Positions 1 to 64,000 of a stretch of 64,000 nt of DNA are shown here, one piece after another. The position numbers and the translations under genes were made by a program. How positions within the stretch are numbered: the stretch's first letter is position 1; each line of letters opens with the position of its first letter. This DNA is from Thermoplasmatales archaeon (GTDB taxonomy: Archaea; Thermoplasmatota; Thermoplasmata; Thermoplasmatales; Thermoplasmataceae). The notes beneath the pieces were generated by a model, which searched no databases, had not been told where the DNA came from, and was given only the letters and a program-made list of their open reading frames with translations. The DNA lies in contig DAIDBH010000017.1 in assembly GCA_027310185.1 (NCBI GenBank), positions 32,001 through 96,000 of the forward strand, read 5' to 3'.

Positions 1-400
1 ATCAAACTCACTCATTAAACCTACCTGTTATGTGTTAATTACTCCTGACGTAATAACTGTTTTCCAAATATTTAAATCATTTCGTATAGATTGATTACCG
101 GATATTGGATTTCTTCCCTTTATGGTTATGTTTCATATTTAAACACCACAGTAGTTTTATTTTCCTGGATAGAGTCTTTATATGATACTTTTTGAAATAC
201 TCTCCATCATAAAGGATTGCACATTTTCAGTTTTAGCAAATCAATCATGGAAATCAATGTACATATTAAATCTCGCCTGGGTTCAGTGTTTAGACACTGA
301 TAAAGTTAATTCCCGGTGATAACAGAACTTCAAATATATTTTCCAGCATGAAATGAGGAATTAATTACTGCCCCACAGATCTCCGGCTGGATGGCAATCA

Positions 401-868
401 CTACCTTGATGAATGCTCCAGTTTTGCCCCACTCCCCAATCTTTCCTTACAGTAAGCATACAGGGCATCATATAGTGGAAATTGTAGCTTCATGTTCTCA
501 AAATCATCCTTGGCAATGGCTCTGAAACCAAGAGCGGCCGCCTCCAATCCTGCTGATTCGACCGGTGCGTCAGGTATGGATGCATCTGCCCCTCTCACTA
601 TATGTGCAAGTTCTGATAAGGCCTGGTCCCTGATCTCATATTTCCTGATTATTGCATCAAAACTGACGTACTCCATTCCATTTTCCCTGTAATGCATCAG
701 TTCAACACCCGGAAAGTCAAATGGAGTTGCGTTCTCTCTCTTTGCAGTTTCCATGACTTTATCCTTTGGAACGAATAAAAATACTGCTTCCCTATCTACA
801 AATCTGGAGATCAACCATGGACATGCAATCCTGTCGACTTTTGCGTTTTCTCTTGTTACCCATTTCAT
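401..868 (-). CDS. Chromate resistance ChrB-domain protein
   Basis: MKWVTRE..KVDRIACPWLI.RFVD and FDA signatures; start moved to ATG 868, TTTATATA box ~30 nt upstream. Confidence 0.8.
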   Translation of the reverse strand: MKWVTRENAKVDRIACPWLISRFVDREAVFLFVPKDKVMETAKRENATPFDFPGVELMHYRENGMEYVSFDAIIRKYEIRDQALSELAHIVRGADASIPDAPVESAGLEAAALGFRAIAKDDFENMKLQFPLYDALYAYCKERLGSGAKLEHSSR

Positions 869-1024
869 ATGAAACGTTTCTTCCATCCCCGTGAGGTATA
901 TAAATATCTTTATGGGTGACCGGCTGGACCTAAACAACTTCTTGTTTCATAGCTGCCACAAATTCAGGATATGAAGAAATCTGGTTCCTGTGAAAAGATG
1001 AGTTAATTCTAAATAATCTGAGAT

Positions 1025-2182
1025 TTATTGCTTCCTGTACAGTGAATCCCTGTTTAGTTCTTTCAGGTTTTTAAATCCAGATAATCCCATCTCAAGATCC
1101 ATTTCTGCCAGTACCTGCTCGAGATATAATTCTATGCCTTCCTGGCCTGCAACTGACAGCGCATATGCATAGGGTCTTCCAATCAGTATCCCACCTGCGC
1201 CAAGAGCCATTGCCTTCATTGCATTTGCTGCGTGCCTGAATCCACTGTCAAACAGGATTTCCCCCTTAAGGTCATCCCTCCCTGAAATCGCTTCAAGTGC
1301 GTCCAGTGACGAGATGGCACCATCTACCTGCCTGCCACCGTGATTTGAAATAACCACTGCTTTTGCACCGGAGTTAAATGCCATTTGAACATCATCCTCG
1401 TGAGTTATGCCCTTCAGGATTACAGGTAATTCTGTAGATCTGCATATTTCCCTGAAATCTTCCCATGAAAATGATGGATTTACATACACGGAGATGAATT
1501 CCATTATGGCCTTTATCAGATCCTCTTCAGGTGGTTTTTCCAGTCTCTTGAGGAAAGCTGGATCCGAGAAGAAATTTGCCAGTCCCTCACCTCTTAGAAA
1601 TGGCAGGTATGCGTTATTCAGGTCCCTTTCTCTCCAGCCTAGCATTGTTGTGTCAGCAGTGACAACAATTGCCCTATAGCCTGATTTCTCAGCTCTCCTT
1701 ATGAAACTCCTGACTATGTTTTTGTCCTTTGATGGATAGAGCTGAAGCCACTTCTCGCCATCTGGAGATTTTTTCGCGATTTCTTCCATCGTGATTGATG
1801 ATACAGTGCTGAGGTTAAACGGCATGTTCATTTTTGCCGCAGCTCTTGCACTTGCAATCTCGCCATCCTTATGCAGTATGGATTGCACTCCTATGGGAGC
1901 AAGTATGAATGGTGATTCATGATTTATGCCAAGGAATTCTGCATCCAGTGATCTCGTGGAAACATCCCTCAGGTATCTTGGCCTTATGCGCCATTTCCTG
2001 AATGCCGACCTGTTTTCCTGCACAGTATCTTCCTCTCCTGCGCCTCCCTCAAGATAATCCCATGCATCCTTTGTGAGAGTATTTTTCGCTCTTTCCCTCC
2101 ATTCATCAACTGACTGTGGCAGCTTCCTGTTTTCTGCACCTGTGAATACCCTTGTCTGGTATTTTGTTCCCTGATCTGTCAT
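1025..2182 (-). CDS. FMN-dependent alpha-hydroxy acid oxidase, lactate 2-monooxygenase-like
   Basis: APIGVQ, WLQLY, GWRERDL..AYLPF, ILKGI, SNHGGRQVDG, DSG, GRP motifs. Confidence 0.85.
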   Translation of the reverse strand: MTDQGTKYQTRVFTGAENRKLPQSVDEWRERAKNTLTKDAWDYLEGGAGEEDTVQENRSAFRKWRIRPRYLRDVSTRSLDAEFLGINHESPFILAPIGVQSILHKDGEIASARAAAKMNMPFNLSTVSSITMEEIAKKSPDGEKWLQLYPSKDKNIVRSFIRRAEKSGYRAIVVTADTTMLGWRERDLNNAYLPFLRGEGLANFFSDPAFLKRLEKPPEEDLIKAIMEFISVYVNPSFSWEDFREICRSTELPVILKGITHEDDVQMAFNSGAKAVVISNHGGRQVDGAISSLDALEAISGRDDLKGEILFDSGFRHAANAMKAMALGAGGILIGRPYAYALSVAGQEGIELYLEQVLAEMDLEMGLSGFKNLKELNRDSLYRKQ

Positions 2183-2267
2183 TGTGATTCACATGCCTTC
2201 AGAAGTATATTTTATTTAGGGGAAACGTTAATTTGTCTATTTCCTTATTTGCCTGATTATCCTCGCT

Positions 2268-3287
2268 TCAGTGCATAAGAAGGTATTTTTCTCTTTCCTC
2301 CTCTGTAATCCTGCTGATCTGTTTCTCCAATGATTTTACCTCACTGGCAGGATCAAAATTCATTTCCCTGTTTTCCTCCTTGAGTGTGAGGTATATGGAT
2401 CCGATTACTGCGTGATACCCATAAAGCGGGTCGGTTGGAATCATTTCCGGATATTGTTCCAGCACATCGCTCCTGACCTTTTTCCAGTAGAGGTTTGATG
2501 CCCTGAATAATCCACCGTAACCGCTGAAATGTACTTCCTCATCGCCAAACATTGTTTTCCTCAGTGATATTATGCACTTTGCTGCCTCTGTGGCTGATTC
2601 TTCCAAGAGTTCAGTTGCAAGTTCATCCCCTTTTTCAGCCAGTTTAGCTACAATGCCTGTAAATGATGCTATCCTGCCTATGTCTGGTGGATTTGTGTAC
2701 ACCTGGTTCACAATTTCCTTCAGATCATCTACATGAAAAAACTCCTTCACAGAATCCGGGATTTTACTCCTGATCACAGATCGACCATCATAAATCTTCA
2801 TTGTTTCCTGTAATGCTCTTCTGGCTGTGTAAAATGCTCCACCTTCATCACCCAGTATCCAGCCCCATCCACTTACTCTCCGGAATGCTGTTCCCTTCCT
2901 TCCATAGGAAACCATTCCTGTACCAGGGCATATCACAATGCCATCCTTTCCTGGAAATCTGCAATCAAATCCAGCCTCTCCATCATTGAGCACCCTTACC
3001 ATTGATATCTTTTCATGATCAACGACCCTGCCTATAAGTTCATTTTTCAGATTAGAGTCTTTCACACCCGCCAGTGCAATTGAAAATTTTGCTATATTAT
3101 TTATAACTATATCTGCCCGTCCTACGGCCCTTGAGATCGCTTCCTTTATGTTTTTTCCTGCTTCTTCAATTCCCCTTGTCCTGTAATTGCTTGGACCGGA
3201 AATACCCATCCCGTGAATGGAGCCATCTTCTGAGTAGCAAACCGCCACGGTCTTCGTCGCACCACCATCCACGGAAACAAACATCAT
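2268..3287 (-). CDS. BadF/BadG/BcrA/BcrD-family sugar kinase, probable GlcNAc/MurNAc kinase (MurK-like)
   Basis: VDGGATKT, GPSN, ND, PGTG, SGWGWILGDEGGA, GG motifs; amino-sugar gene context. Confidence 0.8.
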   Translation of the reverse strand: MMFVSVDGGATKTVAVCYSEDGSIHGMGISGPSNYRTRGIEEAGKNIKEAISRAVGRADIVINNIAKFSIALAGVKDSNLKNELIGRVVDHEKISMVRVLNDGEAGFDCRFPGKDGIVICPGTGMVSYGRKGTAFRRVSGWGWILGDEGGAFYTARRALQETMKIYDGRSVIRSKIPDSVKEFFHVDDLKEIVNQVYTNPPDIGRIASFTGIVAKLAEKGDELATELLEESATEAAKCIISLRKTMFGDEEVHFSGYGGLFRASNLYWKKVRSDVLEQYPEMIPTDPLYGYHAVIGSIYLTLKEENREMNFDPASEVKSLEKQISRITEEEREKYLLMH

Positions 3288-3317
3288 TATTACTGGTAAT
3301 ATTCAGGAATACATAAA

Positions 3318-4427
3318 TCAATCTGAATTGTTGAGAACAGAGAATACAAAGTTGTGGAATCTTCTCCTGAATTTCAGTATCCTGATATTTTCCCTTGTTG
3401 GGTATACCCTGTTGCTCAGCACTATTGCATAGGCACCTGTCTTTGGATCTATGCAGATGGATGTCCCGGTAAACCCTGTGTGGCCAAATGCACCATAGTT
3501 GACTGTTTCACCCATGAATGCGTTGTACCCGAATGACGGTCCTGGAACTGGTGGCCTTGGTACCTTGATCATCCACCCAAGGCCGAACATTCCTCCTACA
3601 TTCTGGTTCTGTGGCGTTACCATCATGCTCAATGTTTCCTTCCTGACAATTTTTCCACTTAACAGTGCTTCAGTAAAAATGCCCATGTCATGGGTGTTGC
3701 TGAACAACCCAGCATGCCCACATACGCCGCCGTAAAAATACGACTTCTCATCATGTACCTTTCCCCATACCGGCATTCCTCTTTCTGGATCCTCTTCAGT
3801 TGGTGCAATTTTTTCCTTTGCCACAGATGGATTAAAGAAAGAGCTATTCATTGACAGGGGTGAGAATAACTTCTCCTTTGCCAGAACATCCAGGGGTTTT
3901 CCAGATATCTCCTCAAGAAGGAAGGCGAGAAGTATGAAATTGAGATCACTGTATTCTTCTGTTGCAGGAAGCGTATCATGCTGGTGCATCAATCCAATTG
4001 TTCGCAGGTAATCTTCCTTTGTCTTTCCATATTTGTAAAGGGGGAATGTTGAGATCAATCCAGAAGTGTGTGTGATCAGCTGCCTGACTGTCAGGTTGGA
4101 TATGATCAGATCCTGGTTGTAAAGACCAAGAGAACCAAGGCTGTCCTCCAGGCTAAGCTCTCCCCTTTCAATATATTTCATTACCAGGCTTGCTGTTACC
4201 ACTGGCTTTGTTAGAGATGCCATGTCATAAATGGTATCCTCACTGTATTTGAAGTTAAGTTCTTTTATCTTTCCCTTGAAATATGACGTTTTATATGACC
4301 CCTTTCCTACCAGAACATTCATTCCTGAGGATACGCCTTCGAGATTTTTATCGACGAATTCCTTTAATTCTTCCGTGAAATTATCCATGTTCTTCCCCTT
4401 CATTCGATTTGCCCCCATATTCACCAT
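3318..4427 (-). CDS. Beta-lactamase-family (S12) serine hydrolase, AmiE/YbbE-like MurNAc-L-Ala amidase candidate
   Basis: SxxK (MASLTK), LITHTSG, YSDLNFILL, GKVHDE, GHAGLFS, GHTGFTGT; exact start uncertain (4427, 4418, 4403 or 4388). Confidence 0.75.
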   Translation of the reverse strand: MVNMGANRMKGKNMDNFTEELKEFVDKNLEGVSSGMNVLVGKGSYKTSYFKGKIKELNFKYSEDTIYDMASLTKPVVTASLVMKYIERGELSLEDSLGSLGLYNQDLIISNLTVRQLITHTSGLISTFPLYKYGKTKEDYLRTIGLMHQHDTLPATEEYSDLNFILLAFLLEEISGKPLDVLAKEKLFSPLSMNSSFFNPSVAKEKIAPTEEDPERGMPVWGKVHDEKSYFYGGVCGHAGLFSNTHDMGIFTEALLSGKIVRKETLSMMVTPQNQNVGGMFGLGWMIKVPRPPVPGPSFGYNAFMGETVNYGAFGHTGFTGTSICIDPKTGAYAIVLSNRVYPTRENIRILKFRRRFHNFVFSVLNNSD

Positions 4428-5407
4428 CTCACAACCTTGCTCAGGTTTGATGGATGATCAGGATCCATGCCCATGTTTACGGCCTTGAAATTTGCAAGAA
4501 GCTGGATGTATACAAGCGAGTTGAAGACCTTTTGAAACGGGTTTGTTTCATTGATCTTCAGGACTGCATCCCCATTCCCAATGGTTATGACCTCCCCTGA
4601 TAACGCCTTCAATTTTTCCATTATTTTCCTGTTGGGAAAACTACCCTCAGTCAACCAGATTACAGTTGTATCCCCATCCAGCCTGTGCACCGGGCCGTGA
4701 AAATATTCCCGCGTTGGATATGACTCTGTGACAACGCCAGATGTTTCCTTGAACTTAAGACCGCCTTCAAGAGCAACAGGGTAGCACTTTTCTGAACCGA
4801 GAAAAACAACCTTATTCCTGATTTTTGTAGATACTGAACCTACTTCATCTATAGCTGAAACGATCTTTGCAATGCCATTACATATATCATCCACTTCCTC
4901 ACTTATGTTTTTATCATTCCTGAGCCTGTAGTCTATGAGCATTGAGACTGCTACCTGGACAGCATGGGACTTGGTTGCTGCAATTGATTTTTCCTTTCCA
5001 GCGTGTGTGAGAATTGAATTATCAGATTCCCTGAAGAGCTGACTTTCCCTCTCATTGGTTATTCCTATCACTGTAAAACCGTATTTCTTTGAAAGCTTTT
5101 GGTTGGAGATTGCATCAGTACTCTCTCCTGACTGGCTAAAGATTATGTTCGTTATATCTCCATGAAGGTTCTTTATGAGGTTTTCGCTGTATTCTGATGA
5201 TGTAATGGCCATGGATCTTATGCCATTCTCAAGTAATGTATAATTTAACATTAGTGCAGCGTTATAGCTTGTTCCACTACCTGTTACAAAGACAAATGAT
5301 GATTTCCTTATCTGATCTATTATGGAATCAATTCTGTCAGCGTTCTCATTGATAGTTTTCCTTATTGCCTCTGGCTCTTCCCGGATCTCTTCATACATGA
5401 CAGTCAT
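4421..5407 (-). CDS. Double-SIS GlmS-isomerase-like protein, probable glucosamine-6-phosphate deaminase (NagB-II/GlmD type)
   Basis: MYEEIREEP, GSGTS, SQSGES, E.SIAATKSH, EGGLKFKE, EYFHGP, DPDHPSNLSKVV; no glutaminase domain; start moved to ATG 5407. Confidence 0.8.
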   Translation of the reverse strand: MTVMYEEIREEPEAIRKTINENADRIDSIIDQIRKSSFVFVTGSGTSYNAALMLNYTLLENGIRSMAITSSEYSENLIKNLHGDITNIIFSQSGESTDAISNQKLSKKYGFTVIGITNERESQLFRESDNSILTHAGKEKSIAATKSHAVQVAVSMLIDYRLRNDKNISEEVDDICNGIAKIVSAIDEVGSVSTKIRNKVVFLGSEKCYPVALEGGLKFKETSGVVTESYPTREYFHGPVHRLDGDTTVIWLTEGSFPNRKIMEKLKALSGEVITIGNGDAVLKINETNPFQKVFNSLVYIQLLANFKAVNMGMDPDHPSNLSKVVRW

Positions 5408-5717
5408 ATGGAGTTGTATTGGTATTAACGCTATAAATCTTCTTTTGCTGCCCTTTTGCATATATATCAATTCATGATTCAATTTCTGGAAGTGGTAAAA
5501 AACGCTCATCACAATTTTGTATGAAAAATTGCTATGGGAACCACTTGGATATAATTTTTTACACAATGCTTCAACAACAATGCTTTAATACGAGCGAAAA
5601 CATGTTCAAAAAATTGTAGCATTATGCTTAGAACTGAAACTAAGAATAATACAAATTTGAAAGTTTGGACACCCAAAATAAACACCTTATATACATAGAT
5701 AAACTCACATTAGTAGA

Positions 5718-6878
5718 GTGATTAATCTGGAGAGCAGTATTCTTCTGAAGAGGATCGTTACACCGAATGGATATGTGGATGACTGCTATCTCAATATAAA
5801 AGATGGTGTTATACACAGCATAACGAGAAAGGGAATATTTGGCAATGAGATTATAGATTATTCAAATCTCACTGCAATTCCAGGATTCATAGATATACAC
5901 ACCCATGGGTATTTTGGAATTGATGCAACCTATTCATCAGAGGATGAGATTCACATGTGGGCCTCCATGCTAGCCAGGAAAGGCATTACCTCCTTTATTC
6001 CCACATGCGTCTCACTTCCACTTGAGACCATGATCAAATTCGTAAATAAGATCAAAACAGCATCACTTCATCAAAAGAAAAATGAGGCGAGAATACTGGG
6101 AATGAGAAGCGAGGGACCGTATATCAGTCTGGAGCAGAAAGGGGCACATAACACACTATACCTGAGGAAACCAGATGTTGAAGAACTGAAAAAAATAGTT
6201 CACGCTGCTGGTGATTCCACGTTTCTGATTGATATGGCTCCAGAGCTTGAAAATTTCATGGAATCAATGGAATATCTGCTGGAGAATGACAAGATTGTAT
6301 CCCTTGGACATTCAAATGCCTCATACGTCCAGGCCAGGAAAGGAATTGAATCTGGCGCGAAACTGATGACACACTTTTTTAATGCAATGTCTCCCCTGAA
6401 ACACAGGGAGGTTGGCATGGTTGGGGCCGGTCTTTTATCAGATTCAGTATATCTGGAACTCATAGGAGATATGCATCATGTGTCAAGGGAGGCAATTGAG
6501 ATTCTACTGAAAACAAGAGATATTGATCACATAGTGGGAATTACAGATTCACTTTCCATAGGAGGTACTACCACAGCAGAAGTTAAACTTGGAGGCCTTG
6601 ATGTCATAAAAAAGGATGGTGTTGCATGGATCAAGGATACAAACACCATCGCAGGAAGCATCCTCACAATGGATGCTGCATTCCGGAATCTTAATGAGAT
6701 TATCCCAGATCTCATGAGCCTGACGAAGATTTTTTCGACTAACCCCTCAAGGGTATTGAGCCTGAAAAACCTGGGATATATAGATGCTGGAATGAATGCA
6801 GACCTGAATTTTATTGATGAACATATGAATGTGAAAGCCACGATGATAGGTGGGTATCTTGCTGGTGATGAGAAATGA
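5718..6878 (+). CDS. nagA: N-acetylglucosamine-6-phosphate deacetylase
   Basis: PGFIDIHTHG, EGPY, KGAH, APE, GHS, THFFNAM, ITDS, IAGS. Confidence 0.93.
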   Translation: MINLESSILLKRIVTPNGYVDDCYLNIKDGVIHSITRKGIFGNEIIDYSNLTAIPGFIDIHTHGYFGIDATYSSEDEIHMWASMLARKGITSFIPTCVSLPLETMIKFVNKIKTASLHQKKNEARILGMRSEGPYISLEQKGAHNTLYLRKPDVEELKKIVHAAGDSTFLIDMAPELENFMESMEYLLENDKIVSLGHSNASYVQARKGIESGAKLMTHFFNAMSPLKHREVGMVGAGLLSDSVYLELIGDMHHVSREAIEILLKTRDIDHIVGITDSLSIGGTTTAEVKLGGLDVIKKDGVAWIKDTNTIAGSILTMDAAFRNLNEIIPDLMSLTKIFSTNPSRVLSLKNLGYIDAGMNADLNFIDEHMNVKATMIGGYLAGDEK

Positions 6879-6921
6879 GAATATTTAAGGGGCAGAACTA
6901 TCTGGTAAGAAGGTATAAGAT

Positions 6922-7743
6922 ATGACGTCATCCACTGAAGACATAAACCCATTTTCTGTAAACATACATGAGTGGGATGAAGAAACAATTAGCTCATTTA
7001 TTCACCTCTCAGATATAGCTGCCTATGAGGCAGTTGGAAAAGCGATGGATGAAATTTCCAAAGCATGCCGGATGATTCTGGAATCCCTTGAAAAAGGTGG
7101 GAGAGTCATTTACCTTGGTGCAGGTACAAGTGGAAGGGTTGCTGCCCAGGATGTTGTTGAACTGCTTCCAACATACGATCTCGGAACAGATTACTTTGAT
7201 TTCATACTGGCTGGAGGTGTCGGATCACTTGTTAAATCTGTTGAGGGCGCAGAGGATGACAGGAACGGATCAGTGAATGAGTTGAAGCAGAGGAGGCTAA
7301 ATTATAAGGACACTGTTGTTGGAATATCAGCATCAGGCACTACCCCATTCGTCCTTGGTGGCATGGACTACGCAAGAACACTGGGATGCAGGACAATTGG
7401 AATAACAAATAATCATGGCAAGAAGATAGAGAAATCATCTGATCTATGCATTGAACTGCTGACAGGCCCGGAAGTTATTCAGGGTTCAACCAGGATGAAG
7501 GCAGGGACTGCTCAGAAGATGGCACTGAATATAATTTCTACCACTGTAGCGGTAAGGCTTGGAAGAACCTACAGGAATACCATGTCCCACATGGGATCAT
7601 GGTACAATGAAAAACTGAAGAAAAGATCGGTTAACATACTTGTTACCCAGTTTTCAATGACTGAATCTGATGCAGAGAAAATGCTTACTGAAAATAATTA
7701 CAACATTAACAGGTGCATAGAAATTCTGAAGAACAGTAGATAA
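6922..7743 (+). CDS. murQ: N-acetylmuramic acid 6-phosphate etherase
   Basis: TE..N, GAGTSGR, ELLPTY, EGAED, GISASGTTPFV, GPEVIQGSTRMKAGTAQKMALN. Confidence 0.95.
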   Translation: MTSSTEDINPFSVNIHEWDEETISSFIHLSDIAAYEAVGKAMDEISKACRMILESLEKGGRVIYLGAGTSGRVAAQDVVELLPTYDLGTDYFDFILAGGVGSLVKSVEGAEDDRNGSVNELKQRRLNYKDTVVGISASGTTPFVLGGMDYARTLGCRTIGITNNHGKKIEKSSDLCIELLTGPEVIQGSTRMKAGTAQKMALNIISTTVAVRLGRTYRNTMSHMGSWYNEKLKKRSVNILVTQFSMTESDAEKMLTENNYNINRCIEILKNSR

Positions 7744-7795
7744 GTGAGAAACTGCTCCAATCAACTTAATATTGCCAGTTATTATGCTCCGGTAG

Positions 7796-8872
7796 ATGAT
7801 AAAATCAGTAAAATTTAAAAAACTGAATCTTGAGATGAAGAAACCTTTCAAGATTGCTTTGGGCTCAACAGATTTTTATGAGGGATTCCTGGTTTCCATT
7901 GAGACAGATGATGGCATAACAGGATACGGTGAGGCTACCACAACACCATTCATTACAGGAGATACCATGGGCTCAATAGAGAGCGAACTTTCATTCTTCT
8001 CAAAGAAGCTGATCGGAGAGGAAGAATCACCTGAGATTGTAAATACAAAGATGAAGGCGTGGATGAGATCATCCAAGGCAAGCAGGAATGCAATTGACTG
8101 TGCACTCTGGGACATCATAGGAAAGAGGGCAAACATGAACCTTGTAAAATTGCTGGGAAATCATAAGAAATCAATCCTGACTTCATACACCGTTGATCTG
8201 GTTGATGCAGAGACTGCGAAATCACAGGCTAAGGAGCTGTTATCACAGGGTCTCAGGGTTTTCAAGATAAAAGTCGGATCCGGGATTGAGGAAGATTTGA
8301 AAAGAGTAAAGGTTGTGAGGGATGTGGTTGGGGAAGATAAGATGATCTACATAGACTTCAACCAGGCATATAACGTTAAAAATGCTGTCAGGATATCAAG
8401 ATTACTGGAACCTTACAATATAGAATTCATGGAACAACCCATTGCTTCCACAGATATTTCTGGATTGCGTTTTATAAGGGATCATTCTGAAATTCCTGTC
8501 TATGCAGACGAGACCATTTTCACGCCACAGGATGTTTCTGAAGTTCTTAGAAGGGAAGCTGTGGATGGAATAAATATCAAGCTGATGAAATCTGGAGGAA
8601 TCTCAGATGCAATGCAGATGGCAAACACTGCAAAATCATTTGGTGTGCCAGTGATGATAGGATGCATGGTTGAAACGAGGATTGCGAACACTTCTGGCCT
8701 CATAGTTGCACTGAGCAACTCTGCAGTTAAATATGCTGATCTTGACGGATACAATAACATAAAGGAGGACCCTGTTACAGAAGGAATTCTGATGAATAAG
8801 GGAGAAGTGAGCTTATCAGCAAATCTACCTGGAACAGGTATAGCTGTGAGGGAGAAATTCCTTAAAGCATGA
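7796..8872 (+). CDS. ykfB: L-Ala-D/L-Glu dipeptide epimerase (enolase superfamily)
   Basis: PFKIA, KIKVG, DFNQ, EQP, ADE, NIKLMKSGG, GCMVE, DLDG (DxD). Confidence 0.9.
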   Translation: MIKSVKFKKLNLEMKKPFKIALGSTDFYEGFLVSIETDDGITGYGEATTTPFITGDTMGSIESELSFFSKKLIGEEESPEIVNTKMKAWMRSSKASRNAIDCALWDIIGKRANMNLVKLLGNHKKSILTSYTVDLVDAETAKSQAKELLSQGLRVFKIKVGSGIEEDLKRVKVVRDVVGEDKMIYIDFNQAYNVKNAVRISRLLEPYNIEFMEQPIASTDISGLRFIRDHSEIPVYADETIFTPQDVSEVLRREAVDGINIKLMKSGGISDAMQMANTAKSFGVPVMIGCMVETRIANTSGLIVALSNSAVKYADLDGYNNIKEDPVTEGILMNKGEVSLSANLPGTGIAVREKFLKA

Positions 8873-8880
8873 ACTGAGCG

Positions 8881-10290
8881 TCAACTCATAAATCCAAATG
8901 CCTTCATTATTGCTCCAACTATTACTGAAGGCTTCTTTGAATATGCACTTATATATCCCATATTTTCTGAAATTATTCCAAGATCGCCGTCAAAGCTTGT
9001 GGATATGAATACGCATATGTTTCTTTCTGAAATCTCATTCAGTAACTTCACCCTTGACCTCAGATGCTCGTTCCTCCCTACAAAGATAATCTGTCTTCCT
9101 GCATCTTTCATGTTCTCTAAGAACTCTATGCCATAATGTAATTTCAGATCCAGGTTCAAACTACCAAGATGGGAAGATACAAGATTTGTAGATTTTGTTA
9201 TTTCAGCCACCTGGCTTTCGTCCTTTGAATCCATCAGAACAAGATCAGTTTCCTTCTCGGGATCAAGCATCTTCACTCTTCTTACAATAGGGGAAACAGT
9301 CTCAACGGACTTCAGGAGATATGGGGATGGCCTGTGTGACATTTTCCTGACCGGTTCCATGAATTCAAGGATTCTCTGTTCCTTCTTTTTCAATAATGCA
9401 TTATCTATCTTCTGAATTTCTTCATAGAATTCCATGGAGCCTACAATATCTGCATTCTCCAGTACATCAACCTCATTTTTAATGGAACCCTTGATAATTT
9501 CTGAAACGTCATACCTTCCCTTTATTGCCTTCATGTCCATGGAATCTGAAATTATGAGGTTCTTATAATTGAAATCCTTTCTGAGCAATTTCTGTACTGC
9601 TGATGACAGAGTGGCTGGATAGTTATCATCCAGGGAATTGTAGAGAACATGAGAAAGCATTATGGAACTGACGCCCGCTTCAGCTGCCTTCCTGAATGGA
9701 TATGCATCGTTTATTATGGATTCTATATTCCTCCTATCTTCAGGTAAATCAACGTGGGAATCAACCATTACAGATCCATGACCGGGGAAGTGCTTTGCTG
9801 TTGCCCGAACACCATAGGACTGAATACCCCTGATGAATTCCACGCCATGCTTTGCAATGAGTTCAAGATCAGATCCAAAGGATCTCTCAAGAATTACTGG
9901 ATTGTATCCATTTAGGGTATCCAGAACAGGAGCCAGGTTCCATCTTATTCCCAGGGAGTTTAGCTGGTATCCGGTGAGTCTTCCAACATAATTTGTGAAT
10001 TTAGGATCATCAAGCTTTCCAAGGAACAGGTTGCTCGGGTTGTAATCAATCCATGGAATCCTTACCACGTTTCCCCCTTCCTGATCCACTGCAATGAAAG
10101 GTGCATCAACATTGTTTTCCACAACGTATATGTGGTTTATCTTCTTTATCAGTTCAGCCAGTTCCTTCTCATCCCTGAAATCATTGCTGAACAGCACTAC
10201 AGATAGGGGCAACATCTTCGAGACATACCTCAGGCTTTCTTCCCTCTCTACACCTCTGAGGCCTGTCTGAATGAATAATCCTGATCTCAT
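8881..10290 (-). CDS. nagZ: GH3 beta-N-acetylglucosaminidase
   Basis: DQEGG, APVLD, RSFG, KHFPGHG.4.DSH (NagZ-specific motif), SDSMDMKAI. Confidence 0.92.
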   Translation of the reverse strand: MRSGLFIQTGLRGVEREESLRYVSKMLPLSVVLFSNDFRDEKELAELIKKINHIYVVENNVDAPFIAVDQEGGNVVRIPWIDYNPSNLFLGKLDDPKFTNYVGRLTGYQLNSLGIRWNLAPVLDTLNGYNPVILERSFGSDLELIAKHGVEFIRGIQSYGVRATAKHFPGHGSVMVDSHVDLPEDRRNIESIINDAYPFRKAAEAGVSSIMLSHVLYNSLDDNYPATLSSAVQKLLRKDFNYKNLIISDSMDMKAIKGRYDVSEIIKGSIKNEVDVLENADIVGSMEFYEEIQKIDNALLKKKEQRILEFMEPVRKMSHRPSPYLLKSVETVSPIVRRVKMLDPEKETDLVLMDSKDESQVAEITKSTNLVSSHLGSLNLDLKLHYGIEFLENMKDAGRQIIFVGRNEHLRSRVKLLNEISERNICVFISTSFDGDLGIISENMGYISAYSKKPSVIVGAIMKAFGFMS

Positions 10291-10333
10291 GCATCACCAA
10301 TTGCCCTGATTTATTAAATCTATTCCATTATCA

Positions 10334-11977
10334 CTATTTTGATTGATTATCCATGACCTGAATTTCAACAGATGATGGAAACTGATTTCCATGGAAAACG
10401 TTCTGTTCTGCAATTTTATAATTTCCAGTATCATACTGCTTTCCTGTTAGATTCTGGTTCCTGGCATATTTTGGAAAGGCACTGGATGATATTTCAATCC
10501 TCATTCTGTGATCTTCCCTTATTTCATGTAGCATATACCACATGTCAATGTCTATCCTGATGATTTTTCCAGGTTCATATGGGATTTCCTCAAATGGGCC
10601 ATTTCTATACCTCAATCTTGTTATACCGTCCTGAAGCCTCTGGGCATATCCATCAGGATGCACATCCAGAATCTTCATGGTAAAGTCGGTATCCTCACAA
10701 TCTGAGGATACATATATTCTTCCTGTGATTCTTCCGGCAATTATCAATCCACCTTCCATTTTCCCCGAAGTGTAGACCAGGATATCCTTCCTCTTTTCTA
10801 TTTCGGAATAATCATCCGGCCCCCCAATCTGGGCAAATCCCTCACCAGACAGGTATGGAACTGGATTCATTGGATCATATGAGAACTGATCATTTCTCAT
10901 TCCATACGAAGGTATATCCAAACTCAGGCTCCCATCACCCAGTATGCTTGATGCACTTTTTTCTGATGACAGGTACATATTAACGATTTTACAGTTTTTG
11001 AGTGGCCATTCATTGGATTTTATCCACCTGTTAGGTCCCATGGCAAAAACCCTGACTCTATCCTCATCCCTCACATTCCTCTTTTCAAGGATTGTGTTGA
11101 TCCATTCAGATTCTATTTCAACAAGATCTAGCTTAGAGTCCTTTCCAAAATCAATGTGATCATTCTTTATGTCCCTGTTAACTGCATGTCCCCATGGACC
11201 TATTATGAGACTCTGATTATTCCTTGAAAATTCACTTCTGGAATTTTTTCTCATATTCTCATAATTTATGAATGTGCCTATCTGCTCATCATCGTACCAT
11301 CCTGAAATATGCATTACCGGAAGATCAAGGGAATTCATCTTTCCCTGGTAAAATAGAGGTTTCCAGAATTCACTTTCCGGCCTGTTTATGAAATACTGCC
11401 TCCAGAATGGGATATCAACTCCAATTTTTTCAGGCATGGAAATTAATGGTAAATGTCTGTAGACTTCTTCCCAGTCCACGCTGTTGATATTCTGCATTCC
11501 TCTTCCCCTGAGTGAGAACAGCCATGAGAGGTTCATGGGTGAAGTGTAAACTGATGGATTCTCAACAAAGGGATCTGATGGTGGGACAATACTTATCATT
11601 CCCCTAAGATGTTCAGGTTTCCTCAATGCAGTGAGCCACTGGATCCTTCCTGAATAGGATGCTCCCCATGTGATCACGTTCCCGTTGGACCATGATTTGG
11701 TGGCGAATTCTTCAATGAGCCTGGAACCATCTTCTGCCTCTGAAAAATATGGCGTGAATGTTCCATCTGATTCTCCCCTTCCCCTCACGTCATTTGCAAT
11801 GAATACGAAACCCATTTTGTTGAATTCCATTGCTGTGTTTAGCAACTCGTCTGAGTTCTTTCCGTATGGAGTCCTGAAAAGTATTACCGTGTTCCTTCCC
11901 TTTTCTACTGGTAGGTAGATATCTGAGGACAATTCGATTCCGTCCCGCATTTTAGTTCTTTCATCATAAATAATCAT
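10334..11977 (-). CDS. CocE/NonD-family serine hydrolase (S15-like)
   Basis: MRDG..L..DIY.P, RTPY, DVRGRGESDG, GASYSG, GWYD, GPWGH, SSAFP. Confidence 0.88.
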   Translation of the reverse strand: MIIYDERTKMRDGIELSSDIYLPVEKGRNTVILFRTPYGKNSDELLNTAMEFNKMGFVFIANDVRGRGESDGTFTPYFSEAEDGSRLIEEFATKSWSNGNVITWGASYSGRIQWLTALRKPEHLRGMISIVPPSDPFVENPSVYTSPMNLSWLFSLRGRGMQNINSVDWEEVYRHLPLISMPEKIGVDIPFWRQYFINRPESEFWKPLFYQGKMNSLDLPVMHISGWYDDEQIGTFINYENMRKNSRSEFSRNNQSLIIGPWGHAVNRDIKNDHIDFGKDSKLDLVEIESEWINTILEKRNVRDEDRVRVFAMGPNRWIKSNEWPLKNCKIVNMYLSSEKSASSILGDGSLSLDIPSYGMRNDQFSYDPMNPVPYLSGEGFAQIGGPDDYSEIEKRKDILVYTSGKMEGGLIIAGRITGRIYVSSDCEDTDFTMKILDVHPDGYAQRLQDGITRLRYRNGPFEEIPYEPGKIIRIDIDMWYMLHEIREDHRMRIEISSSAFPKYARNQNLTGKQYDTGNYKIAEQNVFHGNQFPSSVEIQVMDNQSK

Positions 11978-12027
11978 ATAATTTTCAGATCATAAATTGA
12001 ACTAAATATATAAAAGAAACATTGTTC

Positions 12028-13239
12028 TTAATACAGCATTATTTCTTTTATCTTTTCCCTGTATCTCCTCAAATCTTCCTGATAATTTTCTATAATATCT
12101 ACAGGATTCGCTCCTGATATGGTCCCATTTCTTATTTCCCGGTTTCCTGCAACAGAATCGAAATAGTGATCATGGAATTCTATCTTATCAGGGTGCAATC
12201 CATATATGGATGATATTAGATGGACCACAAATTCAAATGGCCTGAAAATATTCCTGTTGATCACGTTGATCATAAGTCCATTGCACTTCTCACCGGTGTA
12301 CTTGGAAAAATATGGCTTGAATCTTATCTCATTGAGCATGACTCCTGCAGGATTATGTTTCTCAAGATCGGAGATCAGCTTTCCTGCATCAAGCCATGGA
12401 GCTCCTATAATCTCAAATGGCTTTGTTGTTCCCCTTCCCTCCGATATGTTTGTTCCTTCTAGGAGGACACACCCTGGATACACTGTGGCTGTATTCAAAG
12501 TTGGCATATTTGGGGAAGGCATGGTCCATGGGATTCCCAGCTGATCATACCACATATCTCTTTTCCATTCCTTCATTTTAACTACGTTTAGCCTGACCGT
12601 TTCCTTTGCCATATTACGATTGAAGAATGTTGCAATTTCCCCTACTGTTAAGGAGTGTTTTACTGGTACTGGCATAGCACCGATAAAGGATTGAAGATTA
12701 TCCAGAAGCAATGGTCCATCAGGATTGTTTCCACTCAAAGGATTTGGCCTGTCAAGAACAATAAAATCTATGTCAGTGCCGCCCGTTATTTCCATGGCAT
12801 ATACCATGGTAGCAATATATGTATAAATCCTGCATCCCACGTCCTGAAGATCGAATATCAGGGTGTCAAACTGATCAATGATCTCTCTTGAAATCAATTT
12901 TGAGGAGTCCTTGATTGAATCGGTCTCCCTCATTTCCCTGTCAATATCATTAGAACCTGAACTATTTTTAGAATCAGGTTTCCTGTAAAGACTTTCTACC
13001 TGAACCCCAAGTGCAGAATCATAATATGATTCGACAGTCTCTCCAGACTGGTAATCACCAAAATAACCGTGCTCAGGAGTGAGGAGGGTAAGGCTTTTGT
13101 AACCACCAACTTTCTTCACTATCTCAAGGGATGATTTTCCTTCCCGGTTTCTTGCAGAGTTGTTTGTTATCAGGCCAACTCTCTTGCCTTCGATGAATTT
13201 TTCCCTTATGGAACCTATCTGGTCAATTCCCATCAGCAT
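12028..13239 (-). CDS. namZ: Exo-beta-N-acetylmuramidase (DUF1343/GH171), copy 1
   Basis: GLITN, PEHG, DLQDVGCRIYTYI, DRPNP, PSPNMP, LEGTNISEGRGTTKPFE; start moved to ATG 13239. Confidence 0.92.
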   Translation of the reverse strand: MLMGIDQIGSIREKFIEGKRVGLITNNSARNREGKSSLEIVKKVGGYKSLTLLTPEHGYFGDYQSGETVESYYDSALGVQVESLYRKPDSKNSSGSNDIDREMRETDSIKDSSKLISREIIDQFDTLIFDLQDVGCRIYTYIATMVYAMEITGGTDIDFIVLDRPNPLSGNNPDGPLLLDNLQSFIGAMPVPVKHSLTVGEIATFFNRNMAKETVRLNVVKMKEWKRDMWYDQLGIPWTMPSPNMPTLNTATVYPGCVLLEGTNISEGRGTTKPFEIIGAPWLDAGKLISDLEKHNPAGVMLNEIRFKPYFSKYTGEKCNGLMINVINRNIFRPFEFVVHLISSIYGLHPDKIEFHDHYFDSVAGNREIRNGTISGANPVDIIENYQEDLRRYREKIKEIMLY

Positions 13240-13298
13240 GGCTGCATATTGGTAGGAAGAATTTAAATTATAATGTTTGTTGTTTCCCTCGCAAACAA

Positions 13299-13988
13299 TC
13301 ACAGGCTTTTTGTGACCCGACCTATCTTTTCAAATATTTCATGAAGACTTTTTGAGTATTTACTTCCATCAAAAAGATTATTCACCGACACGCTTGCAGA
13401 ATTTCCATTGGCATGTATCATGTTCCCATCACCAAGGTAGAGACCCACATGACCCTTGAAAAATACAAGGTCTCCCGGTTTTGCGTTGTCAAAGCTGTCA
13501 ATGGTGGTGGTGAAATCCCTCTGTGCCCCAGAATTCCTTGGAATCTGTATACCTGTGAATTTATAAAGCCGTTGAACAAAACCTGAACAGTCATAACCAA
13601 ATTCAGAGGTTCCTCCCCATAGGTATGGTACACCAATAAACTCCTTGGAAAGATCACAAACAGAGAAATTGTTGTCTGAAAACCTGATAAGCTTATTATC
13701 AGGTATACTGTATTTTTCAGCCTCTTCCTTGCTTACATAGGAACCGAATGGTAGTTTTATTTCTGGGTGGCTGTGGAATCTTCTTAACTTGAATGCTTTC
13801 TCAGTGTGTTCAGTTATTATATTTGTCTTCACGTATCCTTTAACATGATCCTGGGTTTGAATTAAAGAATAGGCGTCTCCCCTTTCCAGGAGGTCAAATC
13901 TTTCTCCAAAAACTACCTGTGTTTCTCTTTCAGATTCAAACATTGCCTTACTTCTTAAATCTCCTACACCTATCCGTACCTGATACAT
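13299..13988 (-). CDS. ykfC: SH3-like + NlpC/P60 gamma-D-glutamyl-diamino acid endopeptidase (YkfC-like)
   Basis: ETQVVFGE N-domain, GVPYLWGG, DCSGFVQ, PGDLVFF, GHVGLY, IHA. Confidence 0.85.
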   Translation of the reverse strand: MYQVRIGVGDLRSKAMFESERETQVVFGERFDLLERGDAYSLIQTQDHVKGYVKTNIITEHTEKAFKLRRFHSHPEIKLPFGSYVSKEEAEKYSIPDNKLIRFSDNNFSVCDLSKEFIGVPYLWGGTSEFGYDCSGFVQRLYKFTGIQIPRNSGAQRDFTTTIDSFDNAKPGDLVFFKGHVGLYLGDGNMIHANGNSASVSVNNLFDGSKYSKSLHEIFEKIGRVTKSL

Positions 13989-13996
13989 CGTGCAAG

Positions 13997-14013
13997 ATAT
14001 CCCTTAGGGATAT
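13997..14013. promoter_or_regulatory. 17-bp palindrome, candidate operator
   Basis: ATATCCCT-T-AGGGATAT, 9-25 nt upstream of the NlpC/P60 start. Confidence 0.4.
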
Positions 14014-14098
14014 GAAACTTATTATTGCTTACTGATCTCTTTAATACCTGAATTTTGGAATTATATAAAGGTAGATTCGAATCAATAGAGTCACTATG

Positions 14099-14133
14099 GT
14101 TATCTTTCCTAATTTCAATGTTGGAAAGATAAC
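14099..14133. repeat. 11-bp inverted repeat in a divergent intergenic region
   Basis: GTTATCTTTCC-N13-GGAAAGATAAC. Confidence 0.5.
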
Positions 14134-14206
14134 ATCACACCTATGGAATTAAGACTAAGGTATTATATTAAAGAAGCACTTTTAGTAAGGAACCTGTGAG
14201 AAGAAC

Positions 14207-14737
14207 ATGAATGTTGTAAATGTGATAATTTTGCTGGGATGCCGATCATCTGGATGCGCCCCCACTGAAGAGCTTAAGGGTAGGGCAGGAGAAGCAGTGA
14301 ATTTATATAGGTCCCTCAATGGAGAAGCAATTATAATCCCATCAGGCGGAGTCACGGAGAAGGGATGCGGAATATCAGAAGCTGAATTTATGTTAAGAGA
14401 ACTTTTGAAATATGGCATCCCCAGAGAAAAGATAATTATGGAGGAAAAAGCTGGAACCACTATCGGAAACGCATTCTTTTCAAAATTGCTTTTGGAGAGA
14501 AATGGAATCGAGTACGAGAAGATTCATATTATCAGTTCATGCTATCACATGAAGAGATCAGAGTATATTTTCAAAAATATATTTTCTATAGATGATATTG
14601 GAACTGGTTATTGCTTTGGAGAGTCAATGGAAAGAGAAAGTGAAACAGAAAAACTCCGTAGGGACTCCATGATTTTGAAAAATATCAGAGGAAGATCTAC
14701 AGAAGAGGTGGAGAATAATTTCAGGGAATATCTCTGA
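14207..14737 (+). CDS. YdcF/ElyC/SanA (DUF218) family protein
   Basis: IILLG, IIPSGG, SEAEFM, EEKAGTTIGNA, SS.YHMKRS. Confidence 0.85.
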   Translation: MNVVNVIILLGCRSSGCAPTEELKGRAGEAVNLYRSLNGEAIIIPSGGVTEKGCGISEAEFMLRELLKYGIPREKIIMEEKAGTTIGNAFFSKLLLERNGIEYEKIHIISSCYHMKRSEYIFKNIFSIDDIGTGYCFGESMERESETEKLRRDSMILKNIRGRSTEEVENNFREYL

Positions 14738-14776
14738 AGATTGAAAATATTTTTTTAATCGTAAGATATTGTGCCG

Positions 14777-16069
14777 CTACTCATATTTTTTAGCAATTTC
14801 ATGGAATTTTGTGTGCCTAACAAGATCCTCGAAATTATCCCCTTCCCTTATTGTTATAATTTTCCCATCTGTGAACAGTAATTCTCTTGGAAGAAGCCTG
14901 CCATTGTAATTGCTTGCCATTGACATTGTATACGCCCCGCAGTTGAAAACAGCAACCGTATCTCCAGTGTGTGGTTCTGGCAATATAATATCCTTTCCTA
15001 TCCTGTCAGTATTTTCACATATTTGCCCTGTGACATCTGTTTTAAATGTTCTTTCCTCATCCATCCTGTTTGCTATTAGTATATGATGATAAGCACCGTA
15101 AAGAGCGGGCCTCATGAGCAGGTTCATGCCTATATCTGTACCTGTAAAGTTTGACTCCTGAATTTTCACATCTGTAATCTTCCCGATTAACAACCCCATG
15201 TTGGAACTTATATATCTCCCAGGTTCAATCACAAGCCTGGGCAATTGTCGACCTTTTCCAGAGTAAAAAGCCGTAAATATTTCTGCTATGTTTTTTGCAG
15301 TGGCAATGATGTCTAATTCCTCTTCCTCCGGCCTGTATGGTACTCCAAATCCACCTCCAATGTCCACGAATTCAAATTCTATACCCAGCTCTTCCTCAAA
15401 ATTTTTTACAACTTCAAGAATCTTTTGAGATACTAATTTGAAGTGGTCCGCGTTTCTAACATTGGATCCGGCCATAACATGTATTCCAAATCTCCTGCAC
15501 CCCTTCTCCTTTGCTTCCCTGTATCCCTGTAATGCGAATTCCGGAATTTCGCCAAATTTAGCACCCTTGCCTGCCGTCTTGATGCCAGGAAACTCCCCCT
15601 TTCCATAATCGATCTTAATCCTGAAACTCACTATTTCTGGTAAGTGATCACCTGCCAATCTGAACTGAGATAGAGAATCAAAGTTAATGGTTATATTCCT
15701 GTCTATTGCATATCTCATTTCCTCTGGTGTAACATTATTTGGTGTAAATGATATATTATCGGGAGATACGCCACTTACAAGAGCTATTTTAATTTCGTTT
15801 AATGATGATGCATCCATTCCACATCCTTCCCGTGCAAGTAAGGAGATCAGTGAAGGGTTGAAATTTGATTTTATTGCAAAATCTATGGAAATATTTTTGA
15901 AATACCTAAAGAAAGCATCTCTTATTCGTTTATAATTAGAAATAAGAATCTTTTCAGAATAAAGGATGGAAGGTGTTCCATAGTCCCTTGCAACCTTTAA
16001 AACGTCAATTCCATCCCAGAATAAATTTCCATTTCTGTTTTCCGCATAACGTGGCAGGATTTCATCCAT
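14777..16069 (-). CDS. lysA: Diaminopimelate decarboxylase
   Basis: YGTP, AIKSN (PLP Lys), AKFG, DIGGGFG, EPGR, RPALYGA, GQICENTD, GAY..SMASNYN. Confidence 0.92.
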   Translation of the reverse strand: MDEILPRYAENRNGNLFWDGIDVLKVARDYGTPSILYSEKILISNYKRIRDAFFRYFKNISIDFAIKSNFNPSLISLLAREGCGMDASSLNEIKIALVSGVSPDNISFTPNNVTPEEMRYAIDRNITINFDSLSQFRLAGDHLPEIVSFRIKIDYGKGEFPGIKTAGKGAKFGEIPEFALQGYREAKEKGCRRFGIHVMAGSNVRNADHFKLVSQKILEVVKNFEEELGIEFEFVDIGGGFGVPYRPEEEELDIIATAKNIAEIFTAFYSGKGRQLPRLVIEPGRYISSNMGLLIGKITDVKIQESNFTGTDIGMNLLMRPALYGAYHHILIANRMDEERTFKTDVTGQICENTDRIGKDIILPEPHTGDTVAVFNCGAYTMSMASNYNGRLLPRELLFTDGKIITIREGDNFEDLVRHTKFHEIAKKYE

Positions 16070-16242
16070 TTTATGTCATTTTATCTAGGTTATTTAACAT
16101 ATCTAGTGAGTGTCAAATCCCTGCCTTCACTGCCCTGGAAATAAGAGGTTAAAAGTAATAGAAATTTTCTCATGGAATCTAAAATCAATTGCAAGTTTTT
16201 GTGGACAGTTTATGTTTATATTTTGCTGGCCGAACTAAATTT

Positions 16243-17253
16243 CTAAATTCTGGAATGGATCATCTTTTTCATCTTCAGATATCGATATTCCAGGATAGTT
16301 TTAGTTAAAGCGGCTTCGGGAATCACATATTCAAAACCATGGAATATGCCCTCATAAACATGCAGATCCACCCTTCTCTTAGAGTTAAGAATTCTACTGG
16401 CAAATGCAACTGATTCGTCCCTGAAAACCTCATCAAACCCAACTTCTATATAAGTTTCTGGAAAACCTTCCAGATCAGTTGCAAGTGATGGAGAAGCAAG
16501 TTCTGATACCTCTTCCTGTGAACCAAGATAGCCTTTCCATCCAAGTTTGTTATAGTATGTTGACCAGAATGGCCAGTTACCATCATACTGTGTGCTTGAA
16601 AGGCTATTGTTCTTGTAATCAAGCATCGGTGCCATAAGAAAAAGGTTCCTTATTTGGGGGCCATTTTCCCTGATTGAGCGTATAGCGACGGATGCTGCAA
16701 GACCTCCTCCAGCGCTTTCTCCCATTACAGATAATCTTTCAGCATCAATTCCAAGTTTCTCAGCATTGTTGTAACAGTATTGAAATCCAATATAACAGTC
16801 ATCTTGAGGTGTGGGGAATTTAAATTCAGGAGCCAGCCTGTATTCTATGTCCATAATGATGCAGTCCAGTGTCTTTGAAATTAAGGCCATCCTATTTATG
16901 TCCTCATCTATTCCTCCAACGAGTAGACCCCCGCCATGTATATGATATATGCATGGAAGATGATCTCTTGCCCCAGCTGGTGAATAGACCTTTGCCCTGA
17001 TGTGCGTGCCAGGAGATAAATCATCTATATCTTTGATATCAACTGCAGGCACTGCAACTGATTCTGAAGTGTCCTCTGAAGATTTTCTAGAATCCAGTAA
17101 ATATTGCTTGAATTTCTCAACCCTTTCATCCACGTTAGAGATTTTGTCTAAATTTTCAATGTTCTTTCCAACAACCAGAGACCTCCTTTCTGCCTCTCCT
17201 TTAACTTCCTCCACAAGGTCGTATACCTTGGGATGAATTCGGTCTGCTTCCAT
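16243..17253 (-). CDS. HSL-family alpha/beta hydrolase (esterase)
   Basis: HGGG, YRLAPE, GESAGG, HGF; start moved to ATG 17253. Confidence 0.88.
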   Translation of the reverse strand: MEADRIHPKVYDLVEEVKGEAERRSLVVGKNIENLDKISNVDERVEKFKQYLLDSRKSSEDTSESVAVPAVDIKDIDDLSPGTHIRAKVYSPAGARDHLPCIYHIHGGGLLVGGIDEDINRMALISKTLDCIIMDIEYRLAPEFKFPTPQDDCYIGFQYCYNNAEKLGIDAERLSVMGESAGGGLAASVAIRSIRENGPQIRNLFLMAPMLDYKNNSLSSTQYDGNWPFWSTYYNKLGWKGYLGSQEEVSELASPSLATDLEGFPETYIEVGFDEVFRDESVAFASRILNSKRRVDLHVYEGIFHGFEYVIPEAALTKTILEYRYLKMKKMIHSRI

Positions 17254-17302
17254 TGGAAGTATAATGCTTCCTGAATGAATAATTATTCTCATTAATGCTC
17301 AG

Positions 17303-17340
17303 TGAGATGCTTTAAACGCGAAATTCAACATCGCATCTCA
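17303..17340. repeat. 8-bp inverted repeat in a divergent promoter region
   Basis: TGAGATGC-N22-GCATCTCA. Confidence 0.35.
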
Positions 17341-17579
17341 AATATTCAGACAAATATTAAAGCGCACAAACAATTATTTAGAATAAAATTAAATAGTCTC
17401 ATTTCAGGGGTGGAGGTTATTCTTTTAATCGATGTGAAAAATGGGTGAAGATTAGTATTGATAGTGATAGGAAAAAATCTGTTGAATTTTAGATGTGATT
17501 ATTACAAAGGCGATTATATGGAGGAATTAAGGATATCCTGGGATAAATAATATTATTATGTTAATTCAGATACAATCCA

Positions 17580-18680
17580 ATGCCATTTAATCTTGGAATT
17601 GAAAATCTTGCAAGGAATAACGTGAATGAGAATGCAGCCCTATTAACAAATGCAAGCGGAGTCATTCAGCATTTAGAGCAGAATGTTGATTTCCTGCTGA
17701 AGAAGGGCTTTAAAATAAAGAAGATATTTACAGCAGAGCATGGATTTTATGGAACGCTTAATGATGGGGATGATGTCAAAAATGAGACCTATAACGGAAT
17801 CGGTGTCATATCAATATATTCTGCAGATAGAAAGTCCATAAAACCAGAAGAACTTGAAGATGTGGATACAGTCGTATATGACCTGCAGGATGCCGGAACA
17901 AGACCATATACATTCATCTCTTCCCTTAAAAATCTGTTGATTACCGCCTCAGAGCTTGGAAAGAAAGTTGTTGTGTGTGATCGGCCAAATCCGCTTTCCA
18001 ATGTTATAGAAGGACCTGTTTTGAAAAGAGAATTCGTTTCATTTGTTGGTGCCGATGAATTCCCACTGAGATACGGGATGACCATTGGAGAATTAGCTCA
18101 ATTCATGAATAGAAACATAAGTTCAGATCTAAGTATATCAAAGATGACGGATTATGATCCTTCTAGATATTATGATTATCATTTGAAATATTATGTCCCA
18201 CCGTCACTGAATCTCAATTCGCTGGATTCAATGTTCAATTTTTCCGGGATGGTATTGCTGGAAGCAGCTAAAGTAAGTGTTGGCAGAGGGACTCCCTATC
18301 CATTCCTGCAGTTCGGTATGGAAAATCTACCAGACCTGAAACCAGATGAATTCGAAGGTGTGATTCTGCGGAAGACCTCATTTATCTCATTGCTTGATCC
18401 TCTTAAAGATAAGAAACTCAAAGGGTATTTTATCCATATAAAGGATAGAAAACTTTACAGCAGCATAAGGATGGTTGCTTCCGTCATGAAGAAGATCTAT
18501 GAGATGGACAGGACCCTGATCAATTTCAAAAAGTTGAATCTCAATTACGGTTCTGATGAGATGTCAAAATGGCTGGAGAGAAATGGAACAGTGCTGGAAC
18601 TTTATGAGCAGATGGATTCAGAATGTGCTGGGTTCTTGAATACCAGAAAAGATTACGCACTTTACAAGTCACCTTCTTAA
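17580..18680 (+). CDS. namZ: Exo-beta-N-acetylmuramidase (DUF1343/GH171), divergent copy 2
   Basis: LLTN, AEHG, DLQDAGTRPYTFI, DRPNP, GMTIGELA, PPSLN, LLE...SVGRGT. Confidence 0.88.
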   Translation: MPFNLGIENLARNNVNENAALLTNASGVIQHLEQNVDFLLKKGFKIKKIFTAEHGFYGTLNDGDDVKNETYNGIGVISIYSADRKSIKPEELEDVDTVVYDLQDAGTRPYTFISSLKNLLITASELGKKVVVCDRPNPLSNVIEGPVLKREFVSFVGADEFPLRYGMTIGELAQFMNRNISSDLSISKMTDYDPSRYYDYHLKYYVPPSLNLNSLDSMFNFSGMVLLEAAKVSVGRGTPYPFLQFGMENLPDLKPDEFEGVILRKTSFISLLDPLKDKKLKGYFIHIKDRKLYSSIRMVASVMKKIYEMDRTLINFKKLNLNYGSDEMSKWLERNGTVLELYEQMDSECAGFLNTRKDYALYKSPS

Positions 18681-18730
18681 AGTGTCCAAAATCTCCCTGT
18701 ACCAGGATTGCTTTGACTTTTCGCCTTTTT

Positions 18731-19702
18731 TCACTCAACCATGGATTCCATAGGTTCAATATATGGTTCTGATTCTGTTATTCTGACCCTCAGATTGAGT
18801 GGGATTAACATCTGTTCATTTCCATGCCCAAAAGGTGCCATTGCAAGGGAGGGTTTTGCATTCTTTACCATGTATTCCTTAATCACATCTTCAATAGATG
18901 GCTTCCCTTCTCCCGAGGTTGATCTATTTTTGAATTCGCCGAATACAAATCCTGAGAGCTGGTTGATAGTGCCATTAAGCGTCATTATATCCAGATATCT
19001 TTCTATATCAACCGATCTTTCATTCGTGTCCTCGCAGAATAGAACCTTTCCATTGAATTCTGGCATATATGGCGTGCCAGTTAGGGATGAAAAGACGGAC
19101 ATGTTGGTTCCCATGGACCTCCCCTGTGCACTTCCTTCAACCACATATTTTACCAGTCTTTTTATGTAAGGCTTCAGATCTGACAGTTCTCCCCTGAAAA
19201 TCCTGAACATTATTTCCAGTTTTTCTCCACGAAATTCTTCTGTATCCGTATCTGGCATTGGACCATGGAATGTAACAAGTCCGGAAAGCTTATTTATGGC
19301 CATATGAAGATTTGTTATATCACTGTAGCCCATGAATATCTTGGGGTGCTCACGTATAACATCAAAGTCAAGAAACGGTAAAGTCTGTCTTGCACCATGG
19401 CCTCCTCTTGCACAGAATATTGCCTTTACATTATCGTCCGTAAAGGCATCCATTAATTCCTTAGCCCTTAATTCAGGGTTTGCAGAATGGTAATTATCCT
19501 GGTTAAGCTTTTTCACGTTGATGCCGTAAGTGACTCTATAACCAAGTTTAGTTATTTCTTCTGCAGATTGACTTAGAGGTATAATTTCAGGGTAACTTGA
19601 GGGAGCGATTATTCTTATTTCTTCACCTATTTTCAGTCTAGATGGTTTTATTACCTCTTTCTGTTCCTTATAATCTTCATAGCTTCCTTTCATTTTATTC
19701 AA
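18731..19702 (-). CDS. ldcA: LD-carboxypeptidase (S66, LdcA/YkfA-like)
   Basis: IIAPSS, ARGGHG, GYSDIT (catalytic Ser), FHGPM, LFCED, FGH. Confidence 0.9.
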   Translation of the reverse strand: MNKMKGSYEDYKEQKEVIKPSRLKIGEEIRIIAPSSYPEIIPLSQSAEEITKLGYRVTYGINVKKLNQDNYHSANPELRAKELMDAFTDDNVKAIFCARGGHGARQTLPFLDFDVIREHPKIFMGYSDITNLHMAINKLSGLVTFHGPMPDTDTEEFRGEKLEIMFRIFRGELSDLKPYIKRLVKYVVEGSAQGRSMGTNMSVFSSLTGTPYMPEFNGKVLFCEDTNERSVDIERYLDIMTLNGTINQLSGFVFGEFKNRSTSGEGKPSIEDVIKEYMVKNAKPSLAMAPFGHGNEQMLIPLNLRVRITESEPYIEPMESMVE

Positions 19703-19782
19703 TTTGTAATATGGACTCCATATAATAAATTTTTAATTGGCTAAAAGAAACCTTTTACTAACTTCCTTGGAATAAATAATAA

Positions 19783-19826
19783 ACAGAGTTTTTTAAATTC
19801 AAACACTGAATCCCCAAAAACTCTGT
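19783..19826 (-). other. Extended intergenic hairpin
   Basis: ACAGAGTTTTT/AAAAACTCTGT outer 11-bp stem plus inner ATTCA/TGAAT stem. Confidence 0.5.
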
Positions 19827-19901
19827 CAATAATATAATAGTAGAAATTGAAATTGAGCTTACAATAACATGATAAAATAAAAAAGTGATAAAGATTTGTT
19901 A

Positions 19902-19924
19902 TGCCAGAAATTATTTATCTGGCA
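19902..19924 (-). terminator. Candidate stem-loop terminator after the solute-binding protein gene
   Basis: TGCCAGA-N9-TCTGGCA followed by T-rich tracts on the minus strand. Confidence 0.4.
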
Positions 19925-19939
19925 CAATAGTTTTAAAAA

Positions 19940-22900
19940 TTAGTTTTTAGGTATTTTCGGTTTTCTAATGAGGAAAACACCAGCTACAGCTACGATTGCT
20001 ATAACAGCAACCACAACACCAACCACGACGTAAAGATAGGTACTTGATGTTGGCTTAACAACCTTCTCATTTACAGTGTAATTGACATATGTATATGCTG
20101 GAAGTATAGAACTGCCTGATGTGCTTGCCATTGCAACAATGCTTTCGTTGACGTCCACATATGTGCCCTTGCCAGTTGTTGAATTCCCAACTTTGAATGA
20201 GAATACCGCCACACCTGCGCTATTTGTTGTCAAGTTTAACCCGCTACTACCTACCGTTATTCCCTTCAGATCATAGGATGTTATATTCACGAAAGCTCCT
20301 GAAACCGGAGTCCCGTTCTTAGTAACTGTGAAAGTTATTTCACCTTTCTGACCTGTAGTGTAATTAGTGCTTCCTATTGAATATGACATTACAAGTGATG
20401 GGTTCATGACGAAGACGTTGTTGTATGTATATCCCGCACCTGTTTGGTTCTGATTTCCTACAGATGCAACTGCAGTGATGTTTATCTGCTGGTAATATAG
20501 ATACATTGGATTTCCTGATGAACCAATTGTTGTCATTAGTTTGGAAAGTGCTCTGGGAATTGTGAATGTGAAGTTTGTACTGTTTCCTGTAGATGTGTTG
20601 AAAGTGAATGCGCTGCTACTTATGCTTCCCGGTATTCCAGTCATTACTACAGTTATATTTGCATCTGTTACATTTGCTCCCGTATTGTTTTGAACAGTAT
20701 ACATGATAGTACCACTATTGCCTGCATAGAGATGAGAGTTCCCTGAATATTTAGAAGTGACTGACAGACTATTTTTCTCGTTTGTATTCAAGAGTTCTAT
20801 ATTAAGGTAAGTTGATGTTGTAGTTGTGTGAATATCCTTTGCTGGTGGGTTGACTGTTGCAGAAATGTTAACCTCTTCGTTAGGTAAATTGATAATCTGA
20901 CCACTTGATGATGTTGTTTGTAGAAGCAGGTTGAGATTATTGAATACCTGATACTTCCAGATTGCCTGTCCAGCTGAATTTGTGATGAGCTGGTTTGAAG
21001 TTGTGTTAATCAGACCTCTAGCTATGGATGAGACAGATATACTTACAATTGCCCCCTGCACTGGCATTCCTGTGGTCTTGTTAATAACGGTATAGGTTAT
21101 GCTTCCAGAGTTCCCTTCCTTTTCAACTAGAGCACCACTTAATTTCTGCTGCACCTCAATGTTGTACTTGTAGCTTACAGATGATGTTATCTTTGCCTTG
21201 TATACTTCTGTCAGGGTAAAGTAAAGACTGAAAAGGCTGTTGGAGTTTTCTGTTGTAAAGTTTGAGAATTGGCCTGTCTGGAATGCTTCCATATTAGTGA
21301 AATATCCAAGGTTTATGAGAGTTGCTTCTTCATTGATTAATGTCTGAATTTCCTTTGATAAATGAACTGCCTGTTGTATGGTCTCAGCCTGCAGTAATTC
21401 ATTTGATAGATTTGTTAGAAGTGAAGTAACCTGCTGACCTGAAAGATGCTTTCCGTTAAAGTTCAAAGAGGTATATGGTCCGAGCGTGCAACCAACACTG
21501 AAATAGGCTGGAGCATCATTAATGAATAGTGCACAAAGGTCGGCTGGATCGCCAGATTCTGTCCCCTGTCCATATATTGCCATCTGGTAGAAGTTTCCCT
21601 TCCCAGTTACGGTTTGGTATATATTGTCAAACATGGTTGAATATGCCTCTTCCTTTATGATCGTCTTGATCCCAAGAGCTGCGAATGATGTTGACATCTC
21701 ATTAGCAATTTCAACTGCACAGGGAGTTTCACTTCCAGGTGCGATCTGGAGTTCTATGCTTACCTGCTTTCCATTGTAGGTCAATGTGCCTGATTGATTG
21801 CTCATTCCAGGAATACTCTTGATCATGGAACTTGCCTTTTGCATATTATAGGTATATTGAGGACTAGTTGAATTATACCAAAGTACATTACATGGTGGTA
21901 CAGTGTTCGACGAAGGTGTTAAAAGTCCGTCATAGACTGTACCATCAATGGTTTGATAGGGTGTTGCATAACTCAAAGCCTGCCTGAAAGTGGTGATATT
22001 CAATGGAGTTTCGTTCTCATTGATTCTCACAGCACAGAATACCTGAGATGGCTTTACGTAAATATATGCTCCCGGTGTTCCTTTAACCAGTGAAAGGAAA
22101 GACGGAGATACTGGAAGGAGATCTAGCTGTCCCTTTGTGAAAGCGGCAACCATTGAAGACTGCGAAGAATAGTATGGCTGATAGAACTCATATATTTTTG
22201 GAGAGTATTGTCTCAAGCCACTGCTTTTGTTTGCATATTGAGCGAAGAAGTAAGGATTGACATAGTATTTATTATATTGATTTGGCAAGATTCCTCCTTC
22301 CGGCATTCCGTATCCATTGTTTACCATGAAAGGCCCATCCCCTACCAATCCCGGAGCAGAACCTGTTGCAGTGTTCCAGCCAAGGTCCCATCCATAATAA
22401 CCATTTCCTGATGAAATGCCAGGAGTATAGTTGAAAAGTCCTTTTACACTTGTAAAGTCATGGTGAACCCATATGTGGTAAGGAAGTATGTAAGATTCAA
22501 GAGAACTTGAACGTATTAACAGTGTTGGCTTCGGTACGAATATCTTGACAGAAAGGTTTCCATTTGGAATTACATTGACTACTCCTGGCCACCCTCCCAG
22601 TGCAGACTCCATTCTCCAGCTAAGAACAACATCAGCAGACTGCAGATAATACTTTTTCATAACGGTTGGTGAATAGCTTGTATATGTGTGTGTGAAAGGT
22701 GCTCCTGTTGCATTGTTATAATCAACCTTGTTCGAGAAGGTGTATGTTTGTGAAGCATTTGCTTTTGACCAGTCCGTCCACTGGACATACGGTCTCAGAT
22801 TTACCGTGTATACATATGAGTAATTTACCATGCTACCTGTTTCAATGTCAAAGGTTTTATTGTTTGACGTGACGTGAGTTAATGTATAGTTTGTTGCCAG

Positions 22901-23254
22901 CCATGGTTCAATCTGTCCATTAGGCATTGTTTTGTATAAACTTCCATATATTAACTGATAGATAAACAAATCACCAAATGTTATACCTGTGAATGTATTC
23001 AAATCGCCTATAGTATAGTCTAAACCACAGGTGAACGTTCCATTGGTATAACCGGGCTCTTGCATGGTAGTTGTTGGCATTTGCCACGGAGTTGCTGATG
23101 AACTTTCAGGCTGCGCACCCAACTGACTAATCTGACTAATACCAGTATTTGCTGAGGATGTATTAATTGGTACTGATGCTCCAAATACAAAAAATGCGGA
23201 GCCTACCATTAACAATACCATAAATACTGATAAAACAATTTTCTTATTTATCAT
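19940..23254 (-). CDS. Large membrane-anchored ABC solute-binding protein, family 5 (Opp/Dpp-like), with C-terminal beta-rich extension
   Basis: N-terminal signal/TM, IEPWLA, LRP.VQWTD, ADVVLSW, VGDGPF, FRQALSYA; many NxS/T sequons; TNSAG repeats; C-terminal TM + basic tail. Confidence 0.85.
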   Translation of the reverse strand: MINKKIVLSVFMVLLMVGSAFFVFGASVPINTSSANTGISQISQLGAQPESSSATPWQMPTTTMQEPGYTNGTFTCGLDYTIGDLNTFTGITFGDLFIYQLIYGSLYKTMPNGQIEPWLATNYTLTHVTSNNKTFDIETGSMVNYSYVYTVNLRPYVQWTDWSKANASQTYTFSNKVDYNNATGAPFTHTYTSYSPTVMKKYYLQSADVVLSWRMESALGGWPGVVNVIPNGNLSVKIFVPKPTLLIRSSSLESYILPYHIWVHHDFTSVKGLFNYTPGISSGNGYYGWDLGWNTATGSAPGLVGDGPFMVNNGYGMPEGGILPNQYNKYYVNPYFFAQYANKSSGLRQYSPKIYEFYQPYYSSQSSMVAAFTKGQLDLLPVSPSFLSLVKGTPGAYIYVKPSQVFCAVRINENETPLNITTFRQALSYATPYQTIDGTVYDGLLTPSSNTVPPCNVLWYNSTSPQYTYNMQKASSMIKSIPGMSNQSGTLTYNGKQVSIELQIAPGSETPCAVEIANEMSTSFAALGIKTIIKEEAYSTMFDNIYQTVTGKGNFYQMAIYGQGTESGDPADLCALFINDAPAYFSVGCTLGPYTSLNFNGKHLSGQQVTSLLTNLSNELLQAETIQQAVHLSKEIQTLINEEATLINLGYFTNMEAFQTGQFSNFTTENSNSLFSLYFTLTEVYKAKITSSVSYKYNIEVQQKLSGALVEKEGNSGSITYTVINKTTGMPVQGAIVSISVSSIARGLINTTSNQLITNSAGQAIWKYQVFNNLNLLLQTTSSSGQIINLPNEEVNISATVNPPAKDIHTTTTSTYLNIELLNTNEKNSLSVTSKYSGNSHLYAGNSGTIMYTVQNNTGANVTDANITVVMTGIPGSISSSAFTFNTSTGNSTNFTFTIPRALSKLMTTIGSSGNPMYLYYQQINITAVASVGNQNQTGAGYTYNNVFVMNPSLVMSYSIGSTNYTTGQKGEITFTVTKNGTPVSGAFVNITSYDLKGITVGSSGLNLTTNSAGVAVFSFKVGNSTTGKGTYVDVNESIVAMASTSGSSILPAYTYVNYTVNEKVVKPTSSTYLYVVVGVVVAVIAIVAVAGVFLIRKPKIPKN

Positions 23255-23488
23255 TCGACTGGAATCTAATTACATATTAATAAACATTTTCATGAATTTT
23301 TTTACAACATAAAAATTTTAATAGGCGTAAGCAATTCGGTTTTTATCGTTAATTTATAAATTCTATGTGTTGATTGCCAGTTTCAAATTATTAAACTTTT
23401 TACAAAATAATAACTAATTATTTTATACATTCCATCGTATTCCTTATTCAATTTCAAAAATTTAATTATTTGATTCCCATTTCTTTTT

Positions 23489-24598
23489 ATGGAAATACAT
23501 AAAAATAATTTGATTTCTTACTGTTTTATGGATTCGGATGGTAATGAACTCCAGTCAATTAATGGAGACTTGCCACTGATACCTGCTTCAAATATGAAAT
23601 TGGTAACCTCCCTATGTGCACTGGAATTACTTGGACCTGATTATGTGTTTACCACAAAGTTTTATTCGGCGAAAAAAGATCTGCACATTTCTGGAGATCC
23701 GACTTTCTTTTTGAACAGAAGTGAATGCAAGAATATAATGAAGGAATTAGACACAAAAAATCCAGACCCTATTCATTTTGAAATGCCGAGAATTGACAGG
23801 GAGTTTTACAACAGTGACTGGGTTTATGGTGATTCAAAATATAGTTATCAACCAAGAATTTCAAATTTTTTCGTTGATGAGAATTGCGAGATTAAAAAGG
23901 ATTTCAAATTCGATGATGCTGATTTCAACTATATTCATCAGAATGAACATTTATTTCTGCCTGTTAAAAATCCTGATAGGAATTTAGTAGAGGCATTTTC
24001 AGGCCAGAAAGATGTGAAAATAATGAGGCCCAGTGCGTCTATAGGTAACAATTTTCAAAAAATAAGTGTTCATAAGGCAAATATAAGGGATGTTCTGAGA
24101 CATATTCTTTATGAAAGCTGTAATTTTTATGCTGAAGTCATATTCAAGTATCTTTCCAGTTCAGAGAAATCAAAGGGAACATGGAAAGACTCGTCTAGTC
24201 TGATTATGGATTATCTTTCTAAGATAAGAGGATCTGAAAATGTAAGAATTACAGATGGGTCTGGACTTAGCAGGGAGAATTATCTAACTACTGGATTTCT
24301 CTCTAACATGCTTCTGTATGCAAGGAGAAATTTTGGTAAAAGTTTTATAGAATTGATGCCGACCTCAGGATATGGAACACTCAGGAAACGTCTAGATTCG
24401 TTGAAGGATTTTGGGATTTATGCAAAAACCGGAACCCTATCCGGTGTTTCTGCTCTCAGTGGTTATATTAGTTCATTGGACGTTACATTCTCAATAATTA
24501 TCAATAACAGCCTAGATGATGGAGCAATTCGCCAGAAAGAAATAGATGGAATTTTATCAGAGTTTATCAATGGGTATAAGAAAAAACATTATTCCTGA
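23489..24598 (+). CDS. dacB: D-Ala-D-Ala carboxypeptidase/endopeptidase (S13, PBP4-like)
   Basis: PASNMK (SxxK), ESCN (SxN), DGSGLSR, AKTGTL (KTG), LSGY; no evident signal peptide. Confidence 0.9.
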   Translation: MEIHKNNLISYCFMDSDGNELQSINGDLPLIPASNMKLVTSLCALELLGPDYVFTTKFYSAKKDLHISGDPTFFLNRSECKNIMKELDTKNPDPIHFEMPRIDREFYNSDWVYGDSKYSYQPRISNFFVDENCEIKKDFKFDDADFNYIHQNEHLFLPVKNPDRNLVEAFSGQKDVKIMRPSASIGNNFQKISVHKANIRDVLRHILYESCNFYAEVIFKYLSSSEKSKGTWKDSSSLIMDYLSKIRGSENVRITDGSGLSRENYLTTGFLSNMLLYARRNFGKSFIELMPTSGYGTLRKRLDSLKDFGIYAKTGTLSGVSALSGYISSLDVTFSIIINNSLDDGAIRQKEIDGILSEFINGYKKKHYS

Positions 24599-24675
24599 AG
24601 ATGTAAATTTCTATTTTCCCTTTTTCATTTGAGCGGCAACTACTGGAAAAGAATTGTTGAAATAATTCATCTTTT

Positions 24676-25584
24676 CTATTTTTTATAATTGTCATGGTTC
24701 AAAAGTGATAATGACATTATCTGAAATTTTCTTGTGATCTTGAAACCGTATCTTGAATACAAATGGGAGGCCTTCTCTGATGTCCAGAGAAAATATGCAT
24801 GCCTGATCCCATTTGCTTTCATGTTGATCAGCGTGGTGGTTAATAACCTGCCCCCGATCCCCATGGATCGGTAAGCTTCCAGAACCTCGAAACAACCAAA
24901 TCTCTCGCCCGGAGAAAATTCAAATGGACCTTCTCCACTTGCGTACATGGAATAACCAACAATCCTATTATCCAGTTTTGCAATTGAGATTTGATCCAAG
25001 CTTCCATGTTTTATTACACCTTCAACTCTCAGATAGCAATCATAGGGAAAATTACTTCTTACCATTTTTAGAAGTTCTTCGGTTTCTTCAATTTTTAAGT
25101 TTCTGATCTCTGCTTCATTTTTTTCCTTTTGAGTATAGTGGATTTCTCCTATGTCTGCTTCCATAGCCAGGGCTTCTGAATCTAAACTGAAACCAAGTTC
25201 CGTGAGTAAGTCATAAAGCTCAGGATATTTCTCTTTATCGATGCCTGGAAAAAAATATCCAGGTGAAAAATTGGAATAATATATTCTTTCAATACCCATA
25301 TCCCTTGCATATTCTATTTGCTTCTTCAAAAGTTTAATAAATTCTATTCTATCGGTGAATCCAGCACAAATTACCCATGCTTCCTTCCCTGAATTTTCCT
25401 CTCTGGGCTCACCCCTTCTTTTACATAGAAGCGAGAAGGCACCTTCATTTACCTGCTCACCTATTGGAACCACATGTGGATTTTGAAAATATTTCCTTTC
25501 CAGCTGAAATAGGGATGTTGGATCAAATTTATAGAACTTATTCCAGATTTCCAGTATTCTTTCTCTTTCTATACCCTTAATCAT
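24676..25584 (-). CDS. Tandem GNAT N-acetyltransferase
   Basis: C-terminal FGCFEV...YRSMGIG motif A and LYSRYGF; N-terminal PGYFFPGID, LGF. Confidence 0.75.
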   Translation of the reverse strand: MIKGIERERILEIWNKFYKFDPTSLFQLERKYFQNPHVVPIGEQVNEGAFSLLCKRRGEPREENSGKEAWVICAGFTDRIEFIKLLKKQIEYARDMGIERIYYSNFSPGYFFPGIDKEKYPELYDLLTELGFSLDSEALAMEADIGEIHYTQKEKNEAEIRNLKIEETEELLKMVRSNFPYDCYLRVEGVIKHGSLDQISIAKLDNRIVGYSMYASGEGPFEFSPGERFGCFEVLEAYRSMGIGGRLLTTTLINMKANGIRHAYFLWTSEKASHLYSRYGFKITRKFQIMSLSLLNHDNYKK

Positions 25585-25842
25585 TATTTTTGGAATCCTT
25601 AAGGCCTTAACTACATTTTCTATAAGTTTACCATGTGAGTGAACCTATCAAACTCTCGATTGTATTTATTTGAATTGCTTAACTTAAGGGAACTGAATTA
25701 AGAAGATGAAATGCAATAAAGTGGGAACGATTTGAAGCCTGAATGGATAAGACATACTGGTTATGAGTTTAGTGTTTTTGTGATATAAAAACTTTAATAA
25801 TAGAGATTGAATATTTATAAAGCACATCGAGATGTGGTTCTA

Positions 25843-26577
25843 ATGTGCCGCATGTTTTCTTTGTCTGGCGATTTCTCTAATGAATACCGAAAAATAATGA
25901 CATCTTTTCTTGACGTCACCAGACACGATCCTCTTTCTACGAACAGCGATGGAAGTTTCACGTCTCACGATCATGGTTATGGCTATGTCCACTATGATAA
26001 TTCTTCTCTGGAGTTTTTCAGATCAAAAACCCCTGTTTTTGAATCACTTATTTCAGACTTCACGTCAGGACAGTTTATCATGCATGCGAGAAAAGCAGCC
26101 CCTGGAGAACCAATTGGGACACTGGAGAGTCATCCACATTATGAAGTTGATGAAGATTATGAGGTATTTCTCGCGCACAATGGGTGGTTTGATAAAAAGG
26201 CAATTGCCATGGAGCTTGGCATTAATAACTATGGAAGATACGTGGACAGCCAGCTATTTCTTAAGTATGTTATTTCATTCGATGGTGAATTCAGAAATCG
26301 TCTGGAAAGAGCCCTCTCCTTTGCTAAGGAGAAAGAATTGATAAAGTCAACTGCCAATCTGATGATTCTCTCAATAGATCGTAACACCCGGGAATCAAGG
26401 CTATATTACTATACTGATGTTAAGGAAGGTCGGGAATATGGCGATTATGTGAGACTATACCACGGGAAGACTGACCGCTGGAATGGAGTGTTTTCCTCAA
26501 GCATTATACAATCTGATTTCTTCCCGAAAAATGTATCTACGGAAGAAGTGAAGAGAGGTGTTGTAAATGAATTATAA
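25843..26577 (+). CDS. Class II glutamine amidotransferase-like Ntn hydrolase (YafJ/EgtC/Dug3 type)
   Basis: MCRM (Cys2 nucleophile), H.HGYG, HARKA, HP, AHNG, DS; start moved to ATG 25843. Confidence 0.82.
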   Translation: MCRMFSLSGDFSNEYRKIMTSFLDVTRHDPLSTNSDGSFTSHDHGYGYVHYDNSSLEFFRSKTPVFESLISDFTSGQFIMHARKAAPGEPIGTLESHPHYEVDEDYEVFLAHNGWFDKKAIAMELGINNYGRYVDSQLFLKYVISFDGEFRNRLERALSFAKEKELIKSTANLMILSIDRNTRESRLYYYTDVKEGREYGDYVRLYHGKTDRWNGVFSSSIIQSDFFPKNVSTEEVKRGVVNEL

Positions 26578-26814
26578 TTTTCTGTGAATTGAAAGAAAAC
26601 CTGTTTAACTAGAAGTGATGATATTTTAGCTGTTTTATTCCTTACTTCCTTAACAACGAGATTGACTAATAACGTTAGAAATTCATACTTTTTTAAAGAT
26701 TGGCCAAAAGAAAAATCATAAAACTTTGAACATGAAATTCATTTAAATAACATGAGGCTAAGACTAATATACAGTTTCCATTACTGTTAGGTATAATTAG
26801 GGTGGTGACAAGTT

Positions 26815-28107
26815 TTGGAAATTCCTTTGGAATTCAGATCATTGAATGAGATTGCAGGCCTGATAAAAAGTAAGGAAATTTCTCCGTGCTACATTTTGGA
26901 AAGACTCATTGAACGGATTGAAAAACTGGATACAAAAGTCCAAAGTTATGCAAGACTGAACTCAAACGCGCTGGAAGAATGCAGGAAGATAGTAAGGCTG
27001 TCAGAATATGTAATGCCAGTTTCAGTTAAAGATTTATTTGACACCAAGAACATTGAAACAAATTATGGTTCAATGATCTATAGAGGTAACATTCCCGGGA
27101 AAGATGCAACCGTGGTAAAAAATATCAGGAAAAAAGGTGGGATAATTATAGGCAAAACAGTAACCCATGAGTTTGCGCTTGGGATCACATCATCTCCTAC
27201 AAAGAACCCATGGGACCTTAGAAGAATTCCTGGAGGTTCAAGCGGGGGATCTGCTGCAGCTGTAGCAGCTGGAATGTCAGTGTTTGCTACTGGAACAGAT
27301 ACGGGTGGGTCCATAAGGATTCCAGCAGCAATGTGTGGTGTTACTGGCTTGAAACCAACTTATGAGTTAATATCGAGATCTGGGATTTTCCCTGAATCAT
27401 GGTCCCTTGATCACGCAGGTACCATAACGAGGTATGCAAGCGATCTGATTCTCGAACTGGAATTCATGACTGGAAAAATCTATTCCAGTAAAAGGGAGGG
27501 AACAGAAAACTTAAAAGTCGGAGTTGCCTGGGAATTGTTTGACTATTGTGAACCTGGGGTGCGGAAGGCTTCATTAGCTGCCCTTGAGAAAATTAGAGGT
27601 GAACTGAATATTGAATATACTGGTGTTAGAGAGGAGAACCTAAAATTTAAAGAAATGAAGAGACTTCATGAAATTATTGATACATGTGAAATAGCACTAA
27701 TTCACAGGGAGAACTATGCTAAATATCCAGACAGCTATTTGAAAAGTTCTATTGAGCAGATAGAAGAAGGTCTGTCCTTCAAAGCAGTGGAGTACATAAA
27801 TGCAAAAAGAAGCAGAAAAAAGTACAGGGAACTACTGGATGCAAAGTTTAGGAACCTGGATGTAATTTTAATCCCTACGCTGAAAGATGTGGCTCCAATC
27901 ATAGATAACAAAAAAAATACAAGTGAACATGATAATAATTCTGAAATAGATTTTCTTTCGCCATTGAATTATTCAGGAAACCCAGCAATATCTATTCCAG
28001 TTGGTTTTTCCAAGGAGCTCCCAGTTGGTATGCAGGTGATCGGCAGGAATAATTCGGACTTGAAATGCATTGAATTTGCTTCCCTTGTGCAGGACCGAAC
28101 AGATTGA
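26815..28107 (+). CDS. Amidase-signature family amidase
   Basis: VKDLF, GKT..HEFA, NPW, GGSSGGS, GTDTGGSIRIPA, GLKPT; C-terminus possibly clipped by a nonsense change. Confidence 0.88.
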   Translation: MEIPLEFRSLNEIAGLIKSKEISPCYILERLIERIEKLDTKVQSYARLNSNALEECRKIVRLSEYVMPVSVKDLFDTKNIETNYGSMIYRGNIPGKDATVVKNIRKKGGIIIGKTVTHEFALGITSSPTKNPWDLRRIPGGSSGGSAAAVAAGMSVFATGTDTGGSIRIPAAMCGVTGLKPTYELISRSGIFPESWSLDHAGTITRYASDLILELEFMTGKIYSSKREGTENLKVGVAWELFDYCEPGVRKASLAALEKIRGELNIEYTGVREENLKFKEMKRLHEIIDTCEIALIHRENYAKYPDSYLKSSIEQIEEGLSFKAVEYINAKRSRKKYRELLDAKFRNLDVILIPTLKDVAPIIDNKKNTSEHDNNSEIDFLSPLNYSGNPAISIPVGFSKELPVGMQVIGRNNSDLKCIEFASLVQDRTD

Positions 28108-28345
28108 CATAAAACGATTCCGCCTGGCTTTTCCTGAACAATGATCTCTTAGGCAGAGTATGACCAGATTTAGAAAATAATAAACACATATACCTCAAAA
28201 TTCCATTATATGACCAGAATCAAATACAGAAGGAGCACTTGCTTCTAATACACGACATGAAGATGCATCTGCCAGTTTATTGCCTATGAAAATTTTCATA
28301 TTTTTTTTAAATAAATTTATCGTTTCAAATAACATACTGGATTCA

Positions 28346-29131
28346 ATGGAAATTGAGACTGTAATTGATCCCGACAAAATGAAGAAAATGATCCCCATAA
28401 TAAAGTCGGCATGGGGGATGAACACCATGGATCAACTGGTGAAAGATATGATAGCTGCCATGAGATTCCACGGAGGATTGGCGCTTATAGCCATGGAAGA
28501 TGGCAATGCAATAGGAATGCATTTCAGCTTTACAGGAAGGAGAAATGGCAAGATATATCTATATTCCCATATGACTGGAGTTCTCAGTGATAAAAAGTAT
28601 TCAGGCGTAGGATTCAAATTGAAAATGAGGCAGAAGGAATGGGCTATGGAAAATGGATTTGATCTTATAGCATGGACATACGATCCATTAATGGGTTTGA
28701 ATGCAAATTTCAATATTCGTAAGATTGGCGCGATAGCCAGGACATATCTGAGAAATTTTTATGGAGATATGGAAGATTCCCTTAATTATGGGATTCCAAG
28801 TGACAGGTTTGTGGCTGAATGGCGGATCCTTGATGATAGGAAGGCACAGGGAAAGCCGATGCTTAATATCAATGCGTTGGAAGGAGATACGGAGTTAAAT
28901 GTAAAAGAACTGCCAGATGTGATATCGTTCAAAATTCCAGAAGATTTTCTATCAATGAAGAAGAATGATAAAGATGCCGCCTCTATGATAAGACTTTCCA
29001 CACGTACAATTTTGGAGAATTTATTTTCATCCGGATTCACAGTGACAGATTTTCATAGGGATTCCTCATCATATATCATGACAAGATGTGGTGAAGAAGA
29101 CCCCGATTTCCATGAAAATATTTTTAAATGA
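28346..29131 (+). CDS. GNAT acyltransferase, D-amino acid N-succinyltransferase type
   Basis: LYSHMTGV, GVGFKLK..QK, WTYDPL, NANFNI.KIGA, FYG.M.D.LN.G.PSDRF; next to M20 and NSAR genes. Confidence 0.78.
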   Translation: MEIETVIDPDKMKKMIPIIKSAWGMNTMDQLVKDMIAAMRFHGGLALIAMEDGNAIGMHFSFTGRRNGKIYLYSHMTGVLSDKKYSGVGFKLKMRQKEWAMENGFDLIAWTYDPLMGLNANFNIRKIGAIARTYLRNFYGDMEDSLNYGIPSDRFVAEWRILDDRKAQGKPMLNINALEGDTELNVKELPDVISFKIPEDFLSMKKNDKDAASMIRLSTRTILENLFSSGFTVTDFHRDSSSYIMTRCGEEDPDFHENIFK

Positions 29132-29176
29132 TCTTGGTACATTGATACTCAAATATTTCAAATCTTAATTTTGGTG

Positions 29177-30277
29177 TCAGATATTGATTATCAGACTTAA
29201 AAGTGCCGAACGTTCTGGGAGAGTATCAACGAGTACATATTCATTTTCTGAATGAGCTCCGTCACCCACTGCACCTAGACCATCTATTACCGGACAATAT
29301 TTAGAACAGATATTACCATCGCTGGCTCCAGAAACAGAAACTTCATCCAGATTTATTCCAATTTGACTTGCCATAAGCTTCACTTTCTGGAAGAGTTCAC
29401 CTGTCAGCTTCGTCCTGATCATAGGTTCTCTCAATCTGTATTTGATTGATGCCACAGAGCCTTCTACATCTGGCTTTACTGATTTTAGAAATGATAATAC
29501 CCTTCCGGCAGCTTCTTCAGAACCGTATCTTAAGTCTATTCCAATTTCGCAGTAATCGGGTACCACATTTGTTCTCGTACCTCCACTGATTGTGCCTATA
29601 TTAATTAACGTGCCATCATCAATACCGGCATAAAAAACTCTAATCTTCTCGATTATAGAACTCATTGCATTTATTGCATTGACACCTTTATTCGGATCCA
29701 GCCCTGCATGTGCAGACTTCCCACTGGTGCTCAATGTTATGGTTCCGACCCCTTTTCTTTCTGTTTTTAGATTCCCATTGAGAGAAGCTTCCATGACCAG
29801 GGCAAATTTAGATCTTTTAGCTTCCTCTTCTATTATGGACCTGGAGAATGTGGAACCGATCTCTTCGTCTGATGTTACAAGCAAAACAACTCTGTTCTTA
29901 AGAGTCTTCTTACTTACTAGATAGTCCAGGGCAAAGAGGGTCTGTACCAGTCCTCCTTTCATATCAAAAACACCTGGTCCATAAGCCCGGCCATTTTCAA
30001 TCCTGAATGGATTTTTCAATGTTGTTCCCTCCCCAAAGACAGTATCATAATGAGTTAGGAGCAAAACCTGCTCGCTTGCATCTGGATTGAATACACAACG
30101 GAGATCGTTTCCAGCAGATTCAGATTTTATCAATTCGCATTCTACTCCATATAGCTTCCTTATTTTGGTTTGAAGGTAACCTGCAAAATCATCCAGAAGT
30201 TGTTTATTTGTTGAGGGGGTTTCCATGCTTACCATATCTCTGAGCATTTCTATCATTTCACCTTTTCTGGCTATCAT
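29177..30277 (-). CDS. M20 metallopeptidase (glutamate carboxypeptidase/desuccinylase-like)
   Basis: HYDTV, GPGVFDMKGG, DEEIGS, SAHAG, NVVP, SDGN, GAHS..E. Confidence 0.88.
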   Translation of the reverse strand: MIARKGEMIEMLRDMVSMETPSTNKQLLDDFAGYLQTKIRKLYGVECELIKSESAGNDLRCVFNPDASEQVLLLTHYDTVFGEGTTLKNPFRIENGRAYGPGVFDMKGGLVQTLFALDYLVSKKTLKNRVVLLVTSDEEIGSTFSRSIIEEEAKRSKFALVMEASLNGNLKTERKGVGTITLSTSGKSAHAGLDPNKGVNAINAMSSIIEKIRVFYAGIDDGTLINIGTISGGTRTNVVPDYCEIGIDLRYGSEEAAGRVLSFLKSVKPDVEGSVASIKYRLREPMIRTKLTGELFQKVKLMASQIGINLDEVSVSGASDGNICSKYCPVIDGLGAVGDGAHSENEYVLVDTLPERSALLSLIINI

Positions 30278-30291
30278 ATTATCCAGTATTT

Positions 30292-31386
30292 CTATGATAA
30301 CACCCCTTCTTCAACTTTGAATTTGTTGAGCATCGATTCATTCAACTGCACTCCTATTCCTGGAGAATTGAATGGTTTAATAATTCCTTCATTCATTTCA
30401 AACAGCCTATCCACTATATCCTGGTTGAAATATCTCTCGTTAGGAGAAGTGTCACCCGGATAGTCTATATACTCACTGGATGCCATTGCTATGTTAAATG
30501 CTCTTCCAATTCCTGTTTCAAGCATACCACCGACCCATGAATGTCCCTTATTTTTTCTGGCAATTCGTGCTATGAGATTGGAATTATACAATCCACCAAC
30601 TCTACCGGGCTTAATGTTCACGACCTTACATGCACCCACTTCAAAAGCATTTTCTGCTATTTCTGGGGACGTAATGGATTCATCCAGGCATATTGGTGTT
30701 GAAAGCAATTTTGAAAGTTTCGAGTGGTAGATTATATCATCATGATAAAGTGGCTGTTCCAGATAGACTAAGTCAAATCTATCAATTTTTTCAAGCAGGT
30801 GAAAATCCTTAACAGTATAATCACTGTTGGCGTCCGCACTGAGAACTATATCGGGAAACTGATCTCTTATGGGCCTTAATATTGCAACTTCTTCCCCTTT
30901 CTTGATTTTTACTTTGATCCTTTTGTATCCTTTATCCAGTGATTCCTGAATTTTTTGCAGGGTAATATTTATTTTATCGATTCCTATGGAAATGCCAGCA
31001 TTTGCATAACCTCTTGGCTTCTCACCTAGAAACTCGAAAAGAGGTTTTTCCGCTATCTTGGAATGATAATCATAGAGCAACATTTCCATGGCTGCCTTTG
31101 CCATGTTGTTTCCCCTGATAAATTTGGAATCCTCATTGAACTTTTCAGGCAATGGCATTCCTTGAACCAATTTCACAAGATAACTCCTGATAATGTGAAA
31201 TGCTGTTGTATTATCCTCCGGCCCATAAAATGGATCCTCACTCGTAATTAATTCCGAGAATGCCCTGATCCCTTCATGATTCAGTTCAAAAATAATAACG
31301 TCCTTGTCCGAGGTAGTTCCAAAGCTAGTGGTGAACGGAGATTTCATCGGAATCTTCAACTTGTAATATTTCAGGTTCATGAACAA
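30292..31386 (-). CDS. menC: o-succinylbenzoate synthase / N-succinylamino acid racemase (NSAR/OSBS subfamily)
   Basis: PFTTSFG, KVKI, DAN, EQPL, CLDESI, NIKPGRVGG, WVGGMLETGIGRA, PGDTS. Confidence 0.9.
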   Translation of the reverse strand: MFMNLKYYKLKIPMKSPFTTSFGTTSDKDVIIFELNHEGIRAFSELITSEDPFYGPEDNTTAFHIIRSYLVKLVQGMPLPEKFNEDSKFIRGNNMAKAAMEMLLYDYHSKIAEKPLFEFLGEKPRGYANAGISIGIDKINITLQKIQESLDKGYKRIKVKIKKGEEVAILRPIRDQFPDIVLSADANSDYTVKDFHLLEKIDRFDLVYLEQPLYHDDIIYHSKLSKLLSTPICLDESITSPEIAENAFEVGACKVVNIKPGRVGGLYNSNLIARIARKNKGHSWVGGMLETGIGRAFNIAMASSEYIDYPGDTSPNERYFNQDIVDRLFEMNEGIIKPFNSPGIGVQLNESMLNKFKVEEGVLS

Positions 31387-31565
31387 TCGATTCAGGAAAT
31401 ATAGATAAAGATTTTGAAATGTTTTCCAGTGAATAAAAAAATTTTAACAATACAGATTTTGTTCCAACACAAGAATTCATTACCATTATCTTCAGGACTC
31501 TCATGCTATGAACATATTTACGTTTGGTAACAAACTTAATTTAACCAGGAAGAATCTTAAGAATT

Positions 31566-32675
31566 GTGTATAGTGATGTTAAGAGAGGAACTGTCGAGAC
31601 CAGAGAGATGCTCATAGATTCTCTTGATTCAGTTTTCAGGCCTGGAAATGTTACCGGTTCATCCATGGGGATTGAATTTCCTCATTTATTATCTGTTGAG
31701 AATATACAAAATACGTTCTACATTGACGATGGAAAAGTTCCTGTTAGCCAGGCAAGTGTGCTTCTATCCAAGGTATATATTAACGGTGCTATCCTGGATG
31801 TTGCTTCCCTGGGTTCAGTATCCACATTAAAGGAACACAGGCATAAAGGACTCTCTACGAGAATCATCACTGAAATGACTGAATTCTACAGAGATTCCGG
31901 AATAGATCTACTACTGGTTTCTGGAGAGATCGAGCTGTATACAAAAATGGATTGCGTCAAAACTGGATCTGATTACTTAGCTGTGATTGATAAAACAGTA
32001 AAAAATAATGATATAGACCAGAAAGGGGACTATATGGTGAAAATAACTTCACCGGAGGAAAGAAAAGCTAATGCGGACCAATATCACAGGATTCACATGA
32101 AAGAAAAATTCAGGTACATGAGAACTTCTGATGAATTCAAGACTCTGTTAAACGCATTATGGTTTAAGAGGAAAGGTTTCCAGATGGAACTTCTTGAAAT
32201 TAGAGATCAGAATAAAACCCTACAGGCATACGCTGTTGTGTTCAAGAAGATAGGTGAAATGGAGGCAAAGGTAATGGAGTATGCAGGTTCAAGAAAAGCC
32301 ATAGCATCCTGCCTGCTTGATATACTCACTGAAATAAAATGTGACAGAATTAGGTTCAGGATAAATGATGATGATTTTGATCTTATGGAACAAATGTCCA
32401 GATTAGATGTAAAATTGGTTCATGAAAATGTTCAAGGAACATTAAAAGTACTTGATTCACAATCCATATTCAGAAAACTCAGACCGCTAATAATAGAAAA
32501 GTTAGGGGAAGATTTTGTTTTTAAAGAGATAAAAAATGATACATGGTCATTCATGTCTGTTTCTTTTGTCAAGGAGATTATGGGATATGGCCAGTTGACC
32601 CACTTCATATTTGATAAGATCGACGGGGCTCTAGGTCTTTCACTTATGTTTACCGATGACCTGAATTATATATAA
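31566..32675 (+). CDS. GNAT acetyltransferase, Eis-like architecture
   Basis: SLGSVST..EHRHKGLS, LLLVSG...LY, EYAGS. Confidence 0.75.
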   Translation: MYSDVKRGTVETREMLIDSLDSVFRPGNVTGSSMGIEFPHLLSVENIQNTFYIDDGKVPVSQASVLLSKVYINGAILDVASLGSVSTLKEHRHKGLSTRIITEMTEFYRDSGIDLLLVSGEIELYTKMDCVKTGSDYLAVIDKTVKNNDIDQKGDYMVKITSPEERKANADQYHRIHMKEKFRYMRTSDEFKTLLNALWFKRKGFQMELLEIRDQNKTLQAYAVVFKKIGEMEAKVMEYAGSRKAIASCLLDILTEIKCDRIRFRINDDDFDLMEQMSRLDVKLVHENVQGTLKVLDSQSIFRKLRPLIIEKLGEDFVFKEIKNDTWSFMSVSFVKEIMGYGQLTHFIFDKIDGALGLSLMFTDDLNYI

Positions 32676-32776
32676 AGTATAGACTGGATTCCATCCAATA
32701 CAGGATCATTACTTTTCTTACCCTTATCAATGCAATGATTCCTGTATATAAATGAAAAAATAGTGTAAATAATTTT

Positions 32777-33790
32777 TTACTCAGAAATTCTGCCTGCTCT
32801 CTGCTGGTCCTCGGCGCGCTGATCGTAGGGATAGGTTACTTCCAGTTCACTTGCCCTGTTTATCCTTTCAATATCAGCTTTTGACAGCTCCCATCCGGTT
32901 CCACCTAGGTTATCCTTCAGCTGTTCGAGGTTTCTTGCACCTATTATGGGTGAAGTAACTGCAGGGTTTCTGAGCAGCCAGTTAATGGAGACCTGTGCCA
33001 TGCTCTTATGATTCTTTTCAGATATCTTTTCAAGTGTATTGATTATGTTCTTTGCCCTTCTGGTTTCGAACTGCCTGTAAAATTCTGCATTGTTTGAGTC
33101 TCCTATTCTTGTTCCCTTTGACGCTTCTTCGATTCCGCCCTTATACTTTCCAGTCAGGAAACCTCCTGCCAGTGGACTCCATGGCATTACAGCAATATTC
33201 TCTTCTCTGGCCATAGGCAATAACTCAAACTCAGTGGCTCTAACAAAGATGTTGTAATGCGGCTGAAGGCTTACCGGTTCGTTCCAACCCTTTGATCTGC
33301 ATAACTGTAGTGCCTTCTCGAACTGCCAGGCCCTGAAATTGCTAATTCCGATATATCTTACATATCCATCTTCAACCATCCTGTTGAGTGTTCCAAATGT
33401 TTCTTCCAATGGAGTGAGGGCGTCCCATGTGTGTAACTGTAAAAGATCTATATAGTCTGTGTTCAATCTTTCCATGCTCTCCCTGACTGAGTGTAGGAGA
33501 TGTTTTCTTGATAATCCAACACCGTTAGCATGGTCACTCATCCTGAACCTGGCCTTCGTTGCAATGACAAGTGATTCCCTATCCTGCCTCTTGAGCCATT
33601 CACCTATGATTGTTTCTGATTTTCCGTGTGAGTATACATTTGCAGTATCGATAAAGTTCCCTCCATTTTCTGTGAAGTGATCTAAGATTTCATGACTCTG
33701 TGCCTCGTTTGCCTGCCATCCAAAAGTCATTGTACCAAGGCATAGATCACTAACTAGCATCCCAGTGTTTCCAAATTTCTTCATTTCCAT
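32777..33790 (-). CDS. Aldo/keto reductase
   Basis: LCLGTMTFG, DTANVY, IATK, DYIDLLQLH, GISN, WSPLAGG, PIIGA. Confidence 0.93.
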   Translation of the reverse strand: MEMKKFGNTGMLVSDLCLGTMTFGWQANEAQSHEILDHFTENGGNFIDTANVYSHGKSETIIGEWLKRQDRESLVIATKARFRMSDHANGVGLSRKHLLHSVRESMERLNTDYIDLLQLHTWDALTPLEETFGTLNRMVEDGYVRYIGISNFRAWQFEKALQLCRSKGWNEPVSLQPHYNIFVRATEFELLPMAREENIAVMPWSPLAGGFLTGKYKGGIEEASKGTRIGDSNNAEFYRQFETRRAKNIINTLEKISEKNHKSMAQVSINWLLRNPAVTSPIIGARNLEQLKDNLGGTGWELSKADIERINRASELEVTYPYDQRAEDQQRAGRISE

Positions 33791-34141
33791 AATGTAATGT
33801 ATAAGGTCTCTAACTTAAAAATATTTACCAGCGACTTTTGATCTTTTATAAAGACATTAGGTGGATCTGTTAAATAAGCTGATTATAAAAGTGGTTTGAT
33901 CTTTCATCTAAGCTCATGGATGAACCTAAATTTCATTTGCTGAGTGGATTCGTTGAGCGTCTTATATATTCACCAATACATGGAGTGTATACAAGACAGA
34001 GAATTAAATTTTCAACAGCATTAAATGAAATTTATATTTGGGAAATGGGGATTTTCAATTCTGATAATTAGATAACTTGATCTATGGAGTTAAAGCTCAT
34101 TCATGAAAAATAATTAAACCACAATGAGCATATACCCCTTA

Positions 34142-34966
34142 ATGAAATTAATTGAGAATTGGTTTTCAGAAAGATATTCAGATAACCTCCAGCTATCTTT
34201 CAGGGTGAGTGATCAGTTGCTATCAGTAAAAACTGATTTCCAGAGAATTGATGTTTTTGAGACATATGATTTTGGAAAGCTCCTATCCATAGATGGTACT
34301 GTACAGCTTACTGAAAAAGATGAGTTTGTGTACCACGACATGATAACAAGGATGCCATTTTACTATGCTGACGGAATCCCTGAAAAGGCACTGATAATTG
34401 GTGGAGGCGATGGAGGAGCTGCTGGGGAATTACTGAAGCTTGGACTGAAATCCATTGTCAATGTTGAGATAGATGGTCAGGTAGTCGAGGTATGCAGAAA
34501 GCACTTTCCCTCCCTGACTGCTTCATTCAATGATCCTAGGGTCAAGCTCATTGTGGATGATGGAATAAAATATGTCAGGAACACGAAAGAAAAATTCGAT
34601 ATTATAATTGTGGATTCAACTGATCCAGTAGGACCTGCAGAAGACCTTTTTAACGAGGAGTTCTATTCAAATGCTTCCAGGATACTGACCGATGGTGGCG
34701 TAGTTGTTACACAATCAGGATCACCATTCTACCAGCCTAAAGCCATCGAGCTGGCCAATAAAGGAATGAAAAAGTCATTTCCACATGTTGCAAGCTATGT
34801 TGCATTCATTCCAACATATCCAAGTGGTTTCTGGAGTTTCACAATGGCAAAGAAAAGCCAGATCAAGCTCAGAACAGAAAATGTGGAGAAGGGAAAATAC
34901 TTCAACCTGGAAATAGCAAAATCAAGTTTTGCACTGCCTGAGTTTGCAAAAAAACTCACGCTTTGA
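34142..34966 (+). CDS. speE: Spermidine synthase (polyamine aminopropyltransferase)
   Basis: [33 protein letters not shown]. Confidence 0.93.
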
Positions 34967-35333
34967 TCTTCCAGAAACTCTTCTTGTTCTGGAGCATTTG
35001 CTGATAGAGGCTTCCATGCTCCCTTGCAATTTTTTCAAGTTTTTTCATGTTTTTCATGAAGTGGGATTTGCTATCTGAATTGATATTCTTCATGAAGAAC
35101 CTGTCGTCCTCAATCCACTTATAGACGTAATAGATGAAAACTCCGCTTACAAATAGTGATACTATGAATATCCAGTCGTTCCAGTTTCCAATGGTATTCA
35201 ATCCAAATGAATATGTATTTACTGCGCCATTATGGAAGAATATGTAGTTAGTTGAAAATATCAGAAATATTAATCCGACTACAGCCATTACAAGATAGAA
35301 ATAGAGTGAAAATTCTCTTAATTTTGATGCCAT
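34956..35333 (-). CDS. Small membrane protein (DUF3198-like)
   Basis: Two TM segments, IGNW, SKS.F.KN; in operon with rdgB and kae1. Confidence 0.6.
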
Positions 35334-35365
35334 CAGTCATCACATATATATTTTAAATTATAAAC

Positions 35366-35917
35366 TTAGTCCTCTATTCCAAGATACCGGATGAAGCTCT
35401 TTAAGGCATTTATCCTGTGGGAATGCTGATTCTTTTCCTCGATGCTCATTTCTGCCAGTGTTTTTTCACAGTTTTCCGGTATGAATATGGGATCAAAGCC
35501 AAACCCCGTTTTTCCCTTTTCCTCTTCTGCTATTTTACCATGCTCTTTTCCCTGAAATGTGAGGATCTTTTCTCCATCAAAGTAGGATATTACAGTAAGG
35601 AAATATGCTGACCTTTCCTTATTCCTAAGTAAGTCCAGAATTCCCAAGTTTCCTATTGTTCTGGAAACGTAAGATGAGTATGGGCCAGGGAAGCCATTCA
35701 GTGAATTGATATACAATCCCGTATCTTCCAGGAAGAATTTCTCTTCTATTTCCCTTGATAGCTTCATTGCGCTGTCCCTTGAGATTTCTTCAGTTGTGTC
35801 CCCCTGTATTTCCTCATATTTCATCTTTACCCACTGGCATTCTATTCCCCTATTTCCAAGGAATGACGATATTTCATTGAACTTATGCATATTGCTGGTC
35901 AAGAATTTTAAAATCAA
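35366..35917 (-). CDS. rdgB: Non-canonical purine NTP pyrophosphatase (Ham1/RdgB)
   Basis: TSN..KF, EIQ, EDTGL, GFPGPYS, GFGFDPIF, SHR. Confidence 0.94.
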   Translation of the reverse strand: MILKFLTSNMHKFNEISSFLGNRGIECQWVKMKYEEIQGDTTEEISRDSAMKLSREIEEKFFLEDTGLYINSLNGFPGPYSSYVSRTIGNLGILDLLRNKERSAYFLTVISYFDGEKILTFQGKEHGKIAEEEKGKTGFGFDPIFIPENCEKTLAEMSIEEKNQHSHRINALKSFIRYLGIED

Positions 35918-37494
35918 ACATATCTCCTCCTTTTCTCTATATCATGCAGTACATTGACTACCTCATTGCATCTTTCACTATTTTCCCTGTATATTCTCTC
36001 AAACTTCTCATATGCGTCATTTCCGTAAATTGAGATCATGCTCTCCTTCAGGAGTCTGATATCATATGCCATGTCAGTAAGCGTTTTAGATACCTTTCCC
36101 ATGCTGGGATCAATCAGATATATATTGCCTTCATTTAAGATCATATTGTTAAGTGTCAGATCGCCATGAATGATATCCACTTCATGCAGTCTTGAAACAC
36201 ATTTCGCTATCTCATCCAGGATTTCCACATCTACTTTCCCGATGTTTGATGCCTGAATTCCTGGTATTTCTTCCATTTCAAAGCTCATTCTATCTTCATT
36301 GATTGAAAATACCGAAGGCACATTTAAACCAGCTTCCATCATCCTGTGGAGCATCACTATTTCATTCCTCATTCTCTTATTTCTCAACCTGAGATCAAGC
36401 TCCCTGTTCCTGTATGACTTAATGATTCTTTCTTTCACGATTGAATCGTATTCGTGAAATCTTCCTTCACTTATTATCGACTCGGCCCCTTTCTTGCTGT
36501 ATATTATATTATTCTCTGATACCCACGGAGTGTCAACTTCATCTATGCGATACATCTGATCTATTCCAGTATCTTCTATTTTCTGACCACCGTAATTAAG
36601 GTATGTGAGAATAGCAGCCTGCCCGATCATTGCACCATTATCCATGCAGTATTTCTCTGGCGTTTCAAAAACCCTCACACCGAGATCTTCTGCCATCCTC
36701 GATATCATTTCCTTCAGCCTGTTATTCCGGGCTACTCCTCCAGCCAGAAGTATTTCGCTCTTTCCAGATGTGTACAGTGCCCTCTCAAGTGTTTCAACAA
36801 GCATGGAGAATGATATTTCCTGAATGCTGTATGAAACGTCGCTCTCACTTTCCCCTTTTTGAAGTAAATTTTTCGCGGCTGTGTATATTCCAGAAAATGA
36901 ACAGTCCATTCCGCTAACTGAATATGGAAGATCGAGCAAATTTGAACCCTGGATAGCAAGCCTTTCTATTTCAGGTCCACCTGGAAACGGAAATCCCATA
37001 TCCCTTGCAATTTTATCCAGCATATTTCCAATCCCAATATCAAGTGTCTCTCCAAAGACCCTGTATCTGCCGTTCTTGTGGGCTATTATCTGTGTATTTC
37101 CCCCTGAAACGTATAACATGACTGGATCATTGGCGCCTGTTTCCCTCCTCCCAATCTCAATATGCCCGAGGGGATGGTTTACTCCCACAATCGGTATATC
37201 AAGCTTGAGTGCCATTGCTCTTGCAGCCACCGCCGTGATTTTCAAAGATGGTGGAAGTCCTGGACCTCTCGAAAATCCAATCATTTCTATGTTTGATTCC
37301 CTGAATCCGGATTCCTGTATTGCCTTATGTATAACATTAACAACATTTTCAAAGTGAAAATTTGCAGCCTCCCTGGGATTTATTCCACCCTTTACCGGCT
37401 TATAGGTTCTTGATACCATGGAATATATGTGTTTTTCATCCAGTACTGATGCGCTTGTTGTATGAGCAGTGCCTTCGAGGCCGAGGGTAAGCAT
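35914..37494 (-). CDS. kae1: Fused Kae1-Bud32 t6A tRNA modification protein (KEOPS)
   Basis: EGTAHT, GPG, VNH..GHIE, SGGNTQ, DNGAMI, then kinase KGAE, IIHGDLT..N. Confidence 0.95.
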   Translation of the reverse strand: MLTLGLEGTAHTTSASVLDEKHIYSMVSRTYKPVKGGINPREAANFHFENVVNVIHKAIQESGFRESNIEMIGFSRGPGLPPSLKITAVAARAMALKLDIPIVGVNHPLGHIEIGRRETGANDPVMLYVSGGNTQIIAHKNGRYRVFGETLDIGIGNMLDKIARDMGFPFPGGPEIERLAIQGSNLLDLPYSVSGMDCSFSGIYTAAKNLLQKGESESDVSYSIQEISFSMLVETLERALYTSGKSEILLAGGVARNNRLKEMISRMAEDLGVRVFETPEKYCMDNGAMIGQAAILTYLNYGGQKIEDTGIDQMYRIDEVDTPWVSENNIIYSKKGAESIISEGRFHEYDSIVKERIIKSYRNRELDLRLRNKRMRNEIVMLHRMMEAGLNVPSVFSINEDRMSFEMEEIPGIQASNIGKVDVEILDEIAKCVSRLHEVDIIHGDLTLNNMILNEGNIYLIDPSMGKVSKTLTDMAYDIRLLKESMISIYGNDAYEKFERIYRENSERCNEVVNVLHDIEKRRRYV

Positions 37495-37528
37495 TTATTG
37501 TGTATGCCTGATCTTTATATAATTATGA

Positions 37529-38746
37529 TCAGGCCTTATTGTATGTGAAAAGGGCATATATCGTAGCAATGAACAGTATTCCAGCTCCAATTGATCCAAA
37601 GGCAAGCGTTTTAAGTCTGTCCTTCAGTGTTCTGGTTGCTGCAGAGCTGGCAAAAACAAGGGATGCCACAGCTGAGGATGTTGTGCTTAACCTGTATAAT
37701 ACGCCAATAGTAGTTATATGGCCATGGAAATGGAATCCAATCATGCTGAATATGGCTGGTATGAATCCCCTGAAATAGAACACTTCAAGGAAAATGATTC
37801 CTTTCAATAGAATAACCGCAAGAAATACGACTGGAAGAGTATAGGTAAATACCTGCTCAATCCTGTAGAATTTATTTGCCCTCTTCAGCGAGCCATTTCT
37901 CAGGCTCTTGAAGAATGTTCTCCATCCAGTTCTTGACCATCTTATATTCTGCTTCATGTAACTTTTTATATTGTCCTTAGGAATGGTCGTTACCCTTGCT
38001 TCAAAGGATTTTGTCGCAATGTATCCCTTGCCTATTATGTATGATGTAAGGTCTGCATCATCTCCCCCACCGTAATATGGAATTTTCCCTTCAATCTTGA
38101 AGTCGTAGAATGCTGGTGATGTAATGTATTTTCCAACAACATCCATCCTGTATGAACCAAAACCCCCATCTATTAGCATTACACTCCCGAAATGCTTCAT
38201 TGATCTCTGGATGATTTCCTTTGATCTCTCAATGAACTGTGAGGCATATGATGTGAACCTGCCATCCATAGTGTCAAATATTATATTTCCACCAACTCCT
38301 CCAACTTTTGGTGAATATTCATCCAGTATATTCTTAATGGCGTCTGTTTCAGGGATCATGTCCCCATCCATGAACACTACGATTTTTGTCTTAACTCTGG
38401 AAACCCCAAGGGCCATAGCCCTTCTCTTCCCGGAATGAACACCAGTGGTTAGAAAAGTGACACCTTCATCCTTGCACAGCGATAGGTATGGTTCCTCGAC
38501 TCCATCCCCCACTACTAGTATTTCCTTGACCTGATCCCTCACTGCTGCTATTGCCCTCTTCAGGTGATCCACCGATTCGTTGAATACTGTGATGACCAGT
38601 GTGGCATCCTGTGAAGTCAATCCATCTGATTTTACATGGGGTGAATTTTTCCTTCTTGAAAGATATGAATTTAAAAGGTAGTATGTTACTGAAAGTACGG
38701 ATGAAACCGCCGTTATGGTAATAAAAAGGAGGAATTCTATTCGCAT
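37529..38746 (-). CDS. Processive GT2 glycosyltransferase (hyaluronan synthase/NodC-like)
   Basis: GKR.AM, DGD, GDDADLT, QNIRW (QxxRW), N- and C-terminal TMs. Confidence 0.8.
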   Translation of the reverse strand: MRIEFLLFITITAVSSVLSVTYYLLNSYLSRRKNSPHVKSDGLTSQDATLVITVFNESVDHLKRAIAAVRDQVKEILVVGDGVEEPYLSLCKDEGVTFLTTGVHSGKRRAMALGVSRVKTKIVVFMDGDMIPETDAIKNILDEYSPKVGGVGGNIIFDTMDGRFTSYASQFIERSKEIIQRSMKHFGSVMLIDGGFGSYRMDVVGKYITSPAFYDFKIEGKIPYYGGGDDADLTSYIIGKGYIATKSFEARVTTIPKDNIKSYMKQNIRWSRTGWRTFFKSLRNGSLKRANKFYRIEQVFTYTLPVVFLAVILLKGIIFLEVFYFRGFIPAIFSMIGFHFHGHITTIGVLYRLSTTSSAVASLVFASSAATRTLKDRLKTLAFGSIGAGILFIATIYALFTYNKA

Positions 38747-38835
38747 TTAATACCATGCTGTATCACTAGGCAATACTAATAAGTTAGTGGTACTAGTATT
38801 TAGTACATATAGTCCCTGAGTCTTGTTATTGAAGG

Positions 38836-39741
38836 TTAGTTGAAAACCGGTTCCTTCTCCCTTACGAATGTCCCATTTCTAAGGTCCCTCATAGCTTCGT
38901 TCAATTGCTCCCGTGTATTCATGACTACCGGGCCATACCATTCTATATGCTCATTGGTAGGATTCCCTGCAATAAACATTATGTCGCTTTCCTTTTCCCT
39001 GCCCTTAATTTCTATGAACTCACCGGCCCTTGAAAATATGAAGGCTTTCCTTTCAGTCATCTCTGTTTCACCGTTTATTCTTACATTTCCGGAAAAGTTG
39101 AACATTATGGCTCTCTTGCCTTCCAATTCGCTCAATTCTATGGTGTCTCCTTCCTTTATCCTAATATGATAATAGTCAAGACCAAGGTCATATGCAGATT
39201 TGTATGGTCCAGCGGCATCTCCAAAATCTCCAGCGAATACTCTCACAACTGAACCTGCATCAGTTTTGTACTCTGGGATATCCAATGCTTTGTAATAGGC
39301 ATATTCCGGAGTCTTCATCTTTCTTTCTGCAGGGGTATTAACCCATAATTGTAATCCGAGAACTGTCGTGTCTAATTTTTTATCATCGCTGCCTCTCATG
39401 CTTAAGAATGTTGGCATCTCCTGATGGAAGATGCCACTTCCAGCACTCATGTCCTGTACATCACCAGGAAAAATAGTTCCCTTGTTTCCATTGCTATCTT
39501 CATGATCAGTTTTTCCCTTGATCTGGTATGTTATTGTTTCGATGCCTCTGTGAGGATGCCATGGAAATCCCTTCTCATACTCTGATGGTTCTGATGATCC
39601 GAAATAATCGAGCAGAAGAAAAGGATCGGTATATTCAAATGTAGAAGGACCACCAAAAACTCTCAGAAGCCTTACGCCTGCCCCATCTATTGTGTAGTGA
39701 CCACTCATTTCAGCTTCTATTGATTTACTTTTGATACCCAT
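38836..39741 (-). CDS. Pirin family protein
   Basis: DPFLLLD, HPHRGIETITY, M.AGSGI.H.EMP, LQLWVN, YGPVVMN. Confidence 0.95.
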   Translation of the reverse strand: MGIKSKSIEAEMSGHYTIDGAGVRLLRVFGGPSTFEYTDPFLLLDYFGSSEPSEYEKGFPWHPHRGIETITYQIKGKTDHEDSNGNKGTIFPGDVQDMSAGSGIFHQEMPTFLSMRGSDDKKLDTTVLGLQLWVNTPAERKMKTPEYAYYKALDIPEYKTDAGSVVRVFAGDFGDAAGPYKSAYDLGLDYYHIRIKEGDTIELSELEGKRAIMFNFSGNVRINGETEMTERKAFIFSRAGEFIEIKGREKESDIMFIAGNPTNEHIEWYGPVVMNTREQLNEAMRDLRNGTFVREKEPVFN

Positions 39742-39818
39742 ATATATGAAATTGAAGAAGTCGAATAAACATTTTCATTTTGTTTTACTTATGTTACCTG
39801 ATTTACCTTTATTGACAA

Positions 39819-40490
39819 TTATCTCGCATTCTTCCTGAATAACGTTTCCATGATCTTCTTTTCAGCGTTCCTTATGTGATACAGGGTTGTTACCTTTGAT
39901 GCACCGTTTCCGATTGAAATCTCTTCTAGACCATTTTTTCTTGGCCATTCATAATATCCAGAATTGATCGCAACCTTCAGAGTCTCAATTTCCCTGTCAG
40001 TCAGGCCGTATAGAGATGGTGATGCATTATGCAGGAGATTTCCAGAGATTATATCTGAAACAGATACCTTATCAATTATCTGCCTCTCCACAAGATTTTC
40101 TCTTCCTACCTTATCCACTATATTTTCAAGATCAGACCTGAATCTGGATACGAGCCTGAAATTCTCTATCCCATTCCTGGCAATAATGGGAAAAAGCATG
40201 AAGACGTCCTGGTTCATCACTGCCTTAAGCATTCCATGTCCTATTTTATATGAATCCACAAACATGTTACCCTTGAATATTGTTGTTTCATAACTCCTGA
40301 AATCACCCTTTAATATGGATAATACCTGATCACTTTCTCTTCTGGCCGCTGTCAGGATAACGTGATTGAGGTTTCCCTTTATGATTCTTGCATTCTGGAT
40401 CAGTATTGAGTCTGGACTGTATTCACTTGCAGTAGCTATACTGCATTTCCCTCCAACCCCAAGTTCCAAGTAATACAATTCATAATGCAT
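39819..40490 (-). CDS. Bat-type HTH-10 transcriptional regulator
   Basis: C-terminal LTDRE...L..A...GYYEWPRK...HIRNAEKKI; start moved to ATG 40490. Confidence 0.85.
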   Translation of the reverse strand: MHYELYYLELGVGGKCSIATASEYSPDSILIQNARIIKGNLNHVILTAARRESDQVLSILKGDFRSYETTIFKGNMFVDSYKIGHGMLKAVMNQDVFMLFPIIARNGIENFRLVSRFRSDLENIVDKVGRENLVERQIIDKVSVSDIISGNLLHNASPSLYGLTDREIETLKVAINSGYYEWPRKNGLEEISIGNGASKVTTLYHIRNAEKKIMETLFRKNAR

Positions 40491-40544
40491 GAACTGAATA
40501 AACTTAAATCTTTTGAAGGTGTACATTGGATATTAATAGTAGGA

Positions 40545-41783
40545 ATGCATTTTTTGGCTGTGAGAACCTCAAAAACTGCTGCAGAGAAAATATTTTCGGA
40601 AAAGTCAGGTACAGATGCAAGTACCGGAGATTATGTCTGGGCAGTTCCAGATCTGGTTTACATGCACGATGTTCTGGGTCCCTCCTCAGTTCAGGCACTC
40701 AGGAATATTTCTGGTGGCAAGACAAATTATAAGGGAAAGGTAGTTGTTGTGAATGATCATATATTCCCTCCTAAGGATATTGAAAGTGCCCATAACATAA
40801 GAATGATGAATGAAAATGCAGAAATTGAAAAGTGGGAAATTATCCCATTTGGAGATGGTATAGAACATACATTACTGATCGAAAATGGAACAATAAAACC
40901 AGGAATGCTTGTGGTGGGAACTGATTCCCATACCGTTACTGCTGGTGCGGCTGGTGCTATGGGAGTGGGTCTTGGTTCTACCGATATTGGATCACTGCTG
41001 GCAATGGGAAAACAGTGGTTCAGGGTGCCTAAAACCATCCTGTTCAATATAGAAGGGAGCAGGGGAAGGTACATTACTGGAAAAGACCTTATTTTAATGA
41101 TTCTGAAAGACATCGGAGTGAATGGTGCCAATTATGCTGCCATGGAATTTCACCTTCATAAAAATTCGTCGTTTAACATGGATGATGATCTATCAATTGC
41201 AAATATGACAGTTGAGGCAGGGGCAAAGACATGCATCATAAAGAATTCCGGGCTACCGGAAAGCAATGAATTTCCAGAAAGCGATAAAGAGGCTGATTAC
41301 ATTGAAAAGAATTATGATATTTCTGAATTGGAACCTCAGATTTCTATGCCATATTCACCAGGAAATGTAACAGTTGCAAGCGAGCTAGAAGGTACAGAAG
41401 TGAATCAGGTATACATCGGGAACTGCTCCAATGGAACGATAAGTGACCTTAGAGAGGCTGCTTCAGTGCTGAGGGGAAAACACGTAAAAAAAGGCGTGAA
41501 GATGATAATTATCCCGGCTACAAGGAAGATATTCCAACAGGCAATTAGAGAGGGTTTAATTGATATATTCATAGAATCTGGTGCAACAGTCGGGCCGTCT
41601 ACATGTGGAGCATGCGCTGGCCTGCATATGGGAGTACTGGCGGAAAATGAAGTGTGCATAACAAACATAAACAGGAATTTCATGGGAAGAATGGGACATC
41701 CGTCCAGCAAGGTATATCTTGCAAACTCATATGTTGCAGCTGAGAGTGCAGTGGAAGGTTTTATACATGTGCCAGGTGAATAG
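40545..41783 (+). CDS. leuC: Isopropylmalate/homoaconitate/maleate-type hydratase, large subunit
   Basis: T.AEKI, HD, DH, DSHT, GKDL, NM..E.GAK, IGNCSNG, CGACAG, NRNF.GRMG. Confidence 0.88.
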   Translation: MHFLAVRTSKTAAEKIFSEKSGTDASTGDYVWAVPDLVYMHDVLGPSSVQALRNISGGKTNYKGKVVVVNDHIFPPKDIESAHNIRMMNENAEIEKWEIIPFGDGIEHTLLIENGTIKPGMLVVGTDSHTVTAGAAGAMGVGLGSTDIGSLLAMGKQWFRVPKTILFNIEGSRGRYITGKDLILMILKDIGVNGANYAAMEFHLHKNSSFNMDDDLSIANMTVEAGAKTCIIKNSGLPESNEFPESDKEADYIEKNYDISELEPQISMPYSPGNVTVASELEGTEVNQVYIGNCSNGTISDLREAASVLRGKHVKKGVKMIIIPATRKIFQQAIREGLIDIFIESGATVGPSTCGACAGLHMGVLAENEVCITNINRNFMGRMGHPSSKVYLANSYVAAESAVEGFIHVPGE

Positions 41784-42255
41784 ATTGGTATCTGTTTTTC
41801 TGTTGGGAGACAACATTGATACTGACAATATTGCACCTGGTGGTTATCTGCACCTGCCCATTGAGAAGCAGGTTGAGCACTGCCTTGAATCAGTGATAAA
41901 TAACTTCTCTGGTAAAGTTACAGGGGGAGATATAATAATTGCTGGTGAAAATTTCGGTACTGGATCCTCAAGGGAGCAGGCACCGGTTCTGTTAAGGACT
42001 ATTGGAATCAGGGCAGTGTTTGCAAGAAGTTTTTCAAGATTGTTCTTCAGGAACTCTATCAATGTTGGATTGTATCCAGGAATATATAACGGCCATGTTC
42101 CATTTTCAAATATGGAAAATGTAGAGATTGATTTTGAGCATTGCAAGATAGAAAGCAAAAATGGAATTATTCTATTCGAGCCGCCTACAGGAATTCTGAA
42201 GGAGATACTTGACTCTGGAGGAATGGTTAATTACGCGAGAAAAATGATAGAATGA
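41767..42255 (+). CDS. leuD: Isopropylmalate-type hydratase, small subunit
   Basis: GDNIDTD.I.P, GENFG.GSSREQA, SFSRLFFRN..N.G; start approximate. Confidence 0.88.
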   Translation: MCQVNRLVSVFLLGDNIDTDNIAPGGYLHLPIEKQVEHCLESVINNFSGKVTGGDIIIAGENFGTGSSREQAPVLLRTIGIRAVFARSFSRLFFRNSINVGLYPGIYNGHVPFSNMENVEIDFEHCKIESKNGIILFEPPTGILKEILDSGGMVNYARKMIE

Positions 42256-42324
42256 AGGGCTGGCAGGTTTTGAAGTTATGCCTGCATTTAAGAATGGAAC
42301 GAAATAATTAAGATTATACTTTTA

Positions 42325-43443
42325 TCACTTTCCTGAAATTCTCACAATTTCTTCGGTAGTAAATCCAAGACTTGAAAGCACGTCCTCTGTATCCTCACCC
42401 AGTTCGGGCACATGTTCTTCTTTCTTTGTAGAAACTGGTGTGGCCGGTAGAAAAATATTCCTCCCCTTGAAGCTGACATTATTCATTCCGTTTAATGCAT
42501 CCTCATCATTAAGAAGATCCCAGGGCTTCCTCAGGAAAGAATAAACTATCTGATGTCTGTCCAGTAAGTTGGAGAGTTGGCCAGATTCATATTTCGAGAT
42601 TATCCCTGCAAGATAGGGTATCAGCGTTTCCCTGTTTTCGTATCTGTTCCTATTGGTAGCATATTTATTAGAAAAATCTTCTCCAATGCCAAACACATTG
42701 CAAAATTTCTTCCACTGCTCATCGGTGGTAACAGCGATGAATATTTTCCTTTTATCCGAGGTCAGGAAGAAATCATAAATTCCCCATGCAAACCCTGCTT
42801 CATTGATTGGCAATAATTCCTTCTGATTGATCTGGTATGTTGATATATGCTGACCTATCATGAACATGGCATTTGAAAACAGTGAGGAGTCTATGCTCTT
42901 ACCCTTTCCTGTTCTTTCTCTTTCAAGAATAGCGTCGTATATTCCTATCACTGCCATTGATGCTGAAAACATATCCACCAGTGAGGCCCCAACTCTCATT
43001 GGCCTTTCCTTCAGGCCATTCATGTAGGCTATTCCAGAATCTATCTCTATGGGGTAGTCTAGTGACCTTCTTCCCTCTTTTTTTCCCTTCCCATATCCCC
43101 TGATTGAGACATATATCAATCCAGGATTCGTAATCTTAAGGGTTTCATAATCAAGATTCAATCCCTTGAGAAAATCACTGCTGAAATTATCGATTACTAT
43201 GTCTGCACTGTTTATCAGTCTCTTCAGGGATTCCTTTCCATCCGGAACCTTTGTGTTTATGACAACGCTTTTCTTGTTCCTGTTATAGTAAGCAAATGAA
43301 CCTGCACTCTCCCCTGTAAGATTTCTTGCAATGTCTCCAACACCTGGTCGTTCCACCTTAATCACTTCAAAACCCATTTCAGACAGTATTAACCCGGCAG
43401 TTGGGCCAGCCACTATGTGTCCAAGTTCTACTACTCTGTACAT
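42325..43443 (-). CDS. Family III CoA-transferase (CaiB/BaiF)
   Basis: VAGP, EVIKVE, GD..R, NRNKKS, NPGLIY.SI.GYG, P.LGEDT. Confidence 0.92.
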   Translation of the reverse strand: MYRVVELGHIVAGPTAGLILSEMGFEVIKVERPGVGDIARNLTGESAGSFAYYNRNKKSVVINTKVPDGKESLKRLINSADIVIDNFSSDFLKGLNLDYETLKITNPGLIYVSIRGYGKGKKEGRRSLDYPIEIDSGIAYMNGLKERPMRVGASLVDMFSASMAVIGIYDAILERERTGKGKSIDSSLFSNAMFMIGQHISTYQINQKELLPINEAGFAWGIYDFFLTSDKRKIFIAVTTDEQWKKFCNVFGIGEDFSNKYATNRNRYENRETLIPYLAGIISKYESGQLSNLLDRHQIVYSFLRKPWDLLNDEDALNGMNNVSFKGRNIFLPATPVSTKKEEHVPELGEDTEDVLSSLGFTTEEIVRISGK

Positions 43444-44474
43444 AGCTCATCAGCCTCCTTTATGATCTCATCCACTCCTATTACCCTCCCCTCACTGGCC
43501 GATATATCTTTTACCTTCTTCATTAGCGTGGATAGTTCTTCCCTGTTCAGATTTATATTCCTCCCTTCTAGAATCTTTTTTAGCATTGATTTTCCAGTAT
43601 AAACATTAACAGAAAAGTCCTCACCTTCAAACACGTCTGAAAAGGCCGCGTGTGTTCCAGCAGTGTGTATATATGTATTCTTTCCAACGTTTGGAAGATT
43701 CTTCCTGAAAAAGGATTCTCCTGCCTTCTTCAAAACAATTTCCAGAAACTCCTTTGTCAAGTTATCAATCCGGTCTATCTGCAATTCGCTGTCCATGCCA
43801 GTTTCCTTCAGGTATCTTGCAATGATTCCTGTGTCCGTGATTCCATTCCTCTCACCAAGACCCAAAAAAGTGGTATCTATTATATCAGCACCTGCCTCGA
43901 TACCGGCTATGGCATTGCTCACAGATAATCCATGATCGTTGTGGCAGTGAATTTCTATCTTTGCTTCCGAGACCTTTCTTGATTCTCCCACAACATCCCT
44001 GATCATTCCGGGGGTTGCCCTTCCCATGGTATCAGGGAGCTGGATTGTGTCAACGCCTAGTCCAGATAGAGCTTTTACAATTTTCACCAGCTGCTCCGTC
44101 CTGTACTGCGTTATATCTACAATACCAATTTCAACCTTCTTTCCAAGAGAAACTGCATATTTCACATTGCTGTATATTTCATCAAGAGAATCATACTTGA
44201 AAGGGAAATGGAGAGAAATGTTTGCTCCTGTTGAATCTATAAGATCAATATCTCCCCTTATGGCCCTTCCCAATCCAAAAACTTCGTGAAAGTATCCGCT
44301 CCTTGTTACTTCAGATGCAATTATAGTCTCGGATTCGTGAGCCGAAGGATAGGAGATCAATATTCTCTTTATCCCACATTCCGATATTTTTTTTGCAAGA
44401 TTCAATTTTTCTTCCACGCTGAAACTTATCCCCGGAGCCTGCATACCCTCCCTTAATGAATCATCAGAAATCAT
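43431..44474 (-). CDS. DRE-TIM metallolyase (LeuA/homocitrate synthase/HMG-CoA lyase superfamily) without regulatory domain
   Basis: DDSLREGMQ.PG, LPDTMG, HCHNDHG, GLGERNG. Confidence 0.85.
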   Translation of the reverse strand: MISDDSLREGMQAPGISFSVEEKLNLAKKISECGIKRILISYPSAHESETIIASEVTRSGYFHEVFGLGRAIRGDIDLIDSTGANISLHFPFKYDSLDEIYSNVKYAVSLGKKVEIGIVDITQYRTEQLVKIVKALSGLGVDTIQLPDTMGRATPGMIRDVVGESRKVSEAKIEIHCHNDHGLSVSNAIAGIEAGADIIDTTFLGLGERNGITDTGIIARYLKETGMDSELQIDRIDNLTKEFLEIVLKKAGESFFRKNLPNVGKNTYIHTAGTHAAFSDVFEGEDFSVNVYTGKSMLKKILEGRNINLNREELSTLMKKVKDISASEGRVIGVDEIIKEADELCTE

Positions 44475-44569
44475 GATTTAATATTCAGGATATTTACTTA
44501 AATTGATACCCTAACACGTTAGAATATATTGAGAAGTAATGAAAAAATAAGAATAAATTTTAAAAATTT

Positions 44570-45937
44570 TTATTTTGCTATGGCTTCAATAAACTTGTTT
44601 GTGCTCTTCGGTCCAAGTAATATTAGTACTACTGAACAGATTATAACGAGTATCCATACAAATGTGAAAATTCCATCTGCGTTATGACCTCCTATGAAGA
44701 AGGCTATGAACAGCACAAGTATTGTGGTTGAGATCCTGCTTATGGAATAAACAAATCCAGAAGCAGTGGTTCTCACCCTTGTTGGGAAAATTTCAGCATT
44801 GTACTGGTGCATGAAGTTCGAGAAGTTCCACAGCATAAATGCAGTGAGGAAACCGAATATTACGGCTTCATCTATTCCGTGAATCACCGCGAAGAATGTA
44901 CCGAAAACGCCTCCCAAAACTGCGAAGAGTATGATTCCCCATTTCCTCTCAATCTTATCGATAATGAATATATTGAATACACTTCCGATAAGAAATCCTG
45001 AGAAAATTACTGCTGCAGCACCTAAAGGATCACTCGTTGGGTATGACACACTTACCAGTCCTGGTGCAAAGACTACAAACCCATAGAATATACCGGACTG
45101 GAAGAACATGAAAATAGCCATCATTATAGTCTGATTTCTCACATCTGGAGCAAAGATTTCCGTGTATTTCGAAACATGTATGGGAGCTTCAATTGTGTCT
45201 GTGACTGGAGGGAGTGCTGTCATTTTTGTTTCCCTCAATACTTCTGCCTCGATTACATCCATTTCTTTCTTTGCTTCATCCATCTTGCCATGAGTGGAAA
45301 GCCATCTTGGTGATTCTTTCAGTCTGAATCTTATTAACCAGACAACTATACCTGATGCTCCCATGAACCATAGTGGAATTCTGAATGAATAATAACCAAG
45401 CCCCGCAGTCAACGCTGTTATGTATATTATAAGCGGTGCTGATGTGACTGCTATGGTATAGATAAGGGCCAGCCAAGCTCCTCTCCTCTTCCTGACAAAG
45501 ATCTCTGTTCCATAACTGTCCACGAGTGGAAATTCTCCACCTACACCTATTCCGCCGATCAACACAAAGACTGCAACGAGTTGCCATGAGTCCATGAAAC
45601 CAGCGATTATCATACCAAGACCGAAAATCAACTGGTTATATAGGAACACAGCCTTTCTTCCTCTGGTATCTGCCAGTCTACCAAAAAATATAGACCCCAA
45701 GAACTCTCCCACAAAGAAGAAAGCGGGTAGAGCATAAGTTGCAAGAACTGAGGTACTTGATATTGCAAAATATGTTGCAACCAATCCAAGTATTGCTCCG
45801 TTTCCAAGCAGCATTAAACTCTCTGCCCACTCTCCACTTGTCAGCATTAGAGCAAATTTCACGTGAAATCTGCTATATGGCAGTCTTTCCAATCTTCCGG
45901 CAATATTATTCTCCGGATTCGAGTCATTTTCTACCAT
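44570..45937 (-). CDS. MFS transporter
   Basis: RLERLP, GRLADTRGRK, GGE, ESPRWL, EIFPTRVR; multiple TMs. Confidence 0.92.
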   Translation of the reverse strand: MVENDSNPENNIAGRLERLPYSRFHVKFALMLTSGEWAESLMLLGNGAILGLVATYFAISSTSVLATYALPAFFFVGEFLGSIFFGRLADTRGRKAVFLYNQLIFGLGMIIAGFMDSWQLVAVFVLIGGIGVGGEFPLVDSYGTEIFVRKRRGAWLALIYTIAVTSAPLIIYITALTAGLGYYSFRIPLWFMGASGIVVWLIRFRLKESPRWLSTHGKMDEAKKEMDVIEAEVLRETKMTALPPVTDTIEAPIHVSKYTEIFAPDVRNQTIMMAIFMFFQSGIFYGFVVFAPGLVSVSYPTSDPLGAAAVIFSGFLIGSVFNIFIIDKIERKWGIILFAVLGGVFGTFFAVIHGIDEAVIFGFLTAFMLWNFSNFMHQYNAEIFPTRVRTTASGFVYSISRISTTILVLFIAFFIGGHNADGIFTFVWILVIICSVVLILLGPKSTNKFIEAIAK

Positions 45938-46237
45938 GGTGGAATAAAACTTCAATTCTATATATATTGAGATTATAACAGGTTAGGGGTAATATTTCTA
46001 GTAATTCTCAAATTAGCTTTAAATATTGTTCAAATTTTATTTTATGTATATTTATTGCATAATTCTGTTGGTACAATGATACATACAAATTAACCAAGAG
46101 TTGAAGGTTCAATGTATTCGAATCATTTAATTCGGTTGGTTTGTAAATTCAGTCTGATTGAACCAAATACTTTTGAATTGATAAATTTATAAGCCATTTT
46201 AGTATTTCCCATAATCTTAGAAAGGAGGATTAATTAA

Positions 46238-46627
46238 ATGGCTGGAGGAAATTCGTTGGCAATCATTGCTGACAGAAAGACTGGAAAAACATACAAGAAA
46301 GAGATTAAACCTGAAAACCTTAGTCTGCTTAATGGAAGGAGAGTTGGAGAAGAGATTGATGGAATATTTTTTGAAATGCCAGGTTACAAGTTGAAGATAA
46401 CTGGTGGTTCATCAATAGATGGGTTCCCTATGAAGCCCGATCTTTTCATACAGGGTAAAAAGAGAATACTTGTCACATATAATAAAGGAAACAGGGGAAA
46501 AAGTGGACTGAGAGAGAGAGTTACATTCAGGGGCGCTATTGTTGGACCTGACATTTCCCAGTTGAATTTTATTGTTACCCAATATGGACCAGATCCACTG
46601 GAGAAGCCTGAGGAAACTAAAGAATGA
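46238..46627 (+). CDS. rps6e: 30S ribosomal protein S6e
   Basis: KITGGS..GFPM, G.R.R...RG; GGAGG SD. Confidence 0.93.
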   Translation: MAGGNSLAIIADRKTGKTYKKEIKPENLSLLNGRRVGEEIDGIFFEMPGYKLKITGGSSIDGFPMKPDLFIQGKKRILVTYNKGNRGKSGLRERVTFRGAIVGPDISQLNFIVTQYGPDPLEKPEETKE

Positions 46628-47850
46628 GCAATCAGTTGCCACAGCCTGTGGTAAATATAGGAATGGTAGGTCACGTCGATCATGGTAAGAGTACCCTAAC
46701 CAAGGCGCTCACCGGGAAGAAGACAGACATACATTCTGAGGAAATAAAGAGAGGAATATCCATAAAATTGGGATATGCAGACACTCCAGTCTATGTCTGT
46801 GAAAATGGAGAAAAGGTTTATTCGAATAAGCCAATGAATGAAAATTGCAAGCTTGAAAGGGTCATTTCATTTGTAGATGCTCCTGGTCACGAGACCCTGA
46901 TGGCGACAATGCTCTCTGGTTCGTCTATTATGGATGGCGCACTTCTTGTAGTAGCAGCCAATGAAAAATGTCCCCAGCCACAAACAAGGGAACATCTTAC
47001 TGCGTTGGAAATAATGGGAATAAAAAATATAATAATTATCCAGAACAAGATTGACCTGGTTACAAGAGAAAGAGCACTGGAGAACTACAGGGAGATTAAA
47101 AGTTTTGTCAGGGGTAGCATTGCAGAAAATGCACCCATAATACCTGTAAGTGCCTATCACAACAAGAATATAGACAAGGTTTTTGAGGCTATTGAGGAAT
47201 ATATTCCAACACCAAAGAAGAGCAAAGAACTGGACCCACTTATGTATGTTGCCAGATCCTTTGATATAAACAAACCTGGACTTGCACCTTCAGAACTGAA
47301 GGGAGGCGTCCTTGGTGGGTCCCTTGTTCAGGGGACACTGAAGATAGGCGATGAAATTGAAATTGCGCCTGGAATACAGCAAACAAAGGGAAACAAGAAT
47401 GTCTGGGAGAATATTTTTTCAGAAGTTTCATCACTCATGGCAGGTTCAAGCTCATACAACGAAATTATACCTGGCGGACTCTCGGCAGTTGGTACATATC
47501 TTGATCCATTTTTGACCAAAAATGATTCCCTGACTGGAAGGATTCTAGGAAAGGCAGGAAAGGTTCCAGCAGTTGCAACTTTCATAGTTGCAGATTCACA
47601 TCTCCTCAACAGAGTGGTTGGTTTCGACGAGGAAATGAAAGTTGAACCAATTAAAACGAGGGAAAGCGTCATGCTTACCTTTGGTACATCAAACACCATA
47701 GGAATGATTTCCAATGCAAGGGAAGATGAGATAGAAATAATGCTCAGATATCCGGTTGCTGTCCAGCAAGGTGAGAGGATATCCATAGGAAGAAGAATAG
47801 CAAACAGGTGGAGACTGATCGGTTACGGCTCAGTCAAGTCTTTTTCATAA
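46624..47850 (+). CDS. eif2g: Translation initiation factor 2 gamma subunit
   Basis: GHVDHGKST, RGISIKLGYA, DAPGHE, QPQTREH, NKID, WRLIGYG. Confidence 0.97.
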   Translation: MSNQLPQPVVNIGMVGHVDHGKSTLTKALTGKKTDIHSEEIKRGISIKLGYADTPVYVCENGEKVYSNKPMNENCKLERVISFVDAPGHETLMATMLSGSSIMDGALLVVAANEKCPQPQTREHLTALEIMGIKNIIIIQNKIDLVTRERALENYREIKSFVRGSIAENAPIIPVSAYHNKNIDKVFEAIEEYIPTPKKSKELDPLMYVARSFDINKPGLAPSELKGGVLGGSLVQGTLKIGDEIEIAPGIQQTKGNKNVWENIFSEVSSLMAGSSSYNEIIPGGLSAVGTYLDPFLTKNDSLTGRILGKAGKVPAVATFIVADSHLLNRVVGFDEEMKVEPIKTRESVMLTFGTSNTIGMISNAREDEIEIMLRYPVAVQQGERISIGRRIANRWRLIGYGSVKSFS

Positions 47851-48473
47851 TTGCACATCTGCCTGATGAAACATGACTGGCATCTGGGTTTTGCCCTGCA
47901 TATATCCTTGCTGATTTCAACAATTTCTCCATGAAAATTTCTTAAATCATCAATGCCAAGACTTTCTTCTATTTCCCTGCCAAGACGGTAAGCTTCCTTC
48001 ATGCCCGGTCTGATTATACCAATTCTCGAAAATAATCTCTCAGTGTATTTATCCACGACAAATACTTTCCTGTTGAAGGCATATAGCATTATATCCTGCA
48101 TTGTCTCAGTTCCGATTCCGTTCAGGCTCAACAGGAACTCTTTTAGGTCATTATCACTGAGCTTATCCAGCTCCTCTATGCCTCCAAACATCTCTATCGC
48201 GCTGCAGACATCTTTCAGATACCTTGATTTCTGGTTGAAGAAACCTGCAGGTCTGATGTGCTCCCTGATCTCTTCAACATTAAGATTAGAAAGTGCCTTG
48301 ATGCTATCCAGTTCATTTTTTGCAAGACTCCCAAGCGCCAGTCTTACATTGTTCCACGTTGTATTCTGTGTAAGAATTGCACCTATTATTATCTGGTCAC
48401 GTGTTTCGGCTGGCCACCATCCAAGGTCACCATATTTTTCCTTCAGAATTTCATGTAGTTCTGAGTAGTCCAT
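47823..48473 (-). CDS. Endonuclease III-like HhH-GPD glycosylase
   Basis: GWWP, AILTQNT, GIGTET, VVDKY, C-x6-C-x2-C-x5-C. Confidence 0.88.
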   Translation of the reverse strand: MDYSELHEILKEKYGDLGWWPAETRDQIIIGAILTQNTTWNNVRLALGSLAKNELDSIKALSNLNVEEIREHIRPAGFFNQKSRYLKDVCSAIEMFGGIEELDKLSDNDLKEFLLSLNGIGTETMQDIMLYAFNRKVFVVDKYTERLFSRIGIIRPGMKEAYRLGREIEESLGIDDLRNFHGEIVEISKDICRAKPRCQSCFIRQMCNYEKDLTEP

Positions 48474-48758
48474 CCATACATGATATATTCATTATAGGTA
48501 AGATTGACTTTTAAAATCATAGATGACCACATATTGATCAAAATATTACATAATTTACGGATTGTTAGCAATTTTCCTTCATTAATATGGAGAATAAACA
48601 GTAAAAATCAATAAAATATGTATTTGTCTTATTTGGTAAGACGAATTATTATTTTTATTAAAATAATACTATATCCCCAATAGGGCAGATTTACTATGTT
48701 TACTAAAAAAGGAATAAAAATATTTTAATACTAGTATGTGTATTAAGTATTGGTAAAA

Positions 48759-49031
48759 ATGGTAGGCATAAGCGAATTGTCGAAGGAGGTTTCTAAAAAA
48801 ACCGGACAGACACAGAAAGTTGCCAGAGAGGTCATTAAGGTCTTTCTGGACGAAGTTGTAGCTGAGGCAAACAGGAAGCAGAAAATAAACCTGGCTGGCT
48901 TTGGAATTTTCGAAAGAAAGACACAGAAGCCAAGGACTGCTAAGAACCCGCAGACAAGAAAGGAAATAAAAGTCCCTCAGAAGGAAAAGTTTGTTTTCAG
49001 GCCTTCAAGCAAAATAAAATACAAGAACTGA
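48759..49031 (+). CDS. HU-family chromatin protein (HTa-like)
   Basis: MVGISELSKEV, GFGIF, R.AKNPQT, FRPS. Confidence 0.92.
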   Translation: MVGISELSKEVSKKTGQTQKVAREVIKVFLDEVVAEANRKQKINLAGFGIFERKTQKPRTAKNPQTRKEIKVPQKEKFVFRPSSKIKYKN

Positions 49032-49050
49032 TTACAAATTTTTTTTATTT

Positions 49051-49341
49051 TTAGAGTTTAGAAAATCTTTTTTTCCTTTCTTTGGAATCGAATCCTGTCA
49101 GTTCAAGTAGTAAATTGTTGAATATTTTTATGGAATTCATTGGTTCTTTATAGGCTTCATCTGTTTCCGTTGAAATGAACAGGTTTTTCTTGCCGCACTC
49201 AACGTCCACTTTCTTTAGCCCCGGTAGAGTAAATGTGATAATGTCGCCATCAACTTTTGCGTCTTTTGCAAATTTTCCAATTCTCTCAAGTACCGTATTC
49301 ACATCAGTTTTGTATCCTTTTTTAACTGGGTATTCCCTCAT
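49051..49341 (-). CDS. Conserved archaeal hypothetical protein (DUF5611-like)
   Basis: MREYPVKKG...FN..L..LTG..SKERKK; overlaps upstream stop. Confidence 0.65.
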   Translation of the reverse strand: MREYPVKKGYKTDVNTVLERIGKFAKDAKVDGDIITFTLPGLKKVDVECGKKNLFISTETDEAYKEPMNSIKIFNNLLLELTGFDSKERKKRFSKL

Positions 49342-50375
49342 TTTTCCTTACCTCTTTCCTTCTTTCTTTGCAGATGTCTTGCAAAATTCCTCGCATATAT
49401 TACTTCCATATACTGGGCATCGTGTTCCAGCAATGGAGAACATGAAATAAGCGTGAGATCATCCTGATAGTCCATAAGAACTTCGGACATTGTCTCAAAT
49501 TTCAGATCACCATGCTTGATTGCTGTAAGCTTTGTTTCTGTTGATCCGCTGTAATCAACGCCTGCAAATTCTATATACAGATCGCCTTTTGAGTGTGCCT
49601 TGAACTTGTTGATCACCTCTGTGAAATCCTTCGCCTGTATCAGGCTGCCGTTCGTTCTTGCGTGATAGTGTGGCATATTCAGGATCGGTTCAACAGATGG
49701 TACCTTTTTTGCTATGGAAAACAACTCCTCAGCCGAACCAAATATTTCAGGCTTGCCTGATGTTTCAACACCTATGTACGGGAAACCATGGTCAATGCCC
49801 ATTTCCTTGTCTATTGCTGAATATATCTCAATTGCCCTCTTAAGACTCCCCTTCTTTGACTCGTTGTAGAATCCAGTATGAGTGACTACTCTCTTGGCAT
49901 TCATTGCCTTTCCTATTATAAGTGACCACTTAAGATGATTGATGGATCTCTCAGAGATATCCTCATCATTGGATAATGTCTTTGTTGTGAGCATATCCAT
50001 GTAATATGGACTGTGCAGGGAAAGCAATACATCAAGCTCCTTTGCAAGATCACCTCCCATCTTCAGTTCATCGTAGTTTTTTGCCATGTTCCAGAACAGT
50101 TCTTCCACTATGTCATCTTCCTGAATTACCGTGTCCGTTCCTATGCTTGAATAAATACCTTCCTCGTTCGGTCTCAGGACGTCGATTATTATAGAGTTTT
50201 CGTTATCCTTCGGTAACATACCGGCATATTCTATACCCTGATTTTCTTGAACATTTACCCTGAGAAGCTGCACCTCCAGCGCCTTTAGCCCCAACTTATA
50301 AATTTCTTCAACGGAGTCAACAAATGTTCTTCCCTTGCTGGTAAGTGGTATCCCAGCTATACCATATCTTATCAT
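49338..50375 (-). CDS. AP endonuclease family 2 / endonuclease IV-like TIM barrel
   Basis: RYGIAG.P, EVQ, SLHSPYY, VTHTG, ETSGK, SPLLEHDA. Confidence 0.8.
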   Translation of the reverse strand: MIRYGIAGIPLTSKGRTFVDSVEEIYKLGLKALEVQLLRVNVQENQGIEYAGMLPKDNENSIIIDVLRPNEEGIYSSIGTDTVIQEDDIVEELFWNMAKNYDELKMGGDLAKELDVLLSLHSPYYMDMLTTKTLSNDEDISERSINHLKWSLIIGKAMNAKRVVTHTGFYNESKKGSLKRAIEIYSAIDKEMGIDHGFPYIGVETSGKPEIFGSAEELFSIAKKVPSVEPILNMPHYHARTNGSLIQAKDFTEVINKFKAHSKGDLYIEFAGVDYSGSTETKLTAIKHGDLKFETMSEVLMDYQDDLTLISCSPLLEHDAQYMEVIYARNFARHLQRKKERGKEK

Positions 50376-50543
50376 AAACTCTTAGTATATTGAACACACC
50401 AATTTATTAGTTTTTATTTTCCATAAACATAACAGGCCTTAACGGAAAATGAAAATGTGATATTTTCTGTGCGGGCAGAAGTGGATTCAGGATTTTTTGC
50501 AGTTAAATGCCTGATTCAGATTTCGACTTTATGTGTGAATAAG

Positions 50544-50878
50544 GTGACATCTTCTTACTGCCAACGCAGGGGCTTCCTGTTTCAACTACAGTAGTCACCA
50601 TTGCTGTCAGGGTCCCAATCCCAACATGCTTAATTCCTGATTTCCCCCCCCTATACTCCTTAATTCCTTGATTTTCTCCATGTGTTTATTCTCTATTTTT
50701 ATTGCAGTATTGACAAATATCTTCCTCCTGTATTTCAAGACGTAAATGAAATGGCAGCATAATGAATATACAGAATGTGCCGCTTTCACTAGATCGTATG
50801 ACATGGTAAATATAATATTCCATATACTGTGAAGATTTCACTCCCTTTCATTAGAAACGGGATTCCTGCTCGCATGTA
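50544..50878 (-). mobile_element. Non-autonomous internally deleted IS200/IS605 element
   Basis: Minus strand: TTTAA then left-end hairpin TCCC-G-TTTC-TAAT-GAAA-GGGA (50842-50862), tnpA 5' fragment, right end GAAACAGGAAGCCCCTGCGTTGGCAG...GATGTCAC. Confidence 0.8.
50607..50804 (-). pseudogene. tnpA: TnpA (Y1 transposase) N-terminal remnant, probably joined to a TnpB C-terminal remnant
   Basis: HSVYSL..HF..V.KYRRK.F is the TnpA N-terminus; HUH and catalytic Tyr region missing. Confidence 0.75.
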
Positions 50879-50973
50879 TTAAATATTAACATGCAATCAA
50901 TTCCTAATGGATGTAGATTGGGATAAGTTAAATATTAGCCAAATTCTACCCATAATTAACAAAGGTGTACTTA

Positions 50974-52353
50974 ATGAATGTAGATCCAAATATCACAAAA
51001 TATCTGATAAAAGCAAAAATTTCTGCCGATGGGGTGGTTGAAAAACCTGATGTTGTTGGGGCCATATTTGGCCAGACAGAGGGTCTTCTCGGTGAAGAAC
51101 TAGATCTTAGGGACCTCCAGAAAGGAGGGAAAATTGGTAGAATAGAAGTTGAGATTGACAGCAAGAAGGGTAGGACTGAGGGTTTTGCCCTCATACCATC
51201 CGGTCTTGATCAGGTGGAAAGTTCTATCCTGGCAGCTTCTCTTGAAACAATAGATAGAATCGGCCCATGCAAGGCGAAGGTAGAGGTTGAAAGCGTCGAA
51301 GATGTCAGGCAGGAGCGCAGGAAGAAGATTGTTGAAAGAGCTGAGCAGTTATACAAGAAGATGAGCGAATCTGGAAAGACTGTGAGTGAGAGCATAATAT
51401 CAACGGTCAGGGAAGAGGTTGAGAGGGGAGAGATAATATCCTACGGAGAGGAAAAATTACCTGCAGGACCTGCAATAAAGGATTCTGATTCAATTATAGT
51501 TGTGGAAGGAAGGAACGATGTCCTGAATCTTCTGAAATACGGCATAAAGAATACCATAGCAGTACAGGGCACAAATATTCCAAGGGCTGTACAGAAACTT
51601 TCAACTGAAAGAACGGTAACAGTATTTCTAGATGGTGATAGAGGGGGAGACCTCATACTGAAAGAAATGCTTCAGGTTGCAGAAGTTGATTTCGTTGCCA
51701 GAGCACCACCAGGAACTGAAGTTGAGGAACTGAGCTACAAGCAGATCGTGAAGGCGCTGAGGTATAAAACTCCCACAGAGCAGTATCTTTCAATGAGAGG
51801 AATGAACGATGAGCTCAAGAACTTCAATGAGAAGAATGACAAGGATGCAAACAAGGAGAAGCACGAGCCGGAACACGTTAAGAATGACCAGAAACTGCAT
51901 GAACATGAGAGACATGAACAGAAGAAGCCTGAACATAGAGATCCGGAAATTGAGCCAAAGCACGAAAAACAGGAGCATCACCAGAGAGAAGTCCACGTGG
52001 TAGAGGAAAAGAAAGAACGCCAGAGTGAACCTGAGGAAAATAGAAAGACGAATAAATTTTCCATAATGGATCCAAACAGTGTGAGAAGAAGAATAACAGA
52101 GCTTCTTGAGAAGAAGGAAACCCAGGTAGTTGATGAGAAGGGAGAACCCATGGAGAGTTTCAATCTCGCAGAGGCACCTGATAAAATTTCAGAGATGGAA
52201 AAAGTAGAATATGTCATGACCGGTGGTGTCATTTCGCAGAGACTGGTAGATATCTGCCACAAAAAAGGGGTTAAGATTATCTATGGTGTAAAGAGAGGAA
52301 ACATCACCAAGAAACCGGAAGATATGAGAGTTGTGCCAATAGAAGAGGCGTAA
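50974..52353 (+). CDS. dnaG: Archaeal DnaG (TOPRIM, exosome-associated)
   Basis: KY.I.A....GVVEKPDVVGAIFGQTEGLLG, VEGRND, DGDRGG. Confidence 0.95.
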   Translation: MNVDPNITKYLIKAKISADGVVEKPDVVGAIFGQTEGLLGEELDLRDLQKGGKIGRIEVEIDSKKGRTEGFALIPSGLDQVESSILAASLETIDRIGPCKAKVEVESVEDVRQERRKKIVERAEQLYKKMSESGKTVSESIISTVREEVERGEIISYGEEKLPAGPAIKDSDSIIVVEGRNDVLNLLKYGIKNTIAVQGTNIPRAVQKLSTERTVTVFLDGDRGGDLILKEMLQVAEVDFVARAPPGTEVEELSYKQIVKALRYKTPTEQYLSMRGMNDELKNFNEKNDKDANKEKHEPEHVKNDQKLHEHERHEQKKPEHRDPEIEPKHEKQEHHQREVHVVEEKKERQSEPEENRKTNKFSIMDPNSVRRRITELLEKKETQVVDEKGEPMESFNLAEAPDKISEMEKVEYVMTGGVISQRLVDICHKKGVKIIYGVKRGNITKKPEDMRVVPIEEA

Positions 52354-52356
52354 ATT

Positions 52357-53835
52357 TTGCCAAAAAGAAAAGCGAATACAACAGAAGATGTTAAAATACC
52401 ATCCAACCCACTGGACAGGGTAATAGGACAGGACGATGCAGTAAAGATAGCCAGGGTTGCAGCAAAACAGAGGAGAAACCTCCTGCTTGTAGGACCGCCT
52501 GGAATAGGGAAGTCCATGATTGCACAGGCGATGTCATTCCTGATCGAGGTTCCAGAACATGAAGTAAGAGTTATACACAACCTGATGTATCCAGAGAGGC
52601 CATATGTTGAGGTGAAGAGCAGGGCCCAGGTAGAGCAGGAAAGTGATGAGATTAATGCTGCCGATGGCATGATTGTTAGCCCGGAAGATATACCGGCTGA
52701 TGTGTCTGAAAAACTTGGTTACAGATGTCCGTCATGCGGGTATATTTCCATGTATACTGATACAACGTGCCCCAGATGCGGAGAGCAGAAAAATAAGAAT
52801 AATGCACAGGGCCCCTTTGGAGATATGTTTAACGTGTTAGGTGCTGCCCTTGGCGTACAGAACAACATGGAAAGAGTATCTTCGACCAGAAGAGTTGGCG
52901 AAAAGGAAGAAGTAATCATATATGAACGATTCAATGACAAGGTAAAGATTCTTGATGAAAAAGCCCTTGAAAGAAAGAAAAAGATGGAAAAAAAGAGCCC
53001 CAGCAAGGTCATAGTACCATTGAACAGGAACACATTCATTCTTGCAACAGGTGCCAGTGAGACAGAACTTTTAGGAGACGTAAGACACGATCCCTATGGG
53101 GGCCATCCACAGCTTGGCACAATGCCCTATGAAAGAGTTATAGCCGGTTCCATACATGAGGCACATGAAGGAGTCCTGTTCATAGATGAGATAACACACC
53201 TTGGTGAATTACAGAGATCCATACTTACAGCAATGCAGGAAAAGAAATTTCCCATAACAGGAAGGAACCCGCAAAGCGCAGGTGCAAGTGTTAGAGTTGA
53301 TTCTGTTCCAACTGACTTCATTCTAGTGGGTGCTTGTAATATCCAGGATCTTCCACAGATTCTTAGCCCATTAAGATCAAGAATTGCAGGTAATGGATAT
53401 GAGGTGCTTATGGAAGTATCAATGCCATACAATGAAAAGAATGTTGAAAGGTATCTTCAGTTTATTGCCCAGGAAATAATCAGCGATGGGAAGATTCCCC
53501 ATATGGAGATAGATGCAGCCATGATCATAGTCGAGGAGGGAAAGAGGAGGGCAAGCATAATAGATCACAGGGAAAATGCACTGACCCTCAGACTCAGAGA
53601 ACTTGGAGGACTGATCAGGGCAGCAGGTGATATTGCTGTGAGCAAGGAACACAAATACATAACAAAAGACGATATTATGGAGGCACTCAAGATATACATG
53701 CCAGTTGAGGAGAAAATAAACAAGATTTACGGCAATATGGGTAACGCCATTTCCAGCGAGTCAACAGCATCACAAAAAATGTCAGGTTACTATGGCGGCT
53801 TCCATAACTATTATGTGGATCCTTCCTACCAGTAA
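52357..53835 (+). CDS. LonB-like AAA+ ATPase lacking the protease domain
   Basis: VIGQ, GPPGIGKS, CPSC/CPRC, LLGDVRHDP, GVLFIDE, LRSRI, LRLRELGGL; ends without Lon_C domain. Confidence 0.85.
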   Translation: MPKRKANTTEDVKIPSNPLDRVIGQDDAVKIARVAAKQRRNLLLVGPPGIGKSMIAQAMSFLIEVPEHEVRVIHNLMYPERPYVEVKSRAQVEQESDEINAADGMIVSPEDIPADVSEKLGYRCPSCGYISMYTDTTCPRCGEQKNKNNAQGPFGDMFNVLGAALGVQNNMERVSSTRRVGEKEEVIIYERFNDKVKILDEKALERKKKMEKKSPSKVIVPLNRNTFILATGASETELLGDVRHDPYGGHPQLGTMPYERVIAGSIHEAHEGVLFIDEITHLGELQRSILTAMQEKKFPITGRNPQSAGASVRVDSVPTDFILVGACNIQDLPQILSPLRSRIAGNGYEVLMEVSMPYNEKNVERYLQFIAQEIISDGKIPHMEIDAAMIIVEEGKRRASIIDHRENALTLRLRELGGLIRAAGDIAVSKEHKYITKDDIMEALKIYMPVEEKINKIYGNMGNAISSESTASQKMSGYYGGFHNYYVDPSYQ

Positions 53836-53932
53836 TCCTTACTTTATTATATTAGTTTTTTTCGCTATGTGCAAATTTAGCATGTCATGACGATAGTTAA
53901 TAAAGTTAATATAATATCTATATGGTGATTAA

Positions 53933-54541
53933 ATGCCAATAGCACTTGGGGAAAAAGTCCCTGATTTTACCGTAAACACATCGAAAGGTCCCATAACCAT
54001 GTCGTCCTATAAGGGCAAGTGGGTTTTACTGTTTTCACATCCAGGAGATTTCACTCCTGTATGCACAACCGAATTCATGGCTTTCACAGAAAGATATGAA
54101 GATTTCAAGAAACTTGGTGTGGAACTCATCGGTCTCAGTATTGATAGCGTGTACAGCCATATAGCCTGGGTAAGAGATATCAAGGAGAAGTATGGAGTGG
54201 AGATACCCTTCCCAATAATTGCTGATGTCAACAAGGAAGTGGCAAACATATTCAATATCATAAACCCTGCAGATGGTATGACCGTAAGGGGCATCTTCAT
54301 AATAGATCCTAACCAGAAGGTAAGGTGGATGGCCTATTATCCTGCTGAGGTTGGAAGAAGCATATCTGAGCTCATAAGAGTTATCAAGGCACTTAAGTTT
54401 AACTGGGATAGAAAACTCGCAACACCAGCTAACTGGCAGGAGGGTGACCCTGGAGTTATGGGAGCGCCTGGAACACTTGAAGAAAGTTACGCAAGAGAAA
54501 AAGATGGCGCTGAGAGATGGTATCTTAAAAGAGTCAAATGA
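53933..54541 (+). CDS. Peroxiredoxin (Prx6 type)
   Basis: SHPGDFTPVCTTE, FPIIAD, GR, TPANW. Confidence 0.95.
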   Translation: MPIALGEKVPDFTVNTSKGPITMSSYKGKWVLLFSHPGDFTPVCTTEFMAFTERYEDFKKLGVELIGLSIDSVYSHIAWVRDIKEKYGVEIPFPIIADVNKEVANIFNIINPADGMTVRGIFIIDPNQKVRWMAYYPAEVGRSISELIRVIKALKFNWDRKLATPANWQEGDPGVMGAPGTLEESYAREKDGAERWYLKRVK

Positions 54542-54876
54542 CCGATTGCGCAATGTACAATCTCACACTGGATGGATCACATCCATCCACAATTTGTGTG
54601 GAGATTTCGAAATTAAAGCCATCGCTTGAATCCCTGTATGAGATGATAGGTTCTGAATATCTTTCGGAATATTTATCAGATTTTATTTCTGAATTTGCAA
54701 GAACTGATGAGATCATGCCTGAGGATCATACACTTGGTTTTGTGATAGTCAATTCGAAGAAGAAGCATCTTTCATTTGCCTTCAATGGGCTGAAGGATGA
54801 CTATATTAAAGATATCAGGGAACTTGGATCAAAGATCCAGCAAAAGGGTTACACAGTTGAATATGACATTGATTGA
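54538..54876 (+). CDS. TA0956-family protein
   Basis: CAMYN....SHPSTICV and FARTDEIMPED.T.GFV match my recollection of Thermoplasma TA0956. Confidence 0.75.
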   Translation: MTDCAMYNLTLDGSHPSTICVEISKLKPSLESLYEMIGSEYLSEYLSDFISEFARTDEIMPEDHTLGFVIVNSKKKHLSFAFNGLKDDYIKDIRELGSKIQQKGYTVEYDID

Positions 54877-55015
54877 TGTTTCCAAATGAAAACCAGATGT
54901 TTCAAATATTTTTGATATCGCTACAGCTATAAAATTTTAACTTTTCAGCAATATGATCTCATTGTAGATTGGTTGTGTGATCAATTATATATATTCAACA
55001 ATCTTTTTGGATTTC

Positions 55016-55699
55016 ATGATGAATGAGGATGCTGAAAGCTCAGCACTGATAAGGGAAGAGGATAGGAGATTTTTGACCAGCCAGTTCAGGAAGAAGCTGA
55101 AAAAGCCTGTAACCCTGATAGTTTTCACATCCAGTGATAAAGAATGCATGTACTGCGAAAAGGCAGTTGAGATTATCAACGAAGTATCCAGCTTGAGTGA
55201 CAGGATCAGGACTTTGAGATATTCCTTTGAGAATGATAAGGAAATGATTGAGAAATATCAGGTGAAGAAATATCCTGCAATTATTGTAACATCTGAGAAT
55301 GTTGAAGATGGAAGAGTGGTATTTTACGGATTACCCTCTGGATATGAATTTGGTTCCCTCATAGAAAGCATAGAGAGTGCGTCTATGGATCAACCTGAAG
55401 TTGCAGATAAGGCTAGGGAGATAATTTCAGGAATTATTGAACCTGTGAAAATAACGGTTTACATCACACCCTCATGCCAGTACTGCCCGAGGGCAAGCAC
55501 TATGGCAAACAAATTCGCCATATTGAATCATAACATTAGATCTGAAATTGTGGAAATCCTGGAATTTGGAAAAGAAGATGAAATAAAAGATATAGAAAAA
55601 GTTCCGTATATCAGGGTAAACGACAGGATCACGGTAATAGGAACACACACTGAGGAGCAGTTTGCAGAATTTGTGATGGAAGCTACCAGAAAGGACTGA
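55016..55699 (+). CDS. Protein disulfide oxidoreductase (two thioredoxin folds)
   Basis: CMYC and CQYC, G.PSGYEF.SL; start moved to ATG 55016. Confidence 0.88.
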   Translation: MMNEDAESSALIREEDRRFLTSQFRKKLKKPVTLIVFTSSDKECMYCEKAVEIINEVSSLSDRIRTLRYSFENDKEMIEKYQVKKYPAIIVTSENVEDGRVVFYGLPSGYEFGSLIESIESASMDQPEVADKAREIISGIIEPVKITVYITPSCQYCPRASTMANKFAILNHNIRSEIVEILEFGKEDEIKDIEKVPYIRVNDRITVIGTHTEEQFAEFVMEATRKD

Positions 55700-55744
55700 T
55701 GATGATCTGCAAAAGATTTATTACAGGATTAAGGCTGTTGAACT

Positions 55745-56110
55745 ATGGAAAGCAATGATATTATTGCTGTATCAACAAACTACATCAGTGGGTACAGGGT
55801 TACAAAGGTTTTTGGAACAGTCTGGGGGCTGACCGTCAGGAGCAGGGGAATCGGCGGTAATGTTATGGCTGGATTGAGATCCCTTAAGGGAGGGGAGATC
55901 AAGGAATATATCACATTACTGAATGATGCAAGGAATATAGCACTGCAGAGACTGAAGGACGAAGCTAAGTCCCTTGGAGCCAACGCAATACTTGACGTGA
56001 GGTTTGATTCATCGGATTTTGCCCAGATGATGACAGAAATTGTGGCATATGGTACTGCTGTTATCGTGGAACAAACAGGCAAGCAGGGAGATCTTGTATC
56101 TCTTTCCTGA
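55745..56110 (+). CDS. UPF0145/YbjQ family protein
   Basis: GGE...Y, AR..A..R, LGANA, AYGTAV. Confidence 0.92.
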   Translation: MESNDIIAVSTNYISGYRVTKVFGTVWGLTVRSRGIGGNVMAGLRSLKGGEIKEYITLLNDARNIALQRLKDEAKSLGANAILDVRFDSSDFAQMMTEIVAYGTAVIVEQTGKQGDLVSLS

Positions 56111-56184
56111 TTTTCCGGTTAAGTGCAGTATATAATTGCAAATAGATCAAAGACTTAAATAATCAATTTACATTTAGTATTATC

Positions 56185-56484
56185 ATGATAGATTCACTGT
56201 GGGAATGGCTCATAGTAGGTGTTGTTATACTTGCCCTGTTTGGAAGTGCCAAGAAGATCCCTGATTTTGCAAGAAATCTTGGAAGGGCAACCGGTGAATT
56301 CAAGAGAGGACAGACAGAGATACAGCAGGAAATTAAGAAATCATTATTGGAGCCGGAGAAAGTTAATGAACCAGAGACAGATAAAATGATTGCACTTGCA
56401 CAGTCCATGGGAATAGAAACAAGCGGAAAGGATCCAAAACAGATAAGAGTAGAGCTTTCAGAAAAGCTTAAAAGTGATAATTAA
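56185..56484 (+). CDS. tatA: Twin-arginine translocase TatA
   Basis: TM + LFG..KIP..AR.LG....EFK. Confidence 0.92.
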   Translation: MIDSLWEWLIVGVVILALFGSAKKIPDFARNLGRATGEFKRGQTEIQQEIKKSLLEPEKVNEPETDKMIALAQSMGIETSGKDPKQIRVELSEKLKSDN

Positions 56485-57320
56485 TGGAAAATGGCCCGCT
56501 GAAGGTCATTACAAACAATATTGATGAACTGCGTTTCAGGGTTATAAGAATCGTAGCACCCATCCTGGTTTTTTTTAGTATTTTCCTGTTATTTGATCTC
56601 AGGTTTTTTAATATTAGCTTGGGCTCTTTCTCAGTTCAATTTCCTTTCATCTACCCTGATCCCTATGAAAATATGGGCGCCCAGTTCCTAAAACTCATAA
56701 TTGACCATGTTATAACAGAGCATTTCCAGCTGATTGCCATTAAACCCACAGATGGAGTGGTGGCTGACTTTTATTCCTGCCTGTTCCTGTCCATAATAGT
56801 AACATCACCAAATATTTCATACCAGACCGGAAAGTTCGTAGGACCCGCCCTTAAGGCTTCCGAAAAGCACCTGATCAAGACAACAATATACCCTGCACTT
56901 ATACTATTCCTGCTTGGAGCACTCGTAGGATTCTATTTTGTTGCACCACTCATGTTCAGGATCCTGTATGACTTTGACCTTGGTGTCGGGGCTCAGCCCA
57001 CAATGAGTATAACTTCCTTTGTTTCATTCTTCTTCATATATGTTCTTTCCTTTGGATTATCCTTTGAAACACCTGTCATCATGGTTGGATTGACATATCT
57101 CTCAATTGTGCCTGCAGCCTACTGGAGGAAGAACTGGAGATACGCCATAGTGGCAGCACTTATTTTCGGAGTGATATTTTCCCCAGGAGTAACTGGGTTT
57201 ACCATGATGCTACTGGCAATACCAATAATAGCATTGTATTTTGTGGGAATTTATGCATCCCAGAGAGTGGAAAGAAAGAAAAATAAGGAAATTCAGACAG
57301 ACCTAAATGGTCCCTCTTAA
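56484..57320 (+). CDS. tatC: Twin-arginine translocase TatC
   Basis: ELR.R, FVGPAL...E, FETP, WRYA, multiple TMs. Confidence 0.92.
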   Translation: MENGPLKVITNNIDELRFRVIRIVAPILVFFSIFLLFDLRFFNISLGSFSVQFPFIYPDPYENMGAQFLKLIIDHVITEHFQLIAIKPTDGVVADFYSCLFLSIIVTSPNISYQTGKFVGPALKASEKHLIKTTIYPALILFLLGALVGFYFVAPLMFRILYDFDLGVGAQPTMSITSFVSFFFIYVLSFGLSFETPVIMVGLTYLSIVPAAYWRKNWRYAIVAALIFGVIFSPGVTGFTMMLLAIPIIALYFVGIYASQRVERKKNKEIQTDLNGPS

Positions 57321-58028
57321 TTTCTGCCTGTATGATTCCAGTTCTTTGAGCCTGATTTTTTTTGTGTCAGTTGTTTCTATGTGGTGAGCATAGGACTTTA
57401 AGATCTCATTTCTCACAAACCTTGAACCCTTAATTCTCCTGAAAAAGCTGTTGTTTAATGAAATAGCTATGCTTTCAGCGTCTTCAAGGTTCCCCTCGCG
57501 ACTTATTAAACCATGATCCAGTGATTCCTTCAACGTTAAGATCCTGCCTGTGGCGAGCTCCTTCATTGCATTGCCTGGAATAAAATCCCTCATTCCTTCC
57601 GGAGGTATCATGATTGACGGAAAATCGTAGAGAATATCAGGAAAGCCATATTTACTGTCTTTTTCACCTACAGAATAATCACTTATTAATGCCAGCTCAA
57701 GCCCTGCACCCAGTGTGAATCCCTTACAGAACGATATAATGGGTGCTTCATAGTTTCTTATAAGCTGCATGATGCCTGTCCCCAGCGATACAACAGTCAG
57801 AAGGAAATCATTGTCCTTTACAAGATGACATGAACAGTCATAGCCCATGGAAAAATTCTCTCCTGTAGATCTGATCACCACAGGTTTCAGGTTTCCGTCC
57901 GAAGTTATTGATGATAAATTCATGAACAATTGCTGCAGGGCCTCCAGATCCATTGAATTCTCAGGTATGTTGTTGATTATTAGTGAATGGATTGATTCAG
58001 TTTCCTCGTGAATTACCTTATTACTCAG
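57303..58028 (-). CDS. Enoyl-CoA hydratase/crotonase-like protein
   Basis: FSMGYD, G.TLGAGLELAL.SD; crotonase-like N-terminus extends in frame upstream of ATG 57953 to a CTG at 58028. Confidence 0.7.
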   Translation of the reverse strand: MSNKVIHEETESIHSLIINNIPENSMDLEALQQLFMNLSSITSDGNLKPVVIRSTGENFSMGYDCSCHLVKDNDFLLTVVSLGTGIMQLIRNYEAPIISFCKGFTLGAGLELALISDYSVGEKDSKYGFPDILYDFPSIMIPPEGMRDFIPGNAMKELATGRILTLKESLDHGLISREGNLEDAESIAISLNNSFFRRIKGSRFVRNEILKSYAHHIETTDTKKIRLKELESYRQKLRGTI

Positions 58029-58297
58029 TACATTGTCAGGTTGTATCTCTCATCAACCTCCTCATAGGTCTTCCTGTCCCTGATGCCGAGGATGTCCGAT
58101 ACCTTCTTCATGATGTCTTCGTATGGAGATGCCTCTTTCCTTTCAATATATGGCCACTCTTCTCCAATGATCAGTCTCTTGACCCTATCACTGTACATGA
58201 ACTGGTAACCTTCCTTCTTCATCTCGTGGATCCTCTCTGCCACTTCTTCAGGTTTTTCCATGTTGCTGAACATGTGTTCAAGTTCTTCACTCATCAC
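58025..58297 (-). CDS. Hypothetical protein
   Basis: Host-like codon use, overlaps neighbours in nuo operon tail. Confidence 0.65.
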   Translation of the reverse strand: MMSEELEHMFSNMEKPEEVAERIHEMKKEGYQFMYSDRVKRLIIGEEWPYIERKEASPYEDIMKKVSDILGIRDRKTYEEVDERYNLTMY

Positions 58298-58644
58298 AGA
58301 TCACCACATCTCTTTCCATTGAATTCGGGGAATCTCACATTGTATCTATCAGCTGCATAATAAAGGTGGTATACGAAGTTCTCAAGAAAACCTTTCCTGT
58401 CTTCAACATCATAGACAAAGTTTGAATTCATGACGTTTTTCACAGTATCTATATCTATTTTGCCTCTCAGGAAATCATCAATGGACTGCATCACCTTGAG
58501 GTGGCTCCTTATTCTTTCGTTCTTTGATATATTCACTTCATTTTCCAGGCTCTTCAATTTCCTTTCAATAAGCTTCATTGCATCGTCTATCTCTCCTGAA
58601 AGGACTGCTGAATCAATTACTTCCAGATCATATAATGGATTCAT
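58294..58644 (-). CDS. Hypothetical protein
   Basis: ATG 58644 overlaps nuoN stop (TAATG); helical, charged. Confidence 0.65.
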   Translation of the reverse strand: MNPLYDLEVIDSAVLSGEIDDAMKLIERKLKSLENEVNISKNERIRSHLKVMQSIDDFLRGKIDIDTVKNVMNSNFVYDVEDRKGFLENFVYHLYYAADRYNVRFPEFNGKRCGDL

Positions 58645-60083
58645 TATACACCAACTCCCAATCCTGAAACTATACTGCTCAGATATGGATATCCATAGAT
58701 CAGGAACGAAAGTCCTATGGACATCACTGCACCTATCACAACCGGCAGAAGTATGGAACCGGATAGGTTGAATTCCCTGTCCTCTGTTGCAGGTCTGAAC
58801 ATGACTACTATTACCCTCAGGTAGTAGAATACAGATATTGCACTGTTCAGTATACCTATAACCGCAAGATACCACAGATTTCCACTAATGAGTGAAAGGA
58901 ATAGATAGTACTTCGCAAAGAAACCTGCGGTTGGGGGTATTCCCGCAAGGGCAAGCATCATAATCCCAAGAGAAATGGCGAATACAGGGGACTTGAGGCC
59001 AATGCCTGAAAGATCATTTATCATGATTTTTTCCTTCTTCACAGCGCCTGATGCAATAAAGGCTCCTCCTTTCATGAATATATATACAAGAGAATAGTAC
59101 ATGGCGGCAAAAATAGCCACTGTTATTGCAAACTGGGATGCAGAACTGGAAACCACTGTCAGTACCAGGACCAGATATCCAGCCTGGGCTATGCTTGAAT
59201 ATGCAAGCATCCTTTTAAGATTGTTTTCCGAGAGTGCAGCGAAGTTTCCGTATGTCATCGTGATTATGGAAACTATTGTGAAAAGATAGAAAACATCCGT
59301 GCTCAAGGAGGAGAATCCAACCAGAAATACCCTCAGTATAATAAGGAATGCAAGTACCTTGGTTCCGGAAGAAAGGAATGCTGAAACAGGATTGTTAGTT
59401 CCATCGTAAGCATCTACCGCCCACTGCTGGAGTGGCACAAGAGCAAGCTTGAAACCGAATCCTACAAAAAGCAATATGAGCGCAAGAAGCATTGACGGCT
59501 TCGTCACATCGGTAATTGAGACTGTAGATACAAGGTTGAATGTTCCTGTTGAAAGGAAATAGAATGATGAACCAAGAACTATGAATCCGGTAGCAATAAC
59601 CCCAGTGAAGAAATATTTAGCTGAAGCCTCAAGATTTCTTTTTGACTTGCCGTGGGCTGACAGTATGTATGTTCCAACACTTACTCCCTCAAATGCTATG
59701 AAGATGAATATAAGATTAAGGCTGAATGCTGCAATGATCATGGCTATGTTTACAAACAGAAATATGGAAAAGAATATTTCCGGGTCGTGCTTCAGTTCTG
59801 AACCTGCCGTGAATGAGACATAGAGAGATGATGTTATCAGGATAAGGGCAAAGAACAGCCCGAAATTATTTATAACAAAGGCTCCTCCAAAGAATGAGGA
59901 ACTGCCTGAATCAAGCAGTAGCAGCATTACCATTGATATGAGCAGTGCTATAATTGAAACGATGGTGTATACCATCCAGTTTTTTACCCTTCTTCCCATC
60001 AGCAACATTCCAAAAGCCACTAGGCCGAGGAATATTTCAGGGTAGAGGGACTTTAGAATCGAAGAATACAATACAAACGTCAT
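58644..60083 (-). CDS. nuoN: NADH-quinone oxidoreductase subunit N
   Basis: EAS.KYF, GFK...VP...W..DAY.G, KRMLAYSSI, LAGIPP..GF..K. Confidence 0.93.
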   Translation of the reverse strand: MTFVLYSSILKSLYPEIFLGLVAFGMLLMGRRVKNWMVYTIVSIIALLISMVMLLLLDSGSSSFFGGAFVINNFGLFFALILITSSLYVSFTAGSELKHDPEIFFSIFLFVNIAMIIAAFSLNLIFIFIAFEGVSVGTYILSAHGKSKRNLEASAKYFFTGVIATGFIVLGSSFYFLSTGTFNLVSTVSITDVTKPSMLLALILLFVGFGFKLALVPLQQWAVDAYDGTNNPVSAFLSSGTKVLAFLIILRVFLVGFSSLSTDVFYLFTIVSIITMTYGNFAALSENNLKRMLAYSSIAQAGYLVLVLTVVSSSASQFAITVAIFAAMYYSLVYIFMKGGAFIASGAVKKEKIMINDLSGIGLKSPVFAISLGIMMLALAGIPPTAGFFAKYYLFLSLISGNLWYLAVIGILNSAISVFYYLRVIVVMFRPATEDREFNLSGSILLPVVIGAVMSIGLSFLIYGYPYLSSIVSGLGVGV

Positions 60084-60084
60084 T

Positions 60085-61572
60085 TTAGAATACCCCCTTT
60101 ACGAAGCTCAGTATGGGACCGAAGAAAAGGTTCGGATATATTCCAAGGAGCAGTATGAGTATGAAGAGAAATGAAAGCAGTAATATTTCTGTTCCCTTTG
60201 CATCCTTAAGTTTTCCCATATTCTCATTGAATGGCCCATTCAGAGTTTTCTGTACTACCCATATATGGTAGGATGCTGTAATAATCATCCCAAAAATAAT
60301 CAGGAAGATTATGGCCCCAATCACGTAATAGGATGATAATACAATGGACGCCTCAGCTATGAACCCTGCCAGTCCTGGGAGACCAAGGGAGGCCATTATT
60401 CCTGCCAGGAAAAAGGCTGAAATATAAGGCATGTCCCTCCATAAACCACTTACTGACAGGTTTGACTCTGTTCCAGCTCTCTGTTTTATGAGATACAGTG
60501 AAGAAAAGACGAGACCCATGATTAGGCCGTGTGCAAGTATCTGGTAAATGCCTCCCGCATATGCAGTATATGAGACCTGGCCACTGGTGAGTATTCCATC
60601 CCCAAGGGATATGCTTATGAATCCCATTGAAGCAGCACTTGCATATGCCATCATCTTCTTTGTGTTTGTCTGGAACATTGCAGTGAGTGCGAAGTAGATG
60701 AGGCTGAAGATGCCCAGTCCTATTATGGTCCAGGCTATTCCCGCTCCGATGACTGATGCTATTGGCATCAGTACAGCAAAGAACCCGTAGCCTCCCATCA
60801 GGGAAATGGCTCCTGCAAGTACTATTGTAACAGGATAAGGTGCTGATGTATATGCATCAGGTAACCATGAGTGCAGTGGGAATGACGGCATCTTTACCAG
60901 GAATGCAAAGAAGAATCCGAAAAGGGCAAAATACGTCCAGAACGGTACCTTGTCAGTTATATCACTGATTATGAAGGAAGGATTCAGAAGTGTTGACATG
61001 TTAAGTGTGAAAACGTTTCCGTGTGATGAACCATAGTATGAAAACAGTGTCAGTATGGAAAGCAGGAGGAATACAGATCCTATCTGTGTATAGACGAAAA
61101 ATTTCAGTGATGCCTTCTCCTTTCTTGAATCTCCGTATATGGCGATTAAAAGGAATACAGGTATTATGATAGCTTCCCAGAATACATAGAAGAACAGGAA
61201 ATTCCTTGATATCAGCAGTCCATAGAGACCTACCTCTGTAAACATCATCAATCCATAGAATCTTCTGTCAAATTTTTCATTCTTTGCTGTATATAGAGCT
61301 GCAAACATTATTACAGTTGTCAGGAAGAGCAATGCTATGGAAAGACCATCCACGCCGGTGCTGAATGTAATGCCTATTGACCTGTCAATTGGATATGAAC
61401 TCTGGGAAATGAGTCCTCCAGTATATGATTGAAATCTTGCAAGACCATATATTACAGTCAGGACAAGAATTATGAAACTTTCAATTACCGCAACTTCCCA
61501 AACCCTTTTCTTAAGGAGAATGGATATGATTGCGAATATTATGGTTAATAAGAAAATATATAAAATAAACAT
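60085..61572 (-). CDS. nuoM: NADH-quinone oxidoreductase subunit M
   Basis: GVDGLS, FWE, KFFVYT, VKMP.FPLHSWLPDA, GLPG..GF..E. Confidence 0.93.
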   Translation of the reverse strand: MFILYIFLLTIIFAIISILLKKRVWEVAVIESFIILVLTVIYGLARFQSYTGGLISQSSYPIDRSIGITFSTGVDGLSIALLFLTTVIMFAALYTAKNEKFDRRFYGLMMFTEVGLYGLLISRNFLFFYVFWEAIIIPVFLLIAIYGDSRKEKASLKFFVYTQIGSVFLLLSILTLFSYYGSSHGNVFTLNMSTLLNPSFIISDITDKVPFWTYFALFGFFFAFLVKMPSFPLHSWLPDAYTSAPYPVTIVLAGAISLMGGYGFFAVLMPIASVIGAGIAWTIIGLGIFSLIYFALTAMFQTNTKKMMAYASAASMGFISISLGDGILTSGQVSYTAYAGGIYQILAHGLIMGLVFSSLYLIKQRAGTESNLSVSGLWRDMPYISAFFLAGIMASLGLPGLAGFIAEASIVLSSYYVIGAIIFLIIFGMIITASYHIWVVQKTLNGPFNENMGKLKDAKGTEILLLSFLFILILLLGIYPNLFFGPILSFVKGVF

Positions 61573-63465
61573 CTAAATCCCTCCAAGGAGTTCAAGGAGA
61601 AGCATCAATACTGCCACTCCTGCTATAAGAAATACGAAATAGTATTCCACAACACCATCCTCTATTCTCCTCAGTACGCCACCGAATCCCATTGCACCCT
61701 TTCCTGTCCCTTCAATAGAAATAGAGAATCCCTTCTCCAGCCTTGAGACACCGGAAGACAGTGGAAGTATCACTCTCTCCGCGATAACTCTTGTAAATAA
61801 TGCATCCAGGAAGTACTTTGCCTTGAGAAGCCTGTAAACAGGGTTCCTGTCATAATTCATCCTCTGCCATCTTGTTGTGGCATAGAGCCCAATGGTTATG
61901 AGAACGCCTATTACGACCATTGTCAGTGGCATATACTCAATGAACAATGGCACAACCACCTTTGTGGTGTCCGGCACGATGAAATCGTAGAAACGGTACT
62001 GTATCAGGCCGAGCGTCAGTGAGAGAAATGCCAGTATCATCAATGGGATTAATACGATCTTTGGAGGATCTTTTGCTTCCTCTGCAAGTTTAGATCTCGG
62101 TTTCCCCAGTGCAACAAGGAAGAACATCCTGAATGTGTAAAGTGCAGTCATCAGTGCTCCTATTACAAGGAAAATCCATGGAAGTATTGAATAGACATTA
62201 CTGCCATTCATTATATAATAGTTATATGCAACATCTATGATGGTATCCTTTGAGAAGAAAGCTGCAGTAGGTGGTATGGCTGCCAGTGTTATAGATCCTA
62301 TGAACATTAGCGAAATTGTTACCGGCATCCTCTTCCATAGCCCACCCATTTTCTTTACATCTCTGAGCTCCATGAGAGTAAGTAGTATAACTCCAGCTGA
62401 CATGAAAAGCAAGGCCTTGAAGACCGCATGAACTACCAGATGATAGATCGAATATCCTATGACGCTTTCACCAAAGGTAGAAACCATTCCGAGAGCTGCC
62501 ATCATGTATCCGATCTGGGAGATCGTGGAATATGCAAGAATCCTTTTCAGATCATTTACAACTATTCCAATGGTTCCAGCAAATAAGGCAGTAAATGCCC
62601 CGATGTACAGTACTGACTCAGATGCCAGAGGTGTGGCATTTGCATAAAGTGGAAGAACTCTTGCTATAAGATATACACCGGCAGTTACCATTGTTGCAGC
62701 ATGAATCAGCGCAGAAACTGTGGTTGGGCCTTCCATTGCATCGGGTATCCATACATGTAATGGGAACTGGGCAGACTTACCAGCTGCTCCTCCAAGGAAG
62801 AGCAGACCAATAATAGTCAGGTTCTGCGCCCCTATTTCTGTAGCAATTGTGTGGGCATTGTTGATCAGGTATGGTATGCTGAGTGGTGATGAAACTCCCT
62901 GTACTGTTAGAAGAGAGTAAAGTACTGCAAGCCCTATTATAAATAGCAGATCACCAACCCTTGTAACTATAAATGCCTTCTTTGCTGCAGAAGCCGCGTT
63001 TGGCTTGAAGAACCAGAATCCTATCAGGAGGTATGAACAAAGGCCTACCAGTTCCCAGAACAGGAAGAATTCAAGGAGATTTGATGCAAGTATAAGACCG
63101 AGCATTCCTCCTGTGAAAAGGGCTGTTTCTCCGAAGTATGTATTCTTCCTTGGATCATCCTTCATGTAATACATGGCAAAGAGATGGATCATCAGGGAAA
63201 CGAATGAAACCATCAGTACCATTACAACGGCAAGGTGGTCCACATAGATTCCTGCGTTAATGTTATCGAACCAGTTATAAGTCTGATAAATTGGAGTTGA
63301 TGTTCCTCTTATGTTCAACCATACAATTATTGAAAGTATGAGCGATACTAGTATGGATAATGAAGCGAGGACGCCTGCCAGTACTTTGCTCTTTTTCCCC
63401 GCAATGACACTTATGGGGGCAAATATTATGGGTGTAAGGAATATGAACCATGCATAGTTTAACAT
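61573..63465 (-). CDS. nuoL: NADH-quinone oxidoreductase subunit L
   Basis: FWELVGLCSYLLIGFW, GKSAQFPLHVWIPDAMEGPT, HAVFKALLF. Confidence 0.95.
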   Translation of the reverse strand: MLNYAWFIFLTPIIFAPISVIAGKKSKVLAGVLASLSILVSLILSIIVWLNIRGTSTPIYQTYNWFDNINAGIYVDHLAVVMVLMVSFVSLMIHLFAMYYMKDDPRKNTYFGETALFTGGMLGLILASNLLEFFLFWELVGLCSYLLIGFWFFKPNAASAAKKAFIVTRVGDLLFIIGLAVLYSLLTVQGVSSPLSIPYLINNAHTIATEIGAQNLTIIGLLFLGGAAGKSAQFPLHVWIPDAMEGPTTVSALIHAATMVTAGVYLIARVLPLYANATPLASESVLYIGAFTALFAGTIGIVVNDLKRILAYSTISQIGYMMAALGMVSTFGESVIGYSIYHLVVHAVFKALLFMSAGVILLTLMELRDVKKMGGLWKRMPVTISLMFIGSITLAAIPPTAAFFSKDTIIDVAYNYYIMNGSNVYSILPWIFLVIGALMTALYTFRMFFLVALGKPRSKLAEEAKDPPKIVLIPLMILAFLSLTLGLIQYRFYDFIVPDTTKVVVPLFIEYMPLTMVVIGVLITIGLYATTRWQRMNYDRNPVYRLLKAKYFLDALFTRVIAERVILPLSSGVSRLEKGFSISIEGTGKGAMGFGGVLRRIEDGVVEYYFVFLIAGVAVLMLLLELLGGI

Positions 63466-63466
63466 T

Positions 63467-63766
63467 TTACCACCTTATCTCCTTCAGCAACGAGATATCT
63501 ATCTTGCCGAATTTCTTGTATATTGAAACCAGTATACTAATTCCAACTGCAGACTCAACTGCAGCTATTGCAATTGTGAACAGGGCCATGACAAGTGGAT
63601 CTACCTTTCCTGTTCCAATGGCAGCGGATACCAGACTCAGTATGGCACCATTTAGGAGTATTTCCACCGATATTAGCATCTTAATCCCTATTTTGGATAC
63701 CATTATGCCGTACAGACCTATGGTGAATAGTGCCAGTGAGATCAACTGAACTATGAACTGATCCAT
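63467..63766 (-). CDS. nuoK: NADH-quinone oxidoreductase subunit K
   Basis: LFTIGLYG, SVEILLNG, AAVESAVG. Confidence 0.92.
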   Translation of the reverse strand: MDQFIVQLISLALFTIGLYGIMVSKIGIKMLISVEILLNGAILSLVSAAIGTGKVDPLVMALFTIAIAAVESAVGISILVSIYKKFGKIDISLLKEIRW

Positions 63767-63985
63767 TTATTCATCATCCTCCGCCGTGTGAAACATTCCC
63801 ACGATACCCGTCACCAGAACAACAGAAAGAAGTTCAAAAGGTATGAGGTATGTACTGAATAACTCCTTTGATATGCTGGTTATGTTCTGCTGTGCCGGGA
63901 TATATGACCCAGAAACACTAACAATTGAAACAGCCATTACTATGAAGAACAGAACTGCGGATATGGCAGCAGGAATTTTATTCAA
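63767..63985 (-). CDS. nuoJ: NADH-quinone oxidoreductase subunit J, C-terminal half (split nuoJ)
   Basis: LF..YLIPFELLSVVL motif of the NuoJ last helix; only 72 aa; GGAGG SD before TTG. Confidence 0.8.
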   Translation of the reverse strand: MNKIPAAISAVLFFIVMAVSIVSVSGSYIPAQQNITSISKELFSTYLIPFELLSVVLVTGIVGMFHTAEDDE

Positions 63986-64000
63986 TTTCCTTACCTCCTG

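Follow-up and report, generated by a model that had tools for sequence, protein, structure and literature searches.

A candidate locus for the catabolism of bacterial murein fragments in a peptidoglycan-free Thermoplasmatales archaeon

Here, we describe a gene island by which a peptidoglycan-free Thermoplasmatales archaeon probably lives in part on murein fragments of bacteria. We put the probability of this reading, which includes a chromosomal and vertically maintained locus, at about 0.75. In the window, that is, the whole 64,000-nucleotide stretch that was analysed, 25 consecutive ORFs of 176–1104 aa each occupy positions 2268–33790 according to the ORF listing, and the island proper consists of 24 intact genes at 2268–32675. 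Every family that the initial annotation had named in this run of about 25 genes was recovered by profile HMM searches, and the literature check for which it had called returned no paper describing such an archaeal peptidoglycan catabolic pathway.

The contig that holds the window is 286 kb long and belongs to a genome (G000) that is 99.5% complete; its ends lie 34 and 220 kb from the island. The GC content is even across the window, with 0.357–0.438 in the island bins vs. 0.374–0.423 elsewhere. The adjoining genes are indeed archaeal (Kae1-Bud32 fusion, aIF2-gamma, HTH_10 and DUF3198), and TrmB regulators are found in the left flank, while profile searches of the island revealed neither a permease nor a regulator, and no shared operator motif was found there. 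The aldo-keto reductase gene at the end of the run (AKR; 32777..33790, minus strand; PF00248, 277.1 bits), whose product is 95.5% identical in two further genomes, G011 and G012, is probably chromosomal backbone outside the island, because it adjoins SpeE in G003, a genome in which searches gave no NamZ and no MurQ. G012 is a closed one-contig genome of the same genus, in which the island is collinear together with its archaeal flanks on either side; all 32 of the 32 tested island and flank proteins are collinear at 68–96% identity in G012 as well as in G011. Between G000 and G012, dN/dS is 0.024–0.158 for the island genes from the kinase to GNAT 2 and 0.020–0.098 for the flanks including AKR, and all island genes are under purifying selection. 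Among RNA-library matches, which are contigs and whose best runs may derive from the sample that was the DNA source, nine contigs of run X5 with at least 99% identity cover 30/30 bins of 2268–22267 and end in intergenic gaps, and X19 and X20, two runs of other studies, gave 37 and 12 pieces at 90–99% identity. The gene of the family-5 binding protein is covered by such contigs.

Synteny across Thermoplasmatales, proposed earlier as a check, showed that the module recurs in rearranged versions in 18 of the 121 order genomes, and a second lineage of the class has such versions too. Of 14 further archaeal loci, 12 have at least two other island families no more than 10 kb from MurQ. Within the order sample, MurQ and NamZ occur in 18 genomes each (both in 16, one only in 2 + 2, neither in 101), 17 of the 18 genomes with MurQ have NlpC/P60 and likewise 17 have LysA, and 10 genomes have NlpC/P60 and LysA with neither MurQ nor NamZ. 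Three or more genomes of the genus, each at least 96% complete, do not have the island. In the phylogenetic tree, the island-type MurQ forms a single archaea-only clade, relative to a limited bacterial sampling of 16 named loci plus 60 further representatives.

The sugar arm is best defined by MurQ, the MurNAc-6-P etherase (6922..7743, plus strand; dN/dS 0.094), which scores 308.2 bits with NF003915 (cut-off 168) and 257.4 bits with NF009222 (cut-off 255), and 259.1 bits with TIGR00274, under the cut-off of 302. NagA, the GlcNAc-6-P deacetylase (5718..6878, plus strand; TIGR00221, 282.7 bits vs. cut-off 225.65), has its HxH motif at residues 61–63. The double-SIS, GlmS-C-terminal-like GlcN-6-P deaminase of NagB-II/GlmD type (4421..5566, minus strand) matches PF01380 in two stretches, with 120.8 bits for NagB-II and 112.4 bits for GlmD, both under cut-off; its true start probably lies some 40 codons downstream, as the alignments with orthologues span 341 of 381 residues. 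The cytoplasmic GH3 beta-N-acetylglucosaminidase of NagZ type (8881..10290, minus strand; PF00933, 177.1 bits; NF003740, 161.2 bits, under the cut-off of 207) carries KHFPGHG at residue 166. Two paralogues of the GH171 exo-beta-N-acetylmuramidase family are present, NamZ 1 (12028..13302, minus strand; NamZ_N 221.7 and NamZ_C 152.8 bits) and NamZ 2 (17580..18680, plus strand; 194.8 and 80.5 bits), the latter showing 28–31% identity to the paralogue-1 type in cross-hits.

Two enzymes of this arm belong to the families initially assigned, with their precise roles less certain than their families. The BadF/BcrAD-type ASKHA sugar kinase (2268..3287, minus strand; PF01869, 118 bits; NagK_SO3507, 87.4 bits, under the cut-off of 370), which also occurs in MurQ clusters of other archaea, had been matched with clostridial MurK. 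An assignment as MurK is at most putative, since the best PDB matches, an archaeal broad-range hexokinase (2e2n, 1.9e-34) ahead of a MurNAc/GlcNAc kinase (8zo3, 3.9e-22), place it nearer to the former. According to the MurK paper, the hexokinase is predicted to clash with the lactyl group of MurNAc, and MurNAc binding is not readable from sequence. No PTS EIIC was found in the 17 genomes of the genus, and therefore a kinase route would be needed, for which this enzyme is the candidate MurNAc/GlcNAc 6-kinase. The S12 serine hydrolase with a beta-lactamase fold (3318..4427, minus strand; PF00144, 155.5 bits) may be an AmiE/PBP4B-like MurNAc-L-Ala amidase or a D-peptidase. Its best NCBIfam match is PBP4B (114.2 bits, under cut-off), its best PDB match is the alkaline D-peptidase 4y7p, and the solved structures nearest to it are those of D-peptidases and DD-carboxypeptidases, with no amidase among them; SxxK (71–74) and HTG (316) are present, YxN is not. 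What suggests the AmiE-type role is gene linkage, as S12 genes adjoin MurQ or lie in its vicinity in archaeal loci and in 4 of 16 bacterial ones.

The peptide arm contains four enzymes, LdcA, YkfC-like NlpC/P60, Ala-Glu epimerase and LysA, which match the four bonds and residues of a DAP-type stem peptide. The S66 LD-carboxypeptidase (LdcA-like; 18731..19702, minus strand; Peptidase_S66 and S66C; NF008424, 103.2 bits, under the cut-off of 378) has the GYS127D motif in place and a second copy with 51% identity at C6:70732-71670. The YkfC-like gamma-D-Glu-diamino-acid endopeptidase, an SH3 + NlpC/P60 cysteine peptidase (13299..13988, minus strand; PF00877, SH3_16 and SH3_3), retains C134, H180 and H192, and its top PDB matches are 3h41, followed by the dipeptidyl-peptidase VI structures 3npf/3pvq. 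The YkfB-like L-Ala-D/L-Glu (dipeptide) epimerase (7796..8872, plus strand; MR_MLE_N and MR_MLE_C; dN/dS 0.024) matches the dipeptide epimerase 3jva at 3.5e-63 and the L-Ala-D/L-Glu epimerases 1jpm/1tkk at 1.4e-54, with the motifs KxK, D, E and D all there and an equivalog score of 225.1 bits, under the cut-off of 500. LysA, the meso-diaminopimelate decarboxylase (14777..16069, minus strand; TIGR01048, 329.8 bits vs. 297.9), is a single-copy gene in the genome. Within the genus it tracks the island, being present in 6 of 17 genomes, exactly the six with NamZ; outside the genus it is not island-specific, with LysA-like genes in 48 of the 121 order genomes, more than the 18 with MurQ. DapF was found in none of the 17 genus and none of the 121 order genomes in a search that gave matches in archaeal controls. 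Because of this, and of the tie between LysA and NamZ carriers in the genus, LysA is not biosynthetic, and we propose that it makes L-lysine from wall-derived DAP.

Further peptide-arm genes encode a compact, cytoplasmic S13 (PBP4-type) DD-carboxy/endopeptidase (23489..24598, plus strand; PF02113, 148.6 bits; TIGR00666, 113.2 bits vs. cut-off 107.8; SxxK 34, SxN 210, KTG 313) and an S15 CocE/NonD-family hydrolase, putatively a peptidase of this arm (10334..11977, minus strand; TIGR00976, 295.3 bits vs. 66.3), also found in the G017 and L010 clusters. The M20 metallohydrolase (29177..30277, minus strand; PF01546 and M20_dimer; PRK07338, 235.2 bits, under the cut-off of 357) is ArgE/DapE/carboxypeptidase G2-like and may be an N-acyl-L-amino-acid deacylase or a dipeptidase. 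The N-succinyl/N-acyl-amino-acid racemase/OSBS family protein (NSAR; 30292..31386, minus strand; TIGR01928, 370 bits vs. 200.65) has N-acylamino acid racemases as PDB relatives (1e-66 to 1e-75). GNAT 1 (24676..25584, minus strand; Acetyltransf_7 and Acetyltransf_1) could N-acylate de-N-acetylated sugars or D-amino acids and recurs in five archaeal clusters (G017, G034, G401, G080 and G114); its nearest Atlas cluster, a lead, is from Thermoplasmatota (0.98). GNAT 2 (31566..32675, plus strand) matches Acetyltransf_9 (PF13527, 32.5 bits) and had no match in the NCBIfam search. What we take to be the expected catalytic motifs are in place in S13, NlpC/P60, S66, NagZ, NagA and both enolase-superfamily enzymes.

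Five other island genes have less defined roles. The DUF218 protein gene (14207..14737, plus strand; PF02698, 78.4 bits) recurs in the archaeal clusters of G017, G145, G236 and G359. The Abhydrolase_3 esterase of the hormone-sensitive-lipase family (16243..17292, minus strand; PF07859, 160 bits; LipP1, 169.4 bits, under cut-off), syntenic in G011 and G012 only, is possibly a de-O-acetylase, although this is uncertain. A class-II glutamine-amidotransferase-like (Ntn) hydrolase (25807..26577, plus strand; PF13230, 24.1 bits vs. 23), also encoded in the G287 cluster, has its probable true start at M13-C14. The amidase-signature enzyme (26815..28107, plus strand; PF01425, 289.2 bits) had every NCBIfam match under cut-off. 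Pfam and NCBIfam searches gave no family for the product of 28280..29131 (plus strand); as a lead, Atlas indicates a GNAT-like fold (features 0.97, TM 0.87 to Acetyltransf_1 clusters).

Where would these enzymes act? The family-5 solute-binding protein (19940..23254, minus strand; 1104 aa; PF00496, 105 bits) has a signal-like N-terminus (10-residue KD score 3.24) and a C-terminal membrane anchor, with hydrophobic segments at residues 1 and 1068. It is an orphan, with no permease gene in the island, and a paralogue with 47% identity, at C18, stands at the head of a complete Opp-type operon. No other island protein has a signal-like N-terminus, even when each ORF is taken at its greatest length; none was seen in NagZ, both NamZ, S12, S13, S66, S15 or NlpC/P60. 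Therefore, import followed by cytoplasmic catabolism, that is, scavenging rather than lysis, appears to be the best reading. Searches for SLT, GH25 and GH73 found no enzyme in the genome to free fragments from intact walls, which fits scavenging.

In the proposed pathway, the surface-anchored binding protein would catch muropeptides or stem peptides and pass them to an Opp-type ABC translocon presumably encoded elsewhere. In the cytoplasm, NagZ would take off GlcNAc, the S12 enzyme, by analogy with AmiE, may split the peptide from MurNAc, and NamZ would take off MurNAc. The kinase would then yield MurNAc-6-P and GlcNAc-6-P, MurQ would convert the former into GlcNAc-6-P and D-lactate, and NagA with the SIS deaminase would lead on to fructose-6-P together with acetate and ammonia. 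As for the peptides, S13 and S66 would trim D-Ala, NlpC/P60 would cleave gamma-D-Glu-DAP, the epimerase would convert L-Ala-D-Glu to L-Ala-L-Glu, to be used by a peptidase (S15 or M20), LysA would turn meso-DAP into L-lysine, and the GNAT/NSAR/M20 set may convert D- into L-amino acids.

A general scavenging of amino sugars and D-amino-acid peptides, in which GlcNAc oligomers from chitin or fungal walls, together with non-ribosomal or racemised peptides, would outweigh peptidoglycan as substrates, is unlikely. NagZ, NagA, the SIS deaminase and the hexokinase-like kinase would suit any GlcNAc source, S12, S15, M20, the amidase and NSAR belong to broad families, and NlpC/P60 with LysA occurs apart from MurQ and NamZ in the 10 genomes mentioned. 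However, MurQ and the two NamZ act, by the definitions of their families, on MurNAc, which is known only from murein (PMC8054146); MurQ and NamZ are together in 16 of 20 carriers, and the four stem-peptide enzymes fit the DAP type. It is still more improbable that exported hydrolases serve to lyse neighbouring bacteria, despite single lytic enzymes on record in archaea, such as a transferred GH25 lysozyme (PMC4241558) and GH23 in Woesearchaeota (PMC9723730), and despite the non-classical routes by which wall-less cells could let enzymes out: the enzymes are without a signal-like N-terminus, all these families are exo-acting or fragment-acting, and the genome gave no SLT, GH25 or GH73.

Turnover of a polymer of the cell's own that contains MurNAc or DAP, or non-nutritional muropeptide sensing, has an equally slight chance, although bacteria do use the same enzymes to recycle their own wall (PMC8054146). 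The 99.5% complete genome gave no match for MurB (MurB_C), FtsW/RodA, transpeptidase or DapF, nor for Amidase_2 or AnmK, and its sole Mur_ligase_M match is of a type that also occurs in archaeal control genomes; moreover, there are the genus genomes that do without the island. Because the searches for the murein-synthesis markers, Amidase_2 and AnmK came back empty, the cell has neither an endogenous substrate nor a use for recycling, in agreement with the murein-less host initially assumed. The island-bearing archaeon, from acid mine habitats, is without a wall. Finally, the enzyme families are without exception typically bacterial, as would be expected of a bacterial fragment mis-joined to archaeal DNA, the refuting case named at the outset. 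The probability of such an artefact is negligible: the one-contig genome and a second genome share the gene order, the content and the flanks on both sides, composition is uniform, the contig ends are distant and the MurQ clade is archaeal only. The synteny in the closed genome, flanks included, excludes a chimera.

Then, do archaea feed on the debris of bacterial walls? The murein-catabolic reading of this locus makes the question directly testable.

Could a whole bacterial pathway of peptidoglycan breakdown belong to the chromosome of an archaeon that makes no peptidoglycan? The initial annotation had proposed such a near-complete catabolic island at 2268-33790, where our ORF scan of the window found 25 consecutive ORFs with no breaks; the gene families that it named were assigned alike by Pfam and NCBIfam, and the observation as a whole is confirmed. 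The window is part (C1:32001-96000) of a 286-kb contig in a 1.88-Mb genome of 19 contigs (99.5% complete, 1.0% contamination), and neither a tRNA nor an Rfam family was found in its 64 kb. The right flank carries SpeE, DUF3198, Ham1, a Kae1-Bud32 fusion, HTH_10 and aIF2-gamma, TrmB regulators are located on the left side of the contig, and the GC content is even across the window and across the contigs. Of the island and flank proteins, 32 were tested, and all keep their order, at 68-96% identity, in two other genomes of the genus, G011 and G012, the latter being a single contig of 1.94 Mb. The nearest named records for MurQ are from a Thermoplasmatales archaeon (84%) and a Thermoplasmata archaeon (53%), with bacteria next at 36-46%. 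A chimeric contig, in which bacterial genes had been joined to archaeal ones, is ruled out by the collinearity in G011 and the one-contig G012, the contig context and the even composition. The same locus with archaeal flanks is present in independent contiguous genomes, and the island is genuine archaeal chromosomal DNA.

Four island-less genomes of the genus retain the Kae1-Ham1-DUF3198-SpeE block, and no island gene follows it within 16-18 kb. The AKR gene (32777-33790, the 25th ORF) abuts SpeE in G003, a genome of the genus where neither NamZ nor MurQ was found. Therefore, AKR is probably backbone, and the island proper, which runs over 24 genes from the BadF-type kinase at 2268 to GNAT2, probably ends near 32675. 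When the window's genome is compared with G012, the dN/dS values of the island genes, kinase through GNAT2, span 0.024-0.158 and those of the flanking genes, AKR among them, 0.020-0.098, with dS near saturation; the closer pair G011/G012 gives 0.023-0.393. In the latter pair (loci L035-L041, with the orthologues of window 24676-38746), dS is 0.03-0.30 for the kinase and the genes up to GNAT1, and no aligned codon differs in the GATase_4-like gene and the genes to its right as far as Kae1-Bud32 (dS 0), which suggests a recombination breakpoint within the island. At the left edge of the window, a ChrB_C-domain protein (401-937) is syntenic in G011 and G012 and has no evident tie to the island.

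The curated NCBIfam cut-offs are exceeded by MurQ (NF003915, 308.2 bits vs. 168; NF009222, 257.4 vs. 255; under 302 for TIGR00274, at 259.1), NagA (283 vs. 226), LysA (330 vs. 298), S13/PBP4 (113 vs. 108), the NSAR/OSBS racemase (TIGR01928, 370 vs. 200.65) and a CocE/NonD hydrolase (295 vs. 66). The Pfam assignments comprise two NamZ, GH3, S12 (3318-4427), S66, SH3-NlpC/P60, an MR_MLE dipeptide epimerase, the BadF-type kinase, a double-SIS deaminase, M20, an amidase-signature enzyme, GNATs, DUF218, an Abhydrolase_3 esterase and a family-5 binding protein of 1104 aa (19940-23254). Each of the two predicted NamZ proteins has both NamZ_N and NamZ_C well above the Pfam cut-offs. NagZ, the epimerase, LdcA and the kinase are all under the NCBIfam cut-offs and are thus family-level assignments. 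What we take to be the catalytic motifs of these families were found in S13, NlpC/P60, S66, NagZ, NagA and both enolase-type enzymes. For example, the GH3 NagZ (PF00933, 177 bits; NF003740, 161.2 vs. a cut-off of 207) contains KHFPGHG, and the epimerase, whose equivalog scores are under the cut-off, matches the L-Ala-D/L-Glu epimerases 1jpm/1tkk (1.4e-54) and the dipeptide epimerase 3jva (3.5e-63) and has the whole enolase-superfamily catalytic set (K157xK159, D187, E213, D238). The SH3-NlpC/P60 protein has both Pfam domains, a match to 3h41 and the Cys-His-His triad (C134, H180, H192), and its solved relatives are YkfC-type, while those of NSAR are N-acylamino acid racemases; the M20 and GNAT neighbors of NSAR are without an NCBIfam equivalog. 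The S66 LD-carboxypeptidase comprises the two S66 domains, contains the nucleophile motif GYSD and has an equivalog score under the cut-off. A second LD-carboxypeptidase, 51% identical, is located on another contig (C6:69558-71676, L068), adjoining another M20 peptidase, a Ta1207-family protein and an aromatic amino-acid lyase.

The S12 protein has SxxK and HTG, YxN being absent; its nearest solved relatives are D-peptidases/DD-carboxypeptidases, and its linkage to MurQ is seen in the archaeal loci and in 4 of the 16 bacterial ones compared. For the double-SIS deaminase the type is NagB-II/GlmD, with scores under the equivalog cut-offs; NagA and a GlcN-6-P deaminase-type gene, for the steps downstream of MurQ, are both in the island. 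The BadF-type kinase occurs here and in the clusters of other archaea, and its best solved relative is the archaeal hexokinase 2e2n (1.9e-34), ahead of the MurNAc/GlcNAc kinase 8zo3 (3.9e-22). For GNAT1 (24676-25584) and a 283-aa protein (28280-29131), the Atlas results are leads only.

A search of 41 relatives found NamZ in 8; within the genus, it is present in 5 of the 16 genomes besides the window's own. Among 401 genomes of the class, including 3 unpublished ones (none of them carriers), 17 have MurQ above the cut-off; 12 of these belong to the order of the window and 5 to f14, a family in another order. In a sample of 121 genomes of the window's order, MurQ and NamZ were each found in 18: both in 16, one alone in 2 + 2 (all fragmented assemblies) and neither in 101. 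Carriers make up about 1 in 7 of the sampled genomes of the order, in addition to the second lineage of the class. NlpC/P60 was found in 29 of the 121, that is, 17 of the 18 MurQ carriers and 12 others. LysA-like genes occur in 48, among them 17 of the 18 genomes with MurQ and 10 of the 12 NlpC/P60 carriers without it, and outside the genus LysA was therefore rejected as a strict marker of the island; with DapF found in 0 of the 121, LysA may serve DAP salvage rather than lysine synthesis more widely in the order. In six MurQ-less genomes (G374:C12, G035:C56, G432:C18, G454:C53, G455:C19, G413:C5), where NamZ was not found either, LysA is within 3 kb of NlpC/P60, which looks like a possible form with the peptide arm only.

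The genes also keep together elsewhere. In 12 of 14 further archaeal loci, MurQ is within 10 kb of at least two other island families (counting kinase, S12, NagA, deaminase, NagZ, NamZ, NlpC/P60, epimerase, S13, LysA, GNAT1, DUF218, SBP5 and S15), and the two exceptions are second MurQ copies of f14. For comparison, 16 of 24 bacterial MurQ loci found were used, leaving out 7 further Duganella and 1 further Devosia. Some of them have NamZ, S12, NagZ or NagA within 10 kb, and NlpC/P60, epimerase, S13, S66 and LysA were found in none within that distance.

In an IQ-TREE phylogeny of 35 MurQ rows, the 16 archaeal rows of island type form one clade (99/99), with f14 as sister to the order. The three second MurQ copies of f14 are placed apart, among bacteria, and look like a separate acquisition; no island partner is present within 10 kb of these copies in L060, L061 and L063 (genomes G047, G080 and G114). 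A MurQ search of 1.84 billion representatives gave 6216 matches, the best of which is just 45% identical. When the first 60 of the 150 representatives listed with a length of 240-345 aa were added to the tree, the clade of 15 island-type rows stayed at support 0.999 and gained just three representatives, which are 96%, 66% and 97% identical to archaeal rows. Because the best match is so distant and the clade gains only archaeal-like members, a close bacterial MurQ donor would seem to be missing from the sampling used. Within the limits of this sampling, the data fit one old gain of MurQ, followed by spread within archaea.

Then, does the archaeon feed on murein? Profile searches of its genome found no MurB_C, FtsW/RodA, transpeptidase, Amidase_2 or AnmK, and matches like its single Mur_ligase_M one also occur in archaeal controls. 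The PTS EIIC of MurP-type entry was found in 0 of the 17 genomes of the genus including this one (the controls match in 7), and consequently MurNAc-6-P would have to come from a kinase. For DapF the count is 0 of 17 genomes of the genus and 0 of 121 of the order, whereas archaeal controls do match; LysA is a single-copy gene here and is present within the genus in exactly the six genomes with NamZ. Therefore, the meso-DAP substrate must come from outside, and murein is its obvious source. As for where digestion takes place, a signal-like N-terminus and a C-terminal anchor were seen in the binding protein alone; the hydrolases show no such N-terminus even on their longest ORFs, and SLT, GH25 and GH73 were not found in the genome. 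This points to the uptake of fragments already released by bacteria and their digestion in the cytoplasm. No permease is encoded in the island, and a paralogue of the binding protein (47%) on contig C18 heads a full Opp-type operon with two permeases and a fused ATPase, which may be a candidate translocon. No HTH-SIS (MurR/RpiR-type) regulator is among the 25 ORFs, and the 13 intergenic regions share no operator, their common words being AT-rich and TATA-like only.

Two further candidates for parts of the pathway were not adopted. An 8.6-kb insert with a CUT1 ABC system is located between the epimerase and NagZ in G012 (C1, about 1603100-1611700, L036) and was considered as the island transporter. 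The same cassette is 22 kb left of the island in the window's genome (C1:3923-12463, L047), with GH31, TrmB and a second BadF kinase in an alpha-glucan region, and it is read as an alpha-glucoside cassette rather than as part of the island. MurQ releases D-lactate, and an FMN-dependent dehydrogenase (1025-2182) beside the island was considered as the enzyme for this product; its family is known for L-2-hydroxy acids, and its best models are L-lactate enzymes, all under the cut-off. EtfA, EtfB and ETF-QO are encoded upstream of this gene and the ChrB_C gene (C1:28538-32015 of the genome, L048).

Is the island expressed? Among 22 runs listed, 17 contain 50% or more of the words sampled from 2268-12000, under the labels mine tailings, mine drainage, microbial fuel cell and one plain metagenome; the stretch occurs whole or in part in 20 runs, from seven studies. 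X5, X18, X19 and X20 are RNA-library runs, whose pieces are contigs. X5 gives 9 contigs of at least 99% identity, which cover 30/30 bins of 2268-22267 and end in intergenic gaps, and X19 and X20, from other studies, give 37 and 12 pieces at 90-99% identity, with small shares of the sampled words (0.17 and 0.07). The bins covered are 26/30 in X18, 23/30 in X19 and 11/30 in X20, nothing being read from the gaps. X5 and X18 share their sample with a possible DNA source, and three rows may be the source sample. The X5 contig depths range from 16 to 1122 across transcription units, a weak hint that the material is RNA. The contig over the binding-protein gene (19892-22267) has a depth of 1122 in X5 and 66 in X18, with neighbors at 16-172 and below 16, contig depth being a poor measure. 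Transcription of the island is likely.

The proposal that bacterial wall fragments serve as food is supported by the lack of murein-synthesis markers among the profiles searched, the DapF and PTS negatives and the match of LysA with NamZ, and we put the probability that this archaeon feeds on murein at about three in four. It also seems rather probable, though we hold this less firmly, that a wall-less acidophilic lineage gained a whole murein-digesting pathway long ago, apparently once for MurQ, moved it to the cytoplasm and eats wall debris for sugar, nitrogen and ready-made lysine. The pathway is conserved, selected, apparently transcribed and cytoplasmic, and its archaeal hosts are without murein synthesis. 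Much organic carbon and nitrogen is stored in peptidoglycan, whose breakdown is ascribed to bacteria and eukaryotic grazers. If the reading is true, archaea would be a third kind of consumer and an unrecognised peptidoglycan sink in biofilms and sediments, with a defined nutritional dependence on bacteria and a concrete trophic link in acid mine biofilms. Some genomes of the genus, closed ones included, have the locus, and in others it was not found; therefore, paired growth, labelling and knockout tests are feasible. The locus is also a source of NamZ, MurQ, LdcA and YkfC-type enzymes from acid habitats, and would exemplify the natural re-use, within the cell, of bacterial hydrolases that are otherwise exported.

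Several known systems can be compared with the island. Stem peptides are salvaged by ykfABCD/dpp in B. subtilis and by LdcA, MpaA, YcjG and MppA-OppBCDF in E. coli. The island shares with them a YkfB-like epimerase, a YkfC-like SH3-NlpC/P60 protein and an LD-carboxypeptidase, and its orphan binding protein might, like MppA, work with an Opp translocon from another locus. However, in the island these genes share a single locus with the sugar arm, LysA, S13 and the NSAR set, and the binding protein is membrane-anchored, at 1104 aa. In the N-succinylamino-acid racemase pathway of Geobacillus, D-amino acids are converted irreversibly to the L-forms; in the island, likewise, an NSAR/OSBS-family racemase adjoins an M20 hydrolase and GNAT-type acyltransferases, although OSBS activity for quinone synthesis is also conceivable. 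Compared with the Gram-negative cytoplasmic recycling by AmpG-AmpD-NagZ-LdcA-AnmK-Mpl, AmpD (Amidase_2), AnmK and re-use through the Mur pathway were not found in this genome. Clostridium acetobutylicum uses a kinase-dependent MurNAc route of MurK plus MurQ. In the same route of Tannerella forsythia, an ASKHA kinase phosphorylates MurNAc from other bacteria without a PTS, MurQ acts next, and the MurNAc enters its own wall (PMC10465942), whereas the archaeon has no wall. MurNAc binding of such kinases is not readable from sequence (PMC10465942), and the island kinase, nearer to the archaeal hexokinase than to the MurNAc/GlcNAc kinase, is a candidate for this role.

The closest bacterial counterpart of the sugar arm is the muropeptide rescue operon murQ-murR-murP-amiE-nagZ-namZ(ybbC) of B. 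subtilis (PMC8054146). MurQ, a beta-lactamase-fold partner (AmiE there, S12 here), a GH3 enzyme (NagZ there, of putative NagZ type here) and NamZ are encoded together in both, and in the B. subtilis-type system they jointly dismantle peptidoglycan, starting at the non-reducing end, into GlcNAc, MurNAc and peptide (PMC8054146). However, AmiE, NagZ and NamZ of B. subtilis are secreted, MurNAc enters via the PTS MurP and MurR regulates (PMC8054146), while the island hydrolases have no signal-like N-terminus; B. subtilis recycles its own wall, and for a wall-less archaeon the use would be feeding. The main text of that study lists NamZ in Bacteroidetes, Firmicutes, Actinobacteria and gamma-proteobacteria with no mention of archaea (PMC8054146).

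In archaea, single secreted endolytic murein enzymes of bacterial origin are known and read as weapons, such as a GH25 lysozyme (PMC4241558) and GH23 in Woesearchaeota (PMC9723730). The island shares with them the bacterial origin and the predicted action on murein, and has a complete cytoplasmic downstream pathway instead. No description of an archaeal catabolic pathway for MurNAc or peptidoglycan was found in the main texts of the freely accessible articles searched. The use of wall fragments shed by other bacteria would be shared with Fidelibacter multiformis IA91, which takes exogenous muropeptides for carbon and energy, but this is a bacterium that builds its own wall from the fragments (PMC11652737). 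The nearest analogue is offered by anaerobic ciliates, likewise a wall-less lineage, which gained NamZ, murQ, pbp4b (S12-type) and lysA by lateral transfer from bacteria, read by the authors as serving the digestion of bacterial wall debris (PMC13198582). However, these ciliates are bacteria-ingesting eukaryotes with dispersed genes (PMC13198582), whereas the archaeon, without phagocytosis, has one conserved cluster together with a peptide arm. The pathway is a version of a known bacterial one, here in an unexpected host and at an unexpected cellular location.

Follow-up and report, generated by a model that had tools for sequence, protein, structure and literature searches.

A candidate gene cluster for the catabolism of bacterial peptidoglycan in a wall-less Thermoplasmatales archaeon

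Why would an archaeon that builds no cell wall carry enzymes for taking peptidoglycan apart? The question is raised by a 64,000-nt stretch from a Thermoplasmatales archaeon (GCA_027310185.1, contig DAIDBH010000017.1, positions 32,001 to 96,000 of the forward strand; hereafter the window), where an initial annotation had assigned five reading frames between 3318 and 24598 to the bonds of the stem peptide, one enzyme per bond. All five are present and intact, with domain matches confirming the families, and they belong to a cluster of about 23 kb that also holds NagZ, two NamZ proteins, MurQ, NagA, a NagB-II-like deaminase, a sugar kinase, LysA and a family-5 binding protein. The host, whose closest named relatives are Thermoplasmatales, is wall-less and acid-loving, a point that the annotation missed and which shifts the meaning of the locus from recycling to feeding. 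Neither peptidoglycan-synthesis genes nor a PBP transpeptidase were found in its genome, and only one Mur-ligase-like gene occurs there. We consider it quite likely that the span forms the peptide half of a cytoplasmic peptidoglycan-eating pathway in an organism making no peptidoglycan. Since the conserved cluster comprises families to import wall fragments and to dismantle both sugars and peptides, the walls of nearby bacteria are probably a food source for the archaeon, as judged from sequence. Literature searches returned no description of such muropeptide catabolism in archaea. The genes, in window coordinates, are:

2268..3287, minus strand: BadF/BcrA-type sugar kinase (PF01869, 118 bits), candidate GlcNAc/MurNAc kinase by predicted substrate
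3318..4427, minus strand: S12 (beta-lactamase-fold) serine hydrolase (PF00144, 155.5 bits), candidate AmiE-like MurNAc-L-Ala amidase
4421..5407, minus strand: double-SIS protein (PF01380), candidate GlcN-6-P deaminase of NagB-II type
5718..6878, plus strand: NagA, GlcNAc-6-P deacetylase (TIGR00221, 282.7 bits, cut-off 225.65)
6922..7743, plus strand: MurQ, MurNAc-6-P etherase (NF003915, 308.2 bits, cut-off 168)
7796..8872, plus strand: enolase-superfamily dipeptide epimerase (MR_MLE_N and MR_MLE_C), candidate L-Ala-D/L-Glu epimerase
8881..10290, minus strand: GH3 beta-N-acetylglucosaminidase, NagZ-like (PF00933, 177 bits)
10334..11977, minus strand: S15 CocE/NonD-family hydrolase (TIGR00976, 295 bits, above cut-off)
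12028..13302, minus strand: NamZ paralogue 1, GH171 exo-beta-N-acetylmuramidase family (PF07075 and PF20732)
13299..13988, minus strand: SH3b and NlpC/P60 cysteine peptidase (PF00877 and PF18348), candidate gamma-D-Glu-mDAP endopeptidase (YkfC/AvPCP-like)
14207..14737, plus strand: DUF218 protein (PF02698), travelling with the cluster
14777..16069, minus strand: LysA, diaminopimelate decarboxylase (TIGR01048, 329.8 bits, cut-off 297.9)
16243..17292, minus strand: Abhydrolase_3 (hormone-sensitive-lipase type) esterase (PF07859, 160 bits)
17580..18680, plus strand: NamZ paralogue 2 (PF07075 and PF20732)
18731..19702, minus strand: S66 peptidase (PF02016 and PF17676), candidate LD-carboxypeptidase (mDAP-D-Ala)
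19940..23254, minus strand: family-5 solute-binding protein, 1104 aa (PF00496), candidate muropeptide/peptide receptor
23489..24598, plus strand: short S13/PBP4-family serine peptidase, 369 aa (PF02113, TIGR00666), candidate DD-carboxypeptidase
24676..25584, minus strand: GNAT-domain protein (PF13508 and PF00583), travelling with the cluster
25807..26577, plus strand: GATase_4-like protein of class-II amidotransferase/Ntn-hydrolase fold (PF13230, 2e-5, 24.1 bits, cut-off 23)

NCBIfam equivalog cut-offs are passed by MurQ, NagA and LysA, and Pfam cut-offs by both NamZ proteins, GH3, S12, S13, S66, NlpC/P60 and the epimerase. For these families we infer the following substrates and order of steps. 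Outside the cell, the membrane-anchored family-5 protein would bind muropeptides or stem peptides that nearby bacteria release and hand them to an Opp-type permease encoded elsewhere in the genome. In the cytoplasm, NagZ would take off GlcNAc, the S12 protein would detach the peptide from MurNAc in the manner of AmiE, the two NamZ enzymes would liberate terminal MurNAc, and the BadF-type kinase, MurQ, NagA and the NagB-II-like deaminase would carry the sugars to fructose-6-phosphate. The free stem would be trimmed by S13 (D-Ala-D-Ala) and S66 (mDAP-D-Ala), and then cut by SH3b-NlpC/P60 at gamma-D-Glu-mDAP. LysA would turn mDAP into lysine, while the epimerase would convert L-Ala-D-Glu to L-Ala-L-Glu, a substrate for an ordinary dipeptidase. 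AnmK was absent from a search of the genome, and 1,6-anhydro-muropeptides would therefore not be fully usable. Overall, we read the locus as muropeptide catabolism in which mDAP ends up as lysine.

The inheritance of the genes is congruent with this reading. Among 41 related genomes (the present one being G000), NamZ and S12 occur in an identical set of eight, and S13, NlpC/P60 and epimerase orthologues (the last at 54% identity or more) in those eight plus G035, which carries a partial set (NlpC/P60 thus in 9 of the 41). The genes remain clustered, in shuffled order, across lineages that are 35-60% identical and range in GC from 0.29 to 0.53. This pattern exceeds chance, and the five genes share their inheritance with those for MurNAc/GlcNAc catabolism and with the only diaminopimelate decarboxylase of the genome, so that the proposed breakdown of DAP-type stems is supported and was, if anything, understated. 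This LysA scores above cut-off in 11 of the 41 relatives (the eight cluster genomes, G035 and two more) and adjoins S13 in G016, G006, G017, G034 and G035. LysA may have a biosynthetic role, since DapB_N matches exist in the genome. DapF and alanine racemase were not found there, and the scheme gives released D-Ala no further step.

The catalytic motifs, called intact in the initial annotation, were identified by alignment to solved structures. Among the aligned archaeal orthologues (with G000, 6 of S12, 8 of S13, 4 of S66, 9 of NlpC/P60 and 8 of the epimerase) they are invariant apart from one NlpC/P60 and the S13 of G035. In NlpC/P60 these are the Cys of DCSGF, the His of GHV and the His of IHA, the last reading IHS in one orthologue; its best PDB match is 3h41 (3.8e-21), and 2hbw aligns to the C-terminus. 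The epimerase retains KIK, DFNQ, EQP, ADE, KLMK and DLDG, and its catalytic residues align with those of 3jva (3.5e-63) and YkfB (1jpm, 1.4e-54), its best PDB matches. The Glu-binding Arg24 of YkfB is replaced by Gly, and the best solved relative is an Enterococcus dipeptide epimerase, an enzyme that prefers hydrophobic dipeptides. The families assigned to the stem stand, whereas one enzyme per bond is too neat: the epimerase cuts nothing, and the Ala-Glu bond therefore still needs a dipeptidase, for which the S15 protein or an M20 enzyme are candidates. By sequence, S15 is a candidate either for this missing step or for an esterase step; it is clustered in G012, G015, G016, G006, G017 and G398.

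Could the cluster instead be a general scavenging set for amino sugars and D-peptides, with GlcNAc genes directed at chitin or glycoprotein debris and peptidases at D-amino-acid or gamma-linked peptides such as lipopeptides and poly-gamma-glutamate? The lack of Arg24 in the epimerase would fit, as would the S15 protein, whose best PDB match is cocaine esterase (2e-59), and the scores of S12, S66, NagZ and the kinase, all under NCBIfam equivalog cut-offs (NF003740 NagZ 3.5e-47; NagK_SO3507, the top match of the kinase, 1.1e-24). Against it, MurQ exceeds its cut-off and two NamZ (GH171) proteins are present, both families being known only for MurNAc chemistry (PMC8054146), and LysA, whose substrate is meso-diaminopimelate, accompanies S13 and NlpC/P60. 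We regard such scavenging as unlikely. The kinase adjoins S12 in G012, G015, G268 and G136. The longest reading frame of the double-SIS protein extends to 5566, with a probable start at Met54 or Met57 (5407 or 5398), as its alignments (NagB_SO3506, 7.7e-35; C-terminal half of GlmS, 3e-55) begin at residues 54-59. GH3, in-cluster in most lineages, carries a C-terminal extension. NamZ paralogue 1 has an insertion in its N-terminal domain that splits the family match in two stretches, and paralogue 2 is 83% identical to a copy in L013, a Thermoplasmatales MAG.

A second possibility is that the hydrolases have other jobs, leaving the peptide pathway incomplete, with S66 as an MccF-like detoxifier of aminoacyl-nucleotide antibiotics and S12 and S13 hydrolysing beta-lactams or xenobiotics. 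S66 is the least consistent member of the five: its motifs GYSD, ED and GHG are invariant, and 6uuk, a 'muramoyltetrapeptide carboxypeptidase', is matched at 6.4e-31 and LdcA (1zl0/5z01) at about 1e-13, but its closest solved relatives are MccF-like (4e5s, 1.8e-36, and Lmo1638). Moreover, it lies in the cluster only in G000, G011, G012, L013, G015, G016 and G006, is missing from it in G017, G034 and all eight further stretches, and is held by 22 of the 41 genomes, often outside the cluster; a 51% identical paralogue, on contig C6, is widely found among relatives without the cluster. In HMMER alignments, however, S66 matches the LdcA-type chains 6uuk, 1zl0 and 5z01 in one unbroken stretch, and its match to MccF-type chains breaks up; in these the linker between the domains has about 20 more residues (query 150-186, 4e5s 137-193). 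S66 is a candidate for mDAP-D-Ala, weakened by its MccF-like relatives and by the patchy clustering.

The S13 form is short and divergent, a point in favour of other jobs. It passes TIGR00666 at 113.2 bits (cut-off 107.8), shares the SxxK, SxN and KTG motifs with PBP4 and R39-type enzymes (SNMK, SCN and KTG, with SNTK and SEN in the divergent G035 copy), and aligns with the R39 DD-peptidase 2wke at 1e-18. Its clade of 26 clusters, 342-395 aa long, stands apart from PBP4s of 430-550 aa, and its identity to full-length PBP4s does not exceed about 30%. At 369 aa against the roughly 430-480 aa of PBP4/R39-type proteins (the S13 domain is given as about 430 aa in PMC6403190), and lacking a signal peptide, it is an improbable agent of 4-3 cross-link cleavage in intact wall, and the cross-link role named in the initial annotation is doubtful. 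Against other jobs, the inheritance of S12 and S13 strictly follows that of NamZ, and no peptidoglycan-synthesis enzymes were found in the host; to our knowledge, an organism without such synthesis has no beta-lactam target needing protection. Aggregated, these data make the other-jobs explanation improbable.

By sequence and context, the S12 protein is a candidate AmiE-like MurNAc-L-Ala amidase. Its subfamily is a conserved neighbour of NamZ/MurQ: of 80 unrelated metagenome loci, 58 show this arrangement, with NamZ present at 54, directly downstream at 43, and MurQ at 21. Judged by this context it is no generic esterase, one of the two outcomes that the initial annotation had named as refuting its reading. 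The motifs SLTK, YSD and HTG are invariant in the aligned archaeal orthologues. YSD in place of the canonical YxN, and a best NCBIfam match (PBP4B, 6.6e-33) of 114 bits against a cut-off of 385, count against the amidase assignment.

PMC8054146 describes the B. subtilis operon murQ-murR-murP-amiE-nagZ-namZ, in which amiE accompanies namZ, with NagZ, AmiE and NamZ as secreted exo-enzymes. With the mur operon and ykf of that organism, the archaeal cluster has in common GH3 NagZ, an S12-fold amidase partner of NamZ, GH171 NamZ and MurQ, as well as S66, an enolase-superfamily dipeptide epimerase and SH3b-NlpC/P60, and the best solved matches include B. cereus YkfC (3h41) and YkfB (1jpm). In B. subtilis ykfABCD, YkfA is the LD-carboxypeptidase, YkfB the epimerase and YkfC the endopeptidase. 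Unlike B. subtilis, the archaeal host lacks peptidoglycan, its NagZ, S12 and NamZ lack export signals, its S12 is of a distinct YSD subfamily, a BadF-type kinase and an ABC binding protein stand in for the MurP PTS and MurR, and the locus merges sugar and peptide genes with LysA and S13.

Secretion by an unrecognised route, with import of monomers only, would agree with the B. subtilis precedent and with the lack of a permease gene within the cluster. The enzymes, however, show no hydrophobic segment at the N-terminus, even when each reading frame is taken at its maximum length, and bacterial members of the S12 subfamily also start without one. The binding protein alone has an export signal, with hydropathy peaks at residues 6 and 1076 corresponding to a signal-like segment at the N-terminus and a membrane anchor at the C-terminus; the enzymes should therefore act in the cytoplasm on imported muropeptides. 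As a wall-less cell would have no periplasm to retain secreted enzymes, we deem an extracellular pathway very improbable.

Cytoplasmic breakdown of imported muropeptides is also the E. coli arrangement (AmpG or Opp-MppA, NagZ, AmpD, LdcA, MpaA, YcjG, PepD, AnmK, MurQ and NagA), and the proposed order of LD-carboxypeptidase, gamma-D-Glu-mDAP cut and Ala-Glu epimerisation is the same. E. coli MppA uses the OppBCDF permease, and the archaeal binding protein, an orphan of OppA type, seems to rely on a borrowed Opp permease in a similar way: on contig C18, a complete Opp-type operon begins with a paralogue 47% identical to it. PMC10622912 lists Opp among the transporters used in recycling. In contrast to E. 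coli, AmpD (Amidase_2) and AnmK were not found in the archaeon, nor was Amidase_3, NlpC/P60 replaces the M14 enzyme MpaA, and LysA is added; with no Mpl/Mur ligases for re-use, the pathway is therefore catabolism, not recycling. A further parallel is Tannerella forsythia, which, according to 10.1101/2021.12.02.470905 and PMC5790795, scavenges MurNAc through NamZ1, NamZ2, MurK and MurQ, and so takes wall sugar from neighbouring bacteria with two NamZ paralogues, a kinase and an etherase. Tannerella builds its own wall from the sugar, whereas the archaeon builds none and would consume the peptide stem also.

That bacterial DNA was mis-assembled or mis-binned here, as enzyme families so typical of bacteria might suggest, is hardly credible, given the archaeal core genes (S6e, eIF2-gamma, a Kae1-Bud32 fusion, and members of TA0956 and DUF3198) on the cluster's own 286-kb contig, with ribosomal and translation genes among them, synteny in the single-contig genomes of G012 and G268, a cluster GC of 0.393 against 0.395 for the genome, and a binding protein anchored C-terminally rather than by a lipobox, in archaeal style.

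The DNA is carried by mine-drainage and mine-tailings metagenomes from six studies. Contigs assembled from RNA library X9 match every one of the 30 bins of 3318-23317 at 100% identity; they come from a single sample, which may include DNA and might itself be the source sample, and their depth cannot rank genes. The contigs break in intergenic gaps; one ends at 5399, near the predicted double-SIS start, and another spans 19892-23235, over the binding-protein gene. As for the accessory genes, Abhydrolase_3 belongs to the cluster in the G000-type lineage and G016 alone, and a role such as de-O-acetylation is speculative. The GATase_4-like protein gave no match in a PDB search; its gene adjoins S13 in G268 and G383. 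DUF218 recurs in the clusters of G012, G015, G016, G017, G268, G136 and G061, and the GNAT gene in those of G012, G017, G034, G136 and G076.

The five genes that the initial annotation had placed at 3318..24598, with one candidate enzyme for each bond of the stem peptide, were all found, intact, by Pfam and NCBIfam searches, among 17 intact open reading frames of at least 170 residues within this span. Its statement that the catalytic motifs are intact likewise stands, as read from alignments to solved structures and of orthologues: the motifs are invariant in orthologues that are only 35-60% identical, small differences in two divergent copies aside.

Features of the cluster (window positions; the five enzymes as assigned by Pfam and NCBIfam)
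2268-3287: BadF-type sugar kinase, just outside the span
3318-4427, minus strand: S12 beta-lactamase-fold protein
7796-8872, plus strand: enolase-superfamily epimerase
13299-13988, minus strand: SH3b and NlpC/P60 protein
18731-19702, minus strand: S66 protein
23489-24598, plus strand: S13 protein
Interspersed: double-SIS NagB-II-like protein, NagA, MurQ, LysA, GH3 NagZ-like protein, S15 CocE/NonD hydrolase
Also interspersed: two NamZ (GH171) paralogues, DUF218 protein, Abhydrolase_3 esterase, 1104-residue family-5 solute-binding protein
24676-26577: GNAT protein and GATase_4-like protein, just past the span

Curated NCBIfam cut-offs are passed by MurQ (308.2 versus 168 bits), NagA (282.7 versus 225.65) and LysA (329.8 versus 297.9).

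The host is an archaeon. Genes for ribosomal protein S6e, eIF2-gamma and a Kae1-Bud32 fusion reside on the same contig as the cluster, as do the Thermoplasma-type families TA0956 and DUF3198, and the GC content of the cluster equals that of the genome (0.393 versus 0.395); contamination was rejected as a source on these grounds. No foreign composition signature was seen for the cluster, and the window contains no tRNA genes and thus no mark of an integration site. A search of genome contigs with the second NamZ returned one locus only, of a 'Thermoplasmatales archaeon' at 83% identity, and the nearest named homologue of S13 is from Cuniculiplasma divulgatum (71%). Cells of this archaeal group are enclosed by a membrane alone, according to passages of PMC5155288 and PMC3750248. 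The window corresponds to G000:C1:32001-96000 of the 1.88-Mb host genome, which is 99.5% complete; in this genome the PBP transpeptidase domain PF00905 has no match and the Mur-ligase-like PF08245 a single one. As no wall-building set of PBPs and Mur ligases was found in this membrane-bounded archaeal host, the pathway is catabolic and the cluster cannot serve recycling for wall synthesis, and the peptidoglycan, if acted on, would be of bacterial origin. The proposed breakdown of stem peptides was right in substance, with corrections required for the epimerase, which cuts nothing, for the cross-link role and for S66, the weakest of the five assignments; its frame is however changed to probable cytoplasmic peptidoglycan feeding by a wall-less archaeon, with all substrates predicted.

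We then considered how the genes are distributed in 41 genomes, the host and 40 relatives. NamZ is present in eight and S12 in the identical eight, while NlpC/P60 is found in these and in G035, a relative of another family, where S13 adds a weak, stop-containing match to the same eight. Epimerase matches of at least 54% identity are confined to NamZ's genomes and G035; at E <= 1e-30 some match is obtained in 17 of the 41, the remaining eight genomes reaching no more than 43% identity. LysA, single-copy in the host, exceeds its cut-off in 11 (NamZ's eight, G035, G018 and G021). Among 16 other records onto which the window proteins were mapped, the genes are clustered within the fetched stretch in 11 for each of S12, NlpC/P60 and the epimerase, in 10 for S13, in 8 for LysA and in 3 for S66, counts in which related genomes are not independent. 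Gene order differs in nearly every lineage, the GC content ranges from 0.29 to 0.53, and LysA adjoins S13 in five relatives (G016, G006, G017, G034 and G035). At least five roughly equidistant cluster lineages are discernible, with 45-49% identity between their S12 proteins. The gene set has been kept together through repeated rearrangement. The set is rare: in samples of 401 genomes each from the class and from the phylum, NamZ was detected in 16 and 9, respectively, mostly in few families. Cluster proteins of G016, a member of the same genus, are approximately 47% identical to those of the host, versus approximately 48% for G017 of another genus, whereas the corresponding values for eIF2-gamma are 86% and 69%. 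Since the cluster proteins of G016 are no nearer than those of G017, unlike eIF2-gamma, the set is old in the order and not simply vertically inherited. In G035, an 8.3-kb contig (L022, G035:C56:1-8297) contains peptide genes only: those for the epimerase, LysA and NlpC/P60 and an S13-like gene that is very divergent. Neither NamZ nor S12 was found in the G035 genome; the peptide module is possibly capable of existing by itself.

The S12 protein matches PF00144 with 155.5 bits and has the beta-lactamase/transpeptidase fold. Of 121 subfamily sequences, 110 keep its SLTK and 119 its GHTGFTG motif, whereas the second motif reads Y-S-D in place of the canonical YxN (Y-S-N in the solved structure 4y7p), as in approximately 114 of the 121; PTE, VHDE and GHAGLF are further conserved subfamily motifs. 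The top NCBIfam match is PBP4B (NF002968, 6.6e-33, with 114.2 bits below the cut-off of 385), the nearest solved relative is an alkaline D-peptidase (1.4e-13), and an ESM Atlas look-up returned generic beta-lactamase clusters only. Metagenome contigs were searched with an alignment of distant members as query, and the best 80 of 588 confirmed relatives were surveyed; these are 30-40% identical to the window's protein, with GC contents between 0.37 and 0.75. In 54 of these 80 loci the flank contains a NamZ homologue, which in 43 of them immediately follows S12 on its strand (downstream sequence of at least 1200 nt is available at 67 loci), and the flanks also include MurQ (21 loci), a BadF-type kinase (13) and GH3 (10), with any sugar gene in 58 of the 80. 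NlpC/P60, the epimerase, S66 and S13 are near S12 in none of these best 80 loci. In Bacillus subtilis, amiE is partnered with nagZ, namZ and murQ, and NagZ, AmiE and NamZ jointly digest peptidoglycan from the non-reducing end, as described in parts of PMC8054146. The archaeal S12 shares this partnership, but AmiE is secreted whereas the archaeal protein is without the N-terminal hydrophobic segment of a secreted enzyme (maximum KD12 1.06); signal peptides are absent also from bacterial members of the subfamily. Neither Amidase_2 nor Amidase_3 genes were found in the host genome, leaving S12 as the sole candidate for the MurNAc-L-Ala bond, and AnmK was likewise missing there. The possibility of a generic esterase, raised initially as an objection, is disfavored by the NamZ and MurQ partnership, which recurs in genomes and metagenome loci. 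Judged by this context, S12 is quite likely an AmiE-like MurNAc-L-Ala amidase, and the strong pairing with NamZ in metagenomes provides a testable function for a branch of the beta-lactamase family that is large and still unnamed.

For the peptide side, the NlpC/P60 protein (PF00877, 93.8 bits) has the Cys-His-His triad: the cysteine of DCSGF and two histidines align to 3h41, YkfC of Bacillus cereus (3.8e-21), the cysteine and the first histidine are invariant in nine orthologues, and IHA is replaced by IHS in one. A single SH3b domain precedes it (PF18348, 27 versus 25.8 bits, residues 11-55), presumably as in the 235-residue 2hbw protein. In the epimerase, KIK, DFNQ, EQP, ADE, KLMK and DLDG align to 1jpm (YkfB) and to 3jva, an Enterococcus dipeptide epimerase and the best solved relative. 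We take these to represent the KxK motif, the metal ligands D/E/D, the second catalytic lysine and the C-terminal DxD, and all are kept in eight orthologues. By family and catalytic residues the protein is thus a dipeptide epimerase, although below the NCBIfam equivalog cut-offs (NF041118, 225 versus 500 bits; NF011708, 127 versus 343). At the position of Arg24 of YkfB (ALRTV) the window's protein reads ALGST, with glycine in all eight orthologues; R24, E51 and D296 are specificity residues of some dipeptide epimerases, according to part of PMC3965090. Consequently, specificity for L-Ala-D-Glu is predicted from its strict linkage with NlpC/P60. As the epimerase cuts no bond, its product L-Ala-L-Glu needs a peptidase, for which the clustered S15 hydrolase, with cocaine esterase as best solved match, and an M20 enzyme at 29177-30277 are candidates only. 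The M20 peptidase, an OSBS/N-succinylamino-acid-racemase-type enzyme (TIGR01928, 370 bits, above cut-off) and a GNAT protein are located side by side at 29177-32675 of the window and are syntenic in the close relative G012. MenD gave no match above cut-off, rendering a menaquinone role of the OSBS-type enzyme doubtful. The trio presumably recalls the conversion of D- to L-amino acids via N-succinyl intermediates in Geobacillus, and by this analogy could handle D-Ala or D-Glu of the stem.

When aligned with the R39 DD-peptidase, S13 exhibits SNMK, SCN and KTG, with A33, S34, N35, K37, S210, N212, K313, T314 and G315 invariant in 36 sequences, and scores 113.2 bits with TIGR00666, above the cut-off of 107.8. 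It is however not a full-length, three-domain exported PBP4, comprising 369 residues with a Pfam match in two stretches that misses the mid-profile, and no signal segment. Its clade consists of 26 protein clusters of 342-395 residues, the named members all being Thermoplasmata, and is split from ordinary PBP4s of 430-550 residues, the score falling from 201 to 141 bits between the two. A plausible role is that of a cytoplasmic DD-carboxypeptidase trimming pentapeptide stems, whereas the cutting of 4-3 cross-links, also attributed to it initially, is unsupported and would require import of dimers. Two orthologues, L015:14464-15567 (G012) and L013:15901-17004 (a Thermoplasmatales MAG), end approximately four codons before the window's copy; as the stop falls at aligned residue 365, the 'stop inside' flag on them is no sign of a pseudogene. 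The GATase_4-like protein, of the Ntn-hydrolase fold, is located at 25807-26577, with Met-Cys at residues 13-14 that may be the true start, and homologues adjoin S13 in G268 and G383. Conceivably, this protein hydrolyzes gamma-glutamyl or amide bonds; a PDB search returned no match for it, and only weak Nat-type matches (approximately 5e-4) for the GNAT protein just past the span.

The S66 protein carries both PF02016 and PF17676 and the Ser/Glu/His set. In alignment with 4e5s it shows GYSD, ED and GHG, which four in-cluster orthologues retain; we presume that the catalytic serine, glutamate and histidine are at these positions. An MccF-like function, which had been named initially as a challenge to the muropeptide role, agrees with the top solved matches, BA_5613 (4e5s, 1.8e-36) and Lmo1638, both MccF-like. 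Next are 6uuk, named muramoyltetrapeptide carboxypeptidase (6.4e-31), and LdcA of Pseudomonas and E. coli (approximately 1e-13), and the LdcA family NF008424 scores 103 versus 378 bits. The patchy spread is on the same side: S66 is not co-inherited with the cluster, being present in 22 of the 41 genomes, including ones without the cluster, and missing from the cluster of G017, G034 and all eight further stretches, while in G015 and G006 it lies beside NamZ on other contigs. So is the existence of a paralogue of 51% identity at G000:C6:70729-71670 of the host (L027:8712-9677), which overlaps an M20-like gene and is of a type widespread in relatives without the cluster. Against MccF, the protein aligns in one uninterrupted stretch to each of the LdcA-type chains 6uuk, 1zl0 and 5z01, whereas its alignments to MccF-type chains, the inter-domain linker of which is approximately 20 residues longer, are split. 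On balance, we lean slightly towards an LD-carboxypeptidase as the role of S66. Genes in the vicinity of the paralogue include a histidine ammonia-lyase and several of the Ta1207 family.

Localization was assessed by a hydropathy scan of the longest possible open reading frames. Every enzyme scores low; a signal-like segment at the N-terminus and a membrane span at the C-terminus are seen in the binding protein alone. No permease is beside this protein in the cluster, but on contig C18 of the host a paralogue of 47% identity is the first gene of an operon that also encodes two permeases and a fused Opp-type ATPase, a division between orphan binding protein and Opp operon elsewhere that we take to resemble MppA/OppBCDF of E. 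coli. In the fetched stretch of that contig (L108, G000:C18:229000-242000), the operon comprises an 877-residue binding protein, two permeases (one of 751 residues) and the fused double ATPase, followed by a large gene of the penicillin-amidase family (PF01804) extending past the stretch. DapB_N matches are present and DapF was not found; conversion of wall mDAP to lysine by LysA is the favored reading over a biosynthetic role.

DNA of 7796-17292 was detected in 20 sequencing runs from six studies, covering mine drainage, mine tailings and one microbial fuel cell metagenome, a sample that is possibly the source of the genome. An RNA library of the latter sample (X9) yielded contigs covering all 30 bins of 3318-23317 with no mismatch. 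These break in intergenic gaps near start codons, at 5399 and 5726, 11889 and 12058, 13970 and 14204, 15987 and 16111, 17241 and 17439, 19683 and 19892, and at 23235, whereas contigs of a DNA run break at other positions. Such a pattern, from contigs of one sample in which DNA is possibly present, is consistent with several short, possibly leaderless transcription units. The ends at 5399, 5726, 13970, 17241 and 23235 are approximately 10-50 nt from start codons and carry adaptor. This points to transcripts with little or no leader, and to a true start of the SIS gene further downstream (Met57, approximately 5398), as perhaps also for the esterase. Contig depth in this library is 1122 for the binding protein versus 16-171 for the others, compared to a flat 29-83 in the DNA run X7, a weak hint only, as contig depth cannot rank genes and DNA may be present in the RNA library. 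Two further runs, X19 and X20, leave bins uncovered and are no evidence either way. The cluster showed no gene for a regulator, and a regulon motif is not claimed, as the five divergent intergenic regions share one TATA-like 8-mer only, in four of the five.

Aggregated, these observations make it fairly probable that a subset of wall-less acid-mine Thermoplasmatales are dedicated peptidoglycan consumers, which would import muropeptides and dismantle them fully in the cytoplasm with long-resident, archaea-adapted enzymes, such as the truncated, signal-less PBP4-type peptidase and the YSD-type S12 amidase, and would gain lysine from wall diaminopimelate via an otherwise orphan LysA. Peptidoglycan is a large carbon and nitrogen pool with a high content of D-amino acids, and it is bacteria that are regarded as its consumers. 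Parts of PMC8054146 report NamZ from Bacteroidetes, Firmicutes, Actinobacteria and gamma-proteobacteria, with archaea never mentioned in them. The literature searched, partly among the matches listed, contained no paper on this pathway in Thermoplasmatales or Cuniculiplasma, and in the main texts of PMC3750248, PMC5155288, PMC10354927 and PMC6336744 the stem 'muram' is absent, likewise 'peptidoglycan' or 'murein' as searched in each. If the proposal is true, a complete archaeal catabolic pathway for peptidoglycan, apparently transcribed and conserved in organisms that build no wall and with predicted substrates, would form a direct trophic link from bacterial walls to archaea. [quoted passage not shown] Biochemistry would also gain cytoplasmic, acid-habitat versions of NamZ, the AmiE-like amidase and the PBP4-like peptidase, which are extracytoplasmic in bacteria.

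An FMN-dependent alpha-hydroxy-acid dehydrogenase, syntenic in G012, adjoins the kinase at 1025-2182 of the window. Oxidation of the lactate set free by MurQ is a possible role, although this is D-lactate and the known substrates of the family are L-2-hydroxy acids. After the cluster, an amidase-signature enzyme (PF01425, 289 bits) and a 283-residue protein without family match occupy 26815-29131 of the window, a pair conserved only in the nearest relatives, G012 and the MAG of L013. Upstream of the window, G000:C1:1-32000 (L025 and L026) contains two sugar ABC systems with GH31, alpha-amylase and GH1 genes, two TrmB regulators, a second BadF-type kinase and ETF/ETF-QO genes, a wider carbohydrate-uptake neighborhood.
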